From the IMG/VR virus record IMGVR_UViG_3300043540_000091, positions 32,001-96,000 of that record: a DNA stretch of 64,000 nt; one strand, given 5' to 3'. This document shows, one piece after another, positions 1 to 64,000 of this stretch. How positions within the stretch are numbered: the first letter of the stretch is position 1; every line of letters starts with the position of its first letter. Both the position numbers and the translations under genes were made by a program. Under the pieces are notes generated by a model, which did not search any database, was not told the origin of the DNA, and saw nothing but the letters and a program-made list of their open reading frames with translations. Origin of the DNA: a virus.

Positions 1-10
1 ACAGAAAAGT

Positions 11-39
11 TTGACCGGAGGAATAGGTCGTGCGATACT
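11..39 (+). promoter_or_regulatory. sigma70-like promoter TTGACC-N17-GATACT with extended TG
   Basis: 17-nt spacer, TG at 31-32, upstream of RBS TAAGGAG and ATG 65. Confidence 0.55.
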
Positions 40-64
40 AGACCAAGGTAATAAGGAGAAAAGA

Positions 65-352
65 ATGAAGAACAAGAACATCACAAACGCTGCCTTGCAA
101 CGGTTCATCGAGCTGAAGGCCGAGATCAAACGTCTCGAGTCTGAGGTTGATGCCATCAAGAAGGACCTCGTTGCGACTGGTCCGTTTGAAACGGATCGCT
201 TCGTGGTGGACATCAAGTCCGTTACAAAGCATCTGACGATCGATGCGGATACGCTCTGCACGATCTTAGATCCTGCGTTCGTAGCACAGAACAACCTGAT
301 CAAGCAGATCTCGTATCCGCTGGTCCAGGTTCAGCCTAAGAAGGCTGCTTGA
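65..352 (+). CDS. hypothetical protein (N-terminal coiled coil)
   Basis: ORF 11..352; ATG at 65 follows TAAGGAG RBS. Confidence 0.75.
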   Translation: MKNKNITNAALQRFIELKAEIKRLESEVDAIKKDLVATGPFETDRFVVDIKSVTKHLTIDADTLCTILDPAFVAQNNLIKQISYPLVQVQPKKAA

Positions 353-362
353 TACCGAATTA

Positions 363-449
363 GGGAGTTACTGACGTCGTCAGCGGCGGTCCAGGACGGA
401 CTGCTAGTCCGAGATTAGACTCGGAGCCGGTGTAAGTCCGGACCTCCCA
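363..449 (+). ncRNA. tRNA-like structured element (possible degenerate tRNA-Ser GCT)
   Basis: GGGAG/CTCCC terminal stem, CGGA-CTGCTAG-TCCG arm with GCT centred in a 7-nt loop, long variable region, CCGG-TGTAAGT-CCGG T-like arm; non-canonical D arm and T loop. Confidence 0.35.
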
Positions 450-468
450 GCTTTTATAGGAGGATACC

Positions 469-804
469 GTGAGAGAACAGACGAAGGACTACACTTTCCT
501 CGAGGAGGTTACCACGGGCGTGGTAACTATTACACACCTCCCTGGAGGATTCGGGCAGAACAGCCAGAAGCTGGCTGAGCCGATCGAGATCATCAAGACG
601 GAGATCGTCGACGTCGGGAACGGACTTGATCGCCCGTTCAAGAGCTCGGGCTTGGCCGCCGAGATAATGCCTCAGCGCGTTCGCACGTGCCGGAGCTGCG
701 GCAAGACGCTGACGCCGGACCGTCACTTGAACTGCAAGAAATGCCTTCCCAAGCTTCCAGATGAACTGGACGGCCTCGAATACTGCGGAGTCTCAGGTGA
801 GTAA
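469..804 (+). CDS. hypothetical protein with C-terminal Zn finger
   Basis: AGGAGG RBS, GTG start; CRSC...CKKC cysteine pairs. Confidence 0.7.
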   Translation: MREQTKDYTFLEEVTTGVVTITHLPGGFGQNSQKLAEPIEIIKTEIVDVGNGLDRPFKSSGLAAEIMPQRVRTCRSCGKTLTPDRHLNCKKCLPKLPDELDGLEYCGVSGE

Positions 805-1027
805 AAAGATATTGATCGACCATCAGGCGCTCAAAAAGATCCAGGACATGGCAATCATCGAGTTCCACAACACTCGGCATACGCCGGAGGACTCGCGCGA
901 GACGCAGATCTTCCTCATCCTGAAGGGGTTCCATGCCTTCCTCGTGTCGCAGGGCATCGATCCTCAGTTCACCGTCAAACCGGCAAAGGACGAGCCAGGA
1001 GACTGCACTCCGCTCGATGACCTATGA
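797..1027 (+). CDS. hypothetical protein
   Basis: In-frame GTG at 797 within ORF 761..1027, GGAG upstream, ATGA overlap with next gene. Confidence 0.6.
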   Translation: MSKKILIDHQALKKIQDMAIIEFHNTRHTPEDSRETQIFLILKGFHAFLVSQGIDPQFTVKPAKDEPGDCTPLDDL

Positions 1028-1572
1028 AGGTCCTGTTCATCGGCTGCAATCCTTCGCTCAAGAACATCGATCCGAAGGTGCCTTTCGAGGGCACTCGCTC
1101 GGGCAAGGCGCTCGACGGATGGATCGCCAAACTTGGCCTTTCCAAGGACCAGGTGAGCTTCATGAACCTGACCAAGTATGCCACTCAGAATCAGGCCAAA
1201 CTGAAGAAGTCTGACGTCAACTTGGACCAGTTCAGGTTTGAGCTTGGCCTTAAGCTCATCGCCGCAGAACATGGTGAGGATCGCGCACTCAGCATGATCA
1301 TCTCGATGTACCAGTCTCAAGGCAAGCTAGATCTGCAGGCGCTCGGTCCGAATCCTCCAGAGCAGGTAGAGGCGGACCTTGCCGCCATCTCCTCGACTCC
1401 GCTGCCAAAAGTCGTCGTTCTTGGAGAGATGGCTTCCTGGGGTTTGTCCAAGGTCGGTGGGAGCCTCCCGCACTTCAAGCTTCCTCATCCGTCTGGACTC
1501 AACCATAAGCTCAACGATACCGGAGCTTTAGAGAACACACTTGCGAACTGTAAAGATTGGCTGTATAGTTGA
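1024..1572 (+). CDS. uracil-DNA glycosylase superfamily protein
   Basis: Motif A VLFIGCNPS, PFEGTRSGKAL, motif B LPHPSGLN. Confidence 0.75.
   Translation: MKVLFIGCNPSLKNIDPKVPFEGTRSGKALDGWIAKLGLSKDQVSFMNLTKYATQNQAKLKKSDVNLDQFRFELGLKLIAAEHGEDRALSMIISMYQSQGKLDLQALGPNPPEQVEADLAAISSTPLPKVVVLGEMASWGLSKVGGSLPHFKLPHPSGLNHKLNDTGALENTLANCKDWLYS
1541..1569 (+). promoter_or_regulatory. sigma70-like promoter TTGCGA-N17-TATAGT
   Basis: Canonical spacing, upstream of GGAGG RBS and ATG 1605. Confidence 0.5.
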
Positions 1573-1604
1573 CCAAAATGGTTAGTTTATCGTGGAGGTA
1601 AGGT

Positions 1605-2045
1605 ATGAGAGAAGTCCCGATCAGTCGATATCTGAACATGAACTTGGTCGACCTCCTGCGCAAGCTTGATGCGGTCGGAGAAACCAGCACCTACGCAACT
1701 AGAGTGTACCTCTCGCACGAGGACGCTGCCGTCCTGCGCCGCAACAACCGCCGCAAGATACGCTCTCAGATGAAGTATGCCTCCAAGAAGGCCGTAGACC
1801 ACGCGATCGGCATGGACTGGCTCAACCATGGTCCCAATACGTCCCTTGGCAAGTCGATACGCCCAGGATGGGCGCTCGTCGACGATGACGGTATCCGCAC
1901 AGACAAGTTCGTGGAACGAGTACGTAAGGCCATCGAAGAGAAGCTTGAGGAACCACAGCCGCCGACGTTGAAGGAACGACTGCTCGCATTCTTCGAGAAG
2001 CACTTCATCTTCAGAGGACCACATGAAACTGCCGGAGAGGGTTAG
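1605..2045 (+). CDS. hypothetical protein
   Basis: 146-aa ORF with GGAGG RBS. Confidence 0.7.
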   Translation: MREVPISRYLNMNLVDLLRKLDAVGETSTYATRVYLSHEDAAVLRRNNRRKIRSQMKYASKKAVDHAIGMDWLNHGPNTSLGKSIRPGWALVDDDGIRTDKFVERVRKAIEEKLEEPQPPTLKERLLAFFEKHFIFRGPHETAGEG

Positions 2046-2355
2046 GATAGCGGTAGACGTGCTACATCATCTCAAGACCGCTACCGGTGGACAGCCGCAG
2101 AAGGTCAGAGATCTGGCCGTCATCGTTGATACTTCTGAGAACTTCCTGCATCAAGTTGTCGCCAAGCTTGGCGCTGCCAAGAAGATATCTGTCATCAAAG
2201 GTCCCAAGGGCGGCGTTGCACCGGCATTGTCAGACGTGAACCTACTTCAGGTATATCAAGTGTTTGGGTACATGAACGAGGAGATCGCTGGAAGCATGCC
2301 GAGTTCTGACATCGAGAGGAAGCTCCGGTCTGTGCTTGAAAACATTGTTCTGTGA
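2023..2355 (+). CDS. Rrf2-family winged-helix transcriptional regulator
   Basis: AVDVLHHL...DLA...TSENFLHQVVAKL...IKGPKGG matches the Rrf2 pattern; no Fe-S cysteines. Confidence 0.8.
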   Translation: MKLPERVRIAVDVLHHLKTATGGQPQKVRDLAVIVDTSENFLHQVVAKLGAAKKISVIKGPKGGVAPALSDVNLLQVYQVFGYMNEEIAGSMPSSDIERKLRSVLENIVL

Positions 2356-2364
2356 TGCTAGACT
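2336..2364 (+). promoter_or_regulatory. sigma70-like promoter TTGAAA-N17-TAGACT with extended TG
   Basis: Canonical spacing upstream of AGGAGAGG RBS and ATG 2399. Confidence 0.55.
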
Positions 2365-2398
2365 TAGGTTATAAATCAAGCTTCAAAGGAGAGGTTAC

Positions 2399-3058
2399 AT
2401 GAAGAAGATCTTGGCAATCGTACTGACGCTCACGCTGGCAGGGTGTCCTGGCCGCAAGGAGACGGTGACGATCTATGACGGCACGAACGGTGCTCCTGGC
2501 GCTGACGGAACGAATGGAAACGATGGAGCCTCGTGCTCGGCGACTCAACTGCCCGAAGGCGTGCGTATCACATGCGGCAGTAGCGTTGCCTACGTGTATA
2601 ACGGCACGAACGGCACGAACGGGACCAACGGAACGAACGGCACGTCGTGCAGCATCTCGAACGCCAACGGCGGAGCGATGATCACATGCGGCGGTACCAG
2701 CCAGATGATCTACGACGGAAGAGACGGAGCGGTCGGTCCTGCCGGTCCCGCCGGACCGCAAGGCCAGCCAGGTCAGAATGCTCTCGCGAACGCGATCGGT
2801 ATCGAGGGATACATCTATCTGTGCGGAATCAACTTCAGTAACGACGAGATCTTCCTGCGACTCACGGACGGAAAGATCCTTGCACTGTACGACGGTGGAG
2901 CTAACCAGGACCGTCTCGTACTTCTTGCGCCTGGTAACTACATCACGACCGACGACAATAACCAGAACCAAGCATGCCACTTCTCCGTGTCGAGCGACGC
3001 ACGACCGAAGGTCACGAGCGCATCGGGATGGCCTGCTTCCACAGGATTGGTGCAGTAA
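2399..3058 (+). CDS. lipoprotein with collagen-like / GTN repeats
   Basis: MKK + hydrophobic stretch + lipobox LAGC; (GTN)n and G-X-Y repeats GPAGPAGPQGQPG. Confidence 0.8.
   Translation: MKKILAIVLTLTLAGCPGRKETVTIYDGTNGAPGADGTNGNDGASCSATQLPEGVRITCGSSVAYVYNGTNGTNGTNGTNGTSCSISNANGGAMITCGGTSQMIYDGRDGAVGPAGPAGPQGQPGQNALANAIGIEGYIYLCGINFSNDEIFLRLTDGKILALYDGGANQDRLVLLAPGNYITTDDNNQNQACHFSVSSDARPKVTSASGWPASTGLVQ
2599..2646 (+). repeat. 9-bp tandem repeat AACGGNACN encoding (NGT)5
   Basis: aacggcacg aacggcacg aacgggacc aacggaacg aacggcacg. Confidence 0.8.
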
Positions 3059-3579
3059 TGAAAACACTCATCGCCATCATCATGATCCTACTACCCGCAT
3101 ACTCGTTCGGATCTGAGTCTTGCCAAACTCAACCTGGCGAGGAAGTCGTTCAAGAGAAGATGGTCATCGACACCAAGGTTCCAGAGAACCTGAAGGGAGC
3201 TACGATCATCGTTCGTACGGCTGACGGCAAAGAAGAAGCCATGCCGGTCGAGAAGTTCAAGGTCGTACCTCGCAAGCAGCAGTATGTCGTGACCAAGGTC
3301 AAGCAACAGGTCTTCACGACGTGCAACGAGGCTCCCAAGGTTGAGACCGTGGTCGTTACCAAGGTCAAGACCTACAAGAATCGGATCAGCCTTCTGGCAG
3401 GTGAAGGTCCTAACAAGAACGTGGACATAACCCGCTCAGGAAGCTCGGTCACGATGGAGTCGAAGTCCGGCGCGGACGGCGGGATTCAGTATCAGAGATC
3501 CCTCACCGAGCGCCTGAACGTAGGCGTGCAGCTTCAGACCAACGAGACTGGCCTTCTCAGTGTAGGCCTGGACTTCTAG
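3058..3579 (+). CDS. secreted / outer-membrane-type protein
   Basis: TAATG coupling to upstream gene; signal peptide MKTLIAIIMILLPAYSFG; C-terminal amphipathic beta strands ending in Phe (LSVGLDF). Confidence 0.7.
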   Translation: MKTLIAIIMILLPAYSFGSESCQTQPGEEVVQEKMVIDTKVPENLKGATIIVRTADGKEEAMPVEKFKVVPRKQQYVVTKVKQQVFTTCNEAPKVETVVVTKVKTYKNRISLLAGEGPNKNVDITRSGSSVTMESKSGADGGIQYQRSLTERLNVGVQLQTNETGLLSVGLDF

Positions 3580-3589
3580 TCTATAAAGC

Positions 3590-3625
3590 AGAAGGGCCGG
3601 TCACCATACGGCAACCAGCCCTTCT
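3590..3625. terminator. hairpin between convergent genes, probable bidirectional terminator
   Basis: AGAAGGGC...GCCCTTCT inverted repeat between stops at 3579 and 3651. Confidence 0.55.
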
Positions 3626-3650
3626 TCGATCATTCTATTATTATAAGGTA

Positions 3651-4127
3651 TTAGGTGCCATCGTCCAAGTTGGCGGAGCTTCCACCCTCGTCGTCTCCGC
3701 CATCGCGTATGCCGAACTCGTCCTCACCACGGATGCCGATGATGTCAATGCGGATGTCCGAGACGCCGCGAGCAGCGACGCCTGACGACCAGCCCTGAAC
3801 GCGACAGCCGACTGCGGTGAAGATGGTCTTGTTCGTCTGACGATCCAAGATCGCAATCGAGAAGTCTTCTTCAGACAGTAGGTTCTTCAACAGCGTAGCA
3901 TTGGCGACCTTGTAAGGACCAGCGTCAACGACACGGTATCCGGTCAGAGACAACTGCACCGGTTCCTGAGTCGTTGGGATGATCTCTGCGGGGTTGTAGC
4001 GCCCAAGGATGAACGCCGGGTCTTTACCCTGACGAATGGACCAAGTACATTGGCTGAACAAACCGACGGGGTTCCCGTTCACCAGAACCTTCGCTCGCGC
4101 ACCTGTTAAGATCTTTGCCTTTGCCAT
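3651..4127 (-). CDS. tail tube protein
   Basis: 158 aa directly after sheath; ILTGARAKV...ILGRYNPAEI pattern typical of myovirus tube proteins. Confidence 0.8.
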   Translation of the reverse strand: MAKAKILTGARAKVLVNGNPVGLFSQCTWSIRQGKDPAFILGRYNPAEIIPTTQEPVQLSLTGYRVVDAGPYKVANATLLKNLLSEEDFSIAILDRQTNKTIFTAVGCRVQGWSSGVAARGVSDIRIDIIGIRGEDEFGIRDGGDDEGGSSANLDDGT

Positions 4128-4139
4128 TTCAGTCTCCCA

Positions 4140-6908
4140 TTACTGCTGAGTGGCCGTCTGCTCTACCTGGCTGGCCAGGAGAGAGATCGGGACGAAGTAG
4201 ATCAGACCGGCCAGCTTGATCTCGCAAGAGATTACCAGGGCGCCGCCCTGCAGATTCGCAGTGGCGTTCTTGTAACCTTTCGGAGCATCGTCGGAAGCGG
4301 CGATCCAGCGCAGGCGCTTGAAGTTGAACATCTGGGCTTCCAGGATGCTCAGAGCAGCTGCTGCGGTGATCTCCGCGACAGACTTACCGACCACCAAGCG
4401 ATCGAACTGATCAATCAAGGTGAGCGTGATCAAGTCGGAAACATACACGGCCTGAAGGCTGTTGTACACGAAGTTGTTGTCCACAGAGTAGGTCGTCTGG
4501 TCCGATACCCAACGGAATCCGCCGGTCGGAACCTTCTCGAGGAATAGCAAGCCTGCCTTGAGAGCATCCTTGCGGTCACCAGGAGATGACGGGTCCCATC
4601 CATCCACCGCGCCGATGCCGCCGCAGTTCGCGAACTTCTTGACGATGCCCTTGTATCCAGCGGCAGCGGACATACCAGCAGCATCGACAGCGGACATCCA
4701 CGGTTGGAACATCTTGTTGTTGCCCTGCGAGTCCTGAGCCTTGAACGGCTGGAATGCGAGTCCGATGCGGTACGCTGCCAAGATACCGGCCTCTTCTTTA
4801 CAAGCGGCATACGGAGCTTGGATCGAGCAGATACCTTGACGATTCGCACGCATCTCGATCTGGCTCATCTTGTTGATGTGCGACTTGAGATACTCGTTCA
4901 CGGCGTCGACGGTGTACGTCGAGCTTGACTCGGTCTCTTCCAGAGCGATGTCCTGATCGGCGTCGACAGACACCAGAGGAACGATGAAGTTCGTGGTGAG
5001 CTTCTCGCAGGCGTCGATGGCCGTGGTGAACGCGGCGGACGAGGTTCCGTTCTTAGCTCCATTCGCCAAGAACTGAGCGTTGTCCATTGCTTCAGGCAAG
5101 CCCGACTGCTCGACAGTCCAGCCAACTAAACCATCTGCGTTGACAGCTGACGACCAGGAGTTTGCATCTGCCTTGATGCGAGCGTTCTTATGAGAAGCGA
5201 GACCAGAGGCGAGGTAGGTGTTCTCGTCAAGAGCCGAGGGAGCTACGGCGTTGAAGCGAGCCGACGTCACCTGAGCGGACCAACCGGTCTGCGAGCTGAT
5301 GTAGTTCGCCAAGTCAGCCATGATCTTGAACTGCTTGTAGGTGCAGCTAAAGATGATGTTTGCGTCGACCTTGAAGTCGATCTGAGTCGGACCAACCACG
5401 ATGCTCGCGTTGTCGGAGATACAACCGACCTCGAGGATAACGTCGCCGCCTGCCTTGTAAGCGTTCGACACGTTGCCCTTGGCGATAGTCATCTGGTTGA
5501 CATACTCAGCGCCGCTGATCAAGCGACTGTTGGAGAGTCCCATGTCGTTTCCACCGGCATCCAACCACACTGCGCTGACATCGCCCTCGATGGACAGCGT
5601 CTTGCCAGTTCCGGTCTTCTGAGCGGCCATCACGACCAACGGTTCAGATCCAGACGAATAAGCATGAAAAGCGGTACCAGTGCCTGACGAACCTTCGCTT
5701 ACGCGAGTGGCTGACAGGGTAGTAGCCGTTGAAGCCGTGATCTGATAGAATCCAGGCTGAACGGTTCCGAAGGCCGATGCGATGGCCATCATGTCGCCAG
5801 CTTTAGGATTGGCGTTCCAAGACTTGCTCGGAGGAGTTTGGATCTGGATGTTTGAACCGTCGTTCAAGAGGATCGAGTAGGTCCCGAACACATCCTGCAT
5901 AGATTGACGAGCGTCACCCGACACGTTCTTGACTTCGATCTGACTGTAGAGGACCAGGTCATTCAGGTCAGAAGAAGCCGATCCGGATGCTGCCACGAGA
6001 GCGGCAGTCGACGAGATCCTCTTAAGGGTGAGGACAGCCGACGTGATCGTGTTCACCACAGACTCAACGACGTATGTACCGACGTTAGCATGAGCGTTTC
6101 CAGAGATGGCCGAGTTCTGAGCAGCGCCGTAGTCACCGTTTGCGGGGATGACTGCGGTGTCACCGATGACCGGAGCGTTGGCCCACTGACTTCCAGACTG
6201 GAGAGTCACGGTGAGAGTATCCGCATCCACGACAGCTGCAGTCAAGCTCAGGCCGGAGGACGGGATGACAAGCTTGCGGTTACCGCCGTTTGCTTGGATT
6301 CCAAGAGAGATGGATTCCAGCGCAGCGACGAGAGCGTCCGGAGCTTGCTTGGGAGTGATGGTCACGTTCAGCTTGCTTCCGCCGTTTGCACGAAGAGCGA
6401 GCGTGGTCGATCCAGTCAAGCGAGGAGCGTACGTGAACAAGCTGGTAGTCGGAGCTATCTCGGCTTGCGAGACGTCAGACTTATAGGTGATGAGGTTACC
6501 AGGAGCGCCCTGGCGCTTAGCCTTAGCAGAAGCGTACTCGGGCTGGCCCTTCTTATCCAAGGACAGAGCAGCGGAGGCGGCGCTCGACATGTTGGTCTTG
6601 ATCATGCGGACCAAGGTAACACCGCCCAAGATGTTAGGATCGTTGGCGGCTGAGATCACCTTTGCGAACGCGTCAACCAGGCGGCCAGAGCCGTACTTGG
6701 CGACAACGCGACCGTATTGGTCGGGAGTATATGCGACCTGGGACAGGTCAGACTCATCAAGGAAGCCAGGACCTTCGTCCGCTTCGCCGATAAGAGTAAC
6801 CACACCAGCCGAGGCTGAGTTCCCTTGCCCTGACTGAACGGTCAGCGACACATATGTGCCAGGATCGATCAGCGTGATACCGTCTTGTGTAGTATAAGCC
6901 TGAGCCAT
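4140..6908 (-). CDS. contractile tail sheath protein (long, with inserted domains)
   Basis: N-terminal PGTYV...LIGEADEGP; C-terminal sheath core (FRWVSDQTTY; GGALVISCEI...YFVPI). Confidence 0.9.
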   Translation of the reverse strand: MAQAYTTQDGITLIDPGTYVSLTVQSGQGNSASAGVVTLIGEADEGPGFLDESDLSQVAYTPDQYGRVVAKYGSGRLVDAFAKVISAANDPNILGGVTLVRMIKTNMSSAASAALSLDKKGQPEYASAKAKRQGAPGNLITYKSDVSQAEIAPTTSLFTYAPRLTGSTTLALRANGGSKLNVTITPKQAPDALVAALESISLGIQANGGNRKLVIPSSGLSLTAAVVDADTLTVTLQSGSQWANAPVIGDTAVIPANGDYGAAQNSAISGNAHANVGTYVVESVVNTITSAVLTLKRISSTAALVAASGSASSDLNDLVLYSQIEVKNVSGDARQSMQDVFGTYSILLNDGSNIQIQTPPSKSWNANPKAGDMMAIASAFGTVQPGFYQITASTATTLSATRVSEGSSGTGTAFHAYSSGSEPLVVMAAQKTGTGKTLSIEGDVSAVWLDAGGNDMGLSNSRLISGAEYVNQMTIAKGNVSNAYKAGGDVILEVGCISDNASIVVGPTQIDFKVDANIIFSCTYKQFKIMADLANYISSQTGWSAQVTSARFNAVAPSALDENTYLASGLASHKNARIKADANSWSSAVNADGLVGWTVEQSGLPEAMDNAQFLANGAKNGTSSAAFTTAIDACEKLTTNFIVPLVSVDADQDIALEETESSSTYTVDAVNEYLKSHINKMSQIEMRANRQGICSIQAPYAACKEEAGILAAYRIGLAFQPFKAQDSQGNNKMFQPWMSAVDAAGMSAAAGYKGIVKKFANCGGIGAVDGWDPSSPGDRKDALKAGLLFLEKVPTGGFRWVSDQTTYSVDNNFVYNSLQAVYVSDLITLTLIDQFDRLVVGKSVAEITAAAALSILEAQMFNFKRLRWIAASDDAPKGYKNATANLQGGALVISCEIKLAGLIYFVPISLLASQVEQTATQQ

Positions 6909-6933
6909 TTACGCTACCTCCAAATCACCAGAT

Positions 6934-6941
6934 AGATTAGG
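6934..6941 (-). promoter_or_regulatory. putative late promoter CCTAATCT
   Basis: Exact 8-mer upstream of sheath gene, overlapping the upstream TAA stop. Confidence 0.65.
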
Positions 6942-7194
6942 TTCTGAACCCGAAGTCTTTCAAACCTTGATCGAACTTCTTGTAGTCCATAAACCCTCTA
7001 GACTCAAAGTGCCGCTTGATGGCAGCTTTCAGATCTTGGTTGAGATTATATTTAGTCGCAGTACGAATCCACCAAGCATCGAAGGAGATCGGGATCGACA
7101 CGGGCGCTGGAGTTACGGGAGCACGCTCCGGCGCTGCATCTTCCTGACCTACGACGATGACTTCGTCAACCATACCTTTACGTTTCGAGTTCAT
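6937..7194 (-). CDS. small virion-region protein
   Basis: 85-aa ORF in late gene run, upstream of sheath. Confidence 0.7.
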   Translation of the reverse strand: MNSKRKGMVDEVIVVGQEDAAPERAPVTPAPVSIPISFDAWWIRTATKYNLNQDLKAAIKRHFESRGFMDYKKFDQGLKDFGFRT

Positions 7195-7195
7195 C

Positions 7196-8302
7196 TTAGC
7201 GTCCTTCCATCTTCTTGGACTTCTTAGGTTCCCAAGGCTTCTTGAGATCTTCTTTGATCTCTTCCTTGCTCATACGTATACCAGCCGGTTTAGCTGGCAT
7301 CTTTGGAGCTGCCATGGCAGGCTTCGGAGCAGCCGGAGCTGGCGCGGGAGCGGCCATTGCCTTGGTCAACTCTTCAAACTTGGCAGGCTCGTTCTTGGCA
7401 AGATCGATTAGATCTTTGGCTGCCTTGATGATCTCTGCTTTGTTCATGGGTTTCTTCTCGTCGGCGGACATACCTGCCTCCTTGTTCTCTTCAGATCGCG
7501 CTTGTGATGGATCGTGTAAGGTGCGAAGATGCGCGAGCATCGCACGCTGGCGTTCTGGGGTATCCAAGATCTTCATGGCATGACCGATCGTGTCGGCATG
7601 CTCAGATACATCATGAGCCTTGTCCTGCGGGCTGTTAGGCGCATGAGGCATATCGTCCTTCTTGACCTCGGACAGAGCCAAGCCCATCTCGGATGTTTTT
7701 TCCATTTCCTTCTCGGCCTTGGGCAGATTGGGCTTAGGCATTTCTTTAAGTTCTGCCAGCTTGTCCTTGTGCTGTTCCTTCGCCCAAGCGTTTGTCTTAG
7801 CGCTTGCGCCGCCAGGTGCCATGTGAGCTCCGACGCTTGAAGTTCCAGTCTTATGGCTTGCTCCGAAGTGAGCTTCGTGAACGCCCTTCTGTTTGCCCTT
7901 CTCGCCCTTTTCCATCTCAGCCTTGGGGAGGTTCGGCTTAGGAGCTTGCTTCATGTGAGCGAGACGGTCAGCAGCATCTTCCTTGGCCGATGACATGTAC
8001 TGCGCCGGTTCACGGACCTTCGTACCCATCGAGGATTGACCGGCTGGACGGCGCGGATCTTGATGGTTGATGCCGAAGTGATGAGAACGATTGGGATCAT
8101 TGTTGGTTATGAAGTTGCCGCCATGCTTGTCAGGGCCTATGTTACGCTTCCACTTCTCGTGGTGCGCGGCAGACGCCATGGACTTGCGACGTGCCTGTTC
8201 TTCTTTCGGAATAGCCTTGCCAAGTTCTTGAAATTGCTCAGGGTTTTCCTTAGCAGCCTTCAAGAGTCCCTTCGCTTGTTGAATAGCCTTATCTCTGCTC
8301 AC
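7196..8302 (-). CDS. low-complexity putative head/internal protein with repeated K[A/S]E and PKPNLPKAE motifs
   Basis: GTG start with AGGAG RBS; two PKPNLPKAE copies; related N- and C-terminal helices (AKGLLKAAKENPEQFQELGKA / AKDLIDLAKNEPAKFEELTKA). Confidence 0.75.
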   Translation of the reverse strand: MSRDKAIQQAKGLLKAAKENPEQFQELGKAIPKEEQARRKSMASAAHHEKWKRNIGPDKHGGNFITNNDPNRSHHFGINHQDPRRPAGQSSMGTKVREPAQYMSSAKEDAADRLAHMKQAPKPNLPKAEMEKGEKGKQKGVHEAHFGASHKTGTSSVGAHMAPGGASAKTNAWAKEQHKDKLAELKEMPKPNLPKAEKEMEKTSEMGLALSEVKKDDMPHAPNSPQDKAHDVSEHADTIGHAMKILDTPERQRAMLAHLRTLHDPSQARSEENKEAGMSADEKKPMNKAEIIKAAKDLIDLAKNEPAKFEELTKAMAAPAPAPAAPKPAMAAPKMPAKPAGIRMSKEEIKEDLKKPWEPKKSKKMEGR

Positions 8303-8327
8303 CGTGCAATTCTCCTAACTGATCGAA

Positions 8328-8335
8328 AGATTAGG
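8328..8335 (-). promoter_or_regulatory. putative late promoter CCTAATCT
   Basis: Exact 8-mer in the intergenic gap upstream of 8302. Confidence 0.65.
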
Positions 8336-8339
8336 TTAT

Positions 8340-10640
8340 TCATGCAGGCTCTTCCGAATGGACCTTTACCGGATGGAACATGGCAACCACGTTCGGCAGC
8401 GGCGAGCTGGAGTTGGTGTAGCCGTGGTATCCGGCGTCACGTATCCTGCCAAGGATCATGTCAGAGTTCCACGCGCCGCCGTTGTCAGAGATCGCGGACT
8501 TCACATGGCTATCTGGATCTTTGGCGAGGTCATAGATCTTGGTCGTGTGAGGCAAGGACACCTTGTACTTCGCCGAAGAGCGGCTGCGCACGATGTCTTC
8601 CGGTTGAGATCCGGCACGATAGAAGTAGGAGCGAGCAACTTCCGGCAGGCCGCGCTTGTATTCCTGTGATGGTGCGCCGGTACCCATGTGACCAGGAGAG
8701 ATCTCGCTCAGTCCCTTGATCGCGCTGTAGTGTTCAAGCTGGATCGGAGCATTCTTTGCCATCGGATGAGGGAAGTTGAGTCGGAACTTGAAGGATGACC
8801 CGTCAGGCATGCGTACTTCAGTGTGATCTCCGGATGGATCTGTCACCTCAGAGTGACCAGCGCCGATGCCCATCGGTTTGTGAGACGGATGCGTTGCGAT
8901 CTCTTCGTGTTGCCCATGCTCTCCGTGGATGACCGCGAGCTGCCCATACTTCTTACCGAGCTGTATCGCATGCTCTCGCGACATTCCTGGAACGACGTAG
9001 CTAGGCTCGGTAGAGCCTCCCCATCGACCGACAGCATGAAGAGGTGAGTACCCAAGGCTCGCAACGTCAGACAAGAACGACTTGTGCGCTGCGGCGTTGT
9101 CAGCCTCTCCTGCTCCAGATCTGTGAGGAGTCAGGATCGCGAACCGGCCATTGGTAAGAAGCTTGGAGACGTGCTCGGAGTTCTTTGCAAGATCGCTCTT
9201 GGCCATGCGCTTCTTGAGCTTCGATCTGAAATACGCCTGAGCCTTACTGCGAGCTTCTTCATGATGGCCCTGGCCGCGAAGATTGATAGCGGTATGAGGC
9301 GACGGCTTGGTTACCCATCCTTTATCCGGTGAGTACTTCGCGTTTGAAGACTCGCGTTCCTCGAACAGCTTGGCTGTCTCAGGAGTATAGACTTCCTTAC
9401 CTCCGGCGATGTACTTACCGTTTGGCAGCTTGCGAGCTACCTGTACGTCCGGACGATCTGCGGCCATCTCGAATCCAGGCTTCTTGACTACACGTCCCTT
9501 CGCGTGAGCTGGGAGCCCAAGCTGACGACGGATCTGGTTCTCGCGAGCGGTCGATTCGTACTCGTCCTTGACACGCGCCTGTTGCTTGTATCCGTACTTT
9601 ACGTTCTGCGCTCCCCACTCCTTGTCCATCATCTCCTGGAACTGCTTCATGGCTACCTTCTCAGGTGCCATGTCCAAGTGAGCGAGTTCGTGAGCGAGAG
9701 AGTCGGGATTGCCGATATGTTCAAGATATCCAGTAGTTAAGTCGGGCTTGTTGATCATTTTTCCGGAAGAAGATTTCTTGCCCTTTGCCTGCCTTACCTT
9801 AACTCCATACTTCTTCTCGGCGTACTCAGACAATGTCTTCATCTGCTTCGCGCGTTGCTTGGAGTTGGGAGAGGTCTTCCAACTTCCAAACACCTTCTTG
9901 CGCTGCTCACGAACGTTCTTTGACTTCTCGAGGTCGTTTACAGTCGCTTCAGACTTGCCGCCGCCGAAGCCGATCGCAGCAAGGAGTTGCTTACTTTCTT
10001 GAGCTACGTTGTCGAGTCCAGTCTTCTCCGGCAGTCCTCCTGACAAGCTTTGCTGGATGGCCTTGCCCTGTTCAGCCGTGGGGAACTTCGGAGGAGTCGT
10101 GCCGCCTGGTTCGATCTTCTTCGCGGGAAGCTCTCCCTTGATCGTAGTGTATCCTGGCTTCACGTTCGGATTGATGACCTTGCCGCCCTCGCCTATTCCA
10201 AGCAGCTTCTCAGACATGCGGCGACCTTCGTTCTGGTCTCGACGCCAAACGCTCGTTACGAAGCGTGCTGCCTCTTCTCTGGCTGGATGATTGTATGGGA
10301 CGGGCTGGCCGGATAAGAAATGTTGCTTGAGAGAATCTGGGATCTGAACACCGGCGACATGGGTAGTCTCCGGAGTCTTCGGCACGATGGCAGATCCGAC
10401 CTTCTTAGACTTCTGGATGACCTTCCCGAAACCCTTGGGCTTGGGAGGCTCTTTGACGGTGACAGAGCCAAGAGGCTGCTTCGGCGGTTCCTTCATAGTG
10501 ACCGAGCCGAGAGGCTGCTTCGGAGCTGGCTTAACGGTGACAGATCCAACGGGAGGAGTCGCCGTGGGCTTCACGGTAACGGTACCGAACTCTCCGGATC
10601 TAGCTAACTTCTTGCCAAAAATCTTCTTGAAGGCGTTCAT
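8340..10640 (-). CDS. multi-domain (polyvalent) protein: repeats + HEXXH domain + DUF3293-like + ADP-ribosyltransferase-like domain
   Basis: DSLAHELAH; GRFAILTP...N...LGY...GRWG..EPSYVV...AIQLGKKYGQ; C-terminal LEHYS...SYFY...IYDL...IRDAGYHGY. Confidence 0.7.
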   Translation of the reverse strand: MNAFKKIFGKKLARSGEFGTVTVKPTATPPVGSVTVKPAPKQPLGSVTMKEPPKQPLGSVTVKEPPKPKGFGKVIQKSKKVGSAIVPKTPETTHVAGVQIPDSLKQHFLSGQPVPYNHPAREEAARFVTSVWRRDQNEGRRMSEKLLGIGEGGKVINPNVKPGYTTIKGELPAKKIEPGGTTPPKFPTAEQGKAIQQSLSGGLPEKTGLDNVAQESKQLLAAIGFGGGKSEATVNDLEKSKNVREQRKKVFGSWKTSPNSKQRAKQMKTLSEYAEKKYGVKVRQAKGKKSSSGKMINKPDLTTGYLEHIGNPDSLAHELAHLDMAPEKVAMKQFQEMMDKEWGAQNVKYGYKQQARVKDEYESTARENQIRRQLGLPAHAKGRVVKKPGFEMAADRPDVQVARKLPNGKYIAGGKEVYTPETAKLFEERESSNAKYSPDKGWVTKPSPHTAINLRGQGHHEEARSKAQAYFRSKLKKRMAKSDLAKNSEHVSKLLTNGRFAILTPHRSGAGEADNAAAHKSFLSDVASLGYSPLHAVGRWGGSTEPSYVVPGMSREHAIQLGKKYGQLAVIHGEHGQHEEIATHPSHKPMGIGAGHSEVTDPSGDHTEVRMPDGSSFKFRLNFPHPMAKNAPIQLEHYSAIKGLSEISPGHMGTGAPSQEYKRGLPEVARSYFYRAGSQPEDIVRSRSSAKYKVSLPHTTKIYDLAKDPDSHVKSAISDNGGAWNSDMILGRIRDAGYHGYTNSSSPLPNVVAMFHPVKVHSEEPA
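10410..10586 (-). repeat. about four 39-bp (13-aa) tandem repeats G[S/T]VT[V/M]K..PK.P
   Basis: GTVTVKPTATPPV GSVTVKPAPKQPL GSVTMKEPPKQPL GSVTVKEPPKPKG. Confidence 0.8.
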
Positions 10641-10647
10641 GGTCTAA

Positions 10648-10655
10648 AGATTAGG
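10648..10655 (-). promoter_or_regulatory. putative late promoter CCTAATCT, 7 nt before ATG (leaderless)
   Basis: CCTAATCT-ttagacc-ATG, no Shine-Dalgarno sequence. Confidence 0.65.
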
Positions 10656-11837
10656 CTAATACGTCCTGAGTACCTGGATACCAGACGTAAGTTCGAGTGG
10701 ATGTATGATGATGCCTGCGTCCTCGGCGGAGATGGCCGGTCCGAACGATGACAGTTTCTTGAACGTGGGTTCATCGATCTCCACATGTGGCTCGTTTGAG
10801 CTAGACGTAGGTCCTATAGGAGACGTCGCGGCCATGAGGTGAGTCAGCTTCTCTGGCATCCCATGGACCACCAAGACGTGCTTCTTGCGGCCAACGGCTG
10901 CGATCTCTTGAGGAACGAACACGAGCTTTGACGATTGGATCGGAACGGAGGCATCGTGCGCGGACACCAGCTCGTGCAGCTTAGGATGCTGTGCGGCGGC
11001 CATCGGCCCAAAGTTCTTTACCACCATGCGAAATGGCTTGCCGTCATCGCTAGACGTACGTCCATATACCGTGACGGGGTACGACAAGATGAGATCCTTC
11101 TGGACCGGTTCTGCCTTCTTAAGTGACGGATCTTTTATGAAGCTGTTTGCCCAATGCACCGCGTCCTGAGTCATGTCTCGACTGCGGACGATCTTCTTGC
11201 CGGAGATCTTCTGAGCGTGCGCGGCCATGGTCGTCCCGATACCTTTACGACGATGAAGTCTGTTCACCTCGAAGTTGAACGGCATCAGGTCGCCGGACGG
11301 CGTATGGGTTACAGCCAAGAAACCAACCTGCTTCCCGCCACGTATAGCCTTGACGATGAAGTCGTGATTCTTTGGGTTGAACGCGCCTGGATCAACCGCA
11401 AACGATTCGACCTTGATCTTTGTAGCGGACTTCTCAACAGGCTCAGGCTTCTTCATCGTGTGGTTCATCCATTCCACGAGGATGTTACGTTCTTTTGGAA
11501 TGTGAAGGCTGTCGTGCGACGTCGGATCAAGGAACTTGAAGGTGACGAACTCTGAGTCAGGATCTGCGCCAGCATACGGGCTGAAGCCTTCCGGATACTC
11601 ACACGAGAACAGGTGAACGTGGGCGTCTCCATACATGTTCTCGTGCATGTGGTCGAGCTTAACTCCCTTGAGTCCAGTCTCTTCCTCGAGTTCGCGTGAC
11701 GCGGCTTCGCTGTCGATCTCGCCGCTCTTCGCATGTCCACCTGCCAATGCCCACCTATGATTGTCACGACGAAGGCCGTGCAGAAATAGGTTCGGCATCT
11801 CAGGATGTCTGATTGCGATGGCGACGATCTTCTTCAT
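10656..11837 (-). CDS. Nudix hydrolase - GNAT acetyltransferase - degenerate 2H-phosphoesterase-like fusion
   Basis: Nudix box GGHAKSGEIDSEAASRELEEETG; GNAT motif A VNRLHRRKGIGT; C-terminal domain with PHVEI; ATG 11837 coupled by TAATG. Confidence 0.8.
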   Translation of the reverse strand: MKKIVAIAIRHPEMPNLFLHGLRRDNHRWALAGGHAKSGEIDSEAASRELEEETGLKGVKLDHMHENMYGDAHVHLFSCEYPEGFSPYAGADPDSEFVTFKFLDPTSHDSLHIPKERNILVEWMNHTMKKPEPVEKSATKIKVESFAVDPGAFNPKNHDFIVKAIRGGKQVGFLAVTHTPSGDLMPFNFEVNRLHRRKGIGTTMAAHAQKISGKKIVRSRDMTQDAVHWANSFIKDPSLKKAEPVQKDLILSYPVTVYGRTSSDDGKPFRMVVKNFGPMAAAQHPKLHELVSAHDASVPIQSSKLVFVPQEIAAVGRKKHVLVVHGMPEKLTHLMAATSPIGPTSSSNEPHVEIDEPTFKKLSSFGPAISAEDAGIIIHPLELTSGIQVLRTY

Positions 11838-12796
11838 TAAGGGTCTTCCTCCATCTTCCATCCCTGCGACTGAGCGTAGATCTGGTATTCATCTGGAGTG
11901 CGCGGACCGTCAATGATCCTGATGCCGCCCTTGATACCTTGGATCTTGGGAGCTGCGTACTTGATGAAGTTAGCTTCTACCTGGCCCGACAAGCTCATCG
12001 AGCAGCTGTATACACGCTCAGCTCCGTTGAAGTGCGGGTTCTCATCGATAGACCCAAGAGTGAAGGTCGATAGCTCGAATCCTCTACGCTCAAGATACGC
12101 TTCTTTGTAGCGGAGGAAGATGTACTGCGCGATCTGTCTAAGCCATATCGCCTGATTAAGATCAGACTCGGCGTGCAGGCCTATGGCGAACTGCTCTTCG
12201 AGGAAGGTCAGTTCCTTGTTCAGGTTCCACAGCGCGGTGGGCGGTACTACGTACGCATTGGTGAAGTCATCGTCGATGCCAGGTGTTATGAGGAACGCCT
12301 TTGGTCCGAGAACGGCGTTGATCACGTATGCCTTACTCGAACGCTTGGACACAAGATACTGCCCTGGCAACATGTTCGTGGTGTCGATGTTGTCGGGCAG
12401 GGTGAAGAGCCCCTTCTGCTTGTTGTACGCCTTAGGAGTGAACTCTGTATATGTCACCTGGATCTGCTTCGTGATATCGATCGGATCAAAATCTTCCTCT
12501 GATCCGATGTCCGCGAGTGAGTCTCGCTCTGTCATCTCTCTTGAGGAGGTGCGTACCACGGTAATGCAAGGGAAGCGAGGGGTGTCGACGCGGTTGACCA
12601 GGTAGACATCGATGTTGTTGCCAAGGAACCACTCCCTCGCACGTTGGATCTCCTTGTGACCATAGTCTAGTCGAGCGAGAGGATCGTTCGCGAGATCTGC
12701 GAAGATGTCGTCCAAGATCCAGTTGTTCTTGCGCAGGTCGGCAAGCGCTCCCTCGATCATGGTCTTGATAAGGATGTCAGTCGCGAGTATTCCCAT
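11837..12796 (-). CDS. putative tail completion / tail terminator protein
   Basis: Position in neck-tail run; RFPCITV motif typical of tail-terminator-like proteins. Confidence 0.55.
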   Translation of the reverse strand: MGILATDILIKTMIEGALADLRKNNWILDDIFADLANDPLARLDYGHKEIQRAREWFLGNNIDVYLVNRVDTPRFPCITVVRTSSREMTERDSLADIGSEEDFDPIDITKQIQVTYTEFTPKAYNKQKGLFTLPDNIDTTNMLPGQYLVSKRSSKAYVINAVLGPKAFLITPGIDDDFTNAYVVPPTALWNLNKELTFLEEQFAIGLHAESDLNQAIWLRQIAQYIFLRYKEAYLERRGFELSTFTLGSIDENPHFNGAERVYSCSMSLSGQVEANFIKYAAPKIQGIKGGIRIIDGPRTPDEYQIYAQSQGWKMEEDP

Positions 12797-12797
12797 G

Positions 12798-13772
12798 TTA
12801 TTGTCCTAACGTCTCCTCGATATTCTTCACTATCGTCTCCCACTGCGCGTTCGCATGGTCATACGCCTTCTGAAGAAAGTTTGCAGGCTCGACTGCGGGA
12901 TACATCCATCGATTCTCTTGCTTATGCTTCGACGATATAACCCTGAAGACAACCGTCTCCTTCTTAACAGAACCCTTCTTGGTCGCGGCGATCTTAGCAG
13001 CGTCGCGCTTGTTCGTTACGAGCTTGCCCTTGTCATACACGTTCTGAAAGACTGCGGCTCCCTGTAATTTGAATATACCAGAATGAGGGCGAAGGCCAGT
13101 CCTGGCCGCCTCCGTTTCCGTTCGCGGTCTGGAATAGATCACGCCAGGAGCATAGCCAGCGGCGTCATGTGGACGTATGTCCAGCTTCCTGATCAACCCA
13201 AGCTTAGGAGTATTGTCCAGGTTCTTCTCGATCTTTGTCAGATTGATCTTGTTCTGCTTGGTGTAATCTCGCACGATCTGTGACAAGGCAGGGTGAGAAG
13301 CGGTATCCTTCTTGTTGGAGGTCTCTTTGAACGGGATGGCCCTGTACAGAGATCCATCCTTCGCGCGTTTTACTCCACGGGCACCTGGCTTCAATAGCCA
13401 TTCTCCCATGAATGTTTCCTTACGGCCCTCTTCCAGCCAGCGTGCGCGTTCGTCAATCTCAACTACCCACAGTCCATCACCGACCTTGATCCAGCGAAGG
13501 TACTTTGGGACCTGGTCTACGTGAGGATCGTTGGTAGATCTGCTGGACGCGTCCTTGCCGAACTCGCCCGTACCAAGGTAGAAGTTACGCTTGAAGTCAT
13601 CGTCCTTCCATTTCTCCTTGGTTAAGCCGATGATGTATGCGTGGGAGGCTTTAGACAGAAGCTCGACTTGCTGGACGACTACGTCTTCGACAAGCTCGCG
13701 TGCGAGTCTTACCTTCGCAGCGATCTCGTCTACGTTTACCCTGAATCTAAAGAGGCCCTTCATGTCGTTCAT
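12798..13772 (-). CDS. putative neck / tail-completion protein
   Basis: ARWLEEG...YRAIPF...FRVISS...WMYP...FLQKA pattern seen in myovirus neck genes; synteny. Confidence 0.55.
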   Translation of the reverse strand: MNDMKGLFRFRVNVDEIAAKVRLARELVEDVVVQQVELLSKASHAYIIGLTKEKWKDDDFKRNFYLGTGEFGKDASSRSTNDPHVDQVPKYLRWIKVGDGLWVVEIDERARWLEEGRKETFMGEWLLKPGARGVKRAKDGSLYRAIPFKETSNKKDTASHPALSQIVRDYTKQNKINLTKIEKNLDNTPKLGLIRKLDIRPHDAAGYAPGVIYSRPRTETEAARTGLRPHSGIFKLQGAAVFQNVYDKGKLVTNKRDAAKIAATKKGSVKKETVVFRVISSKHKQENRWMYPAVEPANFLQKAYDHANAQWETIVKNIEETLGQ

Positions 13773-14962
13773 TAGGTAGCACCTTGATCACCGGCCTTCG
13801 AGTTGTGCGACTCGACTGATATGGCGTTACCTTTATCGTCTTGCACTTGCCCTGCTGCGACGGAACGCCACTTGGCCTTGCCATCGACGATCACCTTCTT
13901 CTTGCGGTTCTTAACTGTTCCGACAGGATACCGAATCTTGAGAGCCTTGTTCAGCTCTTCGGTCAGCGACGTGACTTCAAACTTCTTGGTGCTGCCTTCC
14001 TTGCGGCTCTTCACCATACCAACAAGCTTGTGGATCAGCGTGACTACCTTCTTGAATGCCTCTGGATTCTTATCGTGAAGCTCCATCAGCTTCGGCATGC
14101 GATCCTGCACGTCGGCCAGGAGCTTGCCAAGCTTCTCATTGTCATCTCCAGAATCATCGTCAGATTCACTGTCCGACTCGTCTGAATCATCGTCGCTCTT
14201 GGACTTGGAGCTGTCTTCCGAGTCTTCGGAATCACTGGACTTCTCCTTTGACTCAGTCTTCGGCTTGTCGCTCTTCTTCTCGCCGGACAGGGCTTCGAGC
14301 AAGCTGTCAGGCCCTTCACCTTGTTGTTGTTGCTCAGCCTGCTGCTGTTGTTGTTGCATCATCTGCTGCATCTCCTGAGCAGGTCCCATCAACTGCGATA
14401 CCGTAGCTTGGATGAGCTGATTCTCTGCCTCGAGAGCTTGCTGCGGATTAAGGCCAGGGACGTACTTGCCGACAGAATCTTTGCTCGAATCTGCCTTGGG
14501 AGACGGTGGATGAGTCTCGTCGAACAGATTCGGCTGGAAGTTGAAGGAATCATCCTCGATCTGGAGACTCTTCTTCATCTCGTCGTATGACTCATCTTTG
14601 GGATCGTACAGCTCGATGTCGTTCGTGTATACAGACTTCTTTGCGGCCAACGCAGCCTCTCTCAGATTGAGGCCCATGCCGACAGCCATGAGCATGCCGA
14701 ACACCTTCTTGTATCCTGCGAGGATCAGCGGGAGTTCTTCTGCTACTGTGACGGGAAGTTCTAGGATCTGACGTTCGTAGGTCGACAGCTTTACCTGTCC
14801 ACCGCGCTCGCCGACGAGCTTGTTGACCTTATCAGCGACAGACTTCAGTTGATAGTCTAGGCCTTGAGCTTCGGACAGATAGCCGCTGTCGACCAGATCT
14901 CTGATCTTGTCGGCTACGCCGTCCGTTATGATCATTACCCAAACTGATGTCTGCGTTGACAT
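13772..14962 (-). CDS. protein with degenerate mCpol/GGDEF-like N-terminal domain, Q- and D/S-rich linker and small basic C-terminal domain
   Basis: IITDGVADKI...GGQVKLSTYERQILEL...MAVGMGLNLREAALA follows the palm-domain (mCpol) pattern without the DGD/GGD acids. Confidence 0.6.
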   Translation of the reverse strand: MSTQTSVWVMIITDGVADKIRDLVDSGYLSEAQGLDYQLKSVADKVNKLVGERGGQVKLSTYERQILELPVTVAEELPLILAGYKKVFGMLMAVGMGLNLREAALAAKKSVYTNDIELYDPKDESYDEMKKSLQIEDDSFNFQPNLFDETHPPSPKADSSKDSVGKYVPGLNPQQALEAENQLIQATVSQLMGPAQEMQQMMQQQQQQAEQQQQGEGPDSLLEALSGEKKSDKPKTESKEKSSDSEDSEDSSKSKSDDDSDESDSESDDDSGDDNEKLGKLLADVQDRMPKLMELHDKNPEAFKKVVTLIHKLVGMVKSRKEGSTKKFEVTSLTEELNKALKIRYPVGTVKNRKKKVIVDGKAKWRSVAAGQVQDDKGNAISVESHNSKAGDQGAT

Positions 14963-14976
14963 CGGATCTCCTCATC

Positions 14977-16923
14977 TTAGATACCGTGGTTCTTCTTGAT
15001 CAGCAGCCTTGCTTTAAGAGTCAAGAGGAACATCTTCACTGCTTCTGGATCGGCATCCTTGTCAAACTCAAGTCCGTACGTTCCATCGCTCTTTCGGATG
15101 GCATGAACGAACTTGGCCGGATGCCCTTCCTCGTCCTTCTTCAGAACTCTGAAACATGCGCACGGAGTAAACTCAGGGTTACCGTCTTCGCCCTTCACGA
15201 ACTCGGGCTTGCCACATTCCGGACAGGTAGACTTGAAGAGCATCTCTTCTGTGGCGATCTCGGTCTTGCCGAGCTTGCTACGGAAGTAGTCGCTCTTGGT
15301 CATATTCGGCTTCATGGTCGGGTTCTTCGGCTTCATAGCGCCTGGAGTCTGAGGAGGTTTGTACCCGCCGGTACCAGACATCTGAGCTTGCTTGGCTGCA
15401 GAGGCCTGCGGATTATTGCCAGCCGGTACCGGAGGTTTGGGAGGCTGCGGAGCGTGAGGAGCCTTCGGCTGACCTGCGCCTTTCGGCATCTCCGCCTTGC
15501 CCATCTCTTCCTTCTTGACGTGCTCGGGAAGATCTCTACCTTTAGACTCCTGATCCCAGTGATGAACAGCTTCCTTGCCGCCGAGAGCCTTGGTCCCAGC
15601 ATCGGTGTGAGCCCAGCGACGCTGAGCATCTGAAGCGTATGGCTTGGACAGAAGTTCTGACTTCGGAAGGTTTGGCTTAGGCATCTTCTTATACTGAAGA
15701 AGATCTCTCTGGCGTCCCCAGAATGCAAGAGGAGATTGTCTGCTGTCGCCTCTGGCCTTCGGATGAAGATGTTCGTTTGTTCCAGACGGCTTGACAGCTG
15801 CGTCAGCTCGCTCTTGTCGAATCTTACGCTTCTCTCTGTCGGATGGACCAGACTCGAGCTTGGCCTTCTCCATCTCTTCCTTCTTGATACCATCAGAAGA
15901 CATGCGCTGCTCTATGCCGGTCTGTTGTTCCTTCTGTGTGGCAGCCATGCGCGGAGACGCGATGTTGCGAGATGCCTGCTGGTTTGCTGCCTTGTTGCCA
16001 TCAGTCGCAGTGGACATGGCTTGCTTAGCCATCTTACCTTCAGCGGCATCTTCGCCTTCCTTGACCTTCTTAGGTTCTGGGCCTTCCTGAGCAAGCTTCT
16101 GAGTAGGTTCTGCTTTATGGTCACGGACCTCGAGGATGGACTGTTGCTTCTCTTTGATTGCAGGATTCGCGGCGATTGCCTTGATGTCAGCCTTGTTCTT
16201 CTCTTCTGGAGTCTGAGCGTTCTCACGCTTCTGCGGATCGCCCTCGACTTCCTTCTCAGATACCTTATCCAACTCGTCCTCCAGCTTCCTGCCAAACATA
16301 TGGCGAGCGGTCAACGAGTCGACTAGCTTGCCTATTACTGCTGTAAGTTCGCGCACGTTTGCGTGCGACATCTCCCACTTGATCTGTTCAGGATCGCTCG
16401 CAGGCTTAACGTTGGCAAGCTCTATCATTTGGTGTAACGCGGAGAACTCAGGCTTCTTACCTTCCTCAGAGTGCTTCTCCTCAGAGATTTCCAAGGCCTT
16501 TTCGTGATCATAGACCTTTGCTACTTCAGGCTTATTAGCTTCACCGAACTCATCATACAACTCGCCGACCGTCATGAGGTGGGCAGACGCTGCGGGAAGG
16601 GACTGCTTCTCGAACGAATGAATAACTCGACCGCCCGACACAAACTCGGCGCGGTACTGGTCGATGTCCTGCTTCTCAAAGTGGATGGCGATGTCGTCGC
16701 GACCAGGGAACTTGACGTCCTTGATCTCACCTGGTTTCATGGGCTTGATCGTTTGGATAAGCCACGACAGGATGGTACGCGGGACGACGATGAGAGGAAG
16801 GTAGTATTCCAAAGGATCTACGACAGCCTGAGTCCGTTGCTTATAGATGGCCTTCTCGAGAGTCTCGTACCCTCGATCACCAAGCATGGCTTTAAGCAAC
16901 TTCTGGCTGTCGTTCATGAACAA
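14977..16923 (-). CDS. putative head/internal protein with many K[S/A] motifs and C-terminal Zn finger
   Basis: 648 aa; PKPNLPKSE; PYASDAQRRWAH module; CPECG...CACF. Confidence 0.7.
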   Translation of the reverse strand: MFMNDSQKLLKAMLGDRGYETLEKAIYKQRTQAVVDPLEYYLPLIVVPRTILSWLIQTIKPMKPGEIKDVKFPGRDDIAIHFEKQDIDQYRAEFVSGGRVIHSFEKQSLPAASAHLMTVGELYDEFGEANKPEVAKVYDHEKALEISEEKHSEEGKKPEFSALHQMIELANVKPASDPEQIKWEMSHANVRELTAVIGKLVDSLTARHMFGRKLEDELDKVSEKEVEGDPQKRENAQTPEEKNKADIKAIAANPAIKEKQQSILEVRDHKAEPTQKLAQEGPEPKKVKEGEDAAEGKMAKQAMSTATDGNKAANQQASRNIASPRMAATQKEQQTGIEQRMSSDGIKKEEMEKAKLESGPSDREKRKIRQERADAAVKPSGTNEHLHPKARGDSRQSPLAFWGRQRDLLQYKKMPKPNLPKSELLSKPYASDAQRRWAHTDAGTKALGGKEAVHHWDQESKGRDLPEHVKKEEMGKAEMPKGAGQPKAPHAPQPPKPPVPAGNNPQASAAKQAQMSGTGGYKPPQTPGAMKPKNPTMKPNMTKSDYFRSKLGKTEIATEEMLFKSTCPECGKPEFVKGEDGNPEFTPCACFRVLKKDEEGHPAKFVHAIRKSDGTYGLEFDKDADPEAVKMFLLTLKARLLIKKNHGI

Positions 16924-16926
16924 TCC

Positions 16927-17325
16927 TTAAGTGTTTGAGCCGCTGTTCGGATTGTACTCAAGCTCATCGGAGATCTCATATCCGAAGCAGGTCGCTGCGG
17001 ATGCTATGATGAACAAGTCTGAACCCATGGCTATGATGGTGTAAGCGTTCGGAGTCAGAGCGATACCATCAGCGCCGCCGGTGGGAGCAGTCACTGACGA
17101 GTTAGGTCCAGTCTTTGCCCAAGCCACAGATGACGAGTTGTTGTAAACCGCTATCAACCTGCCCATCTTGGAGGCTGCTTTGGCAGCATTCAATGCTCCC
17201 ATGATCGAGACTTTTCCAAGGATAGGGCCTAAGGTCTTAAGTGCTCCAGATTCCTGGTTAAAAGAGTAGTCAGTGGCCGTTGAGCCAACTCTATCCTGAC
17301 TAGCTTTTGATCGCTTCATGTTCAT
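16927..17325 (-). CDS. putative virion protein
   Basis: 132 aa, AGGAG RBS, preceded by CCTAATCT. Confidence 0.7.
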   Translation of the reverse strand: MNMKRSKASQDRVGSTATDYSFNQESGALKTLGPILGKVSIMGALNAAKAASKMGRLIAVYNNSSSVAWAKTGPNSSVTAPTGGADGIALTPNAYTIIAMGSDLFIIASAATCFGYEISDELEYNPNSGSNT

Positions 17326-17348
17326 GGGAATCTCCTATATACGCTGAA

Positions 17349-17356
17349 AGATTAGG
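17349..17356 (-). promoter_or_regulatory. putative late promoter CCTAATCT
   Basis: Exact 8-mer in the intergenic gap upstream of 17325. Confidence 0.65.
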
Positions 17357-17357
17357 T

Positions 17358-18266
17358 TCATAGCATGCCGCCGTCCGGTCCAGAATCGTTTGGTCCAGTG
17401 ACTCCGCCAACGGGAGGAGCGCCTTGGAATCGCTGGTCCATGATATGCTGGTTCGGATCTCGGTTTTGGTCGCTAAGTACGTGTTCTCTAATGACTAATG
17501 CCTGAAACGGTGTACGCTGAAGCTTGCGATTGAAGGTTTCAGGATCGGTGACCTGCGAAACCCTGATCTCGTGGAGCATCCGCGCTACGATGAAGTACGG
17601 GGTATACCGGTATCGGATGGAATATACCGTACCACGGCCAAGCTTCTCGTTGAATCCTGGTCGGTCCTGGCTGATCCACTTGATGAAGCCTTCCTTGGTG
17701 ATCTCGAAGTGCGTTCCTTCCTTGTATTCCTTGCCGTCCGCGTCGATTAGGTGCTCGACGCAGGTCGCTGGATACTGAAGCTTGTCTACTCCGGTCGTGT
17801 TCGCTTCGACATACTGGAAGGCGATGACTCGGACCTCGATATCTTTGAGGTAGAATCGGTCCCACGGTGCTAGAAGAACTTCCTTGTCTGGGCAGTTCTC
17901 GTACCATAGCTGGCTCGTCACTATCGCGACGTCGTGTTTGGTCATACCCTCGACCTCTACGTTCCAGTCGGACGTATTCTGGCTAAACCACAGAGTCAGT
18001 TCGCCTACCTCCTTGTAGATGAAGCCGTCAGACGACTGGCGTTTAGACTGGACAGCATGAACGTCGCCGATGGATGCCATGCCTGACGGATCTGGTATCG
18101 CACGCATGTGGATGACTTTGACGCCCTGACCTCTGATCAGACTCTCGAATGCTTCCATGTCGAAGGACTGCTGGAACTCGCCGAGCTTGAAGATTTGCTG
18201 CATCGCATCGGTCGGCTTGGAGGCCCTGGCTCGCGGACCGCCGCGACGTTTAGGATTGTCAGCCAT
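17358..18266 (-). CDS. putative neck / head-closure protein
   Basis: ATG 18266 with AGGAGG RBS; FESLIRGQGVKVIHMRAIPDP...DGFIY...YSIRY pattern resembles SPO1-like neck proteins. Confidence 0.55.
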   Translation of the reverse strand: MADNPKRRGGPRARASKPTDAMQQIFKLGEFQQSFDMEAFESLIRGQGVKVIHMRAIPDPSGMASIGDVHAVQSKRQSSDGFIYKEVGELTLWFSQNTSDWNVEVEGMTKHDVAIVTSQLWYENCPDKEVLLAPWDRFYLKDIEVRVIAFQYVEANTTGVDKLQYPATCVEHLIDADGKEYKEGTHFEITKEGFIKWISQDRPGFNEKLGRGTVYSIRYRYTPYFIVARMLHEIRVSQVTDPETFNRKLQRTPFQALVIREHVLSDQNRDPNQHIMDQRFQGAPPVGGVTGPNDSGPDGGML

Positions 18267-18753
18267 CTTGGTCCTCCTTGAGGTCCTCGCAGTCTTGAGC
18301 AAGAGTCACCGGACTGGAAAGAGATGTGTCTCTCACCATGGCATACCGTGAAACTGTTCCGGACTTGAGTTCTTCCATTAGGTCAGACTTTCGCATGACT
18401 TCAATGGAACCCTTATTGATGTCGTATACCATGTAGACTCCGGTCTTGTCACCGTTTGTTGACAGCGGAGTCAGGATCGCATTGCGCATCCTCTGGAACA
18501 GCTCTCCTTCTGACTTGGTAAGATCTTCAGACTTATGGAAGTCTTCCTTCCACTTGATGTCATGCTTCTTGCTGGCAAGGTACTTGGCGATGGCGCGGTG
18601 AGGAGCCGCTCCAATCGACGAGATGGAACCATCCTCGTCCTTCATGAAGAACGCGTGCAGGCCGCCCTTGGTAGCGATATACACCACCGGCTTCCCATCG
18701 GTTGTCTTGCCAGCTATAGCCTTCTTTTCGATCTGATCAGAGCTGATCTTCAT
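18259..18753 (-). CDS. hypothetical virion-region protein
   Basis: 164 aa, translationally coupled; FHKSEDLTKSE motif. Confidence 0.7.
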   Translation of the reverse strand: MKISSDQIEKKAIAGKTTDGKPVVYIATKGGLHAFFMKDEDGSISSIGAAPHRAIAKYLASKKHDIKWKEDFHKSEDLTKSEGELFQRMRNAILTPLSTNGDKTGVYMVYDINKGSIEVMRKSDLMEELKSGTVSRYAMVRDTSLSSPVTLAQDCEDLKEDQDG

Positions 18754-19790
18754 TACTTCCTCTCATTGGCGGTCTTTACGTTGTCCGCCAGCTTCTGCAT
18801 AGAAGACTTCATCGAGTCGGGCTTGACTTCATCCAGCTTCTCGTCGCGTATCCGGCCTGGATCTGGCTGAAAGTTAGAAGAGCGCATCGGATCTTCTGTG
18901 ATCTCATCTTCTCTTCGCTTGTACCAGTTCTTTACCCTCATCTTGAAGTCTTCAGATTCCACTTCAGGCATCGACTTCGACAGTCCTGTAGGTTTCCTGA
19001 ATGGATTGAGCTGGCTTATGGCGGTGAACTTATTTACATAATCGCTGCTGGACAGCTTATCCTTGGTGATGTCGCGTGGCATCAGATTGTGGCCATGCAG
19101 CCACGCATACGCAGCTCTCTGCAGGTTACCACCCTGTCTCCTTATCACATGCTGAGCAAGCCTCCTGGCCAACCCAAGCTCGATCTGCGGATTCTTCTTG
19201 AAGTGCTCGTCCAGCTGGTCGCGCGACATGTTCTCCAGCTTCGCATACTCTGGAGTCAAAGATCCGTCCATGCGCATCCTGCCAACGAGTTCCTTTACGG
19301 TAGGCTTGAGCAATCCCCACTTGCCAACCGCTCTCATCCCCTTGAACTTGCCAGATCTGATCGGTTTGTGATTGACGTTGTTGCCTCCAGAAGATTCGAT
19401 CTGCTGGATGTTCCAAAGGAAGCTGTCGCTCGGATGACTGCCGAAGTCATCTTTGGGAGCTTCTGCCTGGACAGGAGTTGCATGCATCGAAGGAGATACC
19501 ATAGGATGCGGAGCTTGTGTAACGGAAGGAACTGAAGAAGCCAGGGCAATGCCGAGTGCCGCAGCCTTGGATCTGAGAGACTTCGATATCTCGGCGTCTT
19601 CAACCCAAGACCTCATGTTGTGGCCATCTAAGTATTCAGCAATGCACTGTACTGCCTCTTTGAGAGTACTGCAGCCCATGGCGATGTCTTCGGCCATCGG
19701 GAAATGCATGTAGACCTGCGCCAGATCCTCGACATCGGAGATCTTGTACCACTGGCGTTCTCCTGGCGCGAACTCAACATACAAAATCAT
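18753..19790 (-). CDS. protein with internal lysozyme-like / lytic transglycosylase domain
   Basis: IQQIESSGG (catalytic Glu), AVGKWGL, AAYAWLHG motifs. Confidence 0.75.
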   Translation of the reverse strand: MILYVEFAPGERQWYKISDVEDLAQVYMHFPMAEDIAMGCSTLKEAVQCIAEYLDGHNMRSWVEDAEISKSLRSKAAALGIALASSVPSVTQAPHPMVSPSMHATPVQAEAPKDDFGSHPSDSFLWNIQQIESSGGNNVNHKPIRSGKFKGMRAVGKWGLLKPTVKELVGRMRMDGSLTPEYAKLENMSRDQLDEHFKKNPQIELGLARRLAQHVIRRQGGNLQRAAYAWLHGHNLMPRDITKDKLSSSDYVNKFTAISQLNPFRKPTGLSKSMPEVESEDFKMRVKNWYKRREDEITEDPMRSSNFQPDPGRIRDEKLDEVKPDSMKSSMQKLADNVKTANERK

Positions 19791-21625
19791 GCAGCTCCTC
19801 TCTGGCCAGCTATCCTGCTACGGTAGGATTCAGCCCAAGATTTGAGCATCTCCTTCTTGTCTTCCGGCATTTCGTCGATGGCGTTGGCGATGGCTTCCAT
19901 GTGAGGGACTTTGTACACCGGATTGTTGTCCTTGTCATAGCCCTTCATCTCCCAGAAATGCCGAAGCATCCGGTTCTTTGGATCTACGTCTGGGTTGGAC
20001 CGAACGGCTTCAGTCTCCATGTAAGGATTGCCAGCCAGAGACTTGAACGCAGAGGCCGCTTCCTCCGGAGTCATGCTGTCCAAGATGTTCTCGAGCGCAG
20101 ACCTCAGCATGTGAGTCTGGTTGTAGGTAAGATTCGGCTTGCGGTTCACCATGTCGGCGATTGCAAACATAGCGTCGCGCTTGTCTTTAGGAAGTGAGCG
20201 TATGGACTTGGCGCTGATCCGAGGAGTCTCCGGCTTCTTGATCCTGGCCGACTCAAAGGTGTTTCCCAGTGACTCTTGGTTGTACATGTGATCTGAGTCA
20301 GGATCTGCAGCCATCGACTTGGCCCACTGGTCCATCTTATGCCAACGGTCCATGAAGTTGCTACGGATGTGCTTGCGAAGAGTCTCGTCCTTGACTGAGC
20401 TGAGTTGATTCTCCATCTCGTCTCTGATGTTGCCGCCGTTGCCGTTCCACCAGTCGACGAGATCTTGGTGAGAATGCCAACCGCCGCCTGCCGAGTTCTG
20501 AGCGTGGTTCAGGACAGAGCCTTTTATGTAAGCCCAAGGCGTTTCCTTGTCCAGCGGAGACTGATCGGCTGCGCCGCCGAACATCATTCGCTGCCTGCGA
20601 TTCATGGCAGAGTCTTTGATTGGCTTATGGTACTGGAAGTTGCGTTCATGGTCGATGGCTAAGACAGGATCGTATCCGCGAGCATCGCTGTGACTGCCTA
20701 CCATCAAGTTACCCTGGTGCCGATCGAGATTGTTCGCGAGGTAGTCCATGACTCCGATCTTATGCACGTCAGAAGGATTCACAGTTCTCTCGATCCGGTA
20801 TCCACCGCGCGGCTGCCACACCATCAGAGAGCCTATCGGCTTATGGTCCTTGGCGAACTTGTGCACGGTCAAAGGGACTCCTTCATGTTCATGAGCAGAG
20901 ACGTCTTCCGCCAGGTGACCGATCTTGCCAGCGTTGAAGAGTACCTTCGTCGCCATTGTTGCCCAGCCGGTGATCGGAGCTTTAACCCAGCTCTTGGTGT
21001 GATACTCAAGCTTCTTATGGTACGGCTTGGCCATGTAGATGTCGGTATACACCGGCGGCTTGTGTACAGGACGAACCATCTTGGCAGAGATACCTCCGAT
21101 CGAGTCATCGTCGTGAGCGGCTACCTTCTCTGGGCTCGCCAATAGCTTGCCGTAGTCAGCGTGCACGGGAAACTGTTTCAGGTGTGCGGCATGGTCCACA
21201 GTCAGGTGCGCGTCGGGATGCTGCTTCTTTGCTACGCGATTCCAGTCCTTCGCCTTGACTGCCTTCGAGAGGTCGCTGAGAGACAGTCCATTGAGATAGC
21301 CGGTAGTCTCAGAAGCAAGGCGCTCGCATGACTTTCTAAGCATACACTTCTCGAAGTTCGATCCTACCTGATGGTTTATCTCCTGGGCAAACTTGGGATC
21401 GGTAAGATAGGACTCTACGAAACGTAGAACATCCATGCCCTTTGACATCCGCTTCATGATGGAAGGCGACTTCGACTTCACGAGAGCGGCGAATGCGTCT
21501 GCGGCTTCCTGTCCAAGCTCAGACGACAAGGCTTCGACGAACGCATCTACGCGCACGACCTCCGGAGATCCTGTTTTCTCTAGGCGGTCATATCGTCTGT
21601 CGAGCCAGCGTCTGATCTTACCCAT
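19787..21625 (-). CDS. PI3/4-kinase / HipA-like kinase domain protein
   Basis: YMAKP, MDYLANNLDRHQGNLMV, LAIDHERNF. Confidence 0.8.
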   Translation of the reverse strand: MGKIRRWLDRRYDRLEKTGSPEVVRVDAFVEALSSELGQEAADAFAALVKSKSPSIMKRMSKGMDVLRFVESYLTDPKFAQEINHQVGSNFEKCMLRKSCERLASETTGYLNGLSLSDLSKAVKAKDWNRVAKKQHPDAHLTVDHAAHLKQFPVHADYGKLLASPEKVAAHDDDSIGGISAKMVRPVHKPPVYTDIYMAKPYHKKLEYHTKSWVKAPITGWATMATKVLFNAGKIGHLAEDVSAHEHEGVPLTVHKFAKDHKPIGSLMVWQPRGGYRIERTVNPSDVHKIGVMDYLANNLDRHQGNLMVGSHSDARGYDPVLAIDHERNFQYHKPIKDSAMNRRQRMMFGGAADQSPLDKETPWAYIKGSVLNHAQNSAGGGWHSHQDLVDWWNGNGGNIRDEMENQLSSVKDETLRKHIRSNFMDRWHKMDQWAKSMAADPDSDHMYNQESLGNTFESARIKKPETPRISAKSIRSLPKDKRDAMFAIADMVNRKPNLTYNQTHMLRSALENILDSMTPEEAASAFKSLAGNPYMETEAVRSNPDVDPKNRMLRHFWEMKGYDKDNNPVYKVPHMEAIANAIDEMPEDKKEMLKSWAESYRSRIAGQRGAA

Positions 21626-21626
21626 G

Positions 21627-22520
21627 TTACACGTTTGAACTGAATAGGTTGTTCCCGAACATGGTCTTGAGCTGCTTCACGATGTCCTTATATCGGGTAT
21701 CCAGAGCCTGCCTCTTGTCCTGCAGAAGCTCGATCATCCGATCGTTGATGGACTGGCTCAGGCCGTCGATGGACATGGACTGCGATGCGGTCCTGAACAG
21801 CGGCAAGAGAAGATCGCAAGCGTAGATCGCGGCCATCGAACCGATAGCCTCGTTGACGACGACAGGTACGGTCCCGTCCTCGCACATCAGGCCGGTCTCG
21901 CACTCCACCGTCCAGTAGGCCGGTACCCAGCCCTGCTGACCGATGAACTGAAGTATCGTCGCGCCAGCCGCGCCAGTGGCGTTGGCCGTTCCAAGCGCCG
22001 TGAATGCCGGTGACAGCGGGTTCACGTTCAGGTAGCCACGGACGGCATTGCCCATCTCGATCCAGTCGGCTGGAATGCGATAGATCTCCCCGCCGGACGG
22101 AAACTGCTTGTTGGCTTCCAGGTTACCCTGATCGTCCACTACTTCGGTGTAGTTCGAGGATACGATAGCCATGCGGATCACGCGTCGGATCGGCTTGAAG
22201 GGGATCTCGAGGAAGATGTGCTGGTTGTAGAGGTTCGGATCGAATGCCAGCCTATGACGCAGGACCTTGGTCTGTACCAAGGCCTTGGTATCCAGCTGAA
22301 ACTTCGCCAAGCCACGTTTGATAAAATCCTCAAGATCCTCAGGAGTTAGCTTCTCCTTAGTAATCGGAGATACCAGAGGAATACCGAACAAGAATCGACG
22401 GGCCATCTTATTGCCGTCGAGCATCGGCTCAAGTTCGGCGTATAGACCGGTTCCGTCTATCGCACGCTCTGGGAACACTGCGCCTGTTGGCTTCTTAGCC
22501 TTTGAAAAGTCTGAACTCAT
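21627..22520 (-). CDS. putative head-tail adaptor / head completion protein
   Basis: FLFGIPL...SQSMSIDGLSQS pattern of SPO1-like head completion proteins; synteny. Confidence 0.6.
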   Translation of the reverse strand: MSSDFSKAKKPTGAVFPERAIDGTGLYAELEPMLDGNKMARRFLFGIPLVSPITKEKLTPEDLEDFIKRGLAKFQLDTKALVQTKVLRHRLAFDPNLYNQHIFLEIPFKPIRRVIRMAIVSSNYTEVVDDQGNLEANKQFPSGGEIYRIPADWIEMGNAVRGYLNVNPLSPAFTALGTANATGAAGATILQFIGQQGWVPAYWTVECETGLMCEDGTVPVVVNEAIGSMAAIYACDLLLPLFRTASQSMSIDGLSQSINDRMIELLQDKRQALDTRYKDIVKQLKTMFGNNLFSSNV

Positions 22521-22927
22521 TAGCAGAAGAACCTTCCAGAATCTGCATCAGAAGCGATGAGCCTGCCGTCCAGCAGGAGGGTTTCGGACAGTCCGCCATC
22601 AGTCAGGACTGCAGTCACTGAGCCAGATATCGACTCGGTGGACAGCAGGGTGACCTTGAATATCGACCGATCGTCCGTTGGGTACACCATGATTCCAGAC
22701 CTGGTTATGACTCCGGCCTGGTCTATATTATCGAACGTGAACCGGAGAGTAGCGCCAGAACTTGGCAGCCACCTTTGAAGATCATCTCCAGGGCTGGCAT
22801 CGGCTGGCACCTGTATGATCTGAAAGTACAGGTCCTGCTGCGATCCGTTCACATGCTCGAATCTATCGACAGGACGGAACGTATTAAAACCCTTTACGTT
22901 TTCGAGTAAGCGGAGCATACGCTTCAT
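22520..22927 (-). CDS. putative virion structural protein
   Basis: 135 aa, beta-rich, GGGAGG RBS, first gene after a late motif. Confidence 0.65.
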   Translation of the reverse strand: MKRMLRLLENVKGFNTFRPVDRFEHVNGSQQDLYFQIIQVPADASPGDDLQRWLPSSGATLRFTFDNIDQAGVITRSGIMVYPTDDRSIFKVTLLSTESISGSVTAVLTDGGLSETLLLDGRLIASDADSGRFFC

Positions 22928-22957
22928 GTCAGGACCTCCCTACAGGCGCTGATCTGA

Positions 22958-22965
22958 AGATTAGG
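22958..22965 (-). promoter_or_regulatory. putative late promoter CCTAATCT
   Basis: Exact 8-mer where the structural run resumes after the inserted non-structural block. Confidence 0.7.
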
Positions 22966-22998
22966 CTCGATAATGACCTCATTTAACTTCTCGTATTG

Positions 22999-23265
22999 TC
23001 AGGATAATGAAGGATCTTCGGAGTCGTCGACTTCGAGGTCGCTCAAGCTCAACCCGAACTCTCGGGCCATCTCGTTCATGTGGCGGTTGGCTTCTGCAAG
23101 GTCAGCCTGGACTCTTGCGTCCCTCTCCATCAGTGCGGTGAAGATGGTCAGGACCTGCTCGAAGGAACCGATATGTATGTCACTCGACTTCTGCTGTGGC
23201 CGCATAGACTTGAGGTGCTCGACAAGCCGCTCTTCGATCTTCTTGAAGAATACCTTCGCCGTCAT
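22999..23265 (-). CDS. hypothetical protein
   Basis: 88 aa, GGAGG RBS, ATGA overlap. Confidence 0.65.
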   Translation of the reverse strand: MTAKVFFKKIEERLVEHLKSMRPQQKSSDIHIGSFEQVLTIFTALMERDARVQADLAEANRHMNEMAREFGLSLSDLEVDDSEDPSLS

Positions 23266-23555
23266 ACATCATCCTCCAGCATAATTTCCCGCGAATCATC
23301 GTTGATCTTTTCCAGACTCAGAGTGATGGCTTCCACGCAGTTTCCGCCGCTGTTCCGAGGGGTAACCCACAATGCTTGGCCGGTACCGATCGCGATCGAT
23401 TCGGCATATCCACGCGAGGCTATGAAGCACTTCCACACTGGACCTTCGATGACGACGAATCCACCGACAAGCTCTCCGCGCTGGTTTAGGATCGGGAACG
23501 ATTCGTTGGCCGGAGACCAATACCCATTGAAGAACGTGGTGAACGAACGTGTCAT
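23262..23555 (-). CDS. hypothetical protein
   Basis: In-frame ATG 23555 within ORF 23262..23708, ATGA-coupled on both sides. Confidence 0.55.
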   Translation of the reverse strand: MTRSFTTFFNGYWSPANESFPILNQRGELVGGFVVIEGPVWKCFIASRGYAESIAIGTGQALWVTPRNSGGNCVEAITLSLEKINDDSREIMLEDDV

Positions 23556-23788
23556 AAGTCCTTCTTCTCCTCTTCGATGATCCTCTCCTCTACCACTTCC
23601 ATTCCATGCTCGCAAACCCAAAGACCAGCGAGGTTCATCGCCAGCGCGATCAGCATCTTCGTCATGTCGGCCTGAAGATTGTGCAGTATCATGAGCGAGA
23701 TGCAGCAAGCAAAGATCGAGATCCGCGCGACAACGCGCGACACCTTGAACCAGGCTCGAGTGAACTTCAAGTAGCTAAGGAGCTTCAT
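23552..23788 (-). CDS. small membrane protein (two TM helices)
   Basis: ATG 23788 after GGAGG; two hydrophobic stretches. Confidence 0.6.
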   Translation of the reverse strand: MKLLSYLKFTRAWFKVSRVVARISIFACCISLMILHNLQADMTKMLIALAMNLAGLWVCEHGMEVVEERIIEEEKKDL

Positions 23789-24296
23789 ATTTCCTCCGGA
23801 AACGAGCATCGAGTTCCTGCCGCTTCAGTCTTATCTGTTTCTCTGTCGGCATTTTCCCAGTCATCCAGATGCGCTTGTAAACCCAAAGGTCAAGCTTCTT
23901 GCGCGACTTGAACTTCCAGATCGGTATCGTGAGCTGCAGCTCTCTGAAGATGCGTTCCTGGTACTTCGCGTCGGACTTCTCCATCTCATAGATGAGACGG
24001 TTGTGTTCCTTGGTAGCTTCCCCGTTTGCGTCAGCTTCAAGGGCGCGGTCGATATGTATCGGAGTCTTCTTGTCTGCCGCGATCCAGGCCATGTGATGGG
24101 CAAACTCGTGAACAAGATCCAGGATGATGCCAGTCTTTGACCTCTGAGCCCAGAGGTAGACGGTGATCTCGCTTCCGTCCGTAGACCACTCGGCGGCTGT
24201 TACCTGTCCGCGTTCGTACTTCTTCCACAGGATCTTGATACCAAGGCCAGCGGCGTACTTCTCCAGGCGGTCAATTTCTTTGTCGCGGATTCTCAT
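23775..24296 (-). CDS. HEXXH zinc metallopeptidase (ImmA/IrrE-like)
   Basis: LVHEFAHH followed by EME..DA. Confidence 0.65.
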   Translation of the reverse strand: MRIRDKEIDRLEKYAAGLGIKILWKKYERGQVTAAEWSTDGSEITVYLWAQRSKTGIILDLVHEFAHHMAWIAADKKTPIHIDRALEADANGEATKEHNRLIYEMEKSDAKYQERIFRELQLTIPIWKFKSRKKLDLWVYKRIWMTGKMPTEKQIRLKRQELDARFRRKYEAP

Positions 24297-24302
24297 GAAA
24301 CA

Positions 24303-24311
24303 ATAATAGCA
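24303..24311 (-). promoter_or_regulatory. extended -10 promoter TGCTATTAT, 6 nt before ATG (leaderless)
   Basis: TGn-TATTAT-N6-ATG 24296, no SD. Confidence 0.5.
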
Positions 24312-24312
24312 C

Positions 24313-24340
24313 AAAAGCCCACCTTTTACAGTGGGCCTTT
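24313..24340 (-). terminator. rho-independent terminator
   Basis: Minus strand GCCCAC-loop-GTGGGC followed by TTTT, just downstream of the 24349 stop. Confidence 0.7.
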
Positions 24341-24348
24341 GGTCTAGT

Positions 24349-24618
24349 CTAGTTACCTTTCGGAGCTTCGATCTGGACCGAGGTCGGTGCCGTCCAGCCA
24401 GGAGCTTCCTTGGCGACGTGGGAGAGCCAGATCTTCCCTGACATCACTTCCGTGGCCAGCTGCATCGCAGCAACGAGTCCCATCTGATTTCCAGGGTAGG
24501 GGTTGGTCTCAACCAACCCGCCCTTCTGCATCGAGATATAGACTCGGTACCCAACCGCAGGATCTAAGACCACTTGAACCAGCTCGTGGTTCACGATCGT
24601 CTTGTTCTTGGTTTTCAT
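24349..24618 (-). CDS. hypothetical protein
   Basis: 89 aa, GGAGG RBS, ATGA overlap. Confidence 0.65.
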   Translation of the reverse strand: MKTKNKTIVNHELVQVVLDPAVGYRVYISMQKGGLVETNPYPGNQMGLVAAMQLATEVMSGKIWLSHVAKEAPGWTAPTSVQIEAPKGN

Positions 24619-25580
24619 TGTGCACCTCCAGCAGCCATCGTAGTGGCAACGCTCATCGCGCGAGCGTTGATGTCCTTTGACTGACCGAACCAGAGGCTGT
24701 CGAAGCGCTTGTCAGCATTGTCCTTCGCCTCGTAGCTGAGGTACTGGGTTACTCCGTTGTAGAGTCCCCACATCGTACCGCCAACACCTTTGATGTCAGC
24801 TCCGAATCCAGTCTCGAACAACCGGCGGATATCCTCAGTAATCGCATGCAAGCGAGTCTGTTGACGCTCGGTGATCTCCTGCTCGGTGACGTTCGGGTAG
24901 AACACCAGGTGAACGTATTTCTTGAGATCGGCTTCCTTGACTCCCATGCGAACCATCGCCTTGAAGCGCTCACCGGAAGCTTCAAACTGCTGATTCGCAG
25001 TGTTTACCATCTCTTGGATGTTCTCGAGAGCCAGCTCGATCTTCTTGGTGTGGCGTACGCGTAGCAACGCACTGTCCGTCGCGCCGATCGCTGCAGCGAG
25101 AGTGTTCGCGCATACGACGCGGATCGGAGTGAAGCCAACCTGAGCGGAGGCCATACCGTCGTGACGGTTCGTGAGGAGGATGTACTTGCGAACCTCGTCG
25201 CCCTTGACGATCGTCATCGGATCGCGGTTGAGCTGAGCGAGAACCCAGATCTTCCTGCCGTTGTCCAACGAACCAGCGGTCTCGAGGGAGACTTCACCAG
25301 ACTGAATGAAGGGCTCGAAGAACTCAAACGCTTTGGCGTTCTGAAGAGGATGATACTTGCTTCCGACTTCTCCCAGGATGGAGTTGTCGGTTTCACGAAC
25401 AACAACTTGTCCTTGGAGCTTGCGGCCATCGGCCATAAAAGTGGGCTCCATGCGAACGGTCCAGTTGAGACCTGCTTGGACGATTCCTTCTGCGATTGAC
25501 GGTGCATCCTGAACGATCTTGCCCAGCTGATGCCAGGGAACTTCTTTGACGCTGAACATGTTTTCAACTTCGTGTGCCAT
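24615..25580 (-). CDS. DUF932 / LGT_TIGR03299-family phage-plasmid protein
   Basis: MAHEVENMFSVKEVPWHQLG, ETAGSLDNGRKIW, NRHDG, TPIRVVCANTL, GTMWGLYNGVT. Confidence 0.9.
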   Translation of the reverse strand: MAHEVENMFSVKEVPWHQLGKIVQDAPSIAEGIVQAGLNWTVRMEPTFMADGRKLQGQVVVRETDNSILGEVGSKYHPLQNAKAFEFFEPFIQSGEVSLETAGSLDNGRKIWVLAQLNRDPMTIVKGDEVRKYILLTNRHDGMASAQVGFTPIRVVCANTLAAAIGATDSALLRVRHTKKIELALENIQEMVNTANQQFEASGERFKAMVRMGVKEADLKKYVHLVFYPNVTEQEITERQQTRLHAITEDIRRLFETGFGADIKGVGGTMWGLYNGVTQYLSYEAKDNADKRFDSLWFGQSKDINARAMSVATTMAAGGAQ

Positions 25581-25614
25581 TTTTGACTCCTTGAGAGTAG
25601 TTGGTTACAGACTC

Positions 25615-25643
25615 AGTGTAACCCGACCTCAGTCCAGAGTCAA
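25615..25643 (-). promoter_or_regulatory. sigma70-like early promoter TTGACT-N17-TACACT
   Basis: Near-consensus with AT-rich upstream sequence, before the DUF932 gene. Confidence 0.7.
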
Positions 25644-25710
25644 AAATCTTTTATGAGATTCTCGTATTACGAATCATGATATGTAATAAACCAATCTTAT
25701 CACATACTTA

Positions 25711-26289
25711 TCACATACTTAGCATCTTCTCCGCGCATCTCACCATGAGATGTGTATCACCTTTGGCCGTGTGCAGGTCTTTAGGATCGGCGTGGACTCC
25801 CAGGAAGTTGGCCAGCGTCTCGAGCTTGAAGCGGGTATTCCACGGGAGCTTGCCGGTCACCTTACGCTCGCGAGCCATGCATGACGTATCAAGAACTCCG
25901 CCGTAGTCTGTGAATCGGTTGAAGATGTCGGGCCTCAGGATGTTGTTCACGACGAAGCTCCTGTCAAAGGCCTCGTTGTGTCCCATCCGCACGAGTCTGT
26001 TAGATCCGTTGCCGGATTCCTCCTTGAGGAAGTTGAAGAGTTCTATCGCGGCATCGTCGAGGCTTCTTGCAACGGCGTCGTGCTTGACGAGATCGATGCG
26101 ATTCACCTTCATGGCCTCAGCCGTCACGACGTATACGCCATCATGAGGCTTTAGCTTCAGGTCGATCTCGTTCAGCAACTTGAACTTGCCGTTCTCGAGA
26201 GAGAACGTGGCGGCATAGTAGGTCAGCAGCATGTGCTTACTCGGATCTGTGCCGCCGGTCTCGCAATCATGCGCGTAGAACTTGTCCAC
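25711..26289 (-). CDS. DEDDh 3'-5' exonuclease
   Basis: HDCETGG, GHNEAFD, LDT, HTAKGD. Confidence 0.9.
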   Translation of the reverse strand: MDKFYAHDCETGGTDPSKHMLLTYYAATFSLENGKFKLLNEIDLKLKPHDGVYVVTAEAMKVNRIDLVKHDAVARSLDDAAIELFNFLKEESGNGSNRLVRMGHNEAFDRSFVVNNILRPDIFNRFTDYGGVLDTSCMARERKVTGKLPWNTRFKLETLANFLGVHADPKDLHTAKGDTHLMVRCAEKMLSM

Positions 26290-27477
26290 CTACTCCTCGT
26301 TTCTGATGCGAAGTCCAACAGGGAAGCGAGGTACGCCGTTAGCGCCGGTGAGTCCTTGGAACTGCACTGTCAACAGTTTGTTCTTCCATAGAGACTCATC
26401 CTCGAACAGCTTGCGAAGATTGTCGAGCGAGCCCGACATCTTAGCCTTGAACTCATGACCTTCCTTGGTGCGGCACAGTAAGGCACCTACGTGCCCTTGG
26501 AGCTTGCCGCGACCTTCTTCGATGCCGGTGATCTGGAACTCAGCATCCTCGAACTCCTTCATCTTCTGGAGGTCGTACGAACGCTTATTCTGCGCGTACA
26601 GGCCAGCGCCGTTGCGCAGCATGACGCCCTCGTATCCTGCGGCGCGGAGCTGCGTGAACAGTACTGTGACTTCGGTCTCGTCGTTCGCCAACTGCGTGGC
26701 TACTGGGACGATCACGTTGAAGTCAACCTGCGACAAGGAAGAGAACAGCTCATCGTTACGATCGGCGAACGGTTTGTCAGTAACCATGTCGTAGACGTGA
26801 TACTGAACATTCTCATGACCAGGAGCGGGAACTTCCTGTCTAATCAAGGACGCAAGCTCCTCGAAGTTGTTGTGATAGCTGTGATTGTACAGCTCGCCAT
26901 CCAGGATGATGTCCGTGAAGTTGGCTTCCAGCTCCACGATGATGTGGGGTACGGAAGTGATGGGCTTGCGAGTGCGAGACCACAGAGTGGCCTTGCCGTT
27001 CTTCACGATGGCGATGCAGCGATGGCCGTCAAGCTTCGGCTGAACGTAGCAGGGCCAAGCGATCTTCTTCGCGTGCTTGGAGAACGACTGGGCCAGCATC
27101 GGGAACAGTCCACCGGCCACGAAGTCAGAGTCAACTTCCTGTGCGCGAGCGGCCTCTTCCGACTCGACGTACCCTTCCTTCTTCTGCTTCTCCCACTTGG
27201 ACTTAGCTTCCTTGACGGCCTGTTCGAAGGCGGTCGTCGCGTTGCGTTTGCCGAGGTTCTTGCCTTCAAGAACGGTGTCGGAAGTGCGCTGAGGGCTCGT
27301 GGTTCCAACCTGTCCGTACATGGTGACGATCTCGCCGACCTTGTTGCCGTTCGGATACGTCTTCTCTTGAACGAAGATGTCCCAGTACTGGATCGCGCCA
27401 GTGTTGGTCTTCTTGAAGAGTCGAGAGAACTTGTTGACGTTCAATCGCTCGCTGAATGTGCTTTGTACCATGTTCAT
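26290..27477 (-). CDS. ATP-dependent DNA ligase with N-terminal WGR-like domain
   Basis: QPKLDG (motif I), LDGELY, YDM, EGVMLR, KMK, PRFP. Confidence 0.93.
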   Translation of the reverse strand: MNMVQSTFSERLNVNKFSRLFKKTNTGAIQYWDIFVQEKTYPNGNKVGEIVTMYGQVGTTSPQRTSDTVLEGKNLGKRNATTAFEQAVKEAKSKWEKQKKEGYVESEEAARAQEVDSDFVAGGLFPMLAQSFSKHAKKIAWPCYVQPKLDGHRCIAIVKNGKATLWSRTRKPITSVPHIIVELEANFTDIILDGELYNHSYHNNFEELASLIRQEVPAPGHENVQYHVYDMVTDKPFADRNDELFSSLSQVDFNVIVPVATQLANDETEVTVLFTQLRAAGYEGVMLRNGAGLYAQNKRSYDLQKMKEFEDAEFQITGIEEGRGKLQGHVGALLCRTKEGHEFKAKMSGSLDNLRKLFEDESLWKNKLLTVQFQGLTGANGVPRFPVGLRIRNEE

Positions 27478-27905
27478 TACTGCTTCTCCTTCGTGGCGTA
27501 CACCTTTTCGTATGACTCGTCGATCTCGCTCTCGATCTGGTCAAGGTCGTCTCTTCCAAGACCTCTGATGGACGTCACGGTGTATGCGACCGCGAAGAGG
27601 CACTTCTTGTCGTCCGGTTTACAGAAGCCCTTGCCCTGCAGCTCGTTCGGAAGTGTTTCTTCCAGAATCTGAAGGCATACCATGCCGCGAGTCATCGCGA
27701 GAGCTTGTCCCATCTGCTGGTCCTTTACGCCTGCAGCCGTGCAGCCGCTGGCCATCGTAGTGACGATCAGCGCGTGCTGAGCTTCCTTCACCGCGATCTT
27801 CTCGACCAAGGTAGGCGGACGATTGACGTACGCCACGACTCCCAGAATAACCACCGCCAAAGCGGTCACGGCCAACATCATGGCGTATTTCAAGATCTTA
27901 TTCAC
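27477..27905 (-). CDS. membrane-anchored hypothetical protein
   Basis: GGAGG RBS, N-terminal TM helix, four Cys. Confidence 0.7.
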   Translation of the reverse strand: MNKILKYAMMLAVTALAVVILGVVAYVNRPPTLVEKIAVKEAQHALIVTTMASGCTAAGVKDQQMGQALAMTRGMVCLQILEETLPNELQGKGFCKPDDKKCLFAVAYTVTSIRGLGRDDLDQIESEIDESYEKVYATKEKQ

Positions 27906-27942
27906 CTATTCCTCCAAGGTTACATGTATCATACCCAAAATT

Positions 27943-28287
27943 CTACGATCGACGCAAGAGACCTGCATCGTTCGGATTCGCACCGCGAAGCGCTGTGGAT
28001 GAACCCTCTTCCTTCAAGATCCCCATCCGGCGCAGAGTCTGACGCTCGAACTGCGTGTGCCTGCCGATGTAGTTTACCTTGCGCTCAAGTCTCTGTAGGG
28101 TGTCGTTCAGTTCGTTCACTCGAACCAAGGTCGCATGCTGCGTGTCAGATCCGAAGAACTGACGAATGCGAGGGAGAAGCGTCGCGCGGTTCCGGTAGAT
28201 GTAGACGGCTGCGGCCATCTCACCGACGATGAATGCGCCTACCAAGATACCACCTAAGAGAGCGAGTGCGTTGAGTAACATTTCCAT
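27943..28287 (-). CDS. membrane-anchored hypothetical protein
   Basis: GGAGG RBS, N-terminal TM helix, coiled coil. Confidence 0.7.
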   Translation of the reverse strand: MEMLLNALALLGGILVGAFIVGEMAAAVYIYRNRATLLPRIRQFFGSDTQHATLVRVNELNDTLQRLERKVNYIGRHTQFERQTLRRMGILKEEGSSTALRGANPNDAGLLRRS

Positions 28288-28328
28288 ATGGACCTCCGTT
28301 TCATACCAATATACTGGACCGAGATCCG

Positions 28329-28580
28329 TTAGTCAACTGAAGATTGCTTTGTCCCAGAACGAGACACAGCCTGCTCGAATATGTCGAAGAATAGCTCATG
28401 GTCAAACACCACGAACATCAGAATGTCAATGACCTGTTCCTTGGTCAGAGTTTGAAGGGCCTGCTCTGCAGCCAGTTCCAGCCCTGACTTCATGGCCTCG
28501 ACCGAAGCAGATCGGTCCGCGCGGCTGGTCAGGTTCAAGATCTCTTCCGTGAATCTTACGACCGCGTCTTCTCTACTCAT
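28329..28580 (-). CDS. hypothetical protein
   Basis: 83 aa, ATGA-coupled to CYTH gene. Confidence 0.6.
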   Translation of the reverse strand: MSREDAVVRFTEEILNLTSRADRSASVEAMKSGLELAAEQALQTLTKEQVIDILMFVVFDHELFFDIFEQAVSRSGTKQSSVD

Positions 28581-29185
28581 CTGGCCGCCATGTTGTAGCG
28601 CTTGCCAGAGTAGATCTCGTAGAGCGACTCGTTCTCGATGTCCTTGTTGGTGATGCCGAACTCATCGTACATCCACTTCTTCCAGCGGCCAAGGATCTTG
28701 AGAGAGTCCGCAACGGGAGCCTCGTGGACCTCGACCTCGAGGAAGTCGCGCGTGGGCGCTCCGTCGACCGTCACGCGATACCAGACCACGTCGACGATAT
28801 ACCTGCCTTCCTGGATGAAGTATATGTCGCAGTCCTTGTGAATCGGTAGGATCTTGGTTATACCAAGCTCTCGCATGAAGTCCTGGACCTGGATCGGAGA
28901 CGTTTCCTTGGCGAGCTTGAGGTTGATCTCGCGGCGGCGCGTGGTGGACTTCTTGGACAGGCGAGCCTTGATGGTCAGCTCGTTGGTCGTAGATCCGTGG
29001 CGATGGCGCGGGACGCCGCGATTCGATTTGTAGTAGTAGTCGAAGCCAGCCACGGTCAGCTTGCGGAACTTCTTGCCTCGAACGTACTTGCGGATCGCCT
29101 TGTTGAAGTCAGAACGCTCGACCGGCTTGTCCAGCTCGGTCGAGTAGCCGCTCCACTTGATCTCGATCTCTTCGTTCTTGGCCAC
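28577..29185 (-). CDS. CYTH-domain protein (class IV adenylyl cyclase / triphosphatase superfamily)
   Basis: EIEIK, DYYY, RHR, ELTIK, RREINL, FLEVEV. Confidence 0.85.
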   Translation of the reverse strand: MAKNEEIEIKWSGYSTELDKPVERSDFNKAIRKYVRGKKFRKLTVAGFDYYYKSNRGVPRHRHGSTTNELTIKARLSKKSTTRRREINLKLAKETSPIQVQDFMRELGITKILPIHKDCDIYFIQEGRYIVDVVWYRVTVDGAPTRDFLEVEVHEAPVADSLKILGRWKKWMYDEFGITNKDIENESLYEIYSGKRYNMAAR

Positions 29186-29499
29186 TATCCAGCCTTGTCC
29201 GGTACGGGCATCGCGAGGAACGCGTTGATGACCTCAGGAGTGCTGTTGCGTAGCTCGCGGACCGTGCGGCGAAGCACGTTCATGGCCTGCAGCATCTCGA
29301 CGTCGAAGAGCTTGGGTTCCATCTTGCCGGTGTCAGGGTTCTTCTCCATGATCACGCCGCCCTTGCCGTCCTTTTTCATGAACTTCTTGAAGACTCCGGT
29401 GCCGGTGAAGGTGATCTCATCCTTCACGCCCATCTCCGTCAGCTTCTTGGTGAGGAGTCTCGAGATTCGCTTCTGTTCCTTCTTCGATAAGTACGACAT
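29185..29499 (-). CDS. hypothetical protein
   Basis: ATG 29499 after AGGAGG, within ORF 29185..29619. Confidence 0.7.
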   Translation of the reverse strand: MSYLSKKEQKRISRLLTKKLTEMGVKDEITFTGTGVFKKFMKKDGKGGVIMEKNPDTGKMEPKLFDVEMLQAMNVLRRTVRELRNSTPEVINAFLAMPVPDKAG

Positions 29500-29517
29500 G
29501 GTACCTCCTGTCTCGGT

Positions 29518-29581
29518 ATTATACGCCAAAACGACTTTCTTGCAAGTAGGTGTTGACACTGGACCAAGGTCGTGAGAAGAT
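29518..29581. promoter_or_regulatory. divergent sigma70-like promoters
   Basis: Minus: TTGCAA-N16-TATAAT (29545-29518); plus: TTGACA-N17-GAAGAT (29553-29581). Confidence 0.55.
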
Positions 29582-29600
29582 GGCCTGACTGGAGGTTCAT

Positions 29601-29921
29601 ATGAAGTTTGGAGAAGCACTTGACATGGCGATGCAGATCGTGGACGACGTCTTGAATACTCCTGGCTACGGCCAGCAGCGTCTAGCGATGACGCTCGAGA
29701 ACAAGCCCATCATCGACGAGCTTGTCGCCGCCGCTGAGAGCAATCCGTTCCTGGAATGGTTTGCAATGGGAACTGTGGATACGACGAACGGATACTTCGT
29801 GATCCGCGCCAAGTACATGAGCGTCAACGACTTTCACTTCCCGTCAGATCCTGATCCGGTGCCGGATAACGTGATCCACGTTGACTTCCGCGCACGCCGC
29901 CGCGTGAAGAGAGCCGCCTAG
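29601..29921 (+). CDS. hypothetical protein
   Basis: GGAGG RBS; lone plus-strand gene; C-terminal NVIHVDF motif. Confidence 0.7.
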   Translation: MKFGEALDMAMQIVDDVLNTPGYGQQRLAMTLENKPIIDELVAAAESNPFLEWFAMGTVDTTNGYFVIRAKYMSVNDFHFPSDPDPVPDNVIHVDFRARRRVKRAA

Positions 29922-29953
29922 AAAAGCGAAAGGCCCAGTTTCCTGAGCCTTTC
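29921..29953. terminator. terminator after major capsid gene (likely bidirectional)
   Basis: GAAAGGC...GCCTTTC hairpin between convergent stops, T-run on the minus strand. Confidence 0.7.
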
Positions 29954-29981
29954 ATCAAGATCCTTACTTTTAATCGACGAC

Positions 29982-31373
29982 TTAGAACAAGTTGTCGACG
30001 ATGACGTTCTTGCGGGGTTGGTAACCGGCAAGAGTCCGGAAGCAGAAGTGAGCTTCCGGAACGCTGAGATCCGAGATAGCCAGCTTCATGCGGCTGTACG
30101 GAGCCAGTTCGTGGAATCCCCAGCAATCCTTCTGGATGAGGTATCCAGTCACGAAGGCCGGAGCCTTGTTGCCGAGGTCAGTGAACACAACCGAGGCAGC
30201 GCCGTTCGCAGCCATGCGACCGATGTACTTGGCGTTGGTAGCCGAGATACCGCGATACACGTTGTAGTGAGTAGCACCGGCCACGCCAGCGATCGTCAAG
30301 GAGACGTGCTGACCGGAGGTCACAGCCACGCCAGCCGAAGCGACTGCCACGCCTTCCGAGCGTTCGTTCTCAGCCGTCACCAGGTACACATAGGTACCGG
30401 CGGGGATCAAGGCACCAGTGCCGGACGCTGCGCCAGTGGCGGAAGCGGGAGCGGCGGGAGCGCCGATGATCGGGCGGAGAGGAGCGGTCTTACCAGAGAG
30501 GAAGCGGCTGTCTTCGATGCCGACAGTGCCGTTCGATACCCATTGGCGGCGGAGGTCCGCGCCGGAGGCATCTTGAGCCGAACCTGCCAACACGATGCGC
30601 TGGATGCTGTTAGCACCAGAACCGAGGGCGAAGGCTTTGTTGTAACCCGACAAGATCGTCGGATCAACGAACAAGGTCTCAGCCTTACCCATGTTCATGC
30701 GGCTACGGAGAGCGGCATCTTCGATGATGGGCTGGTCAAGGGCACCGTTCTTCGACAGAACAACCGACTGATTGCTGCCGTACGAAGCGAACATGAGGTC
30801 CTGAGTCGACACCAAGATGTCCGACATACGGACTTGAGCGTCAACGCCGAGGATGTTCGGCAACTCGGGCATGGTCGCGGGGTTACCGTCGAACACACCG
30901 TTGTTCGAGAAGTCGGCCTTACCTTTGAAGGAGTCGAACTCGATGTCCGCGCTCAACTTGATCGCGGCGTTATCGGCCTCACGATCTTCAGCCTTTTTGC
31001 CGTCGATGGTCTCAACCATGTTGGCGGCCACAGTCACGCGTTCAACGCAGCTGTAGAAGCACATGGGGACCGTCGCACGGATATAGTCGCCGACGTTCAG
31101 ATCGCCAACCGCGCCTTCGCGCTGAGCCGATCCGCCGAAGCGTCCATAAGACAGCTGACGGTTGAACTGAACCAGGAGGGACTTCGCCTTCTTGACGCCA
31201 AACAGCTTCTGCAGCTTGATGTGGCTGTCGTCGAAGGTGACGTTCTGCATCACCGGCTCGAGGTTCTCGATCTGCAATGCAGATCCTTGGACCAACTGCG
31301 AGGGAGCTACGTTGTAGTTGCCAGCCTCGAGTGTTTTCACCAGACTCTCAAGAGTCTTGACGAGATCGTTCAT
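29982..31373 (-). CDS. major capsid protein (SPO1/Herelleviridae type) with inserted Ig/FN3-like domain
   Basis: KTLEAG..V.P..L..GSALQIENLE; IEFDSFKG; GTYVYLVTAEN...YNVYRG; ELAPYSRMKLA; follows scaffold gene. Confidence 0.92.
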   Translation of the reverse strand: MNDLVKTLESLVKTLEAGNYNVAPSQLVQGSALQIENLEPVMQNVTFDDSHIKLQKLFGVKKAKSLLVQFNRQLSYGRFGGSAQREGAVGDLNVGDYIRATVPMCFYSCVERVTVAANMVETIDGKKAEDREADNAAIKLSADIEFDSFKGKADFSNNGVFDGNPATMPELPNILGVDAQVRMSDILVSTQDLMFASYGSNQSVVLSKNGALDQPIIEDAALRSRMNMGKAETLFVDPTILSGYNKAFALGSGANSIQRIVLAGSAQDASGADLRRQWVSNGTVGIEDSRFLSGKTAPLRPIIGAPAAPASATGAASGTGALIPAGTYVYLVTAENERSEGVAVASAGVAVTSGQHVSLTIAGVAGATHYNVYRGISATNAKYIGRMAANGAASVVFTDLGNKAPAFVTGYLIQKDCWGFHELAPYSRMKLAISDLSVPEAHFCFRTLAGYQPRKNVIVDNLF

Positions 31374-31374
31374 T

Positions 31375-32223
31375 TTACTTTCCCCCTTTGGAGTGTATTA
31401 GCTTCTCGATATCACCGTGTCCTTCACCAGTGATGAAGAACTTATTTACCAGTTCACGTTCGCTCTTTTCGAGCTTGGTCATCGGGATCTTGCGAAGAGC
31501 ATCCTTAGCCTGTTGCGCAGTCATCGCCTTAACTTCACCGCCATTGCTGGCCGGAGCGTCAAGCTCAGATTTCTGGATCACCTGGATGTCAGTGATCGAC
31601 TTGCGCGAGGGCTTCGTCAAGACCTCGAAGGCCTTCACGATCTGCTCGTTGGCTTGCACCAGCTCACCAACTTGCTTCTTCAACGCTTCAATCTCAACGT
31701 CCTTTTCGGACTTGCCCATCTCAGCCGGAGCTGCGGCGGGTTCTGCAGCGGGTTCTGCGGCAGGAGCCGGAGCTGCGTCAGCAGCGCCTTCATCCTGTGC
31801 ATACGATGCTTGCAGGGCCTGACGGAGGATCGAGTAATGACGCTCGAGTTCTTCCGGAGGCATGCTTGAATAGATCTGCGACAGTTCTTCATCAGAAAGA
31901 GGAGCATCTTCTGCGCCAGCTTCCTGTTCAAGAGCCTGATCGCCTTCTGCGGCAGGAGCAGCATCGGCAGCGGGAGCGGCAGGAGCAGCATCGGCAGCGG
32001 GAGCGGCATCAGCGGCAGGAGCAGCGTCAGCGGCAGGCGCGGCGTCAGCTGCAGGTGCAGCTTCAGCGGGAGGTGCGTCCTGAGCAGGTGCAGCGTCGGC
32101 ATCCTTATCCTTGCCTTCTTCGTCCTTCTTCAAGGGCGCAGATTTAGCAAGAACGTCCGCCTTGGCGAGAGCTTCGTCTACCGAGGCGAGTAGGTTGTCG
32201 ACGTCCTGATCAGTCCAGTTCAT
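31375..32223 (-). CDS. capsid scaffolding protein
   Basis: Acidic, Ala/Pro-rich, coiled coil, immediately upstream of MCP; multiple xKS motifs. Confidence 0.75.
   Translation of the reverse strand: MNWTDQDVDNLLASVDEALAKADVLAKSAPLKKDEEGKDKDADAAPAQDAPPAEAAPAADAAPAADAAPAADAAPAADAAPAAPAADAAPAAEGDQALEQEAGAEDAPLSDEELSQIYSSMPPEELERHYSILRQALQASYAQDEGAADAAPAPAAEPAAEPAAAPAEMGKSEKDVEIEALKKQVGELVQANEQIVKAFEVLTKPSRKSITDIQVIQKSELDAPASNGGEVKAMTAQQAKDALRKIPMTKLEKSERELVNKFFITGEGHGDIEKLIHSKGGK
31945..32100 (-). repeat. 18-bp degenerate tandem repeat encoding (AAPAAD)n
   Basis: AAPAADAAPAADAAPAADAAPAADAAPAAPAADAAPAAE. Confidence 0.85.
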
Positions 32224-32252
32224 GTTCCACCCTTCCTTTCACCAGAGTCCGA

Positions 32253-32702
32253 TTACTGGCTCTGAGTGAGAGGATTGATTTCGTTGCTGCGGATCGTAGC
32301 AACGGTGTTCGGAGCAGCGGCGTAAGCAACATCGTGACCAGCAGCCGAAGCAGGCAAGTTTGCCTTGACGTCCGACTTGATGATCATCTTCATGCCCAAC
32401 TTGCTCATCGCAGCGGCCATGCGAGCTTTCAACTCAGCCGAAGCATCGGTCGTTTGGTCGCTGTCTTGCAGCAACTGAGCGATGTGAGGGCTGTATGAAG
32501 CCTGGGCAAGGCCCAAACCATCGACACGACCGGCGTTGCCGTCAGTCACGATCTTAGCCGAAGCGATCTCGGTGCTCGAAACAATGAGAAGCATCGGGAA
32601 GCCGTTGGCGTCCTGTGCATCCGAGATAGTAGCACTCGGAAGCTGGAGCTGAAGTCGTTGCTTCAGTTCTATCATAGTGGCCTGAGCCTTGAATACAGAC
32701 AT
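32253..32702 (-). CDS. putative head protein (highly expressed late gene)
   Basis: Strong AGGAGG RBS, first gene of the scaffold-MCP unit. Confidence 0.7.
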   Translation of the reverse strand: MSVFKAQATMIELKQRLQLQLPSATISDAQDANGFPMLLIVSSTEIASAKIVTDGNAGRVDGLGLAQASYSPHIAQLLQDSDQTTDASAELKARMAAAMSKLGMKMIIKSDVKANLPASAAGHDVAYAAAPNTVATIRSNEINPLTQSQ

Positions 32703-32709
32703 TGCATGT

Positions 32710-32877
32710 CCTCCTAGTAGGTTTGTTCACACGCACAAATGCAACTTATCCATTAGGTAAGTTGGACCTGGACTTAGTTGACCAAATTGATTAACTTATT
32801 GAATTGGTTAAGGAAAAGATTTTTAAGAAACCTATGTTAAAACAGGCCTTTATGACATCAACTGTGATTTTCTTTAA
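32710..32877 (-). promoter_or_regulatory. AT-rich intergenic region upstream of the capsid operon
   Basis: About 170 bp, markedly AT-rich; late-motif variants CCTAATGG (32750-32757) and AAAATCTT (about 32816-32823). Confidence 0.5.
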
Positions 32878-33333
32878 TTAAAACGAGTACTTAGTGTACT
32901 TTAGGCATACGCCCTTGGATGCGACAGGCGCATTACCAAAGACTATATGAGAGGAGGCACCGTTCGACTTCTCGATCGAAGCTTCCACGGCCTTGAGACC
33001 GCGCTTCTTGGCCCATGACATGGCCGCATCCTTGACCTTGCGATCGACGGAACCGCCGAAGTCCATGCGGATCAGACCATTGTCATATACTGAGGTCATC
33101 ACTTCGTTCTTCTTAAGCTCGCGGACGGCGCGGAAGTGATTTATGGCCTTGTGGACTGTGTCCTTGACCTGCTGTTGCTGCGCGACTACCGGCGTATGGC
33201 GGCCAAACTGCTTCAACCACTTGTAAAAACGATATCGCAACTTCGGAGGAAGCATCTTTTCCAGCTTGGAGAACGCGATGTCATGCGTCAGCTCGGCGGA
33301 AAGGGTATCTACGTCTATCTTGCTCATACTCAT
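32878..33333 (-). CDS. hypothetical virion-region protein
   Basis: 151 aa (alternative start 33327), preceded by CCTAATCT. Confidence 0.7.
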   Translation of the reverse strand: MSMSKIDVDTLSAELTHDIAFSKLEKMLPPKLRYRFYKWLKQFGRHTPVVAQQQQVKDTVHKAINHFRAVRELKKNEVMTSVYDNGLIRMDFGGSVDRKVKDAAMSWAKKRGLKAVEASIEKSNGASSHIVFGNAPVASKGVCLKYTKYSF

Positions 33334-36300
33334 CTTAGATTAGGTTTCTTCTTGCGCTTAGGACGTTGGTCCGGCGCGTTCAGTTTAAGAACCCAGCACT
33401 TCGTCGACAGCTTGCTTGCGTTGAGTTCGCCAAGCAGACTGCTCGAGTAACGAGGGTAGTCGGTATAGTCGCACTCCTCGAACCCATACTTGCGCGGACC
33501 TTCTTCGTAGATCTTACGGAAGCCCGACATCTTAGCCTTGGTATTCTTGTTGTCCCAGAACTCACGATTATAGTCCGAGTTGGACAAGTAACCTCTCAGC
33601 TCAGCTCCATGCATGTACAGATTCTTGATGCCATGCGCCTTGGCGTTCTCGATGACTGCCTGCATAGATGCGTCGGCCCAGTCGTCCAGGTGCCGCGCGA
33701 TCGTCTTCGAGTATTGCTTCATCTCATCCGCAGTGATGTGTTGTCCGTTGATGTGAGAACCCTCCGGCATCGACTCGATCAAGGCGTTCAGGTTTGACCG
33801 GAACTTCTGGGCAAAGTCAGACTGATATTCTTCAACAACCCAAGATCCCTTGTCCTGATCGGTATCGACGCGTGACCAGGATACGAGGTGAGGAGTCGTC
33901 GGATGGAGGCCGATCGAGTTCTCGGCGGCGTCCACTCCGTTGGCGTCCATGAGAAGGTGCTGATACAAGGCCCACAGCTTGGGGTCTTTCGACAGCTCGC
34001 GTTCCTTCTCCTCGGAGTTGTTGACTTGAACGACGAGGTTTGGCTTCTGATCTTCGCCGCGATGACGTTGAAGTGGAGACTTCCAGTCGGAGAACGTGAT
34101 GTGGTACTTGGACGCGTTGTCGTCGAGCTGACGAGCTGCTTCAACGAAGCGCTCCGGCATGACCGGCTTATTGTTCGCGGCCATGAAGACGTCCTTGACA
34201 GACTTAGGAAGGTTCTTCTCCTGCTGAGGATACTTTCGCTTGAACTCAACCCAAGACATACCTTCTGCCGGTATGAATCCCATCACTTCGCGCATCTTCT
34301 CGTAGTCACCGCTCTTGACGTTCAGAGTCTTGACTGCCAAAGAGCCATCCACGTTCGGAACATCCTTTGGAGTTACGACCGGCTGAGCCCTGAACAGCTT
34401 ACCACCGTGAGTGGGGTTCACGAAGGCTGGATTGAACGGAGCTTCGTGCGTTATGTACGCGCCGTACTCCTTCTCAGACTGGCTCATGACCTTGGCCAGC
34501 CGCGCTTCGCTGATGTTCGGATGCTTGAGAAGTTGAGACGACAGTCCCATGCCTATGGATTCGCTGAATCTCGCATGGTTTGCCTGAGCGTTGGTGGATA
34601 CTTGATCCGCTATGCGATCTACAGACGACTGAGGTACGCTCGGGTTTTCTAGCATCTTGTTCATCGCCGCTTCCATAGCTTCCGGATTGGTGACGAACAT
34701 GGCACAGACTCTGCCTGAGACCTCTTCGTTGATGTGAGGAGATCTGATCACCGGTTCGAGGCGATTAGCGATGTTTGAGCCTTCGTATGATCCAGAATCT
34801 TTGCTGATTGCGAACAGGTCGGTTCCCATGATCTTCTTGTGATCACGGACGTACATCTTCAACGTCTCTTCTCCGCCAGCTCCGTTGGTAACAGCTTCCT
34901 TGAAGAGACTCTGAGCGATGGAGTGATCCTTCGTTCCTACCATGATGTCCTGTACGTCGCCGCGAGTCATGTGTCGTGCCATGGACTTTATGGCAGTCTT
35001 CATGCTGTTCTGGTAGGCATCGCCCTGGACCTTGCCGTCGACATGCATCCGCACGTACATGTCCATGAGTTGCTTGCCGTAGGCAGCACGGTCGTCGCTG
35101 CTCATCTTGTTCATCCACTGCGAAGATTCGACCATGAAGGCTTGGTGCATCGAGCCTTCACCTGTCTTGGAATCTTCGATGCCGCGCAGATCGACGCTTG
35201 CAAGAGCTTCCTTAGGGATGGAGGATCTCTTCGAGAGAGCGAACATGGCGTCGGGACGAGACTGAAACATGGACTTCCAGTCCTGATCCTCGAGCTGTTC
35301 GGCCTTGGATACGATGTTGGTCAGGATACCAAAGGTCTCTTCTGGCGCGGTGAGTTTCTTGCCTGCCGCTTCGTCGAGAGAATGGAACTCCTTGAGCATG
35401 TCGAACGTCTTCATCGCTTGGTTTCTGCCAAGCTTGATGTTGGCCGAAGCTATGTTCTCGGCGATACCCTTTATAGCTTGATGATTGTACCTGACGCTAT
35501 CTCCGTATCCAAGCTTAGCTGTCTCATCTCTGAGAGATGCGGCTATCTTCTGGACACTTTCGTGTATCACGTCGACCATCTGGTCGATCTTCTCGAGCTT
35601 ACCTCCTACTCCAGACAGATCAGACGTAAACGTCGAGTTGGCCACGACGTTCGAGAAGATCTTGAGCTTGTTCAAGATAGCTTCACGGTGCTCCATTCCT
35701 AAGTGAGGAGCGCCAGGTGCAGCAAGGTTCGGATCTTTGAGCAGATCTTGGACGGAGTTCAGCCGAGAATGGGCCACGTCTACGAGATTGCCTTCCAAGG
35801 CGTTATACACGCTCTCGGCGACGTCTCGGAACTCGGCGTCAGTCAGTGATCTTCCAAGCTTAACCGAGTCTTCCATCTGAACGTACTTGTTCTTGTTCAG
35901 AGTGATCATCAGTTGAGCGTTTCCTTCAGGCAACGGAGTAGTCATGGCCCTTGAGACCAAGATAGAAGCGTTGTTGCCGGTTAGCTTCGACGCGTTCTTT
36001 GCCAACATCTCAAGCTTAACGCCGGACTGAGCCATCTCCATGAACCTGGGATTGTTGACGATGGACGACATGTTCAGTGGATTGAACTGATTGTATGCAG
36101 CCCTATCATTCGGGAGAGAGGCTAGCAGATCGATCGACCTTTCCTCGTCCGTATGAGACTGCGCCACGGCCATCTTGTACAAGAGACTGTTCGCGTGAAG
36201 AGCTACCGCTGGGTTAAGGGCGGCCTTCTTGGTGTAATTCACCACGAAGTCGTTCTTGACCTTATCTTCTTCAGACGAAGTCGTGGAAGCGTTGAACGTG

Positions 36301-39300
36301 TGTGACAGGGAGCTGATGAACTTGACCGTATCTTCGTTATGCTTGCGCGTCTTGCCCTCAGCTCGCTCTTGAGCAAGCTTTGCCTCGAAGGTCTTGGCCA
36401 TCTCGACGACGGTCTTTGGCTCTGTAGAGTTGCTGAACTGAGTGGAGATGCCAGCGATCTCGGAAGATGACAGTTTGCCAGGAGACTTCACTGCACGAGC
36501 GATGAACTCCATGCCCTTGTCTGAGAGATTACCTTCCTGAGCCATCGTGACAAGGGTATTGAAGTCCTTGGAATCCATAACCTGACGCTCGAACGCGCTC
36601 TTGGTCTTCTCTCCTACCAGGTCCTTGCGGCTGAGAGCGTTGATCGCTCTGTACATAGACTCATTCTTGACCTGATCTGACGGGTAACTTCTCGAGGACA
36701 GATGATCTAGGACGTCCTTCGAGATCCTGTCCATGTCCTTGTCGGTAAGCTCTTTCACGTTTGACGGACTCGTGAATGCATTTCTGATGATGTTCGACAG
36801 GTCGTCGGGAGACTTATCGATAGACAAGTCCATCAGCTTGCGCAAGCGACTAGAATACTCGCTGAACGCGTTGTCTGACATGGAAGTAGAACGACCGCCA
36901 GTGTGGGCTTCTGGGTTTAGCAGGTACTGGTTGAGACTTCGAGAGATGTCGCTCACGTCATCAGGACTAAGGTCCGGCTTCGACAACCATCCGTCGAGGG
37001 CGGTTCTCTTGACGGCGTTGTTGGGTATGGCCAACACGTCTGCCAAGCTTCCAGTCTGAGCTATCTCTGATACCTTCTCGGGAGAGATCAGGTCCTTCTG
37101 CAGCGCGAGCTTGCGCAGCTGCGCTCCGGACTCACCAGGCATGTCAGCCAAGAAGTCCATGTTGACGCCGCCGGTGTGTTTCAAGGTCTGGAAGGCATCG
37201 CTTCCTATGCCGTAGTAGTTCTTGGTATTGTTCAGTAACTTGGCCCAGTTCCCAGCTACCTGATTGTCATCGTCGTTGGGTATGGTCGCCATACGATTGG
37301 CGATCTCATTCATTATACCCTGCGCTCGTTCCTTGCTGGCTTGGCCATTGTGAAGACTTTGACTCTGGCTTCTTACTCTCTGGCCGAACATCTTTGACGC
37401 GAGATCGTTTCTTCCAGTGGCGAGGGCGTGATCTATCATACCCTCGCGAGTTAGGATACTCTTGGAGACCGAATTCATGATATCTTCATCTGACAAGTGT
37501 CCCTGCATCTCTGCCGGAGTTCCGATCAGTTGCTTGGCAAGATTCAGATGAGATACGTCCAAAGAGTTCAGACGATGAACGGCGGCGTTCTGAGCCCGTG
37601 ACTCTCCCTCGTGATTGAATCCACCAAGGACAGCGTTGCCGAAGAGATCCGGTCGATGTTCTGATACGTTCTTGATGTTCTCAGCAAGAACCTCGTCGCG
37701 ATGTTCTGCAGGCAGCATCTTGAGTGCGCGGTCCCATATCTCGGCAGGTGCCTTCGTGTGAATGATGGACTTCGCGGCTTCTTGAGAGCCCGAGTTCAGG
37801 ATCTCTGAGTACCGTGCCTTCTGGTCTGCTTCAGGAAGTTGGTCGTAACGCTTCAGCTCATCGCCCTCCCCGATGGCATCCATCAGGTCCTTGTTCTTGG
37901 CGATATCATGGAAGGTATCGAGAGACAGGTTCTTGGATCTGAAGATGGGCGCGATCACATGCGCAGGCTCAAGATCTTTCGGCCTTCCGTGTCTGTCATA
38001 GATCTTGGGAGGCTTTGCTGCGTATTCTTTGGCCTTAAGATATGCGCTATCTAGGAACGAAGGATCGGCTTTCTTGAGATCGATGTGACTGGACAGATTC
38101 TGCATCATGGCTGGGTTGGACAAGACAGCTTCTTGCGCATTCTTGTCGCCAGATTGGGCAAGCTCAGCTACCGCTCGAATCAACCGGCTGTCATCGTCAT
38201 TGTGTTGCTCATGAAGAACATTGTACGGAGAAGCGTAGAACTCCTTGTTCTTGCCGATCTTCTTCTTGAAGGCCGTTGAGATGTCCTTGGCATGCTTTTC
38301 ACGTATCTCTGGAGACACACGCGAGTCCATTGCCATACTGAGCTTGCTGTGAAGTACTGTTTCTGGACGTTCCTTAGTCTTCTTGGCGATGTCTTCGAGA
38401 TCAGCGCCAGCATACTTCTGGTGCGCGGCCTTGAAGATCTCGTCCTGCTGTTCCTTCGGCATCTTGTCGAAGTGACTCTTGAAGTCATCGTCGTGATATA
38501 CTTCAGAGATCGACGTCTTGCCAGAAGAGAGCCTTTCTCGGACCTGCTGATCGGCAACTAGAGGATGCAGGCGAGCCGCGTCCTGGACAGTACGAGCCTT
38601 GCGTTTAAGAGCTTCCTGCACGACCGACATGTCTGCCTTGTCATGATTAAGCGCTTGCACGGCCACGTCTTGGTTCTTATGATTTACAATCTCCTTGAGC
38701 ACGTCCGGCGGTACCTGCTTGGCGGACAAGATGTTTCTTGCCGCGTCGGTACTCTTGTCGGAACCGTTCCATGACGCGCGAACATCAGACTCATCGGCAA
38801 GCTCATGGTGAATGGCATCTTGAGAACCCTTCTGGATGAGTGCCTTTACCTGTTCCTTGGTTATCGACGGGTTCCTTAGAAGATTCGAGATCTTTGACTT
38901 GTTATCATAGTCGTTCGGCTTTTTTACACGACGAATGAACGCGTCGATTGATTCCTTAGGAAGGTTCGGATGCTGAAGAGCTTCGCGTCTAGCGTCCTTG
39001 TTGGTAGCATACTTAGCAAGCAGAGCCGGATCGACGTTGTTGTGCTCGAGGATATCTCCGATCGCGTCGTGGCGGGAGTAGTCATGTTCCTTGGGAGTGG
39101 ATTCAAGCAACTGGTGGATCTTGTTGAGGTGTGCGCGTGACAGGTCCTCTCGCGCCCGTACCAGCCTACCAAGATGCGATGCGTTATCCGGAGTCGGTGA
39201 GTACTCGTCGACTCCATGGTACTTATTGGCATGGATCGAGTCAATGGTCCTGTCGAGAGTCTCCGGCGTGTGGCGCTTCGAGTTTATGAGGCCCTCGAGT

Positions 39301-39842
39301 CCGTACTCCCCGATGCCTTCCTGAGCTTCGGGATTCTGAGATCCTTCCTTCCAGTGCTGCATGTAATAGTCTGGAGGCAGCTGTTCGTAGGTGTGCGGGA
39401 TAGCTCCGGCCTTGAACGCCTTGTCAGACATGGTACGAAGCTCATCTTCGTTCATGATTCCAGAGTTCGCAAGATCTTCATGAGAAGAAGAGTTCGGATG
39501 GTCGGGATGGAAGGTCCGTGATAGATAGTCCTTCTTGATGTGAAGCGGAGTGTTCGGATGCTTCATCAAGTTGTCTGCCCATTCATAGCTGTACGGCTCT
39601 GCCTCGCCCGACTCATCGAGCGTATGGCTGTCCATCATGTGGTTGTACAACTTCTCGATGCTGGCAGATGACAAGTTCGGATGCTGCGTAAGCTCATCCA
39701 TGAGAGGCTCGTTCTCGAACTTCTCAGCGTCGGGCAAGGAGATGTACTTCTCGACATGAGAATGCAGAGTGTCAGCTGGCGTATCAGGTGCCAGATGCGG
39801 AGTGTCGACTGTATCTTCTACTTCATCATCATGGTCCGACAT
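33330..39842 (-). CDS. giant (2170 aa) helical-repeat protein with C-terminal polyvalent-protein-type domain
   Basis: Recurrent L.[H/N]P[N/S].. LRV/HEAT-like repeats; C-terminal HLVSWSRVD...VVEEYQSDF. Confidence 0.75.
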   Translation of the reverse strand: MSDHDDEVEDTVDTPHLAPDTPADTLHSHVEKYISLPDAEKFENEPLMDELTQHPNLSSASIEKLYNHMMDSHTLDESGEAEPYSYEWADNLMKHPNTPLHIKKDYLSRTFHPDHPNSSSHEDLANSGIMNEDELRTMSDKAFKAGAIPHTYEQLPPDYYMQHWKEGSQNPEAQEGIGEYGLEGLINSKRHTPETLDRTIDSIHANKYHGVDEYSPTPDNASHLGRLVRAREDLSRAHLNKIHQLLESTPKEHDYSRHDAIGDILEHNNVDPALLAKYATNKDARREALQHPNLPKESIDAFIRRVKKPNDYDNKSKISNLLRNPSITKEQVKALIQKGSQDAIHHELADESDVRASWNGSDKSTDAARNILSAKQVPPDVLKEIVNHKNQDVAVQALNHDKADMSVVQEALKRKARTVQDAARLHPLVADQQVRERLSSGKTSISEVYHDDDFKSHFDKMPKEQQDEIFKAAHQKYAGADLEDIAKKTKERPETVLHSKLSMAMDSRVSPEIREKHAKDISTAFKKKIGKNKEFYASPYNVLHEQHNDDDSRLIRAVAELAQSGDKNAQEAVLSNPAMMQNLSSHIDLKKADPSFLDSAYLKAKEYAAKPPKIYDRHGRPKDLEPAHVIAPIFRSKNLSLDTFHDIAKNKDLMDAIGEGDELKRYDQLPEADQKARYSEILNSGSQEAAKSIIHTKAPAEIWDRALKMLPAEHRDEVLAENIKNVSEHRPDLFGNAVLGGFNHEGESRAQNAAVHRLNSLDVSHLNLAKQLIGTPAEMQGHLSDEDIMNSVSKSILTREGMIDHALATGRNDLASKMFGQRVRSQSQSLHNGQASKERAQGIMNEIANRMATIPNDDDNQVAGNWAKLLNNTKNYYGIGSDAFQTLKHTGGVNMDFLADMPGESGAQLRKLALQKDLISPEKVSEIAQTGSLADVLAIPNNAVKRTALDGWLSKPDLSPDDVSDISRSLNQYLLNPEAHTGGRSTSMSDNAFSEYSSRLRKLMDLSIDKSPDDLSNIIRNAFTSPSNVKELTDKDMDRISKDVLDHLSSRSYPSDQVKNESMYRAINALSRKDLVGEKTKSAFERQVMDSKDFNTLVTMAQEGNLSDKGMEFIARAVKSPGKLSSSEIAGISTQFSNSTEPKTVVEMAKTFEAKLAQERAEGKTRKHNEDTVKFISSLSHTFNASTTSSEEDKVKNDFVVNYTKKAALNPAVALHANSLLYKMAVAQSHTDEERSIDLLASLPNDRAAYNQFNPLNMSSIVNNPRFMEMAQSGVKLEMLAKNASKLTGNNASILVSRAMTTPLPEGNAQLMITLNKNKYVQMEDSVKLGRSLTDAEFRDVAESVYNALEGNLVDVAHSRLNSVQDLLKDPNLAAPGAPHLGMEHREAILNKLKIFSNVVANSTFTSDLSGVGGKLEKIDQMVDVIHESVQKIAASLRDETAKLGYGDSVRYNHQAIKGIAENIASANIKLGRNQAMKTFDMLKEFHSLDEAAGKKLTAPEETFGILTNIVSKAEQLEDQDWKSMFQSRPDAMFALSKRSSIPKEALASVDLRGIEDSKTGEGSMHQAFMVESSQWMNKMSSDDRAAYGKQLMDMYVRMHVDGKVQGDAYQNSMKTAIKSMARHMTRGDVQDIMVGTKDHSIAQSLFKEAVTNGAGGEETLKMYVRDHKKIMGTDLFAISKDSGSYEGSNIANRLEPVIRSPHINEEVSGRVCAMFVTNPEAMEAAMNKMLENPSVPQSSVDRIADQVSTNAQANHARFSESIGMGLSSQLLKHPNISEARLAKVMSQSEKEYGAYITHEAPFNPAFVNPTHGGKLFRAQPVVTPKDVPNVDGSLAVKTLNVKSGDYEKMREVMGFIPAEGMSWVEFKRKYPQQEKNLPKSVKDVFMAANNKPVMPERFVEAARQLDDNASKYHITFSDWKSPLQRHRGEDQKPNLVVQVNNSEEKERELSKDPKLWALYQHLLMDANGVDAAENSIGLHPTTPHLVSWSRVDTDQDKGSWVVEEYQSDFAQKFRSNLNALIESMPEGSHINGQHITADEMKQYSKTIARHLDDWADASMQAVIENAKAHGIKNLYMHGAELRGYLSNSDYNREFWDNKNTKAKMSGFRKIYEEGPRKYGFEECDYTDYPRYSSSLLGELNASKLSTKCWVLKLNAPDQRPKRKKKPNLR
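33337..33344 (-). promoter_or_regulatory. putative late promoter CCTAATCT
   Basis: Exact 8-mer in the last codons (PNL) of the giant gene, just before the next ATG. Confidence 0.55.
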
Positions 39843-40450
39843 TACTCATCTCCGTACTTCAGCCAGTACATCATCTTGCGAGTCCATTCCTTATCCTCGG
39901 CCTGATGAAGACGGGCATTCTCGATATCTTGGTCATACTTCTTGCTCGCCAGCTTCTGGTTACGCTCTCGCTCGGCCTGCTGCTTGTTGATCATGTCAAG
40001 AACACCTGAACTTAGACTGACGTTAACTGGTTTGGCCGGTGCTTGCTCTGCAAGAGGCGGCGTTGACACGATCGGGAGAGCTTCCTGGATGTCAGTCTTC
40101 CGTGCGACCTTGATGTCACCGCGCTTGATCGCTGCGAACAGCGCGTCCTTGGTCTCTTGATCGATCAGATCGCCGTTCAGCATGCAGGTATGGCCATCAG
40201 AGGTGATCTCAACCACGTCGCCATTGTCCATGACGTAGCGCAACAGGTTGACAGTTGCCTTCTTCGGCTGCTCGATGGTCAGGTGAGATGACTTCTGGAC
40301 GACCTGGATCATGCGCTGATAGCTATTCTGGAATAAGTCTGGGAGTTTGCCGTTGGTGTTATCGACGACGAAGTCCAGAACGCGACCATCCGTGCGGATC
40401 TCGGCCAACGGAACGTCAGAATAATCAGATTTTATGACAAAGATCTTCAT
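39842..40450 (-). CDS. hypothetical virion-region protein
   Basis: 202 aa, coupled to both neighbours. Confidence 0.7.
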   Translation of the reverse strand: MKIFVIKSDYSDVPLAEIRTDGRVLDFVVDNTNGKLPDLFQNSYQRMIQVVQKSSHLTIEQPKKATVNLLRYVMDNGDVVEITSDGHTCMLNGDLIDQETKDALFAAIKRGDIKVARKTDIQEALPIVSTPPLAEQAPAKPVNVSLSSGVLDMINKQQAERERNQKLASKKYDQDIENARLHQAEDKEWTRKMMYWLKYGDE

Positions 40451-42183
40451 ACTGCAGCCTTCTTCTTCTGTTCAGCATGCTCCGCATCGCGAGCTGCTCC
40501 AAAGGTTGGGCGGACTGCATTGTTCACGATGCTGCGCATGTGATCGATCGGCATGTCAGGCCTATCGGCGACCTTCTGGTACATCATGAGTCGGCCAACC
40601 GCGTGCTTTATGGTAATTGGATGATGCCCTTGATCCATCATCCTGCCAGCGAGTTTCTTCGGATCAATCCCCTTGATCCACTTGACTGCTTCCGGATGTA
40701 CCGGCTGACTGTCGCGCAGGTACCACGGCTTCATAGCTGGATCATAGTCGAACGAAGCGTCGTTGTCAATGTTTACCAGGTGTCCTTTAGGATGAATCAA
40801 CGTGTTACCGGAGTTCCGATCAGTGTCAGCGCCGAGGATACTGTCCATGATGGCCATTTTATGAACCGAACCGTCCTTGTTGGCGTTCTTCAAGACCGAG
40901 GCGATCTTCTCATCGGTCATGGTGTACGGAGTCTTAGCTCCGTCTATGATCTCCATGGCTTGATGATGCCGCTGAGATGCCTTATCGCCGTCTATTTCCT
41001 TAACTCCAGCAACAGGATGCTTGAAGTAGTTCGTGACAGGGACGTGCTTGCCCATGCCGAAGACGTCGTTGGCCAGCTCATAGTAGTGGGTTGAGTTTTC
41101 TGCGGCCTTGCTATGGTCAGGATGTTTTACCAGTACGTTCTGTCCGGCGTCGTTGCGATGCTTGGTGATGAGATTCGCGTAGTTCTCATGCCCTGGCGTA
41201 AAATCGGTGCCGCCGTGCTTACGCTTGGGATCAAAGTACAGCCCTTCCATCAGCTTCTTCTGTGCTTCTGACTGATTCTTGTTCGGACTGTGCGAAGCTC
41301 CGACGCGGATAAGCTTGATGGACGGCTTCGACTTCTTGAGCGCAAGCTCCTCGGCAAGATCCGTGAAGTGGTGGATGTAATCATCCGACACTTCCGGAAG
41401 AGCTGCCTTAAGAACTTCCTTCAACGGGCGCTTACGGTCCCAGTCGCGAACGATCGCCTTGACTCGGTTACGCTGGAATCCGGTGATATGTTCCTTGGTG
41501 AGCGCTGCGCCGCCGGTCAGCTGACCTGGCGCGACATTGCCCATACCGGCAGTGAGTGCCTTGTTCAGATCCTCGAGGGCCTTGTGCAGGTCCAGGACCG
41601 GATCATGAGGCATGAACGATTCATCCAGTACCGGCGATTCGAATTTCATAAGGTCTGCTATGTCCGAAGATATCTTCCGTATCGACTTTGCGACACTCTT
41701 CGTCTTAGGGTCATCATAAAGACCGGCAATGGCCATCTTGTTGCAGCTGCGGAGAGTGATGGCAACGCGACGGCCAACCGATTCCTTAAGAATATAGTCT
41801 TCACGTTCTAGAGTAGCTCCTTCTATGCTGAAGCCGACCAAAAGCCGCTCATCCTTTGCCGCGTAATAGCGGATCATAGCGGCGACGGCTACCGCACCTG
41901 GATGCTCTTGATCCTCAAACAACTCGCCTATGATATACACGAATGGTTTTTTCGAAAAGTCCCAGTAAGCTCTTTGTCGATCGTTCTCGCAATCTTTCTT
42001 TTCCATTATCTTCTTGGCATAGATAACAGCGCCGACGATATCTTCAGCTTTATTTGAATGCTCGAAGTTCAGAACGCCTTTACCATCTATAAGATCCGAG
42101 ATGTCGTGGTTCTCTACTATTAATAACTCACCGCTTGAGTCGATATGCTCGGATGTTGCTATGCCGTCTATCTTAAGATTCAC
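40447..42183 (-). CDS. prohead protease fused to C-terminal PI3/4-kinase / HipA-like domain
   Basis: IDGIATSEHIDSSGE...NFEH...GFSIEG...VAIT protease motifs; MDSILGADTDRNSGNTLI...NIDNDASF kinase motifs; GTG 42183 (GTGA overlap, GGGAG RBS) or ATG 42198. Confidence 0.85.
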   Translation of the reverse strand: MNLKIDGIATSEHIDSSGELLIVENHDISDLIDGKGVLNFEHSNKAEDIVGAVIYAKKIMEKKDCENDRQRAYWDFSKKPFVYIIGELFEDQEHPGAVAVAAMIRYYAAKDERLLVGFSIEGATLEREDYILKESVGRRVAITLRSCNKMAIAGLYDDPKTKSVAKSIRKISSDIADLMKFESPVLDESFMPHDPVLDLHKALEDLNKALTAGMGNVAPGQLTGGAALTKEHITGFQRNRVKAIVRDWDRKRPLKEVLKAALPEVSDDYIHHFTDLAEELALKKSKPSIKLIRVGASHSPNKNQSEAQKKLMEGLYFDPKRKHGGTDFTPGHENYANLITKHRNDAGQNVLVKHPDHSKAAENSTHYYELANDVFGMGKHVPVTNYFKHPVAGVKEIDGDKASQRHHQAMEIIDGAKTPYTMTDEKIASVLKNANKDGSVHKMAIMDSILGADTDRNSGNTLIHPKGHLVNIDNDASFDYDPAMKPWYLRDSQPVHPEAVKWIKGIDPKKLAGRMMDQGHHPITIKHAVGRLMMYQKVADRPDMPIDHMRSIVNNAVRPTFGAARDAEHAEQKKKAAV

Positions 42184-42968
42184 GACGCGTACTCCCACTT
42201 ATATCCCTTATATGAAGAGTACTTACCCGCAAGGCACCGATACACTGAACTCTTTATGAAACCAGCGGCTTCAGCGGCCTTGGCGGTGCTGAAGAAGAGC
42301 GCGGGGCCGCCTTCCAGACTGACAGCCTTAAGTTTGGACCCACGGGAGAACTTCGGAGATAAACGTGTTGATCTAGACTTAAGATGTAATAATTTAAGTC
42401 CTGTAGGAGTTCTCGTTAAGGAAGGCTGAGGATATTCTGTTTCCGGCGCAAACTTCCACCGACTACCTGCATGAGACCATTCCTTACCATTGCAGCACTT
42501 GGAGATCGATACCCGACAATATCCATCGGCCTGAGCCATCCCCATGTTTGGGTAACAGACTTCGATACCTGTCACGAGGTCCAGCCTGACTACTCGACGC
42601 GCGTTTGGTTGTCGGCATCTGAAGCCTGTGTTGGACTGCTTTATCTTGAGTTTAATGTCTTCAGACAAAGTCTTGTACTTTGATCCGCCTGATTCAAGGT
42701 TGTATCCATTCGGCACTATAGACTTATGCTGAGCGATATGGAACCTCTCTAGGTCATCAAGAGCTTCTGGAAATGGAGCTGACGCCAGAATTGCCACCTC
42801 AAAGTTATCCTTGCCATACTTCTGGATGGCCTTATGAAGCAAGAACTTCCTAGTCTGACTCGCGTAGCAGTGTTCGGCCCATCGGCGTTCAATACCTTGA
42901 GAAGTTTGGCCGACGTACTTCTTGCCGTTGACCTTGTTTGTTATTAGATAAACGATGCCGCAGTTCAT
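42180..42968 (-). CDS. GIY-YIG homing endonuclease with NUMOD1-like C-terminal repeats
   Basis: GIVYLITNKVNGKKYVGQT, RWAEH, NGYNL; two A...G....I..C..GK.....G.KW repeats. Confidence 0.92.
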   Translation of the reverse strand: MNCGIVYLITNKVNGKKYVGQTSQGIERRWAEHCYASQTRKFLLHKAIQKYGKDNFEVAILASAPFPEALDDLERFHIAQHKSIVPNGYNLESGGSKYKTLSEDIKLKIKQSNTGFRCRQPNARRVVRLDLVTGIEVCYPNMGMAQADGYCRVSISKCCNGKEWSHAGSRWKFAPETEYPQPSLTRTPTGLKLLHLKSRSTRLSPKFSRGSKLKAVSLEGGPALFFSTAKAAEAAGFIKSSVYRCLAGKYSSYKGYKWEYAS

Positions 42969-42975
42969 ATCTCAC

Positions 42976-42983
42976 AGATTAGG
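42976..42983 (-). promoter_or_regulatory. putative late promoter CCTAATCT, 7 nt before ATG (leaderless)
   Basis: Overlaps the MuF TAA stop; ATG at 42968. Confidence 0.65.
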
Positions 42984-43887
42984 GTTCGTGTTTGCAACCA
43001 AGGGTACAAGTGTTACCGCTACTCTTTGAGAGTACATGCTCCTTCTCGTGCTCGATGTTGATCTCTAAGTATTCGTCATAACTGATGAAATTTGGCATCG
43101 GCGTGTCGGCGGAGGTCGGCTCTTCAGACTTGCGAACGCTCCAGTAGTCCTCATAGTAGTCATAGCCGATCGCCTTGAAGACGATCGTGCCGGACTTATC
43201 GTACCCGAAGTTCGGAGGAACGAAGGCCATGATGTGTCGGCAGTGAGGATGAAGAGGCGACTGGTGCGGCGTCTTGCCGTCCCATTCCTTAGGTTTGAAG
43301 TACCCTTCTCGGACCTGCGACAACCGATATGGTTTGGGGACCTGCAGATTGGACCGGTCATGGTACATGGACTTGCAGTACTTGCAGATCTTATGGTCGG
43401 CGATGCCGAGAAACACGACGGTCGGATCTTTCACCTTGATGTCAGACGCCAACCTCGTGATACCCTCGCGAGAGGCGTAGGCTTGAACGATGTGAGCCTC
43501 GTTCGCCACTAACATGTCAACGTATTCTCCGGCCTTGTCGAAGTGATTTCTGATATACCGGATCGCTTCCGATGGAGTCTTTGCCTTGGCTACGTCGGCC
43601 AAGATATGATTCTTCACCTTCAGCTGCTGGGAGTCGAGGTAGTCGGACGTGATCTCGGCGAGATTCTTGATGTTCGAGACGTTTGGCTTTGCGTCGGGAC
43701 CGTATAGCATCTTCAAGGTGTACATGTAGATGCCTTCGATCGTGTGAAGAGGATCGGTCCGCTTCACGACCTCGAAGTAGATCTTCGGCCCTTTGAAGAG
43801 CTTGCCGAGAAGACCTGCCTTGGTACTCTCGAAGAGAGACTCGATGCGGCTGATGATTAAGCGGCGCTGGGCGTCGGTGAGCTTCAC
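42979..43887 (-). CDS. head morphogenesis protein (MuF / SPP1 gp7-like)
   Basis: Follows portal; DHKICKYC and PLHPHCRH motifs. Confidence 0.85.
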   Translation of the reverse strand: MKLTDAQRRLIISRIESLFESTKAGLLGKLFKGPKIYFEVVKRTDPLHTIEGIYMYTLKMLYGPDAKPNVSNIKNLAEITSDYLDSQQLKVKNHILADVAKAKTPSEAIRYIRNHFDKAGEYVDMLVANEAHIVQAYASREGITRLASDIKVKDPTVVFLGIADHKICKYCKSMYHDRSNLQVPKPYRLSQVREGYFKPKEWDGKTPHQSPLHPHCRHIMAFVPPNFGYDKSGTIVFKAIGYDYYEDYWSVRKSEEPTSADTPMPNFISYDEYLEINIEHEKEHVLSKSSGNTCTLGCKHEP

Positions 43888-46065
43888 CTACTCTCCCTTC
43901 TTGTCGTCCTTGATCACCTTGGACATGTCGGCGACGGCCTTCTTCGCTTCCTTGCGCCAGCGCTCCATGTGAGCGTCGACAAGGTCGTTGTGTCTGCGAA
44001 GCAACTTTCTCGAGATCGAGTTGTGATTGTTCTTGATGGCCTTCTCCAAGACGACATAGTTTGCGGCAGCCCACTGAATGTTCTTGGTTGAGATCTCCTT
44101 GATCTGATCAAGAGGCTTCTCTGCCTTGGACGTCTGTTCCGGCGGTGGATTGGAGTCTCCCGAATCTTGGTTAGAATCACCGGAGTCACCCGAATCTGGG
44201 TTACCCTCGTCTTCTCCTCCCTCTTCGGGACCTCCCGCTGAGGTTTGCATGGCCTGCTGCTGTACCATCATCTCCTGCTGCATGGCGATCTGAGCCTTCT
44301 GAAGCACGATCTGTTGTTGCTGGAACCAGAACGGATCACGGATGTACTGATAGCGAGGATCTTGTGCTGCGCCCTTCTGCTTGAAGAGATTCTCTAGGAT
44401 CACGCCGACCGGCACGTACTTATCAAGGACGGCCTGCATCTGCGGGTTCAGAGGGAAGTCGCCGCCAAGCTCGGCGGGGACCGGATTCTTCTCCACCTGC
44501 TTCATGACCTCGTTGTAGGTCATATGGACGGCCATGTCCTGCTGGAGTCGAGTGTTCTCCTTCTCGGGAGAGTCCTTCTCGAGACCTGTCATAACGATCT
44601 GGTGAGTCTTTGCAAGCTCGGAGTCGACGAACGGGAGGATGTGACTGTTGAGGAAATCCTGGATGTCCTGCAGCAACGGGCGCAAACCCACGTCGCGAGC
44701 AGCTGTGAGCTTCCATTCGTTGTCAGACTCGGAGAGGGCCTGAGTGTTCGTGCCGCGAGCAAGGTGCGCGTAGCCAGGAAGCTCTTCAGGAGACATCTGG
44801 AATGACGACAGGATCACACGAGCGTTGTTGTCCATGAGGTACTGGAACTCGGCGTCGCGGCCAGAATTATCGATCGGCTGCCATGAGAGTTCATCGTCAG
44901 TTCCGACGCCGAACACCGGCATGCGCCATGCGTTCTGGACAGAGTTGATGGACTGGTGGAACTGCAAGCGGATGCGCTGTACTGCCGCCTCATCGACGGA
45001 GTCAGACTTGAAGATTAACATTCCCTTTGCTGCGCGACCGTGCTGGAAGTACAGCTTGTTGTGCACCGTGATGTTGATATGAGTCGTGATGGCGTTCAAG
45101 GCCTGATCGATTGGAGTTAGCGGATAGCCAGAGAACTCGACGTTGGTAGTCGGGTACAGATTGTAGACCACCATCTCATCTTCTGTGAAGGCCTGAGATG
45201 GTTTACCTTCGATCACCTGAACGTAGCGGTATTCATCTTTCTTGTACTTCTCGATGTCGATCTTCTTGTTCTTCAGCTCAGACAATAGGCGGATGGCTTC
45301 AGTCCGAAGCGACTGGTCTTGCTCCTTCTTGGGCATGACCTTGTACATGGTACCAGCGTCGGATGCACGCCACGCGTACAGCTCGCTCTTACCGGTCTTG
45401 ATGTTGCGTTTCCAAACTCGTTCACATGCGAAGCGTCCGTACGCTAAGCCATCGCGAGTGATCAGCTTCAGGAACTGACTGAGGTTCACCTGGTTCAACT
45501 CATCGTCGAGAGCGCCATGGCCACAGCGCCACAGTATCTTCTTGGCACCGTCGATACGCTCTTGGATTTGCTTTGCTTCTTCCTCTGAGCGCTTGCGGTT
45601 CTTGTCCATTTCCTGGAACTCGAAACCCATGGAGAATCGATCGGTGCGAGGACGACCGAACGAGCCGATCATGTTAGAGCGTGCTTGTAAGATCTGGTTG
45701 ACAAGCTCGTCGCCGCCAGGACCTGTGATGCGTTTCAAGATATGGTCAGGAGTAAGGTTGGATTTTAGTCGATAGAAGCCCATCCCCGTCGCATAGTTTG
45801 CGCGTGGATCGACCTCGAACGCCATCCGGTCTACGCCGTCAGGCTGAGAAGCTATACGTTCGTTCTGTTGCCGGATGGACTTTAGGATGAGGCCAAGTAC
45901 AGAGTTACCTTCCGCCTTCTCGAACGGTTCGCCCTTGTCGGCTGCGGCATTCTGCGCCTCCCGATCTGCCTCTTCCTTCTTCAAGAGGTTATACGAGTTC
46001 ATGTCCAGCGCAACTATCTGCTGGACATGCTTAGCCGGTTTTGGACCGCTCTTATCTTTGGCCAC
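43888..46065 (-). CDS. portal protein
   Basis: FLKLITRDGLAYG, GYPLTPID, NKLYFQHGRAAKGML, NAWRMPV, DAEFQYL, RDVGLRPLL. Confidence 0.9.
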   Translation of the reverse strand: MAKDKSGPKPAKHVQQIVALDMNSYNLLKKEEADREAQNAAADKGEPFEKAEGNSVLGLILKSIRQQNERIASQPDGVDRMAFEVDPRANYATGMGFYRLKSNLTPDHILKRITGPGGDELVNQILQARSNMIGSFGRPRTDRFSMGFEFQEMDKNRKRSEEEAKQIQERIDGAKKILWRCGHGALDDELNQVNLSQFLKLITRDGLAYGRFACERVWKRNIKTGKSELYAWRASDAGTMYKVMPKKEQDQSLRTEAIRLLSELKNKKIDIEKYKKDEYRYVQVIEGKPSQAFTEDEMVVYNLYPTTNVEFSGYPLTPIDQALNAITTHINITVHNKLYFQHGRAAKGMLIFKSDSVDEAAVQRIRLQFHQSINSVQNAWRMPVFGVGTDDELSWQPIDNSGRDAEFQYLMDNNARVILSSFQMSPEELPGYAHLARGTNTQALSESDNEWKLTAARDVGLRPLLQDIQDFLNSHILPFVDSELAKTHQIVMTGLEKDSPEKENTRLQQDMAVHMTYNEVMKQVEKNPVPAELGGDFPLNPQMQAVLDKYVPVGVILENLFKQKGAAQDPRYQYIRDPFWFQQQQIVLQKAQIAMQQEMMVQQQAMQTSAGGPEEGGEDEGNPDSGDSGDSNQDSGDSNPPPEQTSKAEKPLDQIKEISTKNIQWAAANYVVLEKAIKNNHNSISRKLLRRHNDLVDAHMERWRKEAKKAVADMSKVIKDDKKGE

Positions 46066-46069
46066 TCAG

Positions 46070-47044
46070 TTACTCCACCGTGAAGAACTTGATCGTGCAA
46101 CTGTTCACTGACAGGTTCTTTACCTGGCAGGCATACGCGTCTCCCCATTTCTGGTGCACGCCACGCAGCATTGGGTTACCAGCCTCGATGGGCTGGAGGA
46201 CGTTCAGATCGTCTGTCTGACCGTTGAACCGAATCGAACACACCTGATCCACCTCACAGTAGATCATACGCTTAACTCCGGTGTAGAACACGATCGAGCC
46301 AGGAACATACATAAGGCCGGTCTCTTCCGGAATAGCGGCGGTAGACACGAAGTCGATCGCGGTCGGAGTCGAGTTCAGGACCGTGTAGGTCCGCTGGGAA
46401 ACCTGGCTGAAGGTACCGTTGATCTGGAACTGCATTCCAGGCCGGATTGTATCGTCCGCGAAGAACTGTACGTCGGAGCCTACCGACGCAACGGTTTCAG
46501 CAACGGCCTCGAAGGGTTCGCCAACCTGACGAACGCACGAGACCTTGGTACCATTGACTCCAATAACCTTCCAGATACCTGAATTTATTGGATTAAACTG
46601 AAAAGGTCCAGTGTCATACGTGTTGTCGCCATTGATCTTCATGATGTCGCCGACGACGATGGGAAGCGTTGCGCCGGTGAAGTCAAAGACGGCCACAGAC
46701 TGGTTGTTCACGGTCACGGTGCACTGGCCGAGACCGGCGGCTGCGCGTGGCGTACGGAAGGCATATGGTCCGGAGGCAACTTCGAGGCGATAGACGCTGT
46801 CCTGGGCGCTGACTTGGGTAATCTGGACCATGGAAGATATGAGAAGACCGGTGGACACCGTGTTCTGGACGATGGTGAATACTTCTCCAGGCGCGAGAGT
46901 CTTCGAGTCGCCTGACGGGTTCTTACAAGCAATGGCTTCAAGCCTGCGACGGTGATCAAACGCCCGTTCGTGCGGATTGTCCGTCACTGAGGGATCTGAA
47001 TAACACAGTAGCTGGTTGATAAGATTGAGGATATGGTCATTCAT
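46070..47044 (-). CDS. beta-rich virion structural protein
   Basis: 324 aa between terminase and portal, preceded by late motif. Confidence 0.65.
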   Translation of the reverse strand: MNDHILNLINQLLCYSDPSVTDNPHERAFDHRRRLEAIACKNPSGDSKTLAPGEVFTIVQNTVSTGLLISSMVQITQVSAQDSVYRLEVASGPYAFRTPRAAAGLGQCTVTVNNQSVAVFDFTGATLPIVVGDIMKINGDNTYDTGPFQFNPINSGIWKVIGVNGTKVSCVRQVGEPFEAVAETVASVGSDVQFFADDTIRPGMQFQINGTFSQVSQRTYTVLNSTPTAIDFVSTAAIPEETGLMYVPGSIVFYTGVKRMIYCEVDQVCSIRFNGQTDDLNVLQPIEAGNPMLRGVHQKWGDAYACQVKNLSVNSCTIKFFTVE

Positions 47045-47074
47045 CGTCTACCGCCTATACTCCAAGTACTTGAA

Positions 47075-47082
47075 AGATTAGG
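47075..47082 (-). promoter_or_regulatory. putative late promoter CCTAATCT
   Basis: Exact 8-mer overlapping the terminase TAA stop. Confidence 0.65.
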
Positions 47083-48961
47083 TATCTTCATCGTCAGCTC
47101 CGAAGTCCCAGATCACGTTTCCGTCCGCAGACTTGCCCTGCGGGGCACCCTTGTCCGCCGTGGCTAAATTTCGCACCTTCTGAGTCATCCAGTCCTCGAA
47201 TCTGTTGTCCTTGCCGAACTCCGACATCTTAGGCATGGTATCCTGACTCGGGGATACCGCGCTACCCTTCGGACGGAACAGGTTCTGGGCCTGATAACGT
47301 ACGGTGTCCGCGATATCTGCGTATTCCCCGTCATCTGGATCTTTGGTTATGTTTCCTAGGGTATCCAGCTTGAAGCAATGCTCGGCGAACATCTTGATGA
47401 ACAGCTCGGTGCGCTCATGTTTGATCACCTTCAGCGACCTCTGGCCGCCAGCATTGATGATCTGACCGCGAACGGCCTCGATGCCGCCGCGAACGTCCTT
47501 GACGAAGTCTTGGCATGGCATTCGGCGCTTCTTGAACTCCTTGATGAACATGGGCTCAGATGTATCCGCGAACCACTTTACGACTCGGTACATGTCGCGG
47601 ACGGATATCGCGAGGTCGATCATCTGCTGGAACTCAAGTCCTGGAACCGAGTATGCGTCGATCAACCACCACTCGTTCTGGATCTTCGCGCTGACGGATA
47701 TGGCGAAGGCGTGCGTCGTACCCCAGTCGACACCGGCGTAGAACTTGATATCGCGCTGCAACATGAGAGTGACGAGATCGTTCAGCGTAGCGTAACCTGG
47801 CATCTTCTCGCCGGTATAATGCTCCCACGCCTGGGCCAGAGAGTAGGTGTTGGCGGTACCGTCGTCCTTGTCAAGGAAACGTGGATACACCATCCCTTGC
47901 GAAGATGGTTTCCAGCACATCAGCTGTGCTTCTGCCAGATCAGGATCGTCGTTCGAGAAGAACTGAGAGATCGTGAAGTCGATCGGCTTCCAGAGTCCGC
48001 CCTTGTCGTTCTCCGACCGGTGAGCGAGCCGTCCGCGACAGACCGGTAGCAAGGGACACTTCGCGCATCCTCCCATGGCCTCGATCTCGTCATATGCGTC
48101 CTTCTCTCGATCGGCCAAGGATTCAAACTGGTCCTTGGTTATCGTCTTGAGCGGGAGGTTCTTGGCGACGTACACGGTCTCCTTAGGAAGATCAGGTCGA
48201 TGACGCTCAGGCTGGCACTTCTCCGTGATGTCTATGATGTTCCATCGGAAGATCCTATATCCATACTTACGCGCCTTGTCCATCTCTTTCGAGAACAGGC
48301 CGCCTGGGAACTTCATCGTAGAAGTCTTGATGGTTACTGGATGCTGACCGTTGAACACTCCAGGGATGAATCGAGCTTCCTTGTACGCGCGTTGCTGTTC
48401 CTTGGAGCGAATCGTGTCGATCTCGTCGATCGTGAAGATATTCGTATGAGCGCTGTTCGCTCCAGTGATGGTACACACGATGATCTTCATGTACGCGGTT
48501 CGTTCCGTTGGCAAACCTTCGTCAAACTTCAGCGAGATTTCCTTGGCGTTCTGGGCGTCGAGAGTGATCTTGTGGTAATCGAGGTACGGCTTGATCTTCT
48601 GGATGAAGCTCTCGATGTATGTCTGCGCAGCCGTAGCCTGTGGCACGATCGCGGCCATGTGAGCGATGGAAGCTCCGAACTGCGCCATCATGATGATTGC
48701 GAAGACAGCTTCCGACAAAGTCTTGTAAGATTCACGAGAAGAGATGACTATCGTATCGGGCGATAGATTGGCCTGGTTCGCCTCGTACATTTTGTATGTC
48801 TCGTAGATCCAATGTATCGGACTGGAGTTACTGTCCGGATCTACCCACGAGTCTGGGAACTCGAGGTCGAGGAAGTTATGAATCCACTGCTTCACATGCT
48901 CAGGCGTAGTGAATCGAACAAGGAACGTCTTTGCTAAGTTCTCGTCGATCTTAACGGCCAT
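47078..48961 (-). CDS. terL: terminase large subunit
   Basis: Walker A-like SSRESYKT, Walker B FTIDEID, TST motif III, RNase H-fold nuclease GVDWG ... DIADTVRY. Confidence 0.92.
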   Translation of the reverse strand: MAVKIDENLAKTFLVRFTTPEHVKQWIHNFLDLEFPDSWVDPDSNSSPIHWIYETYKMYEANQANLSPDTIVISSRESYKTLSEAVFAIIMMAQFGASIAHMAAIVPQATAAQTYIESFIQKIKPYLDYHKITLDAQNAKEISLKFDEGLPTERTAYMKIIVCTITGANSAHTNIFTIDEIDTIRSKEQQRAYKEARFIPGVFNGQHPVTIKTSTMKFPGGLFSKEMDKARKYGYRIFRWNIIDITEKCQPERHRPDLPKETVYVAKNLPLKTITKDQFESLADREKDAYDEIEAMGGCAKCPLLPVCRGRLAHRSENDKGGLWKPIDFTISQFFSNDDPDLAEAQLMCWKPSSQGMVYPRFLDKDDGTANTYSLAQAWEHYTGEKMPGYATLNDLVTLMLQRDIKFYAGVDWGTTHAFAISVSAKIQNEWWLIDAYSVPGLEFQQMIDLAISVRDMYRVVKWFADTSEPMFIKEFKKRRMPCQDFVKDVRGGIEAVRGQIINAGGQRSLKVIKHERTELFIKMFAEHCFKLDTLGNITKDPDDGEYADIADTVRYQAQNLFRPKGSAVSPSQDTMPKMSEFGKDNRFEDWMTQKVRNLATADKGAPQGKSADGNVIWDFGADDEDT

Positions 48962-49364
48962 GAAGCGGCGTCCTCATAAGGCCTGCGGACTCGAGATCCG
49001 CATCCGTCAGGGACGCAAGCTGAACATCGTTCTTGGTGAGGAGAAGTATGGCCTTATCCTTGCCATGACCTCTCAAGTAGTCCCTGATATGGTTGAAAGT
49101 ATCGTACCGAAGCATGCGCTCATCCGCGACCTTGATCCACACGATGTCGCCGAGGCGATTGAAGTCCACCAGCTCGAGCTGGCTGCGGACGTCCAGTGAT
49201 GTATTCCGGTCCAGCCGAGCGACATCGGCGCGAAGCTTGGCGATCTCGAGGGCGGCGTCCTTCAACGTGATGCGATACACGTTGTTGAGGCCCATGATCG
49301 AGCACAGTTTGTCGTGCAGCCACAGTTTGATCTGAAAGATGGTGACCTTAAGACTTTGCATCAC
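48951..49364 (-). CDS. hypothetical protein
   Basis: 137-aa ORF overlapping both neighbours. Confidence 0.6.
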   Translation of the reverse strand: MMQSLKVTIFQIKLWLHDKLCSIMGLNNVYRITLKDAALEIAKLRADVARLDRNTSLDVRSQLELVDFNRLGDIVWIKVADERMLRYDTFNHIRDYLRGHGKDKAILLLTKNDVQLASLTDADLESAGLMRTPLHGR

Positions 49365-49998
49365 TCACCGCTTTCTTCTTCTTGGCGTCTGACATGATCT
49401 TGAGTACCGCAGCCGCGTCTTCAGGAGACAGATCGCTCGTTCCCGTGTTCACGTTTACGTTGAAGTTCTGGGTATTCTCTGTCTTAGTCTTGATGACTCG
49501 ATCCTGTCCCGTGATCTTTAACAGGCCTTCCGTGACCTTGAGCAAACCTTGCAAGGATTCGATGTTTATGACGCCGTCGAGGTCCTTCTCGTCGCCCGAC
49601 TGGATGAACTTCTTGAGCTTGTCGCTATGCTTGCGCCGAGCGGCGGCCAGCATGTCGGTCATGAGTTCAGTCGTTTCCATCTGGGCCTTTAGGACCTTGG
49701 TCTTGATCTTGTCCTGAAGCTCGCTGCAGTAGTCGTCGCGCTTCTGAGTCCACTTGTACCTGACCTGGGCATCGAGGATACCTCCAAGAGGAAAAGCCTT
49801 GTTTATACGCTGGATCTCGCGAGCGTCAGATCCATTGAGAAATAGTTCAAACATCCGTGCGCTCGCATCCGGTGACAGCGGATGTCCACCTGCAGCTAAG
49901 TACTCAGTAAGAACTGTCAGATCCTCCGGTGAGAGGTCTGTATTGGCGTACGCTACGTACTCTTCTGGTCTATAAAGCTGCAAGGACTTCTCTGCCAT
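49348..49998 (-). CDS. putative terminase small subunit
   Basis: Helical HTH-like N-terminus, YKWTQKRD, oligomerisation helices; two genes upstream of terL. Confidence 0.5.
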   Translation of the reverse strand: MAEKSLQLYRPEEYVAYANTDLSPEDLTVLTEYLAAGGHPLSPDASARMFELFLNGSDAREIQRINKAFPLGGILDAQVRYKWTQKRDDYCSELQDKIKTKVLKAQMETTELMTDMLAAARRKHSDKLKKFIQSGDEKDLDGVINIESLQGLLKVTEGLLKITGQDRVIKTKTENTQNFNVNVNTGTSDLSPEDAAAVLKIMSDAKKKKAVSDAKS

Positions 49999-50004
49999 GC
50001 CAGT

Positions 50005-50013
50005 ATAATACCA
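50005..50013 (-). promoter_or_regulatory. extended -10 promoter TGGTATTAT, 6 nt before ATG (leaderless)
   Basis: TGn-TATTAT-N6-ATG 49998, no SD. Confidence 0.55.
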
Positions 50014-50016
50014 CAC

Positions 50017-50346
50017 TTAGTGGGTAGCGCTATCGAAGACTCTCTTCTTGTTGACCTTGACTACGACTCTGGTCTCGTCCCATAGGATGGTCCTTACCCA
50101 TACGAGGATATTCTTGAACAGTTCCTTCTCGAACTTGGTTTCCTTGTACTTCGGAGACTCGCACTCGAGGGTGACGGCCTTGTTCTCCGGATCAACCTTG
50201 GCTACAACCCTGGCTATCTGCTTGCTTAGCCTGGGCCAGCTGATCAGCTGAAGCTTCTGGGCCTCATGGATGCCGCCGGTACGGACGGTCATCGCCTTCA
50301 GGTGCATGAGCTGTTCCATGACGTTCGTTTCATTGACGCCGCTCAT
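50017..50346 (-). CDS. hypothetical protein
   Basis: ATG 50346 with ATGA overlap and GAGGA RBS. Confidence 0.65.
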   Translation of the reverse strand: MSGVNETNVMEQLMHLKAMTVRTGGIHEAQKLQLISWPRLSKQIARVVAKVDPENKAVTLECESPKYKETKFEKELFKNILVWVRTILWDETRVVVKVNKKRVFDSATH

Positions 50347-51416
50347 ATGTTGCCGTTCCTCAAGGTCGGGCACATGTCGTACACCTTCTTGAGAACTTCC
50401 TCTTGTATATCCTTCGGGACCTGATTGATCTCGAAGAACTCGCTCGAGAACTTGATGAACGATGCTGGCACGCCTTCCGACTCTTTCACCGACACTTTTA
50501 CCGATTCATCGGTATAGGTGGAGCTTGCCTTGATGCCTCCTGGCAGCTGGCGCTCCGTCTTCTTGACGAAGTCCTTCGTTCCTGTGATGTGAACGTAAAC
50601 TCGGTTGGCCTTGATCTTCTTGACGACCTCTTCAACCTTGGCGATCTGCTCGGCGGCGCTTGGACCTTCCTCGATCGACAACTTCGTGAACGGAGACCAG
50701 ACTTCCCACGGAGTCTCCTGGAAGTAGATCTCGCCGGTGCTCAAGGTCATCACATGGATACCCTTCACGGTACCAACATCTGACTTGTTGAGATGTCGTG
50801 GTGTTCCGAAGTAGTAGATGTTGTCACCAAGACGCTGGCAGAGATGAATATGACCAGAGAAGAACTGCAGGTCCTTCGGGTAGCGATCGATCTTGAAACC
50901 GTGCGGCGCGTAGTATCCTGACTCAAACTGCGCTCCGTCAAACTCAGCGTGGCAGAAGATCTTCCGTGCGCCCTTGTTGTAGAGTTCCATCACCTTTGAG
51001 TAGAACTTCTCCTCGTTCCGGATGAATCCAATGATTCCGACCGTGTCCGTGAGCATTGAACCTTCAGCTCCTGTAACGACAGTGTAGTCGCCGTGGACGT
51101 CCAAGGCGTTGGCGGTCTCCTGCTGGTTCATGTCATGATTGCCGACGATCGACTCAGACGGATAACCAAGGTTGACAAGGATGTACTTGTACGCCCAGGT
51201 CCAGAACTGTTCGATCAATACTTCCTTCACGCCGAACTTGTCGTACAGATCTCCCATGAAGATCGGTACGGCCTTCTTGCCGGTTGTGGCGGAGATATGA
51301 AGAACGCCTGCGACGAGCCACTTGATGAACGCAGTAGCCTCGGCTATGTTGCCCTCGTCTACGTGCATGTCACCTACCGGAACCAGGATCTCTGGCTTGA
51401 ATGGTCTCTCGATCAC
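50343..51416 (-). CDS. SbcD/Mre11-like metallophosphoesterase nuclease
   Basis: GDMH, GDLYD, GNHD, CH, SGHIH motifs. Confidence 0.85.
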   Translation of the reverse strand: MIERPFKPEILVPVGDMHVDEGNIAEATAFIKWLVAGVLHISATTGKKAVPIFMGDLYDKFGVKEVLIEQFWTWAYKYILVNLGYPSESIVGNHDMNQQETANALDVHGDYTVVTGAEGSMLTDTVGIIGFIRNEEKFYSKVMELYNKGARKIFCHAEFDGAQFESGYYAPHGFKIDRYPKDLQFFSGHIHLCQRLGDNIYYFGTPRHLNKSDVGTVKGIHVMTLSTGEIYFQETPWEVWSPFTKLSIEEGPSAAEQIAKVEEVVKKIKANRVYVHITGTKDFVKKTERQLPGGIKASSTYTDESVKVSVKESEGVPASFIKFSSEFFEINQVPKDIQEEVLKKVYDMCPTLRNGNI

Positions 51417-51703
51417 TCGGCCTTCCTGTATCCAAAAACATACGCTTCAGGGCACAGAACGAACATGACGTCGCCGTAGCGGTACAGGCTGAGCTTCTGG
51501 AATGCGGCCTCTCCCTTGAGGAGTGCCTTGTCGCCAGCCTTCAGTTGAACTCCATCAAGAATGTAGTCCATCATTAGCTCGGCCTCGATGACCTCGACGC
51601 GAGCGACTGCCCGAGCGATACCTCCGGTAAGCTCGACGTCGACCTTCTTTGCTTCAAACGGTTTTAGGGCGAGTTCGCCCTTCTTCGTTCCCGTGACCAT
51701 CAA
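51413..51703 (-). CDS. divergent GroES-like co-chaperonin
   Basis: 96 aa; mobile-loop TGGI, LKAGDKAL, terminal FVLCPEAYVFG aligned by eye to the GroES pattern. Confidence 0.55.
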   Translation of the reverse strand: MMVTGTKKGELALKPFEAKKVDVELTGGIARAVARVEVIEAELMMDYILDGVQLKAGDKALLKGEAAFQKLSLYRYGDVMFVLCPEAYVFGYRKAE

Positions 51704-52722
51704 TCCTCCGTTATGATACCGTACATCTCGCCATGCTTCATGACGAGGACCTTCTTCTCAATCAGTTTAAGCCGCTCCAGCTGAACTGTCAACTTGGTGC
51801 GCAGCTCCTTGTTCTCGACCTTGTCGATCTCACTGTCAGGATCTCCTACGGTCTCGGACATCGGCCTGGAACCTTCTGAACTATAGTCTAGGCTCGCTAC
51901 GCTCGTGGTCGCGGCCTCAAGCTCAGCGATGTAGGACGCCGTGACTCCATTGAAGCTCTCGTTCACGAACTTCACCAGCTCTTCCTCAGTGATGTTCTCA
52001 TTGTTCTTTCGAGCCATCCGGACTCGGTACAAAATCCTGCGATCCTTCGGCGACAGCTTGATCAAGGTCGAGCTGTAATCTTCCGACATGTTCAGTCCCA
52101 TGCGCCCGATAGCCGTAGACCGGAATACGGTCTTGTATGGAGGTACGAAGTTATCGATCGCCTCGAGAAGTCCCTTTCCGGAATCTTGGATAAGGTCCAT
52201 GTACTCTACGTGGTTATGAGGCACGTTCGACCAGAAGCGCTTGGCCCAGTGAATCGCCAACGGAAGATTGTTCTCGCAGAGAAGTTGCCGATGCTGAAGG
52301 ATGGCTTCGTAGGTCTTCTGAAGACGCGCACGCGATCTGCCGTTGTAGTGGTTGACGCCGTTCTTGTCCTTATCCAGTACCCACTTGGCAAACAGATAGT
52401 TGATCCGGAAACGATGAAGCTTGCGCGGATTGCCCTCCTTGAGGATGGGGAACATTCGGTCGGAGAACGTATCTTGGCGTTCCCTGAAGTACGGCCTGAC
52501 GGACAGCTTGTTCTTCTTGTTGTTGAGGATGAAATTCATGAACTTCTTGTAAGAAACGTGACCAGACTGGCTTGCGAGCAGGATTCTCTTGAACTCATTC
52601 TCGAGTCTGAAAAGCTCGTTGAGGAGCTGGCGCTGCGACTTGCCGTTAACCTCTTCGTTCTCGCGGAGCATATCGTCCATCTCGCTGACGAACTTGCGGA
52701 AAAGATTAACTCCTTCGCTCAT
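51700..52722 (-). CDS. phage RNA polymerase sigma factor (sigma70 family, truncated region 4)
   Basis: LCENNLPLAIHWAKRF, DLIQDSGKGLLEAIDNF, region 3 VASLD; ends shortly after IEKKVLVMKHG. Confidence 0.88.
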   Translation of the reverse strand: MSEGVNLFRKFVSEMDDMLRENEEVNGKSQRQLLNELFRLENEFKRILLASQSGHVSYKKFMNFILNNKKNKLSVRPYFRERQDTFSDRMFPILKEGNPRKLHRFRINYLFAKWVLDKDKNGVNHYNGRSRARLQKTYEAILQHRQLLCENNLPLAIHWAKRFWSNVPHNHVEYMDLIQDSGKGLLEAIDNFVPPYKTVFRSTAIGRMGLNMSEDYSSTLIKLSPKDRRILYRVRMARKNNENITEEELVKFVNESFNGVTASYIAELEAATTSVASLDYSSEGSRPMSETVGDPDSEIDKVENKELRTKLTVQLERLKLIEKKVLVMKHGEMYGIITED

Positions 52723-54215
52723 ATACGATGCTCCACGACGTCTCCCATCGAGTTATAGATCACGACGCGTTCGTTCGCGTGGCGTTCCATCATCTTGGAA
52801 CCGACGACTCTGAAGTCAGCGACGAAGAGATCCTTCTTGGCGTCAGTGATCCGTGTTCCTCGACCTATCCCCTGCTTGACCTTGGTCTCCGATGTCCCTC
52901 CCTGGAGATATACCAGAGATCCTGTTGGTTTAGTGTCGACGCCGGTGCTGATGGCACTCGTTCCGATCAGAAGCTTGGTCTCGCCACGGTTGAACCTGTC
53001 GACCATCGCATCGACGTCCGGCTTCCATTGCTCGCGCGGGAAGTTATCCTTGAGGTTGACTCCGTCGACGACCTCTCTGTCTGGGATGCCACCATGAGCA
53101 AACTCGTACGGTATGGTCAGATATGGCTTAAGGGCTAGGAACTGATTGAACTCCTCGAGCAGGATGATCGTTTGACGGTTCGATATGGTGACGGACTTCT
53201 GCGCGAACTCAGCCGCGAGCTTGTTGACATGTGGATTCAGGTGAAGCTGATTACGAACCTCGGTCTTGCCATCACGCGAGCCGGTAGGACCAAAGGCTGG
53301 TACCTCGAACATATGGAAGTACGGTCGTGCCAGGAAGCCCTGGTCGACGAGTTTCTTGAACTCCTTGCGATACACGACCGGTCCCGTGATGCCCTTGAGA
53401 AGCATGTCGGTCCCATCGTTTCGCATCTGCGTCGCGGACACGAAGAACCTGGCCGGAACATCTCTCAGAAGACCTAGCGCGACGCGCTCCATCGTGTCAG
53501 CCGGTGTGGTATGAGACTCGTCCCATACGAACTGCTGAGTCTTCACGAAGAAGTCCCACTCCTCCGTGTTCGGCTCGATGTTGGTGAGTGCCTGACCGGT
53601 GCAGACAGTGAACAGCTTGCCGAGGTCGTGGCGGCCTGCGCCGTACTTCCCGACGTACCGACCTCCGAACAGGTGAACCATCTCCTTGTGAAGCTGGTTC
53701 GTGATGGTCTTGCTCGGAGTGATCACCGTGGTCGGAACCGGATTGCGCTTGCAGATCTCCTCGATGATCCGACTCTTGCCGGAACCTGTCGGAAGCTCGA
53801 CCGCCGCCGGTCCGTACTTGGCATTGTCGAAGAGGGCGTCTACCGACTCTTCCTGGTAATACCGCGCCTTGAAGTCTGGGACGTGAGCCCACGGCAGCGA
53901 GAAGCTTGCCTGTGGTATATTGAGACTTTGGTCTAGGTCCCAGCCGAAGGTTAGCTTGAAGTCGCGCCAGAGGCCAGCGTACGTGTACGGTGTCCCAGAT
54001 TGATCCAGCATCATGAGGGTACGCTTCTGTCTCAGTTTGAGTTCCTCGATCTTGGCCGCGTGGCCGTCAGGATCTCGGCGCTTCCACTGGTAGTTCATTC
54101 GAGTCTTCTGGAGCTGATACTTGACGTCGTTGTCGACGTACTCGAGGAAGGTACGGACCTTGGTCGAGTCTTCTGGAAGTCGTATTACGGATGGCGCGGC
54201 GAATGATATGCCCAT
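52719..54215 (-). CDS. superfamily 2 DNA helicase (UvsW/Rad25-like)
   Basis: RYYQ, LPTGSGKS, WDESH, SAT, STGVD, QGIGRGTR; true start likely ATG 54215. Confidence 0.9.
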   Translation of the reverse strand: MGISFAAPSVIRLPEDSTKVRTFLEYVDNDVKYQLQKTRMNYQWKRRDPDGHAAKIEELKLRQKRTLMMLDQSGTPYTYAGLWRDFKLTFGWDLDQSLNIPQASFSLPWAHVPDFKARYYQEESVDALFDNAKYGPAAVELPTGSGKSRIIEEICKRNPVPTTVITPSKTITNQLHKEMVHLFGGRYVGKYGAGRHDLGKLFTVCTGQALTNIEPNTEEWDFFVKTQQFVWDESHTTPADTMERVALGLLRDVPARFFVSATQMRNDGTDMLLKGITGPVVYRKEFKKLVDQGFLARPYFHMFEVPAFGPTGSRDGKTEVRNQLHLNPHVNKLAAEFAQKSVTISNRQTIILLEEFNQFLALKPYLTIPYEFAHGGIPDREVVDGVNLKDNFPREQWKPDVDAMVDRFNRGETKLLIGTSAISTGVDTKPTGSLVYLQGGTSETKVKQGIGRGTRITDAKKDLFVADFRVVGSKMMERHANERVVIYNSMGDVVEHRI

Positions 54216-54221
54216 GCTCGG

Positions 54222-54266
54222 ATGATACCACGATATGTTTGATTTACGAAAGAGTCGTGGTATAGT
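54222..54266. promoter_or_regulatory. back-to-back extended -10 promoters at the strand switch
   Basis: Minus TGGTATCAT (54230-54222) 6 nt before ATG 54215; plus TGGTATAGT (54258-54266) before GAGG RBS and GTG 54288. Confidence 0.6.
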
Positions 54267-54287
54267 TGATCTCATCAGAGGTGTCCT

Positions 54288-54701
54288 GTGAAGAAGAAAC
54301 CCAAGATATCCGAAACATTCCTTGGTTCGGTCGAAGATGCCATGGCCTACGGCGTCTACGAAGCCATCATGCTCTACCACATCCGCTGGTGGATGAAGAC
54401 CAACAAGGAGAACGGCGTAAACATCTTCCCAGACAAGAACGGCGTCCTTCGGTACTGGACCTACAACACCAGGAAGGCCATGATGAAGTGGTTTCCGTAC
54501 TGGAGCGAGTCCCAGATCCGCCGAATCCATGAGTCCTTGGTCCAACAGGGCGTGATCCTGGTCGGACGCTTCAACAAGAACCCGTTCGACACGACCAACT
54601 GGTACACCCTAAACGACGATTCGAGCAGAGTTCAGGCAGGCACCTCCGTCTCCAACGACAACGACAACGACAAGTTCACCGACGTGGAGGAACTGGAGTG
54701 A
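54288..54701 (+). CDS. replication initiator N-terminal winged-helix protein (lambda O/DnaD-like replisome organiser)
   Basis: A..YGV.EAI.L..I.WW...N...WTYNT......FPYWS..QIRR...L...G.I..G.FNK..D.T.WYTL; followed by iterons and helicase. Confidence 0.8.
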   Translation: MKKKPKISETFLGSVEDAMAYGVYEAIMLYHIRWWMKTNKENGVNIFPDKNGVLRYWTYNTRKAMMKWFPYWSESQIRRIHESLVQQGVILVGRFNKNPFDTTNWYTLNDDSSRVQAGTSVSNDNDNDKFTDVEELE

Positions 54702-54717
54702 CGAATCTATCCTTCCG

Positions 54718-54865
54718 GACTGACGAAATCGTACATCGCGTTGACCGTCACGTCGACTGCCGAAATCGTACATCATTGACTGACGAAATCGTCCCTCAAT
54801 GTTTGCCGAAATCGTACTTCCTTCTATATACACATATATACCAGGTATTAAAACAGGTATTCACG
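54718..54865 (+). repeat. four 20-bp iterons plus AT-rich tract: probable replication origin
   Basis: GACTGACGAAATCGTACATC (54718), GACTGCCGAAATCGTACATC (54755), GACTGACGAAATCGTCCCTC (54778), GTTTGCCGAAATCGTACTTC (54801), then TATATACACATATATA. Confidence 0.8.
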
Positions 54866-54893
54866 AAAGGCATCTTTTCGGGAGGGGAAACAC

Positions 54894-56207
54894 TTGGCTG
54901 AAAATCGTGATGATAGACTCCCTCGAGAAGCCCAGCTTGCCGTGATCGGTCACTGCATGCGTAGTCCAGACTTCTACCTTCGAGTGTCTCCCACTCTCCC
55001 CGCGAACTACTTCGTCGACCTGATCGCTCGAAACATCTACGCGTACGTTGGGCAGCTCTACGAGAACAACGCCCGCGCCATCTCTGGGCTTGAACTCAGG
55101 ACCTACGTCAAGCAGTACCAGTCAGATCCACAGTCCTTCGAGCGTTATTCCAAGTACATCGCCGAGGCCGAGATGTACTCGGCTGACTTCACTACTGGCC
55201 GACTCATGGGCCTGCTCCAGAGGCAGCGTGCTCACTACGAGTACCAGTCCGGCATGATCGATCTCTCCAAGAAGGTGGGCGCTGGCAAGAAGGAAGAGGC
55301 GATGGAGGTCATCAAGAAGTTGGCCGAACTCGACAAGTCTTCGCTCATGAGCCAGCCTTCATCGGAAGAGAACCTCTTGGCGCTGGACGAGGAAGAGCGT
55401 AAGTGGGAAGAATCGCTCAAGAATCGCGTTCCTCTCATCTCTCCAAAGGTCAACGGCAAGTTCATGCTCATGCCTGGTATCACCCTCATCGGCGGCGTGA
55501 CCAAGTCCGGTAAGTCGACCATCCTTGCCAATCTCGTACCGGCGATCCTGAACCACTTCCAGGACAAGAAGATCTTCATCATCTCGAACGAGGATGACAT
55601 GAACCGGATCAGTTCGCGCATCGCGTGCTGCGTGCTGGGCGTTCCGATCCGCAAGTTCATGAACGATCCTTCGAGCCTTCCGCCGGAGACGGTCGCGCAG
55701 GTGAAGCAGCTCAAGAGATCCGTCGCGTCGCGCATCGTCGTGGCGTCCATGCCGCACTACGACACCTCGAACATGGAGACTGTTCAGGGCCTGCTGGAAG
55801 AAGTAAAGGCTGACGCAAAGGCTGGTAAGTACTCGGCAATCCTGCTTGACTACTATCAGATCGTCGCGAACTCGAAGAAGTTCCAGAACGTGGAGTATGT
55901 CGGCATCGCGAAGAAGTTTGGAGGCTGGCTCAAGGGCTGGGCCGCCGACATCCCGATCCCCATGATCCTGTTCGCGCAGCTTAAGCCGACCGCCGACCGC
56001 GAGGATATGCCGTTCTCTCAGCGAGTCCAGGGCGATACACACATAGCGAACCACGTTCACGCTGGTCTTGAGATCGTACGTGAGACGGACGATCGCGGCG
56101 ACATCACCAAGATCGTGTGCCAGCTCTCGCGTCACGGCGACAACCTGGGCACTGTCGGGACCTTCCGGTACAACGGCGGCCAGTTGATGTACCAGGACAA
56201 GCCTTAA
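54894..56207 (+). CDS. dnaB: DnaB-like replicative helicase
   Basis: N-terminal EAQLAVIG; Walker A GVTKSGKST; SNED; Walker B ILLDYYQ; FAQLK; SRHG; TTG start after GGAGG. Confidence 0.85.
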   Translation: MAENRDDRLPREAQLAVIGHCMRSPDFYLRVSPTLPANYFVDLIARNIYAYVGQLYENNARAISGLELRTYVKQYQSDPQSFERYSKYIAEAEMYSADFTTGRLMGLLQRQRAHYEYQSGMIDLSKKVGAGKKEEAMEVIKKLAELDKSSLMSQPSSEENLLALDEEERKWEESLKNRVPLISPKVNGKFMLMPGITLIGGVTKSGKSTILANLVPAILNHFQDKKIFIISNEDDMNRISSRIACCVLGVPIRKFMNDPSSLPPETVAQVKQLKRSVASRIVVASMPHYDTSNMETVQGLLEEVKADAKAGKYSAILLDYYQIVANSKKFQNVEYVGIAKKFGGWLKGWAADIPIPMILFAQLKPTADREDMPFSQRVQGDTHIANHVHAGLEIVRETDDRGDITKIVCQLSRHGDNLGTVGTFRYNGGQLMYQDKP

Positions 56208-56210
56208 TCG

Positions 56211-56219
56211 TGGTATCAT
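56211..56219 (+). promoter_or_regulatory. extended -10 promoter TGGTATCAT
   Basis: Intergenic, upstream of GGAGG RBS of groEL. Confidence 0.55.
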
Positions 56220-56236
56220 AGTTACGGAGGACACTT

Positions 56237-58018
56237 ATGTCACTTTTCCACGTCAACAAGCCAAAGTCTGCACCGAAGGTCATGATCCCGTCGAGCGAAC
56301 GACTCACCAACGAGGTGGTCGACACCCTCAGCATGATGGCTTCGATGGCCGGACAGACCTTAGGTCCAGGTGGACGTCAGGTCCTGATCGAGCGTCAAGA
56401 GATAAACATGAAGCCGATCGTCACCAAGGACGGCGTTACGGTGATCAAGAACCTTGGATTCGACGATCCCGTCCGCCAGCTGATCCTCGAGGCTGCACGC
56501 GACGCGGCGATCCGTACCGCTAACGAGGCCGGAGATGGCACTACGACGGCCACGGTGCTGTCCAGCGCGATATGCCGGTCAACCATCGAGGTAGTCAAGA
56601 ATAACCCAAGGATGAGCCCACAGCGCATCGTACGCGAGATGCAGCGCATGGTCCCAGACATCATCCGCAAGATCGAGTCGTACCGCATCGACGTGACCGG
56701 CGAGAACTATACCAACGTCCTGACCAGAGTTGCGACACTGTCCGCCAACGGCGACGCTGAGCTGGCCGCCAAGATCATCGAAGGTAACGACATGGTCGGC
56801 GAAGAAGGTGACATGACCATCGTCGAGATGTCAGGACCTTCCAAGTACGTGCTCGAGCGCATCAGCGGCTACACCATCGAGCGCGGATACGAGGAGTCCT
56901 GCCGGACCTTCTCCAACGGCTTCATCAACGACAAGACTGGGACCATGGTCGTGCTGGAACGTCCCGTATTCCTGCTGTACGACGGCTTCGTGAACGACTT
57001 CATGCAGATCTACGACGCGCTTCAGAACCTGTACAAGGCCATGAAGGATGAGAAGCGCACGGAGATGAACGTGGTCATCGTCGCTCACGGCTTCTCGGAT
57101 CAGGCTCTAGGTGATCTTCACACCAACTGGAACCACTCTGCCTCGACTCTCAAGGCGTTCCCGATGATGACGCCCGAGAAGGCCATCCTGAACTGGCGCT
57201 CAACCTTCCTGTACGATCTTCAGGCCTATACTGGCACTCCCGTGTTCAATCCGGTTGACCGCCCTTTGGCCGACATGAACGCAACTGGGGTACTGGCCAT
57301 CAGTCGAGTCAAGCGATTCGAGTGCAGCCGGTTCAAGGCCATGGTATTCGCAGACGAGGACGAGACTTCGATCTCGATCCGCGTCGAAGAACTGAAGGAA
57401 CACCGCAAGAATCCAGAGTCAGACTACGAACTGAACGACCTCAACGTCCGCATCGGTAAGTTGACCAGCGGCATCGTCCGCCTCAACATCTACGGTCCTT
57501 CGGCTGGTGAGACTCGCGAGAAGCGCGACCGTGCCGAAGACGCTTGGATGGCGATCAAGGGCGCGATCAAGCACGGCGCGGTCCCTGGCGGAGGATTCGT
57601 CCTCGTCAAGCTGGCTGCGTTCCTTCAGGTCACAGCCAATGAGATGAAGCGTGGAGCAAGACAGTACGCCGTCCAGATCCTGGGAGAGGCATTGCTCGAG
57701 CCGGTTCGTCTCCTGTACCGCAACTACGGGTACAACAACGAAGAGATCGAGAGACATATCATCGACATGCTGGCAAACGAAGAGCAGACCTTCGACATCT
57801 CTGAAGAACTGTTCGTACCCAAAGCAGATCTGCTTGACAGCCTGCCTGCGGTAGCCGAAGCTATAAGAAACAGCGTGTCCATCTCGGCACTTCTCGGTAC
57901 GATCGGCGGCATCGTCGCCTTCCGGCGCGACAGTCAGACGGACAAGGAAGAAGAGAGACTGGTTCGCCAATTCGAGACCGCCATCGGCGAGAGAGGATCG
58001 TTGAATGCAGGCCAGTAG
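56237..58018 (+). CDS. groEL: GroEL-like chaperonin
   Basis: TLGPGG, VTKDGVTV, AGDGTTTATVL, SANGD, EKRDRAEDA, GAVPGGG. Confidence 0.95.
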   Translation: MSLFHVNKPKSAPKVMIPSSERLTNEVVDTLSMMASMAGQTLGPGGRQVLIERQEINMKPIVTKDGVTVIKNLGFDDPVRQLILEAARDAAIRTANEAGDGTTTATVLSSAICRSTIEVVKNNPRMSPQRIVREMQRMVPDIIRKIESYRIDVTGENYTNVLTRVATLSANGDAELAAKIIEGNDMVGEEGDMTIVEMSGPSKYVLERISGYTIERGYEESCRTFSNGFINDKTGTMVVLERPVFLLYDGFVNDFMQIYDALQNLYKAMKDEKRTEMNVVIVAHGFSDQALGDLHTNWNHSASTLKAFPMMTPEKAILNWRSTFLYDLQAYTGTPVFNPVDRPLADMNATGVLAISRVKRFECSRFKAMVFADEDETSISIRVEELKEHRKNPESDYELNDLNVRIGKLTSGIVRLNIYGPSAGETREKRDRAEDAWMAIKGAIKHGAVPGGGFVLVKLAAFLQVTANEMKRGARQYAVQILGEALLEPVRLLYRNYGYNNEEIERHIIDMLANEEQTFDISEELFVPKADLLDSLPAVAEAIRNSVSISALLGTIGGIVAFRRDSQTDKEEERLVRQFETAIGERGSLNAGQ

Positions 58019-58268
58019 AGTTCTCCTAGCTCTATCCATGATCGTCAACATGTATCTGTCGTACTCACTGTACCGCGCGAATGAAACGAACGAGTTGATG
58101 TTCAGCGGACTTACGATGATAGCTAAGGCCGCGAAGACTGGCAAGGCAGAGGCATTCAAGTCCGGATGCATGTCGGCGGTCGTGAGCGCACTGCATCTTG
58201 ACACGGAAGATCCGCTCTATGAGCAATGGTGCTCGATGATGGGCGCTAAGTACTCAGTAGCGAAGTAG
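58005..58268 (+). CDS. small membrane/secreted hypothetical protein
   Basis: GAGGA RBS, N-terminal hydrophobic helix. Confidence 0.6.
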   Translation: MQASRVLLALSMIVNMYLSYSLYRANETNELMFSGLTMIAKAAKTGKAEAFKSGCMSAVVSALHLDTEDPLYEQWCSMMGAKYSVAK

Positions 58269-58269
58269 T

Positions 58270-58548
58270 ATGGCATGGTTCACGTACCGGTGTCCGGAAC
58301 ACGGAGAGTTCAAGATGTCGCTCCAGAAGAGGGAGCAGACACAGGCATGTCCGACGTGCGGATCTCGGTCAGTACCAATGTTAAAAACCAGCGGAAGCGT
58401 GTCCATCGTCGAACGGCTGGACAACGGTATCATGGGCCGTGCAGTGGAACGTCTACACAACATCGAAGAGATCATGAACGATCGCGCGGACAAGCATTCA
58501 AAAGAGTTCGAGCAACGGAACGGCGGAGCAGGTGAAGACAATGATTGA
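58270..58548 (+). CDS. FmdB-like zinc-ribbon protein
   Basis: FTYRCPEHGEF...CPTCGS. Confidence 0.75.
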   Translation: MAWFTYRCPEHGEFKMSLQKREQTQACPTCGSRSVPMLKTSGSVSIVERLDNGIMGRAVERLHNIEEIMNDRADKHSKEFEQRNGGAGEDND

Positions 58549-59539
58549 CGTCAGCTTCGGCATCCCTGGCTACATGCAAGAATACTGGGAACGCCACGAC
58601 CATGACGACTTCACTCATATCGGCTTGTCCAGCGGCATGCGGTACAACTTCGCCAAGACCAACCCGTACCTCGAGTCCTCTATCCTGCAGCTTCACGACG
58701 ATGTCGGAAACGCTGAGGTTGAAGGATACAGAGTCGTCATCGGTAACGGAGCTTCTCAGATCGTGTCTGCGGTAGCGTACGCAGCCCAGAAGATCAACCT
58801 GAATGAGATCCTTCTCGAAGCGCCGTACTGGGGTAGACTCCAGTTCCTGCTGAACTCCGGAGTACACTCGGCTGGCTTCATGGGACCGGCAGTCAAATCT
58901 CATAAAGCGCTAATCACCTCTCCGTGGTTCAAGTTCGCGGTCAGCCCGAACAATCCGGATGGTCGACTTCAAGAGCCGGAAGGTTCACTGCCGCACTTCC
59001 TGAGCGTGGTCGACATGTGCTACTACTGGCCTCAGTACGTTGACAAGGTGGAGAAGAAGGCTCACGACGTGATGATCTTCGGACTATCGAAGGCTACCGG
59101 CCATGCCGGTACTCGGCTTGGATGGGCTCTCGTAAAGGATCAGAACTTCGCGAGCTTGATGCGTGAATATATCGAAGAATCTACCTGCGGAGTGTCGAAC
59201 GACGCGCAGGAACGCGCCAGGACAATACTGTGGCACTCCCATCGCACGAATCATGCTCCGTTTCAGTTTGCAAAGACTGAACTCGCCGAGCGTTGGGAAG
59301 CGTTCGCTCAGGCTGCCAAGCAGTCGGGTAAGGTCAATGTACTCAACGCGAACGGAATGTTCGCCTGGTGCGAGTATACCGGCGGCGGGGAGTCGGCTGC
59401 AGACGAGATGCTGAAGGTGTACGGACTTAAGGTCATGCCTGGAACCTACTTCGGATCGTCACCTTCCAAGTTCAGGGTAAATCTTGGCTGTGACAAGGAA
59501 ATCTTTAACAAGATGCTTGGAGCACTCCGTGGAAGCTAG
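58541..59539 (+). CDS. PLP-dependent aminotransferase/C-S lyase of the plant alliinase / TAA1 family
   Basis: LHDDVGNA, VIGNGASQ, VSPNNPDG, DMCYYWPQY, DVMIFGLSKATGHAGTRLGWALVKD. Confidence 0.85.
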   Translation: MIDVSFGIPGYMQEYWERHDHDDFTHIGLSSGMRYNFAKTNPYLESSILQLHDDVGNAEVEGYRVVIGNGASQIVSAVAYAAQKINLNEILLEAPYWGRLQFLLNSGVHSAGFMGPAVKSHKALITSPWFKFAVSPNNPDGRLQEPEGSLPHFLSVVDMCYYWPQYVDKVEKKAHDVMIFGLSKATGHAGTRLGWALVKDQNFASLMREYIEESTCGVSNDAQERARTILWHSHRTNHAPFQFAKTELAERWEAFAQAAKQSGKVNVLNANGMFAWCEYTGGGESAADEMLKVYGLKVMPGTYFGSSPSKFRVNLGCDKEIFNKMLGALRGS

Positions 59540-61226
59540 GCTGCTGTGGCTGGAGGTCGAGGGGTTCAGGTCGTTCAAGCGAAAGGTTCGCTTCAACTTT
59601 CCCGACGGCGATGCCGTCATACTTATCAATGGCCGCTGGGTTAACTCTTCGACCAGATCTGGCTCGGGAAAGACGAGCATCATAGAGGCGATTGCCTACC
59701 TATTAGACCTTACGGATGCGTCCCAGGCTTCGCTTAAGAACTGGGACTCCAAGAAGATGATCGTCCGTGGCGGCTTCCGTATCGGCACGTCAACGGTTCA
59801 AGTGACGAGAGATCCGAAACTGTCTCTCATCATAGACAACGAGCCGTACAACAGCCTTACCAAGGGCGCGAGCGCCAAGTTGGAGGAACTGCTTGGCGGG
59901 AACGCCGAGATCCTCAAATCCATCACGTATCGCAAGCAGCGCAAACCAGGCAAGATAATCAACGCGACCGACTCCAAGATCAAGGAGTTCTTGACCGAAC
60001 CTCTGAAGCTCGGTCCGGTTGAGGCTGCCGCAGAGCAGCTTACTCAGCAGGTCACCAAGCTCACTCAAGAGATCGAGCTTCTCAAGCGCGACGAGGCTAC
60101 CTTATCCGGATTTGTCGCTTCCGGCGGAGTATCCGAAGAGGAGGCTTCCAGGGCAAGGACGGCATACGATCAGGCCAAGGCGCAGTACGAGGCGATTGCT
60201 TCTCAAGCGAACGTGTCGCAGCAGCTGATGGCCGACTCGCAACGCCTATCAGAAGAGATCCGCGCGGTGAACAGCCTGATATCCCAGGTCAATCTTAAGA
60301 AGGCCGAGAACCAGCGCATCAAGATCAGTGTGGTCGACCTCAACGCAGAGATCGAAACCCTGAAGAGAAGTTCCTGTCCTACCTGCCGACGCGAGTGGGA
60401 CCAGGCGCAGGACCTTCTGAACCAGAAGAACGCTCAGGTAGACCAGCTGATCTTCCAGCTTCGATCCAACATCGAGTACATCGGTAACTCCGAGCCGATG
60501 ATTGCCAACTTACCGAATCTGCAGGCAATGCTACAGGACGTTCAACGGAAGATCGGAGAGATGTCAGCTCCGATGAGCATGGCGCAGCAGACTCTATCAG
60601 CCGCCACGTCCGCCCTGAACTCCCTCCAGTACAGACAGAGGACGTTCCTTGAGCAGTCGGGCAAGCTGGAACAGGTAAGGTCTAAGATCGTCACGAGCCA
60701 AAGAGAGCTTCTCATCGCGGAGACGTCGTCCAAACTGATTGGTCGCAGCGGATTCCTAGGGTCTATCTTTGACGAGATCCTGGCGGACATCGAGGTAAGA
60801 ACCAATGACATGCTGCAGCACTTCCCTAACGCTGAACAGTTCACGGTCCAGGTAAGCTCAACCAAGCTAGTCAAGACTAAAGGGACCACTAAGAAGGAGA
60901 TCTCCGTAACAATCTCCAGGGCAGGAACCGACGTTGGCTACGATGACCTGTCCGGCGGCCAGCAGTCGGCCATAGAACTTTGCACCGATCTCGCGTACGC
61001 CGAAGCGGTTCGCGCACGCTCCGGATGCGCTCCTCGCTGGACTTGTCTGGATGAGGTGATGGACGGTCTGGGCTCCTCAGAGAAGGCCGCCGTCGTTGAG
61101 ATGATCCGCAAGAGGATCAAAGGTCTTGTACTCATGATCGAACATGCTACCGAGATAAAGGAGTCGTTCGATCAGACCATAAATATCGAGTACGACGGAA
61201 GAGAGTCGTATGTCGCAAGCCTCTAG
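59529..61226 (+). CDS. SbcC/Rad50-like SMC ATPase
   Basis: EGFRSF, Walker A GSGKTS, Zn hook CPTC, signature LSGGQ, Walker B LDEV, IEH; GTG 59529 after GGAG. Confidence 0.92.
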   Translation: MEARLLWLEVEGFRSFKRKVRFNFPDGDAVILINGRWVNSSTRSGSGKTSIIEAIAYLLDLTDASQASLKNWDSKKMIVRGGFRIGTSTVQVTRDPKLSLIIDNEPYNSLTKGASAKLEELLGGNAEILKSITYRKQRKPGKIINATDSKIKEFLTEPLKLGPVEAAAEQLTQQVTKLTQEIELLKRDEATLSGFVASGGVSEEEASRARTAYDQAKAQYEAIASQANVSQQLMADSQRLSEEIRAVNSLISQVNLKKAENQRIKISVVDLNAEIETLKRSSCPTCRREWDQAQDLLNQKNAQVDQLIFQLRSNIEYIGNSEPMIANLPNLQAMLQDVQRKIGEMSAPMSMAQQTLSAATSALNSLQYRQRTFLEQSGKLEQVRSKIVTSQRELLIAETSSKLIGRSGFLGSIFDEILADIEVRTNDMLQHFPNAEQFTVQVSSTKLVKTKGTTKKEISVTISRAGTDVGYDDLSGGQQSAIELCTDLAYAEAVRARSGCAPRWTCLDEVMDGLGSSEKAAVVEMIRKRIKGLVLMIEHATEIKESFDQTINIEYDGRESYVASL

Positions 61227-61647
61227 CTTCGAGTTCAAGGAGTTTATCCCCAAGGAGCTGTACAGGCGGTACTTCGACGTCGCTGCCAAAGGTGGGAAGC
61301 TGTTCGTCTGCGTAATACAAGATGAGGCCCAGGTCAATACGATCTACCTTGAACGTCCACGCGAATCGGACGGACCGAACGTGGAGGGTATAGCTCGGGT
61401 GTTCTTTGACGTCGGGCATGTGAAGCGATACTGCTCGCAGATAGCCATGGTCGAGAACTTACATCCGGATACGGTTAAGCGATGGGAAGTTCAATTCGAC
61501 GAGCTTATCGAGTACATCCTCACCTTTGACGAGCGCCGTCGCGCGGCAGGGCGTAAAAGTATCGCCGCCATCGCGTCTGCGTTCTACGGAGAAAAGTTTG
61601 TACAAATCGACACGGTATGGACATCAAACAAAGAAGTTATGGTATAG
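61210..61647 (+). CDS. hypothetical protein
   Basis: 145-aa ORF overlapping the SbcC end. Confidence 0.65.
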   Translation: MSQASSFEFKEFIPKELYRRYFDVAAKGGKLFVCVIQDEAQVNTIYLERPRESDGPNVEGIARVFFDVGHVKRYCSQIAMVENLHPDTVKRWEVQFDELIEYILTFDERRRAAGRKSIAAIASAFYGEKFVQIDTVWTSNKEVMV

Positions 61648-61648
61648 T
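61640..61648 (+). promoter_or_regulatory. extended -10 promoter TGGTATAGT
   Basis: Upstream of AGGAGG RBS and ATG 61666. Confidence 0.5.
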
Positions 61649-61665
61649 CCAAGCAGGAGGTATCC

Positions 61666-61974
61666 ATGAGCAAACAGTCCGCTAAAGGCGCGAAGAGCGC
61701 TGAGTCAGTCGAAAAGGCCGAGAAAGTTCCGGCAGAGATCCAGAAGTTGACAGAACTTCGAACTAATTATGAGAATAATCTCAACCAGACGCAACAACAG
61801 ATTGCACAGTTGAGTCAGACTCTCAACATGCTCAATGCCAAAGTCGAGCAGTTGAAAGGAGCGATCTTCAGCTTGCAAGAGTTGGAGCAACAACTTACCG
61901 GTAAACCGGACGCTGCCGCAGAAGCTCCCAAGGCTGAAGAAACCAAGGAAGTTGCCGATGGCTCGCAAGGCTAG
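61666..61974 (+). CDS. coiled-coil hypothetical protein
   Basis: AGGAGG RBS, heptad repeats. Confidence 0.75.
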   Translation: MSKQSAKGAKSAESVEKAEKVPAEIQKLTELRTNYENNLNQTQQQIAQLSQTLNMLNAKVEQLKGAIFSLQELEQQLTGKPDAAAEAPKAEETKEVADGSQG

Positions 61975-62254
61975 ACGCGGACCGAAGTCACTCTTTGACA
62001 AGATCAAAGAGATCGATGCCGAGTTCCCAGAAGGTCTGATCACGGCCACAGACGAGATGCTCAACCAGCGTCTTGCTGCGCTTGCCAAAGAACAGACCGC
62101 GATCGAAGAAGAGCGTGCTGCGGATACCGACCTCAAGTCGCTTCAAGAACAAGCGAAGCACGCTGCTTCCGGATACAACGAACGCACTCAGGCCGTAAAG
62201 CTGAAGCGCCGTTATGTGTACGGAATCCTAAAGGAGCGCGGTAAGGCACCGTGA
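61958..62254 (+). CDS. hypothetical helical protein
   Basis: ATG 61958 after AAGGAA, GTGA overlap with next gene. Confidence 0.7.
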   Translation: MARKARRGPKSLFDKIKEIDAEFPEGLITATDEMLNQRLAALAKEQTAIEEERAADTDLKSLQEQAKHAASGYNERTQAVKLKRRYVYGILKERGKAP

Positions 62255-62886
62255 AGACCTTAGGCCTGGATATCAGCTCAACTAAGACTGGGTACGCCGT
62301 CGTAACTGACGGCGTTCTCACGTTACACGGCCTGATCCCTGGCATCAAGCCTGATCGCCCAGGACAGCCGGAAGACTTTACCTTCATAGAACGCGCTCAG
62401 CATATGGCCAACGAGATCTTCAAGGTCATAACTGCTACGTGGCCTGACATGATCTTCATCGAGCAGACGAACCTTGGCAACTCGCGCACGGACCAGAAGC
62501 TTCTAGAGTTTGTCCATTTCGCTGTCCTATCAAAGATCATCGAGCTGAAGCGTCAGGGCAGCACCAGATACGTTGACACATCCCAATGGCGCTCAGTCCT
62601 TCAGATCAAGCTCAACAAAGACCAAAGGCTCAACAACAAGCTCGTCAAGCTTGGCAAGAAGAGAGGAAAGGTTACCTTCAAACACCTCTCTGTGGAATGG
62701 GCCAACTCGACCTATGGCTTACAACTCCTTAAGAAGGATCATGACGTCGCCGACGCTATCGCCCTCGCGACCTATGGCCAGAAGAAGGCCTCCGAACCTA
62801 CCACTGCGGCTCACGACGTAGATAAGATCTTGCGTGATAGCGAACTTGTGGTATCATCAGGACATGAACAAGACGCCAAACAATAA
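62251..62886 (+). CDS. ruvC: RuvC-like Holliday junction resolvase
   Basis: LGLDISSTKTGYAV, IFIEQ, SQWR, HDVADAIALA. Confidence 0.85.
   Translation: MKTLGLDISSTKTGYAVVTDGVLTLHGLIPGIKPDRPGQPEDFTFIERAQHMANEIFKVITATWPDMIFIEQTNLGNSRTDQKLLEFVHFAVLSKIIELKRQGSTRYVDTSQWRSVLQIKLNKDQRLNNKLVKLGKKRGKVTFKHLSVEWANSTYGLQLLKKDHDVADAIALATYGQKKASEPTTAAHDVDKILRDSELVVSSGHEQDAKQ
62849..62857 (+). promoter_or_regulatory. extended -10 promoter TGGTATCAT, 6 nt before ATG (leaderless)
   Basis: TGn-TATCAT-N6-ATG 62864. Confidence 0.5.
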
Positions 62887-63706
62887 CTTCCTTGAAGAAG
62901 AGATCGAGTACGAGGAAGTTCCAGAATCAGAGATCTCTCCCGAGGATGAAGTCCTCGAGGAAATCGAAGAAGAGATCGAAGTTGCCGACAGAGTAGCTCG
63001 CGAGACGATGAAGGCTCTCACCGAAGCTGAATCTCGCATCGAGCAGGCCAATCTGTACAAGGCCGTCCTCAACACGAGTCTGTTCGCCAAGGGTTCAGCC
63101 CGTCCGGAGATCATCAAGAGAGTCGAGAAGGAGTTCAAGGCGTTCGTCATGTATCGCTTGGAAGTTCTGCTCGGCATCAAAGCCGAAGGCGGTGTCTCAG
63201 GCACGTCGCAGCAGTCTGCGGTCGCAGTCAACATGCCGTTCTCTCAGTCTGAAGTCGCCGCTCTCAAGGACATCGCTCGCAAGCTGGTAGCTAAGCAAGC
63301 TCCACCGCCAGCTGTGCAGCAGGCAGCCGTTCCTGTAGTAACTCCCGTCGCAGCTCAGGAACAGGTTCCGGTCGGTCAGGTCGGCGAAGAACAGGAAGAG
63401 GCATACGAAGAGCCTCAACGTCCCGTCCGCATGGTCAAGAGAGTTGTAAAGCGCACCGTCAACGGGCAGCAACAAGCTCCTGCCAAGAAGCCTCGTCGCC
63501 CACGTTCCAACAACGTCAGTGAAGTTACCGGCCAAGATCTCTCTCAGGCGAGAAGCGAAGCTCGTCCACCGGTACCAATGCCTTCTGCATCGATGATGAA
63601 CGCCATGAACGCTGATCTTGCTGAAAAGAACGCCCGTGGCGGCGTTGCTGCCACGCAAGGCGCTCTGACTGGGCATCTTAAAACCTTAATTAACGGAAAC
63701 GGATAG
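62864..63706 (+). CDS. hypothetical protein with acidic N-terminus
   Basis: In-frame ATG 62864 in ORF 62834..63706. Confidence 0.7.
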   Translation: MNKTPNNNFLEEEIEYEEVPESEISPEDEVLEEIEEEIEVADRVARETMKALTEAESRIEQANLYKAVLNTSLFAKGSARPEIIKRVEKEFKAFVMYRLEVLLGIKAEGGVSGTSQQSAVAVNMPFSQSEVAALKDIARKLVAKQAPPPAVQQAAVPVVTPVAAQEQVPVGQVGEEQEEAYEEPQRPVRMVKRVVKRTVNGQQQAPAKKPRRPRSNNVSEVTGQDLSQARSEARPPVPMPSASMMNAMNADLAEKNARGGVAATQGALTGHLKTLINGNG

Positions 63707-63714
63707 GAGAATAA

Positions 63715-64000
63715 ATGAACGCACTGAACAAGATCGCAGAGATGGAAGCAAAGCTGGCCGCCCTCGAGAAGATCGCCATGGGCATGCCGAAGATGGTTCA
63801 AGACTTCCAACGTCTTTCCGACGACGTGAAGCAGATCACGAAGGCCTGCGAGAACCTGATCACGGTCATCAACAAGCGGACCGGAGATCTTGCTCAGGTG
63901 GACAACATCATAATCACCCGACAGATGGCGCTCGAGCAGTCGCTCGCGTCGCTCTCAAAAACCGCCGCTGCGATGGTAGCAGAGTTGTCCGAGACTAAAG
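63715..64000 (+). CDS. hypothetical coiled-coil protein (truncated by window edge)
   Basis: AGGAG RBS, ATG 63715, open to the end of the window. Confidence 0.65.
   Translation, partial: MNALNKIAEMEAKLAALEKIAMGMPKMVQDFQRLSDDVKQITKACENLITVINKRTGDLAQVDNIIITRQMALEQSLASLSKTAAAMVAELSETK

Follow-up and report, generated by a model that had tools for sequence, protein, structure and literature searches.

A short lysine motif recurs in the core head proteins of this phage and again between the domains of late proteins that carry several enzymes; what could it be doing in both? The window, the 64-kb stretch of DNA analysed here, is part of a 138,678-bp phage genome. Among named phages, Myxococcus phage Mx1 is the closest to it, and the features of the window given with coordinates below all lie on the minus strand. 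The motif is specifically enriched, conserved and positioned at domain boundaries, and domains are shuffled between the linkers that contain it. Our analysis suggests that it is a cutting site, used by the head protease to split enzymes packaged as cargo into their single domains.

Distribution of the motif

The motif was defined strictly as [LMIVF]-x-K-[SA]-[ED], with hxK[SATN] as a broader form. It was counted in all open reading frames (ORFs) of the 138,678-bp genome, grouped by class, with 200 shuffles per class; before counting, seven antisense ORFs were removed and one wrong-strand ORF was replaced by the major capsid protein (MCP). The strict motif was observed 12 times, with 2.5 expected (about five-fold), both in the head core (10 ORFs) and in the block between the MCP and sheath genes (14 ORFs), and none of the 200 shuffles reached these counts, which are inflated by repeated modules (KPNLPKAE, LLKAAKxNPEQF). 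It was not enriched in the insert (9 ORFs, 1 observed against 0.7 expected), the tail (19 ORFs, 3 against 2.1) or the other 109 ORFs (10 against 7.0). The broader form was raised in the same two classes, to 50 against 28.5 in the head core and 51 against 27.2 in the post-MCP block (0/200 shuffles each), and was flat elsewhere in the same genome-wide count.

Replacing lysine by arginine left no match in either class, the reversed motif was found 2 times in the head core (2.5 expected) and once in the post-MCP block (2.3 expected), and the shifted register hKx[SA][ED] was found once in each. Two neighbouring variants were mildly raised, hxK[SA][KR] in the post-MCP block (6 against 2.6, 10/200 shuffles) and hxxK[SA][ED] in the head core (6 against 2.5, 11/200 shuffles). 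Of 24 head or cargo proteins, 5 have an N-terminal double site in their first 35 residues; among the 137 other ORFs there is one such case (Fisher p = 2.7e-4). All motif instances given in the initial annotation were found in their genes, two of them by direct translation, and the enrichment it called for, a check set beforehand, is confined to head and cargo proteins.

Capsid, scaffold and portal proteins

The MCP (29982..31373) is of the SPO1/phi812 type, matching phrog_752 (2.1e-32) and the PDB entries 9vel (SPO1 gp6.1, 1.2e-14) and 5lii (phi812, 8.1e-5); it is 52.6% identical to the Mx1 MCP. Its N-terminus translates to a double site, LVK6↓T ... LVK13↓T (31332..31364; arrows mark candidate cuts), retained in 5/5 orthologs. 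Of the phi812 capsid chains in the PDB, the 439-residue chain 9row_B lacks the first 24 residues of the 463-residue chain 5lii_P, beginning immediately after K24, and K13-T14 aligns with phi812 K24-S25. We predict K13-T14 to be the maturation cut, with the side of the cut taken from one homology argument, the lengths of the deposited chains. A further copy, at K230, is inside a folded region and is also retained in 5/5 orthologs.

Directly upstream of the MCP lies a scaffold-like protein of 282 residues (31375..32223) with six motif copies against 1.35 expected, K21, K27, K171, K218 and K253 among them. Each site is retained in 4–5 of 5 orthologs and, in an alignment of 33 sequences, h-x-K-[SA]-[ED] forms conserved islands amid variable sequence. 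The portal protein (725 residues, 43888..46065; Pfam Phage_portal 1.2e-11 and PHROG portal families) has eight hxK[SATN] copies against 3.25 expected. Its motif lysines include K50, K62 and K675, the first two within an N-terminal stretch that does not align to Mx1; K62 is retained in 5/5 orthologs. A possibly MuF-like head-morphogenesis protein of 302 residues (42979..43887), with weak PHROG matches (phrog_4728, 6.4e-4), contains five copies against 1.5 expected, including K253 and K288; VRK↓SE at K253 is in the C-terminal tail and is retained in 4/5 orthologs. The shared signal proposed for the head module fails for a protein of 2170 residues in the middle of it, where motif enrichment is absent (11 observed, 12.2 expected) and individual sites are retained in just 0–2 of 5 orthologs.

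The prohead protease and its fused putative cargo

The protease gene (40447..42198) encodes a prohead protease (residues ~1–165), a linker, an MCP-arm-like segment and a PI3/PI4-kinase-like cargo (~296–583), a layout seen in the AF2 model. The family profile phrog_1028 ('head maturation protease') is matched by 23 of 27 family members, Foldseek matches the predicted fold to prohead/COG3740 proteases in BFVD (E 1e-7 to 1e-9), and His42 and Ser119 are invariant in the 27-sequence alignment. The cargo matches Pfam PI3_PI4_kinase (4.2e-8) and the PI4K II and PI3K structures in the PDB (Foldseek, E about 1e-5).

Motif lysines are K171, K206, K213 and K289. The double site LHK206↓A ... LNK213↓A (41557..41589) lies in a low-pLDDT stretch where the MCP-arm-like segment of the protease linker begins, in a region that aligns with the MCP N-terminus, and its lysines are retained in 4/5 and 5/5 orthologs, respectively. 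The junction between a helical module and the kinase-like cargo contains LKK289↓S (41329..41340), of which 'LKK' is conserved in the family alignment. Here pLDDT dips to 56 at model residues 281–290 (ORF residues 286–295), just past K289 (model residue 284), between blocks of 65–74 and 89–93. In relatives, inserted cargo domains are located between two motif copies, bordered by M-x-K-S-E-H and K-K-S-E-D-P, and the C-terminal cargo differs, being kinase-like, DUF5661 or GGDEF. This insertion between motif copies, the scaffold islands and an MCP site homologous to the shortened phi812 chain start support the link that the initial annotation had drawn between motif and prohead protease. Another copy, at K264, is within a predicted helix; conserved copies inside folds, such as this one, MCP K230 and several portal sites, indicate that the motif is insufficient for cleavage.

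The motif might instead remain uncut and act as a flexible linker or docking element, contacting scaffold, portal or capsid interior to load the prohead, the polyproteins being delivered whole. Passages of PMC5512222 describe N4 vRNAP and certain plasmid polyvalent proteins as being transferred without processing. Several conserved copies belong to folded parts of the proteins that are unlikely to be cut, and the MCP-arm-like segment of the protease resembles a docking device. However, tandem sites 5–7 residues apart in narrow pLDDT dips suit processing better than binding, the MCP copy matches, in alignment, the point where the shortened phi812 capsid chain begins, and scaffolds are generally degraded in phages bearing a prohead protease, so we consider an uncut motif unlikely.

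Late polyproteins

The 766-residue polyprotein (8340..10640) joins HEXXH, DUF3293/SAM-lyase-like and ART-like domains by motif linkers. Its N-terminal part consists of repeats and a small domain (90–150) and ends with LEK239↓S (9921..9932), where 23 HSP ends fall at residues 230–239. The HEXXH domain follows (240–480), then MAK481↓SDLAK486↓N (9180..9206, from translation; pLDDT below 50 at 483–486), the DUF3293/SAM-lyase-like domain (486–624), MAK629↓N (8751..8762; pLDDT below 50 at 627–629) and the ART-like domain (631–766). Fold matches span 486–624 and 630/631–766. All six motif lysines are at or near low-confidence stretches that separate the AlphaFold domains, with K77 and K88 in the disordered stretch 69–89 and K239 after the low segment 224–231. 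Internal HSP ends are within 10 residues of a motif lysine in 75 of 95 cases, against 12.4 expected, although p-values are rough because HSP ends and related sequences are non-independent.

The HEXXH module is the most widely shared part among 45 matches. It contains 'HELAH', of which E318 is nearly invariant in a 43-sequence alignment, and is always preceded by a linker, 'hxK↓SE[DG]LxK↓SKNV', that recurs in foreign polyproteins. The cuts could be real but made by this embedded, zincin-like domain, either inside the head or once injected, a scheme proposed generally for polyvalent proteins; the prohead protease would then cut only MCP and scaffold. Wide sharing behind a constant linker fits such a role, and autoproteolysis by embedded metallopeptidases has been proposed (Iyer et al. 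2017, in passages of PMC5512222). On the other hand, the motif is conserved in scaffold, MCP and protease linker, all devoid of a HEXXH domain, and in HEXXH-free polyproteins such as the 401-residue Nudix-GNAT protein and the family of 14977..16923, and the searches made gave no metallopeptidase-fold match for the domain. Cutting by the HEXXH domain therefore appears less probable still than an uncut motif.

The 401-residue protein (10656..11861) has the order Nudix-VEK144↓S-GNAT-LKK249↓AE-C-terminal domain (Pfam NUDIX 1.6e-9, GNAT 6.6e-4); translation probably begins at the ATG at 11837. Homology blocks of relatives end at 139–141 and start at 143, with a second break at 242–259. In the 648-residue protein (14977..16923; ten motif copies, 3.7 expected), a double site (K11, K24) lies in the N-terminal domain, which is conserved. 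The middle of the protein is variable, rich in Lys and Pro, and contains copies of the KPNLPK↓SE type, and MTK↓SDYFRSKLGK↓TE precedes a Cys-rich, zinc-ribbon-like C-terminal domain. Alignment shows that the ortholog of this protein in the related genome G002 has an extra domain between VNK↓AE and IQK↓AE.

In a 396-residue protein (13772..14962), MKK131↓S past the N-terminal domain and LNK339↓A are retained in 3/5 and 5/5 orthologs. A 164-residue protein (18259..18753) contains FHK↓SE, LTK↓SE and MRK↓SD (3 copies, 1.2 expected), with K80 retained in 3/3 orthologs. Next to it, a protein of 345 residues (18753..19790) has a central region bracketed by ISK70↓S and LSK272↓S, which are retained in 3/5 and 5/5 orthologs, respectively; its homolog in Mx1 (tblastn, 27575–28105) is fused to a Nudix domain inside a 1479-residue protein. 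The second PI3/PI4-kinase-like protein (612 residues, 19787..21625; Pfam PI3_PI4_kinase 2.5e-7) has five copies against 3.1 expected, and LSK121↓A is retained in 2/4 orthologs. Three labels of the initial annotation, '2H-like', 'mCpol-like' and 'transglycosylase', were left unconfirmed: the mCpol profile match of the 396-residue protein was below cut-off (E 0.12, 13.2 bits against 26.4), and the SLT-like label of the 345-residue protein is an Atlas lead only (score 0.90).

Numerous motif copies are in low-complexity Lys-rich stretches and repeated modules. The Lys/His-rich low-complexity protein of 368 residues (7196..8302), with nine copies against 2.3 expected, has KPNLPK↓AE twice and an N-terminal LLKAAKENPEQFQELGKA module; the same modules are present in the related genomes G001–G005.

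Recurrence in relatives

In five related metagenomic phages the motif was observed 8–9 times in the head (1.9–2.7 expected) and 8–21 times in the post-MCP block (2.5–3.6 expected), and was flat in the remaining ORFs (1–4, 1.9–3.2 expected). The corresponding counts for Mx1 are 6 against 1.0, 11 against 1.5 and, for the rest, 2 against 1.3. Forty-four foreign polyproteins contain it 90 times (15.8 expected), with the arginine control at 10 (7.8 expected) and the reversed motif depleted (2, 15.0 expected); hxK[SA][KR] is raised too (44, 18.8 expected), so the P2' acid is a preference, not a rule.

Cargo domains, which in relatives include VTC, DUF5661, DUF6321 and GP88, are shuffled from one relative to another, and the motif recurs between unrelated domains in differing orders. 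Across the cassettes it is found at 48 of 112 junction clusters (26.8 expected); several G004 and G005 cassette proteins have few coincidences (0/4, 1/6, 0/3). With the HSP ends, pLDDT dips and fold limits of the 766-residue protein, this bears out the proposed coincidence of motif and domain boundary. That the motif simply reflects disordered linkers rich in Lys, Ser and Glu and the common ancestry of repeated modules, without specific function, fits its many copies in low-complexity stretches and repeated modules but is disfavoured and very improbable, given that the reversed motif, of equal composition, is flat in the window and depleted in foreign polyproteins, that the arginine control is flat, and that the motif is conserved where flanking sequence varies and recurs between unrelated domains.

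Comparison with known systems

The capsid protein of Listeria phage A511 is reported to be cleaved at a Lys-Ser bond. Herelleviridae (SPO1, phi812/K, A511) share with this phage a homologous MCP and h-x-K↓[S/T/A] at the shortened phi812 chain start; no description of a polyprotein cargo code for them was found in the literature searched. In phage T4, gp21 trims prohead-loaded internal and injected enzymes at a short consensus common to capsid and scaffold proteins, a sharing of the cargo site that is also proposed here. T4 cargo, in contrast, consists of single-domain proteins with a short N-terminal targeting peptide cut after Glu, without the beads-on-a-string architecture. T4 Alt is both packaged and injected, as noted in passages of PMC5512222.

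In the giant phages phiKZ, 201phi2-1 and Salmonella SPN3US (gp245), one prohead protease cuts at a short motif common to many head proteins. According to passages of PMC10052503 it acts on itself and on the portal as well as on abundant internal or ejection proteins, and propeptides contain multiple motif copies. The phage studied here resembles them in having one short motif across head proteins, portal and protease. Their cuts follow Glu (e.g., E-124) and mostly shed N-terminal propeptides, whereas this phage has Lys at P1, an SPO1-like capsid and candidate sites between the enzyme domains of multi-domain proteins, known from sequence rather than mass spectrometry.

Polyvalent proteins combine multiple unrelated enzyme domains (Nudix, GNAT, ART, metallopeptidase) in one polypeptide, their genes adjoin virion genes, and packaging and injection are predicted (Iyer, Burroughs, Anand, de Souza, Aravind 2017, in passages of PMC5512222). 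Multi-enzyme polypeptides beside virion genes are found here too. Release is there ascribed to embedded peptidases, with fused assemblin-like peptidases C-terminal, whereas the protease is N-terminal here; a keyword search of that paper (PMC5512222) gave no inter-domain sequence code, and in this phage a defined linker motif is common to polyproteins, MCP and scaffold. Enzyme domains are also carried by the ejection or pre-ejectosome proteins of podophages (cyanophage A4, 9k3a_B; N4 vRNAP), which count among the closest systems.

Proposed mechanism

Most likely, h-x-K↓[S/A/T]-(E/D), with Lys at P1 and Leu, Met, Phe, Val or Ile at P3, is the substrate code of the HK97-type prohead protease of this lineage, judging from sequence comparisons. 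We infer that it marks the MCP N-terminus, the scaffold, the protease's own linker and the linkers between enzyme domains of hypervariable late polyproteins, here Nudix, GNAT, HEXXH, SAM-lyase-like DUF3293, ART-like and PI3/4-kinase-like. Searches for a virion proteome, whether of this phage or of Mx1, gave none. The whole sequence of events, in which cargo bearing this code is packaged, cut to domains and exits with the DNA, we favour with moderate confidence.

By analogy with the systems above, the polyproteins would co-assemble into the prohead, some perhaps guided by N-terminal double-site peptides and one loaded by direct fusion to the protease. Maturation would then cut them into single domains, and the freed domains may exit together with the DNA, ready to act as host-modifying or anti-defence enzymes.

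Late gene layout

The virus record is 138,678 bp long, and the window covers its bases 32001-96000. The late genes are all encoded by the minus strand, between roughly 3651 and 54545. Family searches identified the large terminase (47078-48961), the portal (43888-46065), a weakly MuF-like head protein (42979-43887), a GIY-YIG endonuclease (42180-42968), a protease fused to a kinase-like domain (40447-42198), a scaffold-like protein (31375-32223), an SPO1-type major capsid protein (MCP; 29982-31373), the tail sheath (4140-6908) and the tail tube (3651-4127), and left a 2170-residue open reading frame (33330-39842) without any family. The same minus-strand block that holds the polyprotein genes includes the terminase, portal and protease. 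Among named phages, Myxococcus phage Mx1 is the closest (52.6% identity in the MCP). There are 34 related loci in IMG/VR; a viral-contig search with the single protein encoded at 17358-18302 returned two loci only.

Two local features of this region vary among relatives. The GIY-YIG gene, of the homing-endonuclease kind (Pfam 1.2e-11, with an I-HmuI NUMOD-like tail), sits between the MuF-like and protease genes; among five related metagenomic phages (G001-G005) a homolog occurs in G003 only, where it is located elsewhere, within the cargo cassette. Small, poorly conserved genes at 23262-29619 (minus strand) split the late operon, separating the MCP from the next virion genes, and the gene content of this block differs from relative to relative.

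Motif enrichment

The initial annotation had proposed that a short motif, a hydrophobic residue, any residue, lysine and Ser, Ala, Thr or Asn (hxK[SATN]), is a prohead protease cleavage code in effector polyproteins. The instances it listed are all present (spot checks at two sites). Compared with residue shuffles of each protein, the motif is seen nine times against 2.3 expected in the product of 7196-8302, ten times against 3.7 in that of 14977-16923, and six against 1.35 in the scaffold, with five against 1.5 in the MuF-like protein, eight against 3.25 in the portal and five against 1.8 in the MCP. From the contexts of these sites a tighter form, [LMIVF]-x-K-[SA]-[ED], was chosen and counted genome-wide against 200 shuffles of each class, after removal of seven antisense reading frames and replacement of a wrong-strand frame by the MCP. 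The ten reading frames of the head core and the 14 of the post-MCP block each contain 12 copies where 2.5 are expected, a count reached by 0/200 shuffles in both classes. The other classes are close to expectation: one copy against 0.7 in the nine frames of the insert (98/200 shuffles), three against 2.1 in 19 tail frames (64/200) and ten against 7.0 in the remaining 109 (39/200). Within 35 residues of the N-terminus, double sites were found in 5 of 24 head or cargo proteins, compared with 1 of 137 other frames. One short motif recurs in the MCP, the scaffold, the protease and the predicted internal proteins, as would a prohead-protease substrate code of the T4 or phiKZ/SPN3US kind.

An artefact of composition is rejected on the basis of the reversed, Lys-to-Arg and one shifted-register controls, all flat in both head classes, with two neighbouring variants mildly raised (hxK[SA][KR], 6 versus 2.6; hxxK[SA][ED], 6 versus 2.5).

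The 2170-residue protein, encoded between the protease and scaffold genes, was considered as a giant substrate and rejected, its motif sites being neither enriched (11 seen, 12.2 expected in residue shuffles) nor conserved; it falls outside the system. It matches no family in Pfam or PHROG. The five relatives have a counterpart of 2068-2200 residues at 26-44% identity, and a tblastn search of the first 50 kb of Mx1 found none.

The enrichment recurs in each of the five relatives, with 8-9 copies against 1.9-2.7 expected in the head core, 8-21 against 2.5-3.6 in the post-MCP block and 1-4 against 1.9-3.2 in the remaining frames. For the annotated proteins of Mx1, the same three classes give 6 versus 1.0, 11 versus 1.5 and 2 versus 1.3. 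Forty-four foreign polyproteins, retrieved with the 766-residue polyprotein encoded at 8340-10640 (minus strand), contain 90 copies against 15.8 expected, reached by 0/100 shuffles, with 10 versus 7.8 for the Lys-to-Arg control and 2 versus 15.0 for the reversed motif. A logo of these 90 sites has Leu, Met, Phe or Val at P3, Lys at P1, Ser or Ala at P1', Glu or Asp at P2', Leu at P4' and Lys at P6', a pattern that arises because double sites are frequent. One protein of G002 (G002_43335_45359) spans the join of record end and start, which carry terminal repeats, and may be an artefact; it was excluded from the Pfam scan and included in the relatives' motif counts and in the homology-block and junction-cluster counts given below.

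Scaffold and major capsid protein

The scaffold was aligned with its counterparts from the 34 loci except L022 and L032 (32 sequences), these two having no adjacent upstream reading frame by the rule used. Fixed h-x-K-[SA]-[ED] islands stand out in this alignment, the remainder being variable in both sequence and length, and six scaffold sites are each retained in four or five of five orthologs. All 34 loci conserve L-x-K-[TA]-L-E-A-G at the MCP N-terminus. The MCP is homologous to those of the SPO1/Herelleviridae type (phrog_752, 2.1e-32; SPO1 gp6.1, 9vel, 1.2e-14; phi812, 5lii, 8.1e-5), and in PDB searches its N-terminus aligns with SPO1 gp6.1 and phi812. A short N-terminal query retrieved SPO1 gp6.1 only, and the phi812 alignment is from the full search, for which three alignments were shown. 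Chain 9row_B of phi812 (439 residues) equals 5lii_P (463 residues) minus its first 24 residues and so begins right after the lysine aligned to Lys13 of our MCP; the shorter chain is probably the mature protein. It is this chain start that points, indirectly, to cleavage at the motif. The capsid protein of Listeria phage A511 is reportedly cleaved at a Lys-Ser bond. Conserved copies of the motif occur within folds as well (Lys230 of the MCP, Lys264 of the protease and several portal sites), and these cannot all be cut.

Prohead protease and its putative fused cargo

By profile and fold, the protease belongs to the HK97-type or COG3740 (assemblin-like) prohead proteases. Its family comprises 132 hits, and phrog_1028, 'head maturation protease', was found in 23 of 27 scanned members (best E 1.7e-12); by itself, the window protease gave E-values of only 9.3e-4 and 5.8e-3 in profile searches. 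In an AF2 model, residues 1-160 have pLDDT values of 81-96 (blocks of ten), and the matches in BFVD are annotated as prohead protease, COG3740 or capsid maturation protease (E 6e-9 to 2e-6); these matches probably belong to the N-terminal domain. A profile built from the protease alignment retrieved only weak kinase matches from the PDB, and kinases also fill the Foldseek matches listed for the fusion in the PDB, the protease fold being visible in BFVD only. His42 and Ser119 are invariant in 27/27 family sequences and form a candidate catalytic pair.

The protease domain is followed by a low-confidence linker with Lys171, Lys206 and Lys213, a segment homologous to the N-arm of the MCP, a helical module, an LKK|S site beside a pLDDT dip (the bar marks the predicted cut) and the kinase-like domain. 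In relatives, entire additional domains are located in the linker, between M-x-K-S-E-H and K-K-S-E-D-P, and the C-terminal cargo may be kinase-like, DUF5661 or GGDEF. Two PI3/PI4-kinase-like domains are present in this phage, one fused to the protease and one standing alone (19787-21625, minus strand); Mx1 likewise has both.

Putative cargo polyproteins and domain boundaries

The cassette from the ortholog of 11837-12796 to the sheath gene encodes different proteins in all six genomes, of up to 1290 residues, assembled from common modules in varying order. Pfam families found in them are NUDIX, GNAT, VTC, DUF3293, DUF5661, DUF6321, GP88 and LRV. Like polyvalent proteins, they are single polypeptides that combine at least two biochemically unrelated domains of effector or enzyme type, and their genes share the polyvalent gene context, lying between those of the MCP and the tail sheath. 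A 1479-residue protein of Mx1 is a fusion of homologs of the Nudix domain and of the product of 18753-19790. In the 14977-16923 family, a double site is present at the N-terminus and a second before the Cys-rich C-terminal domain; the G002 member has an additional domain between two motif copies. The Nudix polyprotein of G004 (L046:4170-6416) contains a VTC domain (polyphosphate-polymerase-type; Pfam 1.9e-32) inserted after its GNAT domain and ahead of its C-terminal domain, and FIK|SS and FNK|AE come after this insertion. Far from the head module and outside the window, a 530-residue polyprotein (C1:137051-138643, minus strand) combines GNAT-like with DUF5661-like parts and has two MxK|SE linkers, at Lys192 and Lys283.

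Several domain labels of the initial annotation remain leads. The mCpol label (13772-14962) has an E-value of 0.12 and 13.2 bits, where the cut-off is 26.4, and an Atlas search with residues 1-130 of that protein gave no usable hit; the SLT transglycosylase (18753-19790) is an Atlas feature lead with a score of 0.90. PDB sequence searches with these two proteins returned nothing meaningful. Residues 250-401 of the 401-residue Nudix-GNAT protein, labelled 2H-like, had no hit in a profile search. For the latter protein, the longest frame (10656-11861, minus strand) begins at 11861, with an overlap into the upstream gene; alignments to homologs cover residue 9 onwards only, making the ATG at 11837 the likelier start.

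In the 766-residue protein, the DUF3293 domain has fold similarity to phage SAM lyase of the T3 type, and residues 631-766 are a candidate ADP-ribosyltransferase-fold region. A HELAH sequence is located at residues 316-320, with Glu318 nearly invariant. This embedded HEXXH domain, instead of the prohead protease, may be the processing enzyme, an alternative that agrees with a proposal by Iyer et al. (PMC5512222); neither Pfam nor a fold search gave a metallopeptidase match for the domain.

The motif coincides with breaks in homology. Homology blocks of the 401-residue protein break at 139-143 (VEK144|S) and 242-259 (LKK249|AE). In the 766-residue protein, 75 of 95 internal block ends lie within ten residues of a motif lysine, against 12.4 expected, and cluster at 230-239, 460-499 and 620-639. 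Its AF2 model (43-sequence alignment, mean pLDDT 78.1) is folded at 90-150, 240-480, 490-625 and 631-766, with narrow pLDDT dips exactly at 483-486 and 627-629; Lys77 and Lys88 are within the disordered stretch 69-89, and Lys239 is just after the low segment 224-231. Over all cassette proteins, a motif is present within 12 residues at 48 of 112 junction clusters, against 26.8 expected (binomial p ~8e-6, for events that are not independent); the proteins of G004 and G005 contribute few coincidences.

Discussion

Tentatively, we propose that linkers of Mx1-related phages follow a portable 'cut-here' grammar, which the prohead protease would read and which would let cargo domains be spliced in, loaded, released and injected. 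The grammar would consist of double sites such as YF[KR]xxL-x-K|SE-DL-x-K|, plus KPNLPK|SE. Any enzyme domain could be inserted into the protease gene itself or into polyproteins packaged in the head; once loaded, it would be freed singly during maturation and then injected.

In phage T4, one prohead protease processes many head proteins at a shared motif. In SPN3US and the phiKZ group, a single prohead protease is likewise established to process many head and ejection proteins at a common motif (PMC10052503). Multi-enzyme polyvalent proteins adjoining virion genes and predicted to be packaged are described by Iyer et al. 2017, where release by embedded peptidases is proposed and assemblin-like peptidases are noted at C-termini (PMC5512222). 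That paper was the only one found in a search on prohead proteases, polyproteins and ejection effectors; a search on DUF3293 found nothing, and one on A511 capsid cleavage nothing relevant. In the accessible text of the literature on Mx1, DUF3293 and prohead-protease polyproteins, we found no inter-domain linker code common to MCP and scaffold, no Lys-P1 code in any SPO1-type-capsid lineage and no cargo inserted in a protease gene between two such sites, although supplementary tables of the SPN3US and Iyer papers may contain further motifs or architectures; nor did the Mx1 and myxophage texts available contain a virion proteome. The linker code, the P1 lysine and the cargo within the protease gene would thus extend these known kinds of system, with cleavage, packaging and ejection predicted from sequence. 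Mx1 and its host can be cultured, making the prediction directly testable.

If the code is real, it would provide a sequence rule that predicts head cargo and cut positions from the genome alone, covering at least 34 environmental phage contigs and the cultured phage Mx1. It would unite prohead-protease maturation of ejection proteins with polyvalent effector proteins, so far treated apart, and would provide a naturally occurring scheme by which foreign proteins could be loaded into capsids. It would also point to a varied set of injected enzymes (SAM-lyase-like, ART-like, Nudix, GNAT, VTC and PI3/4-kinase-like). The region from capsid to sheath genes would then be a plug-and-play arsenal of enzymes for host takeover and anti-defence, and the linker grammar would account for its rapid domain shuffling.
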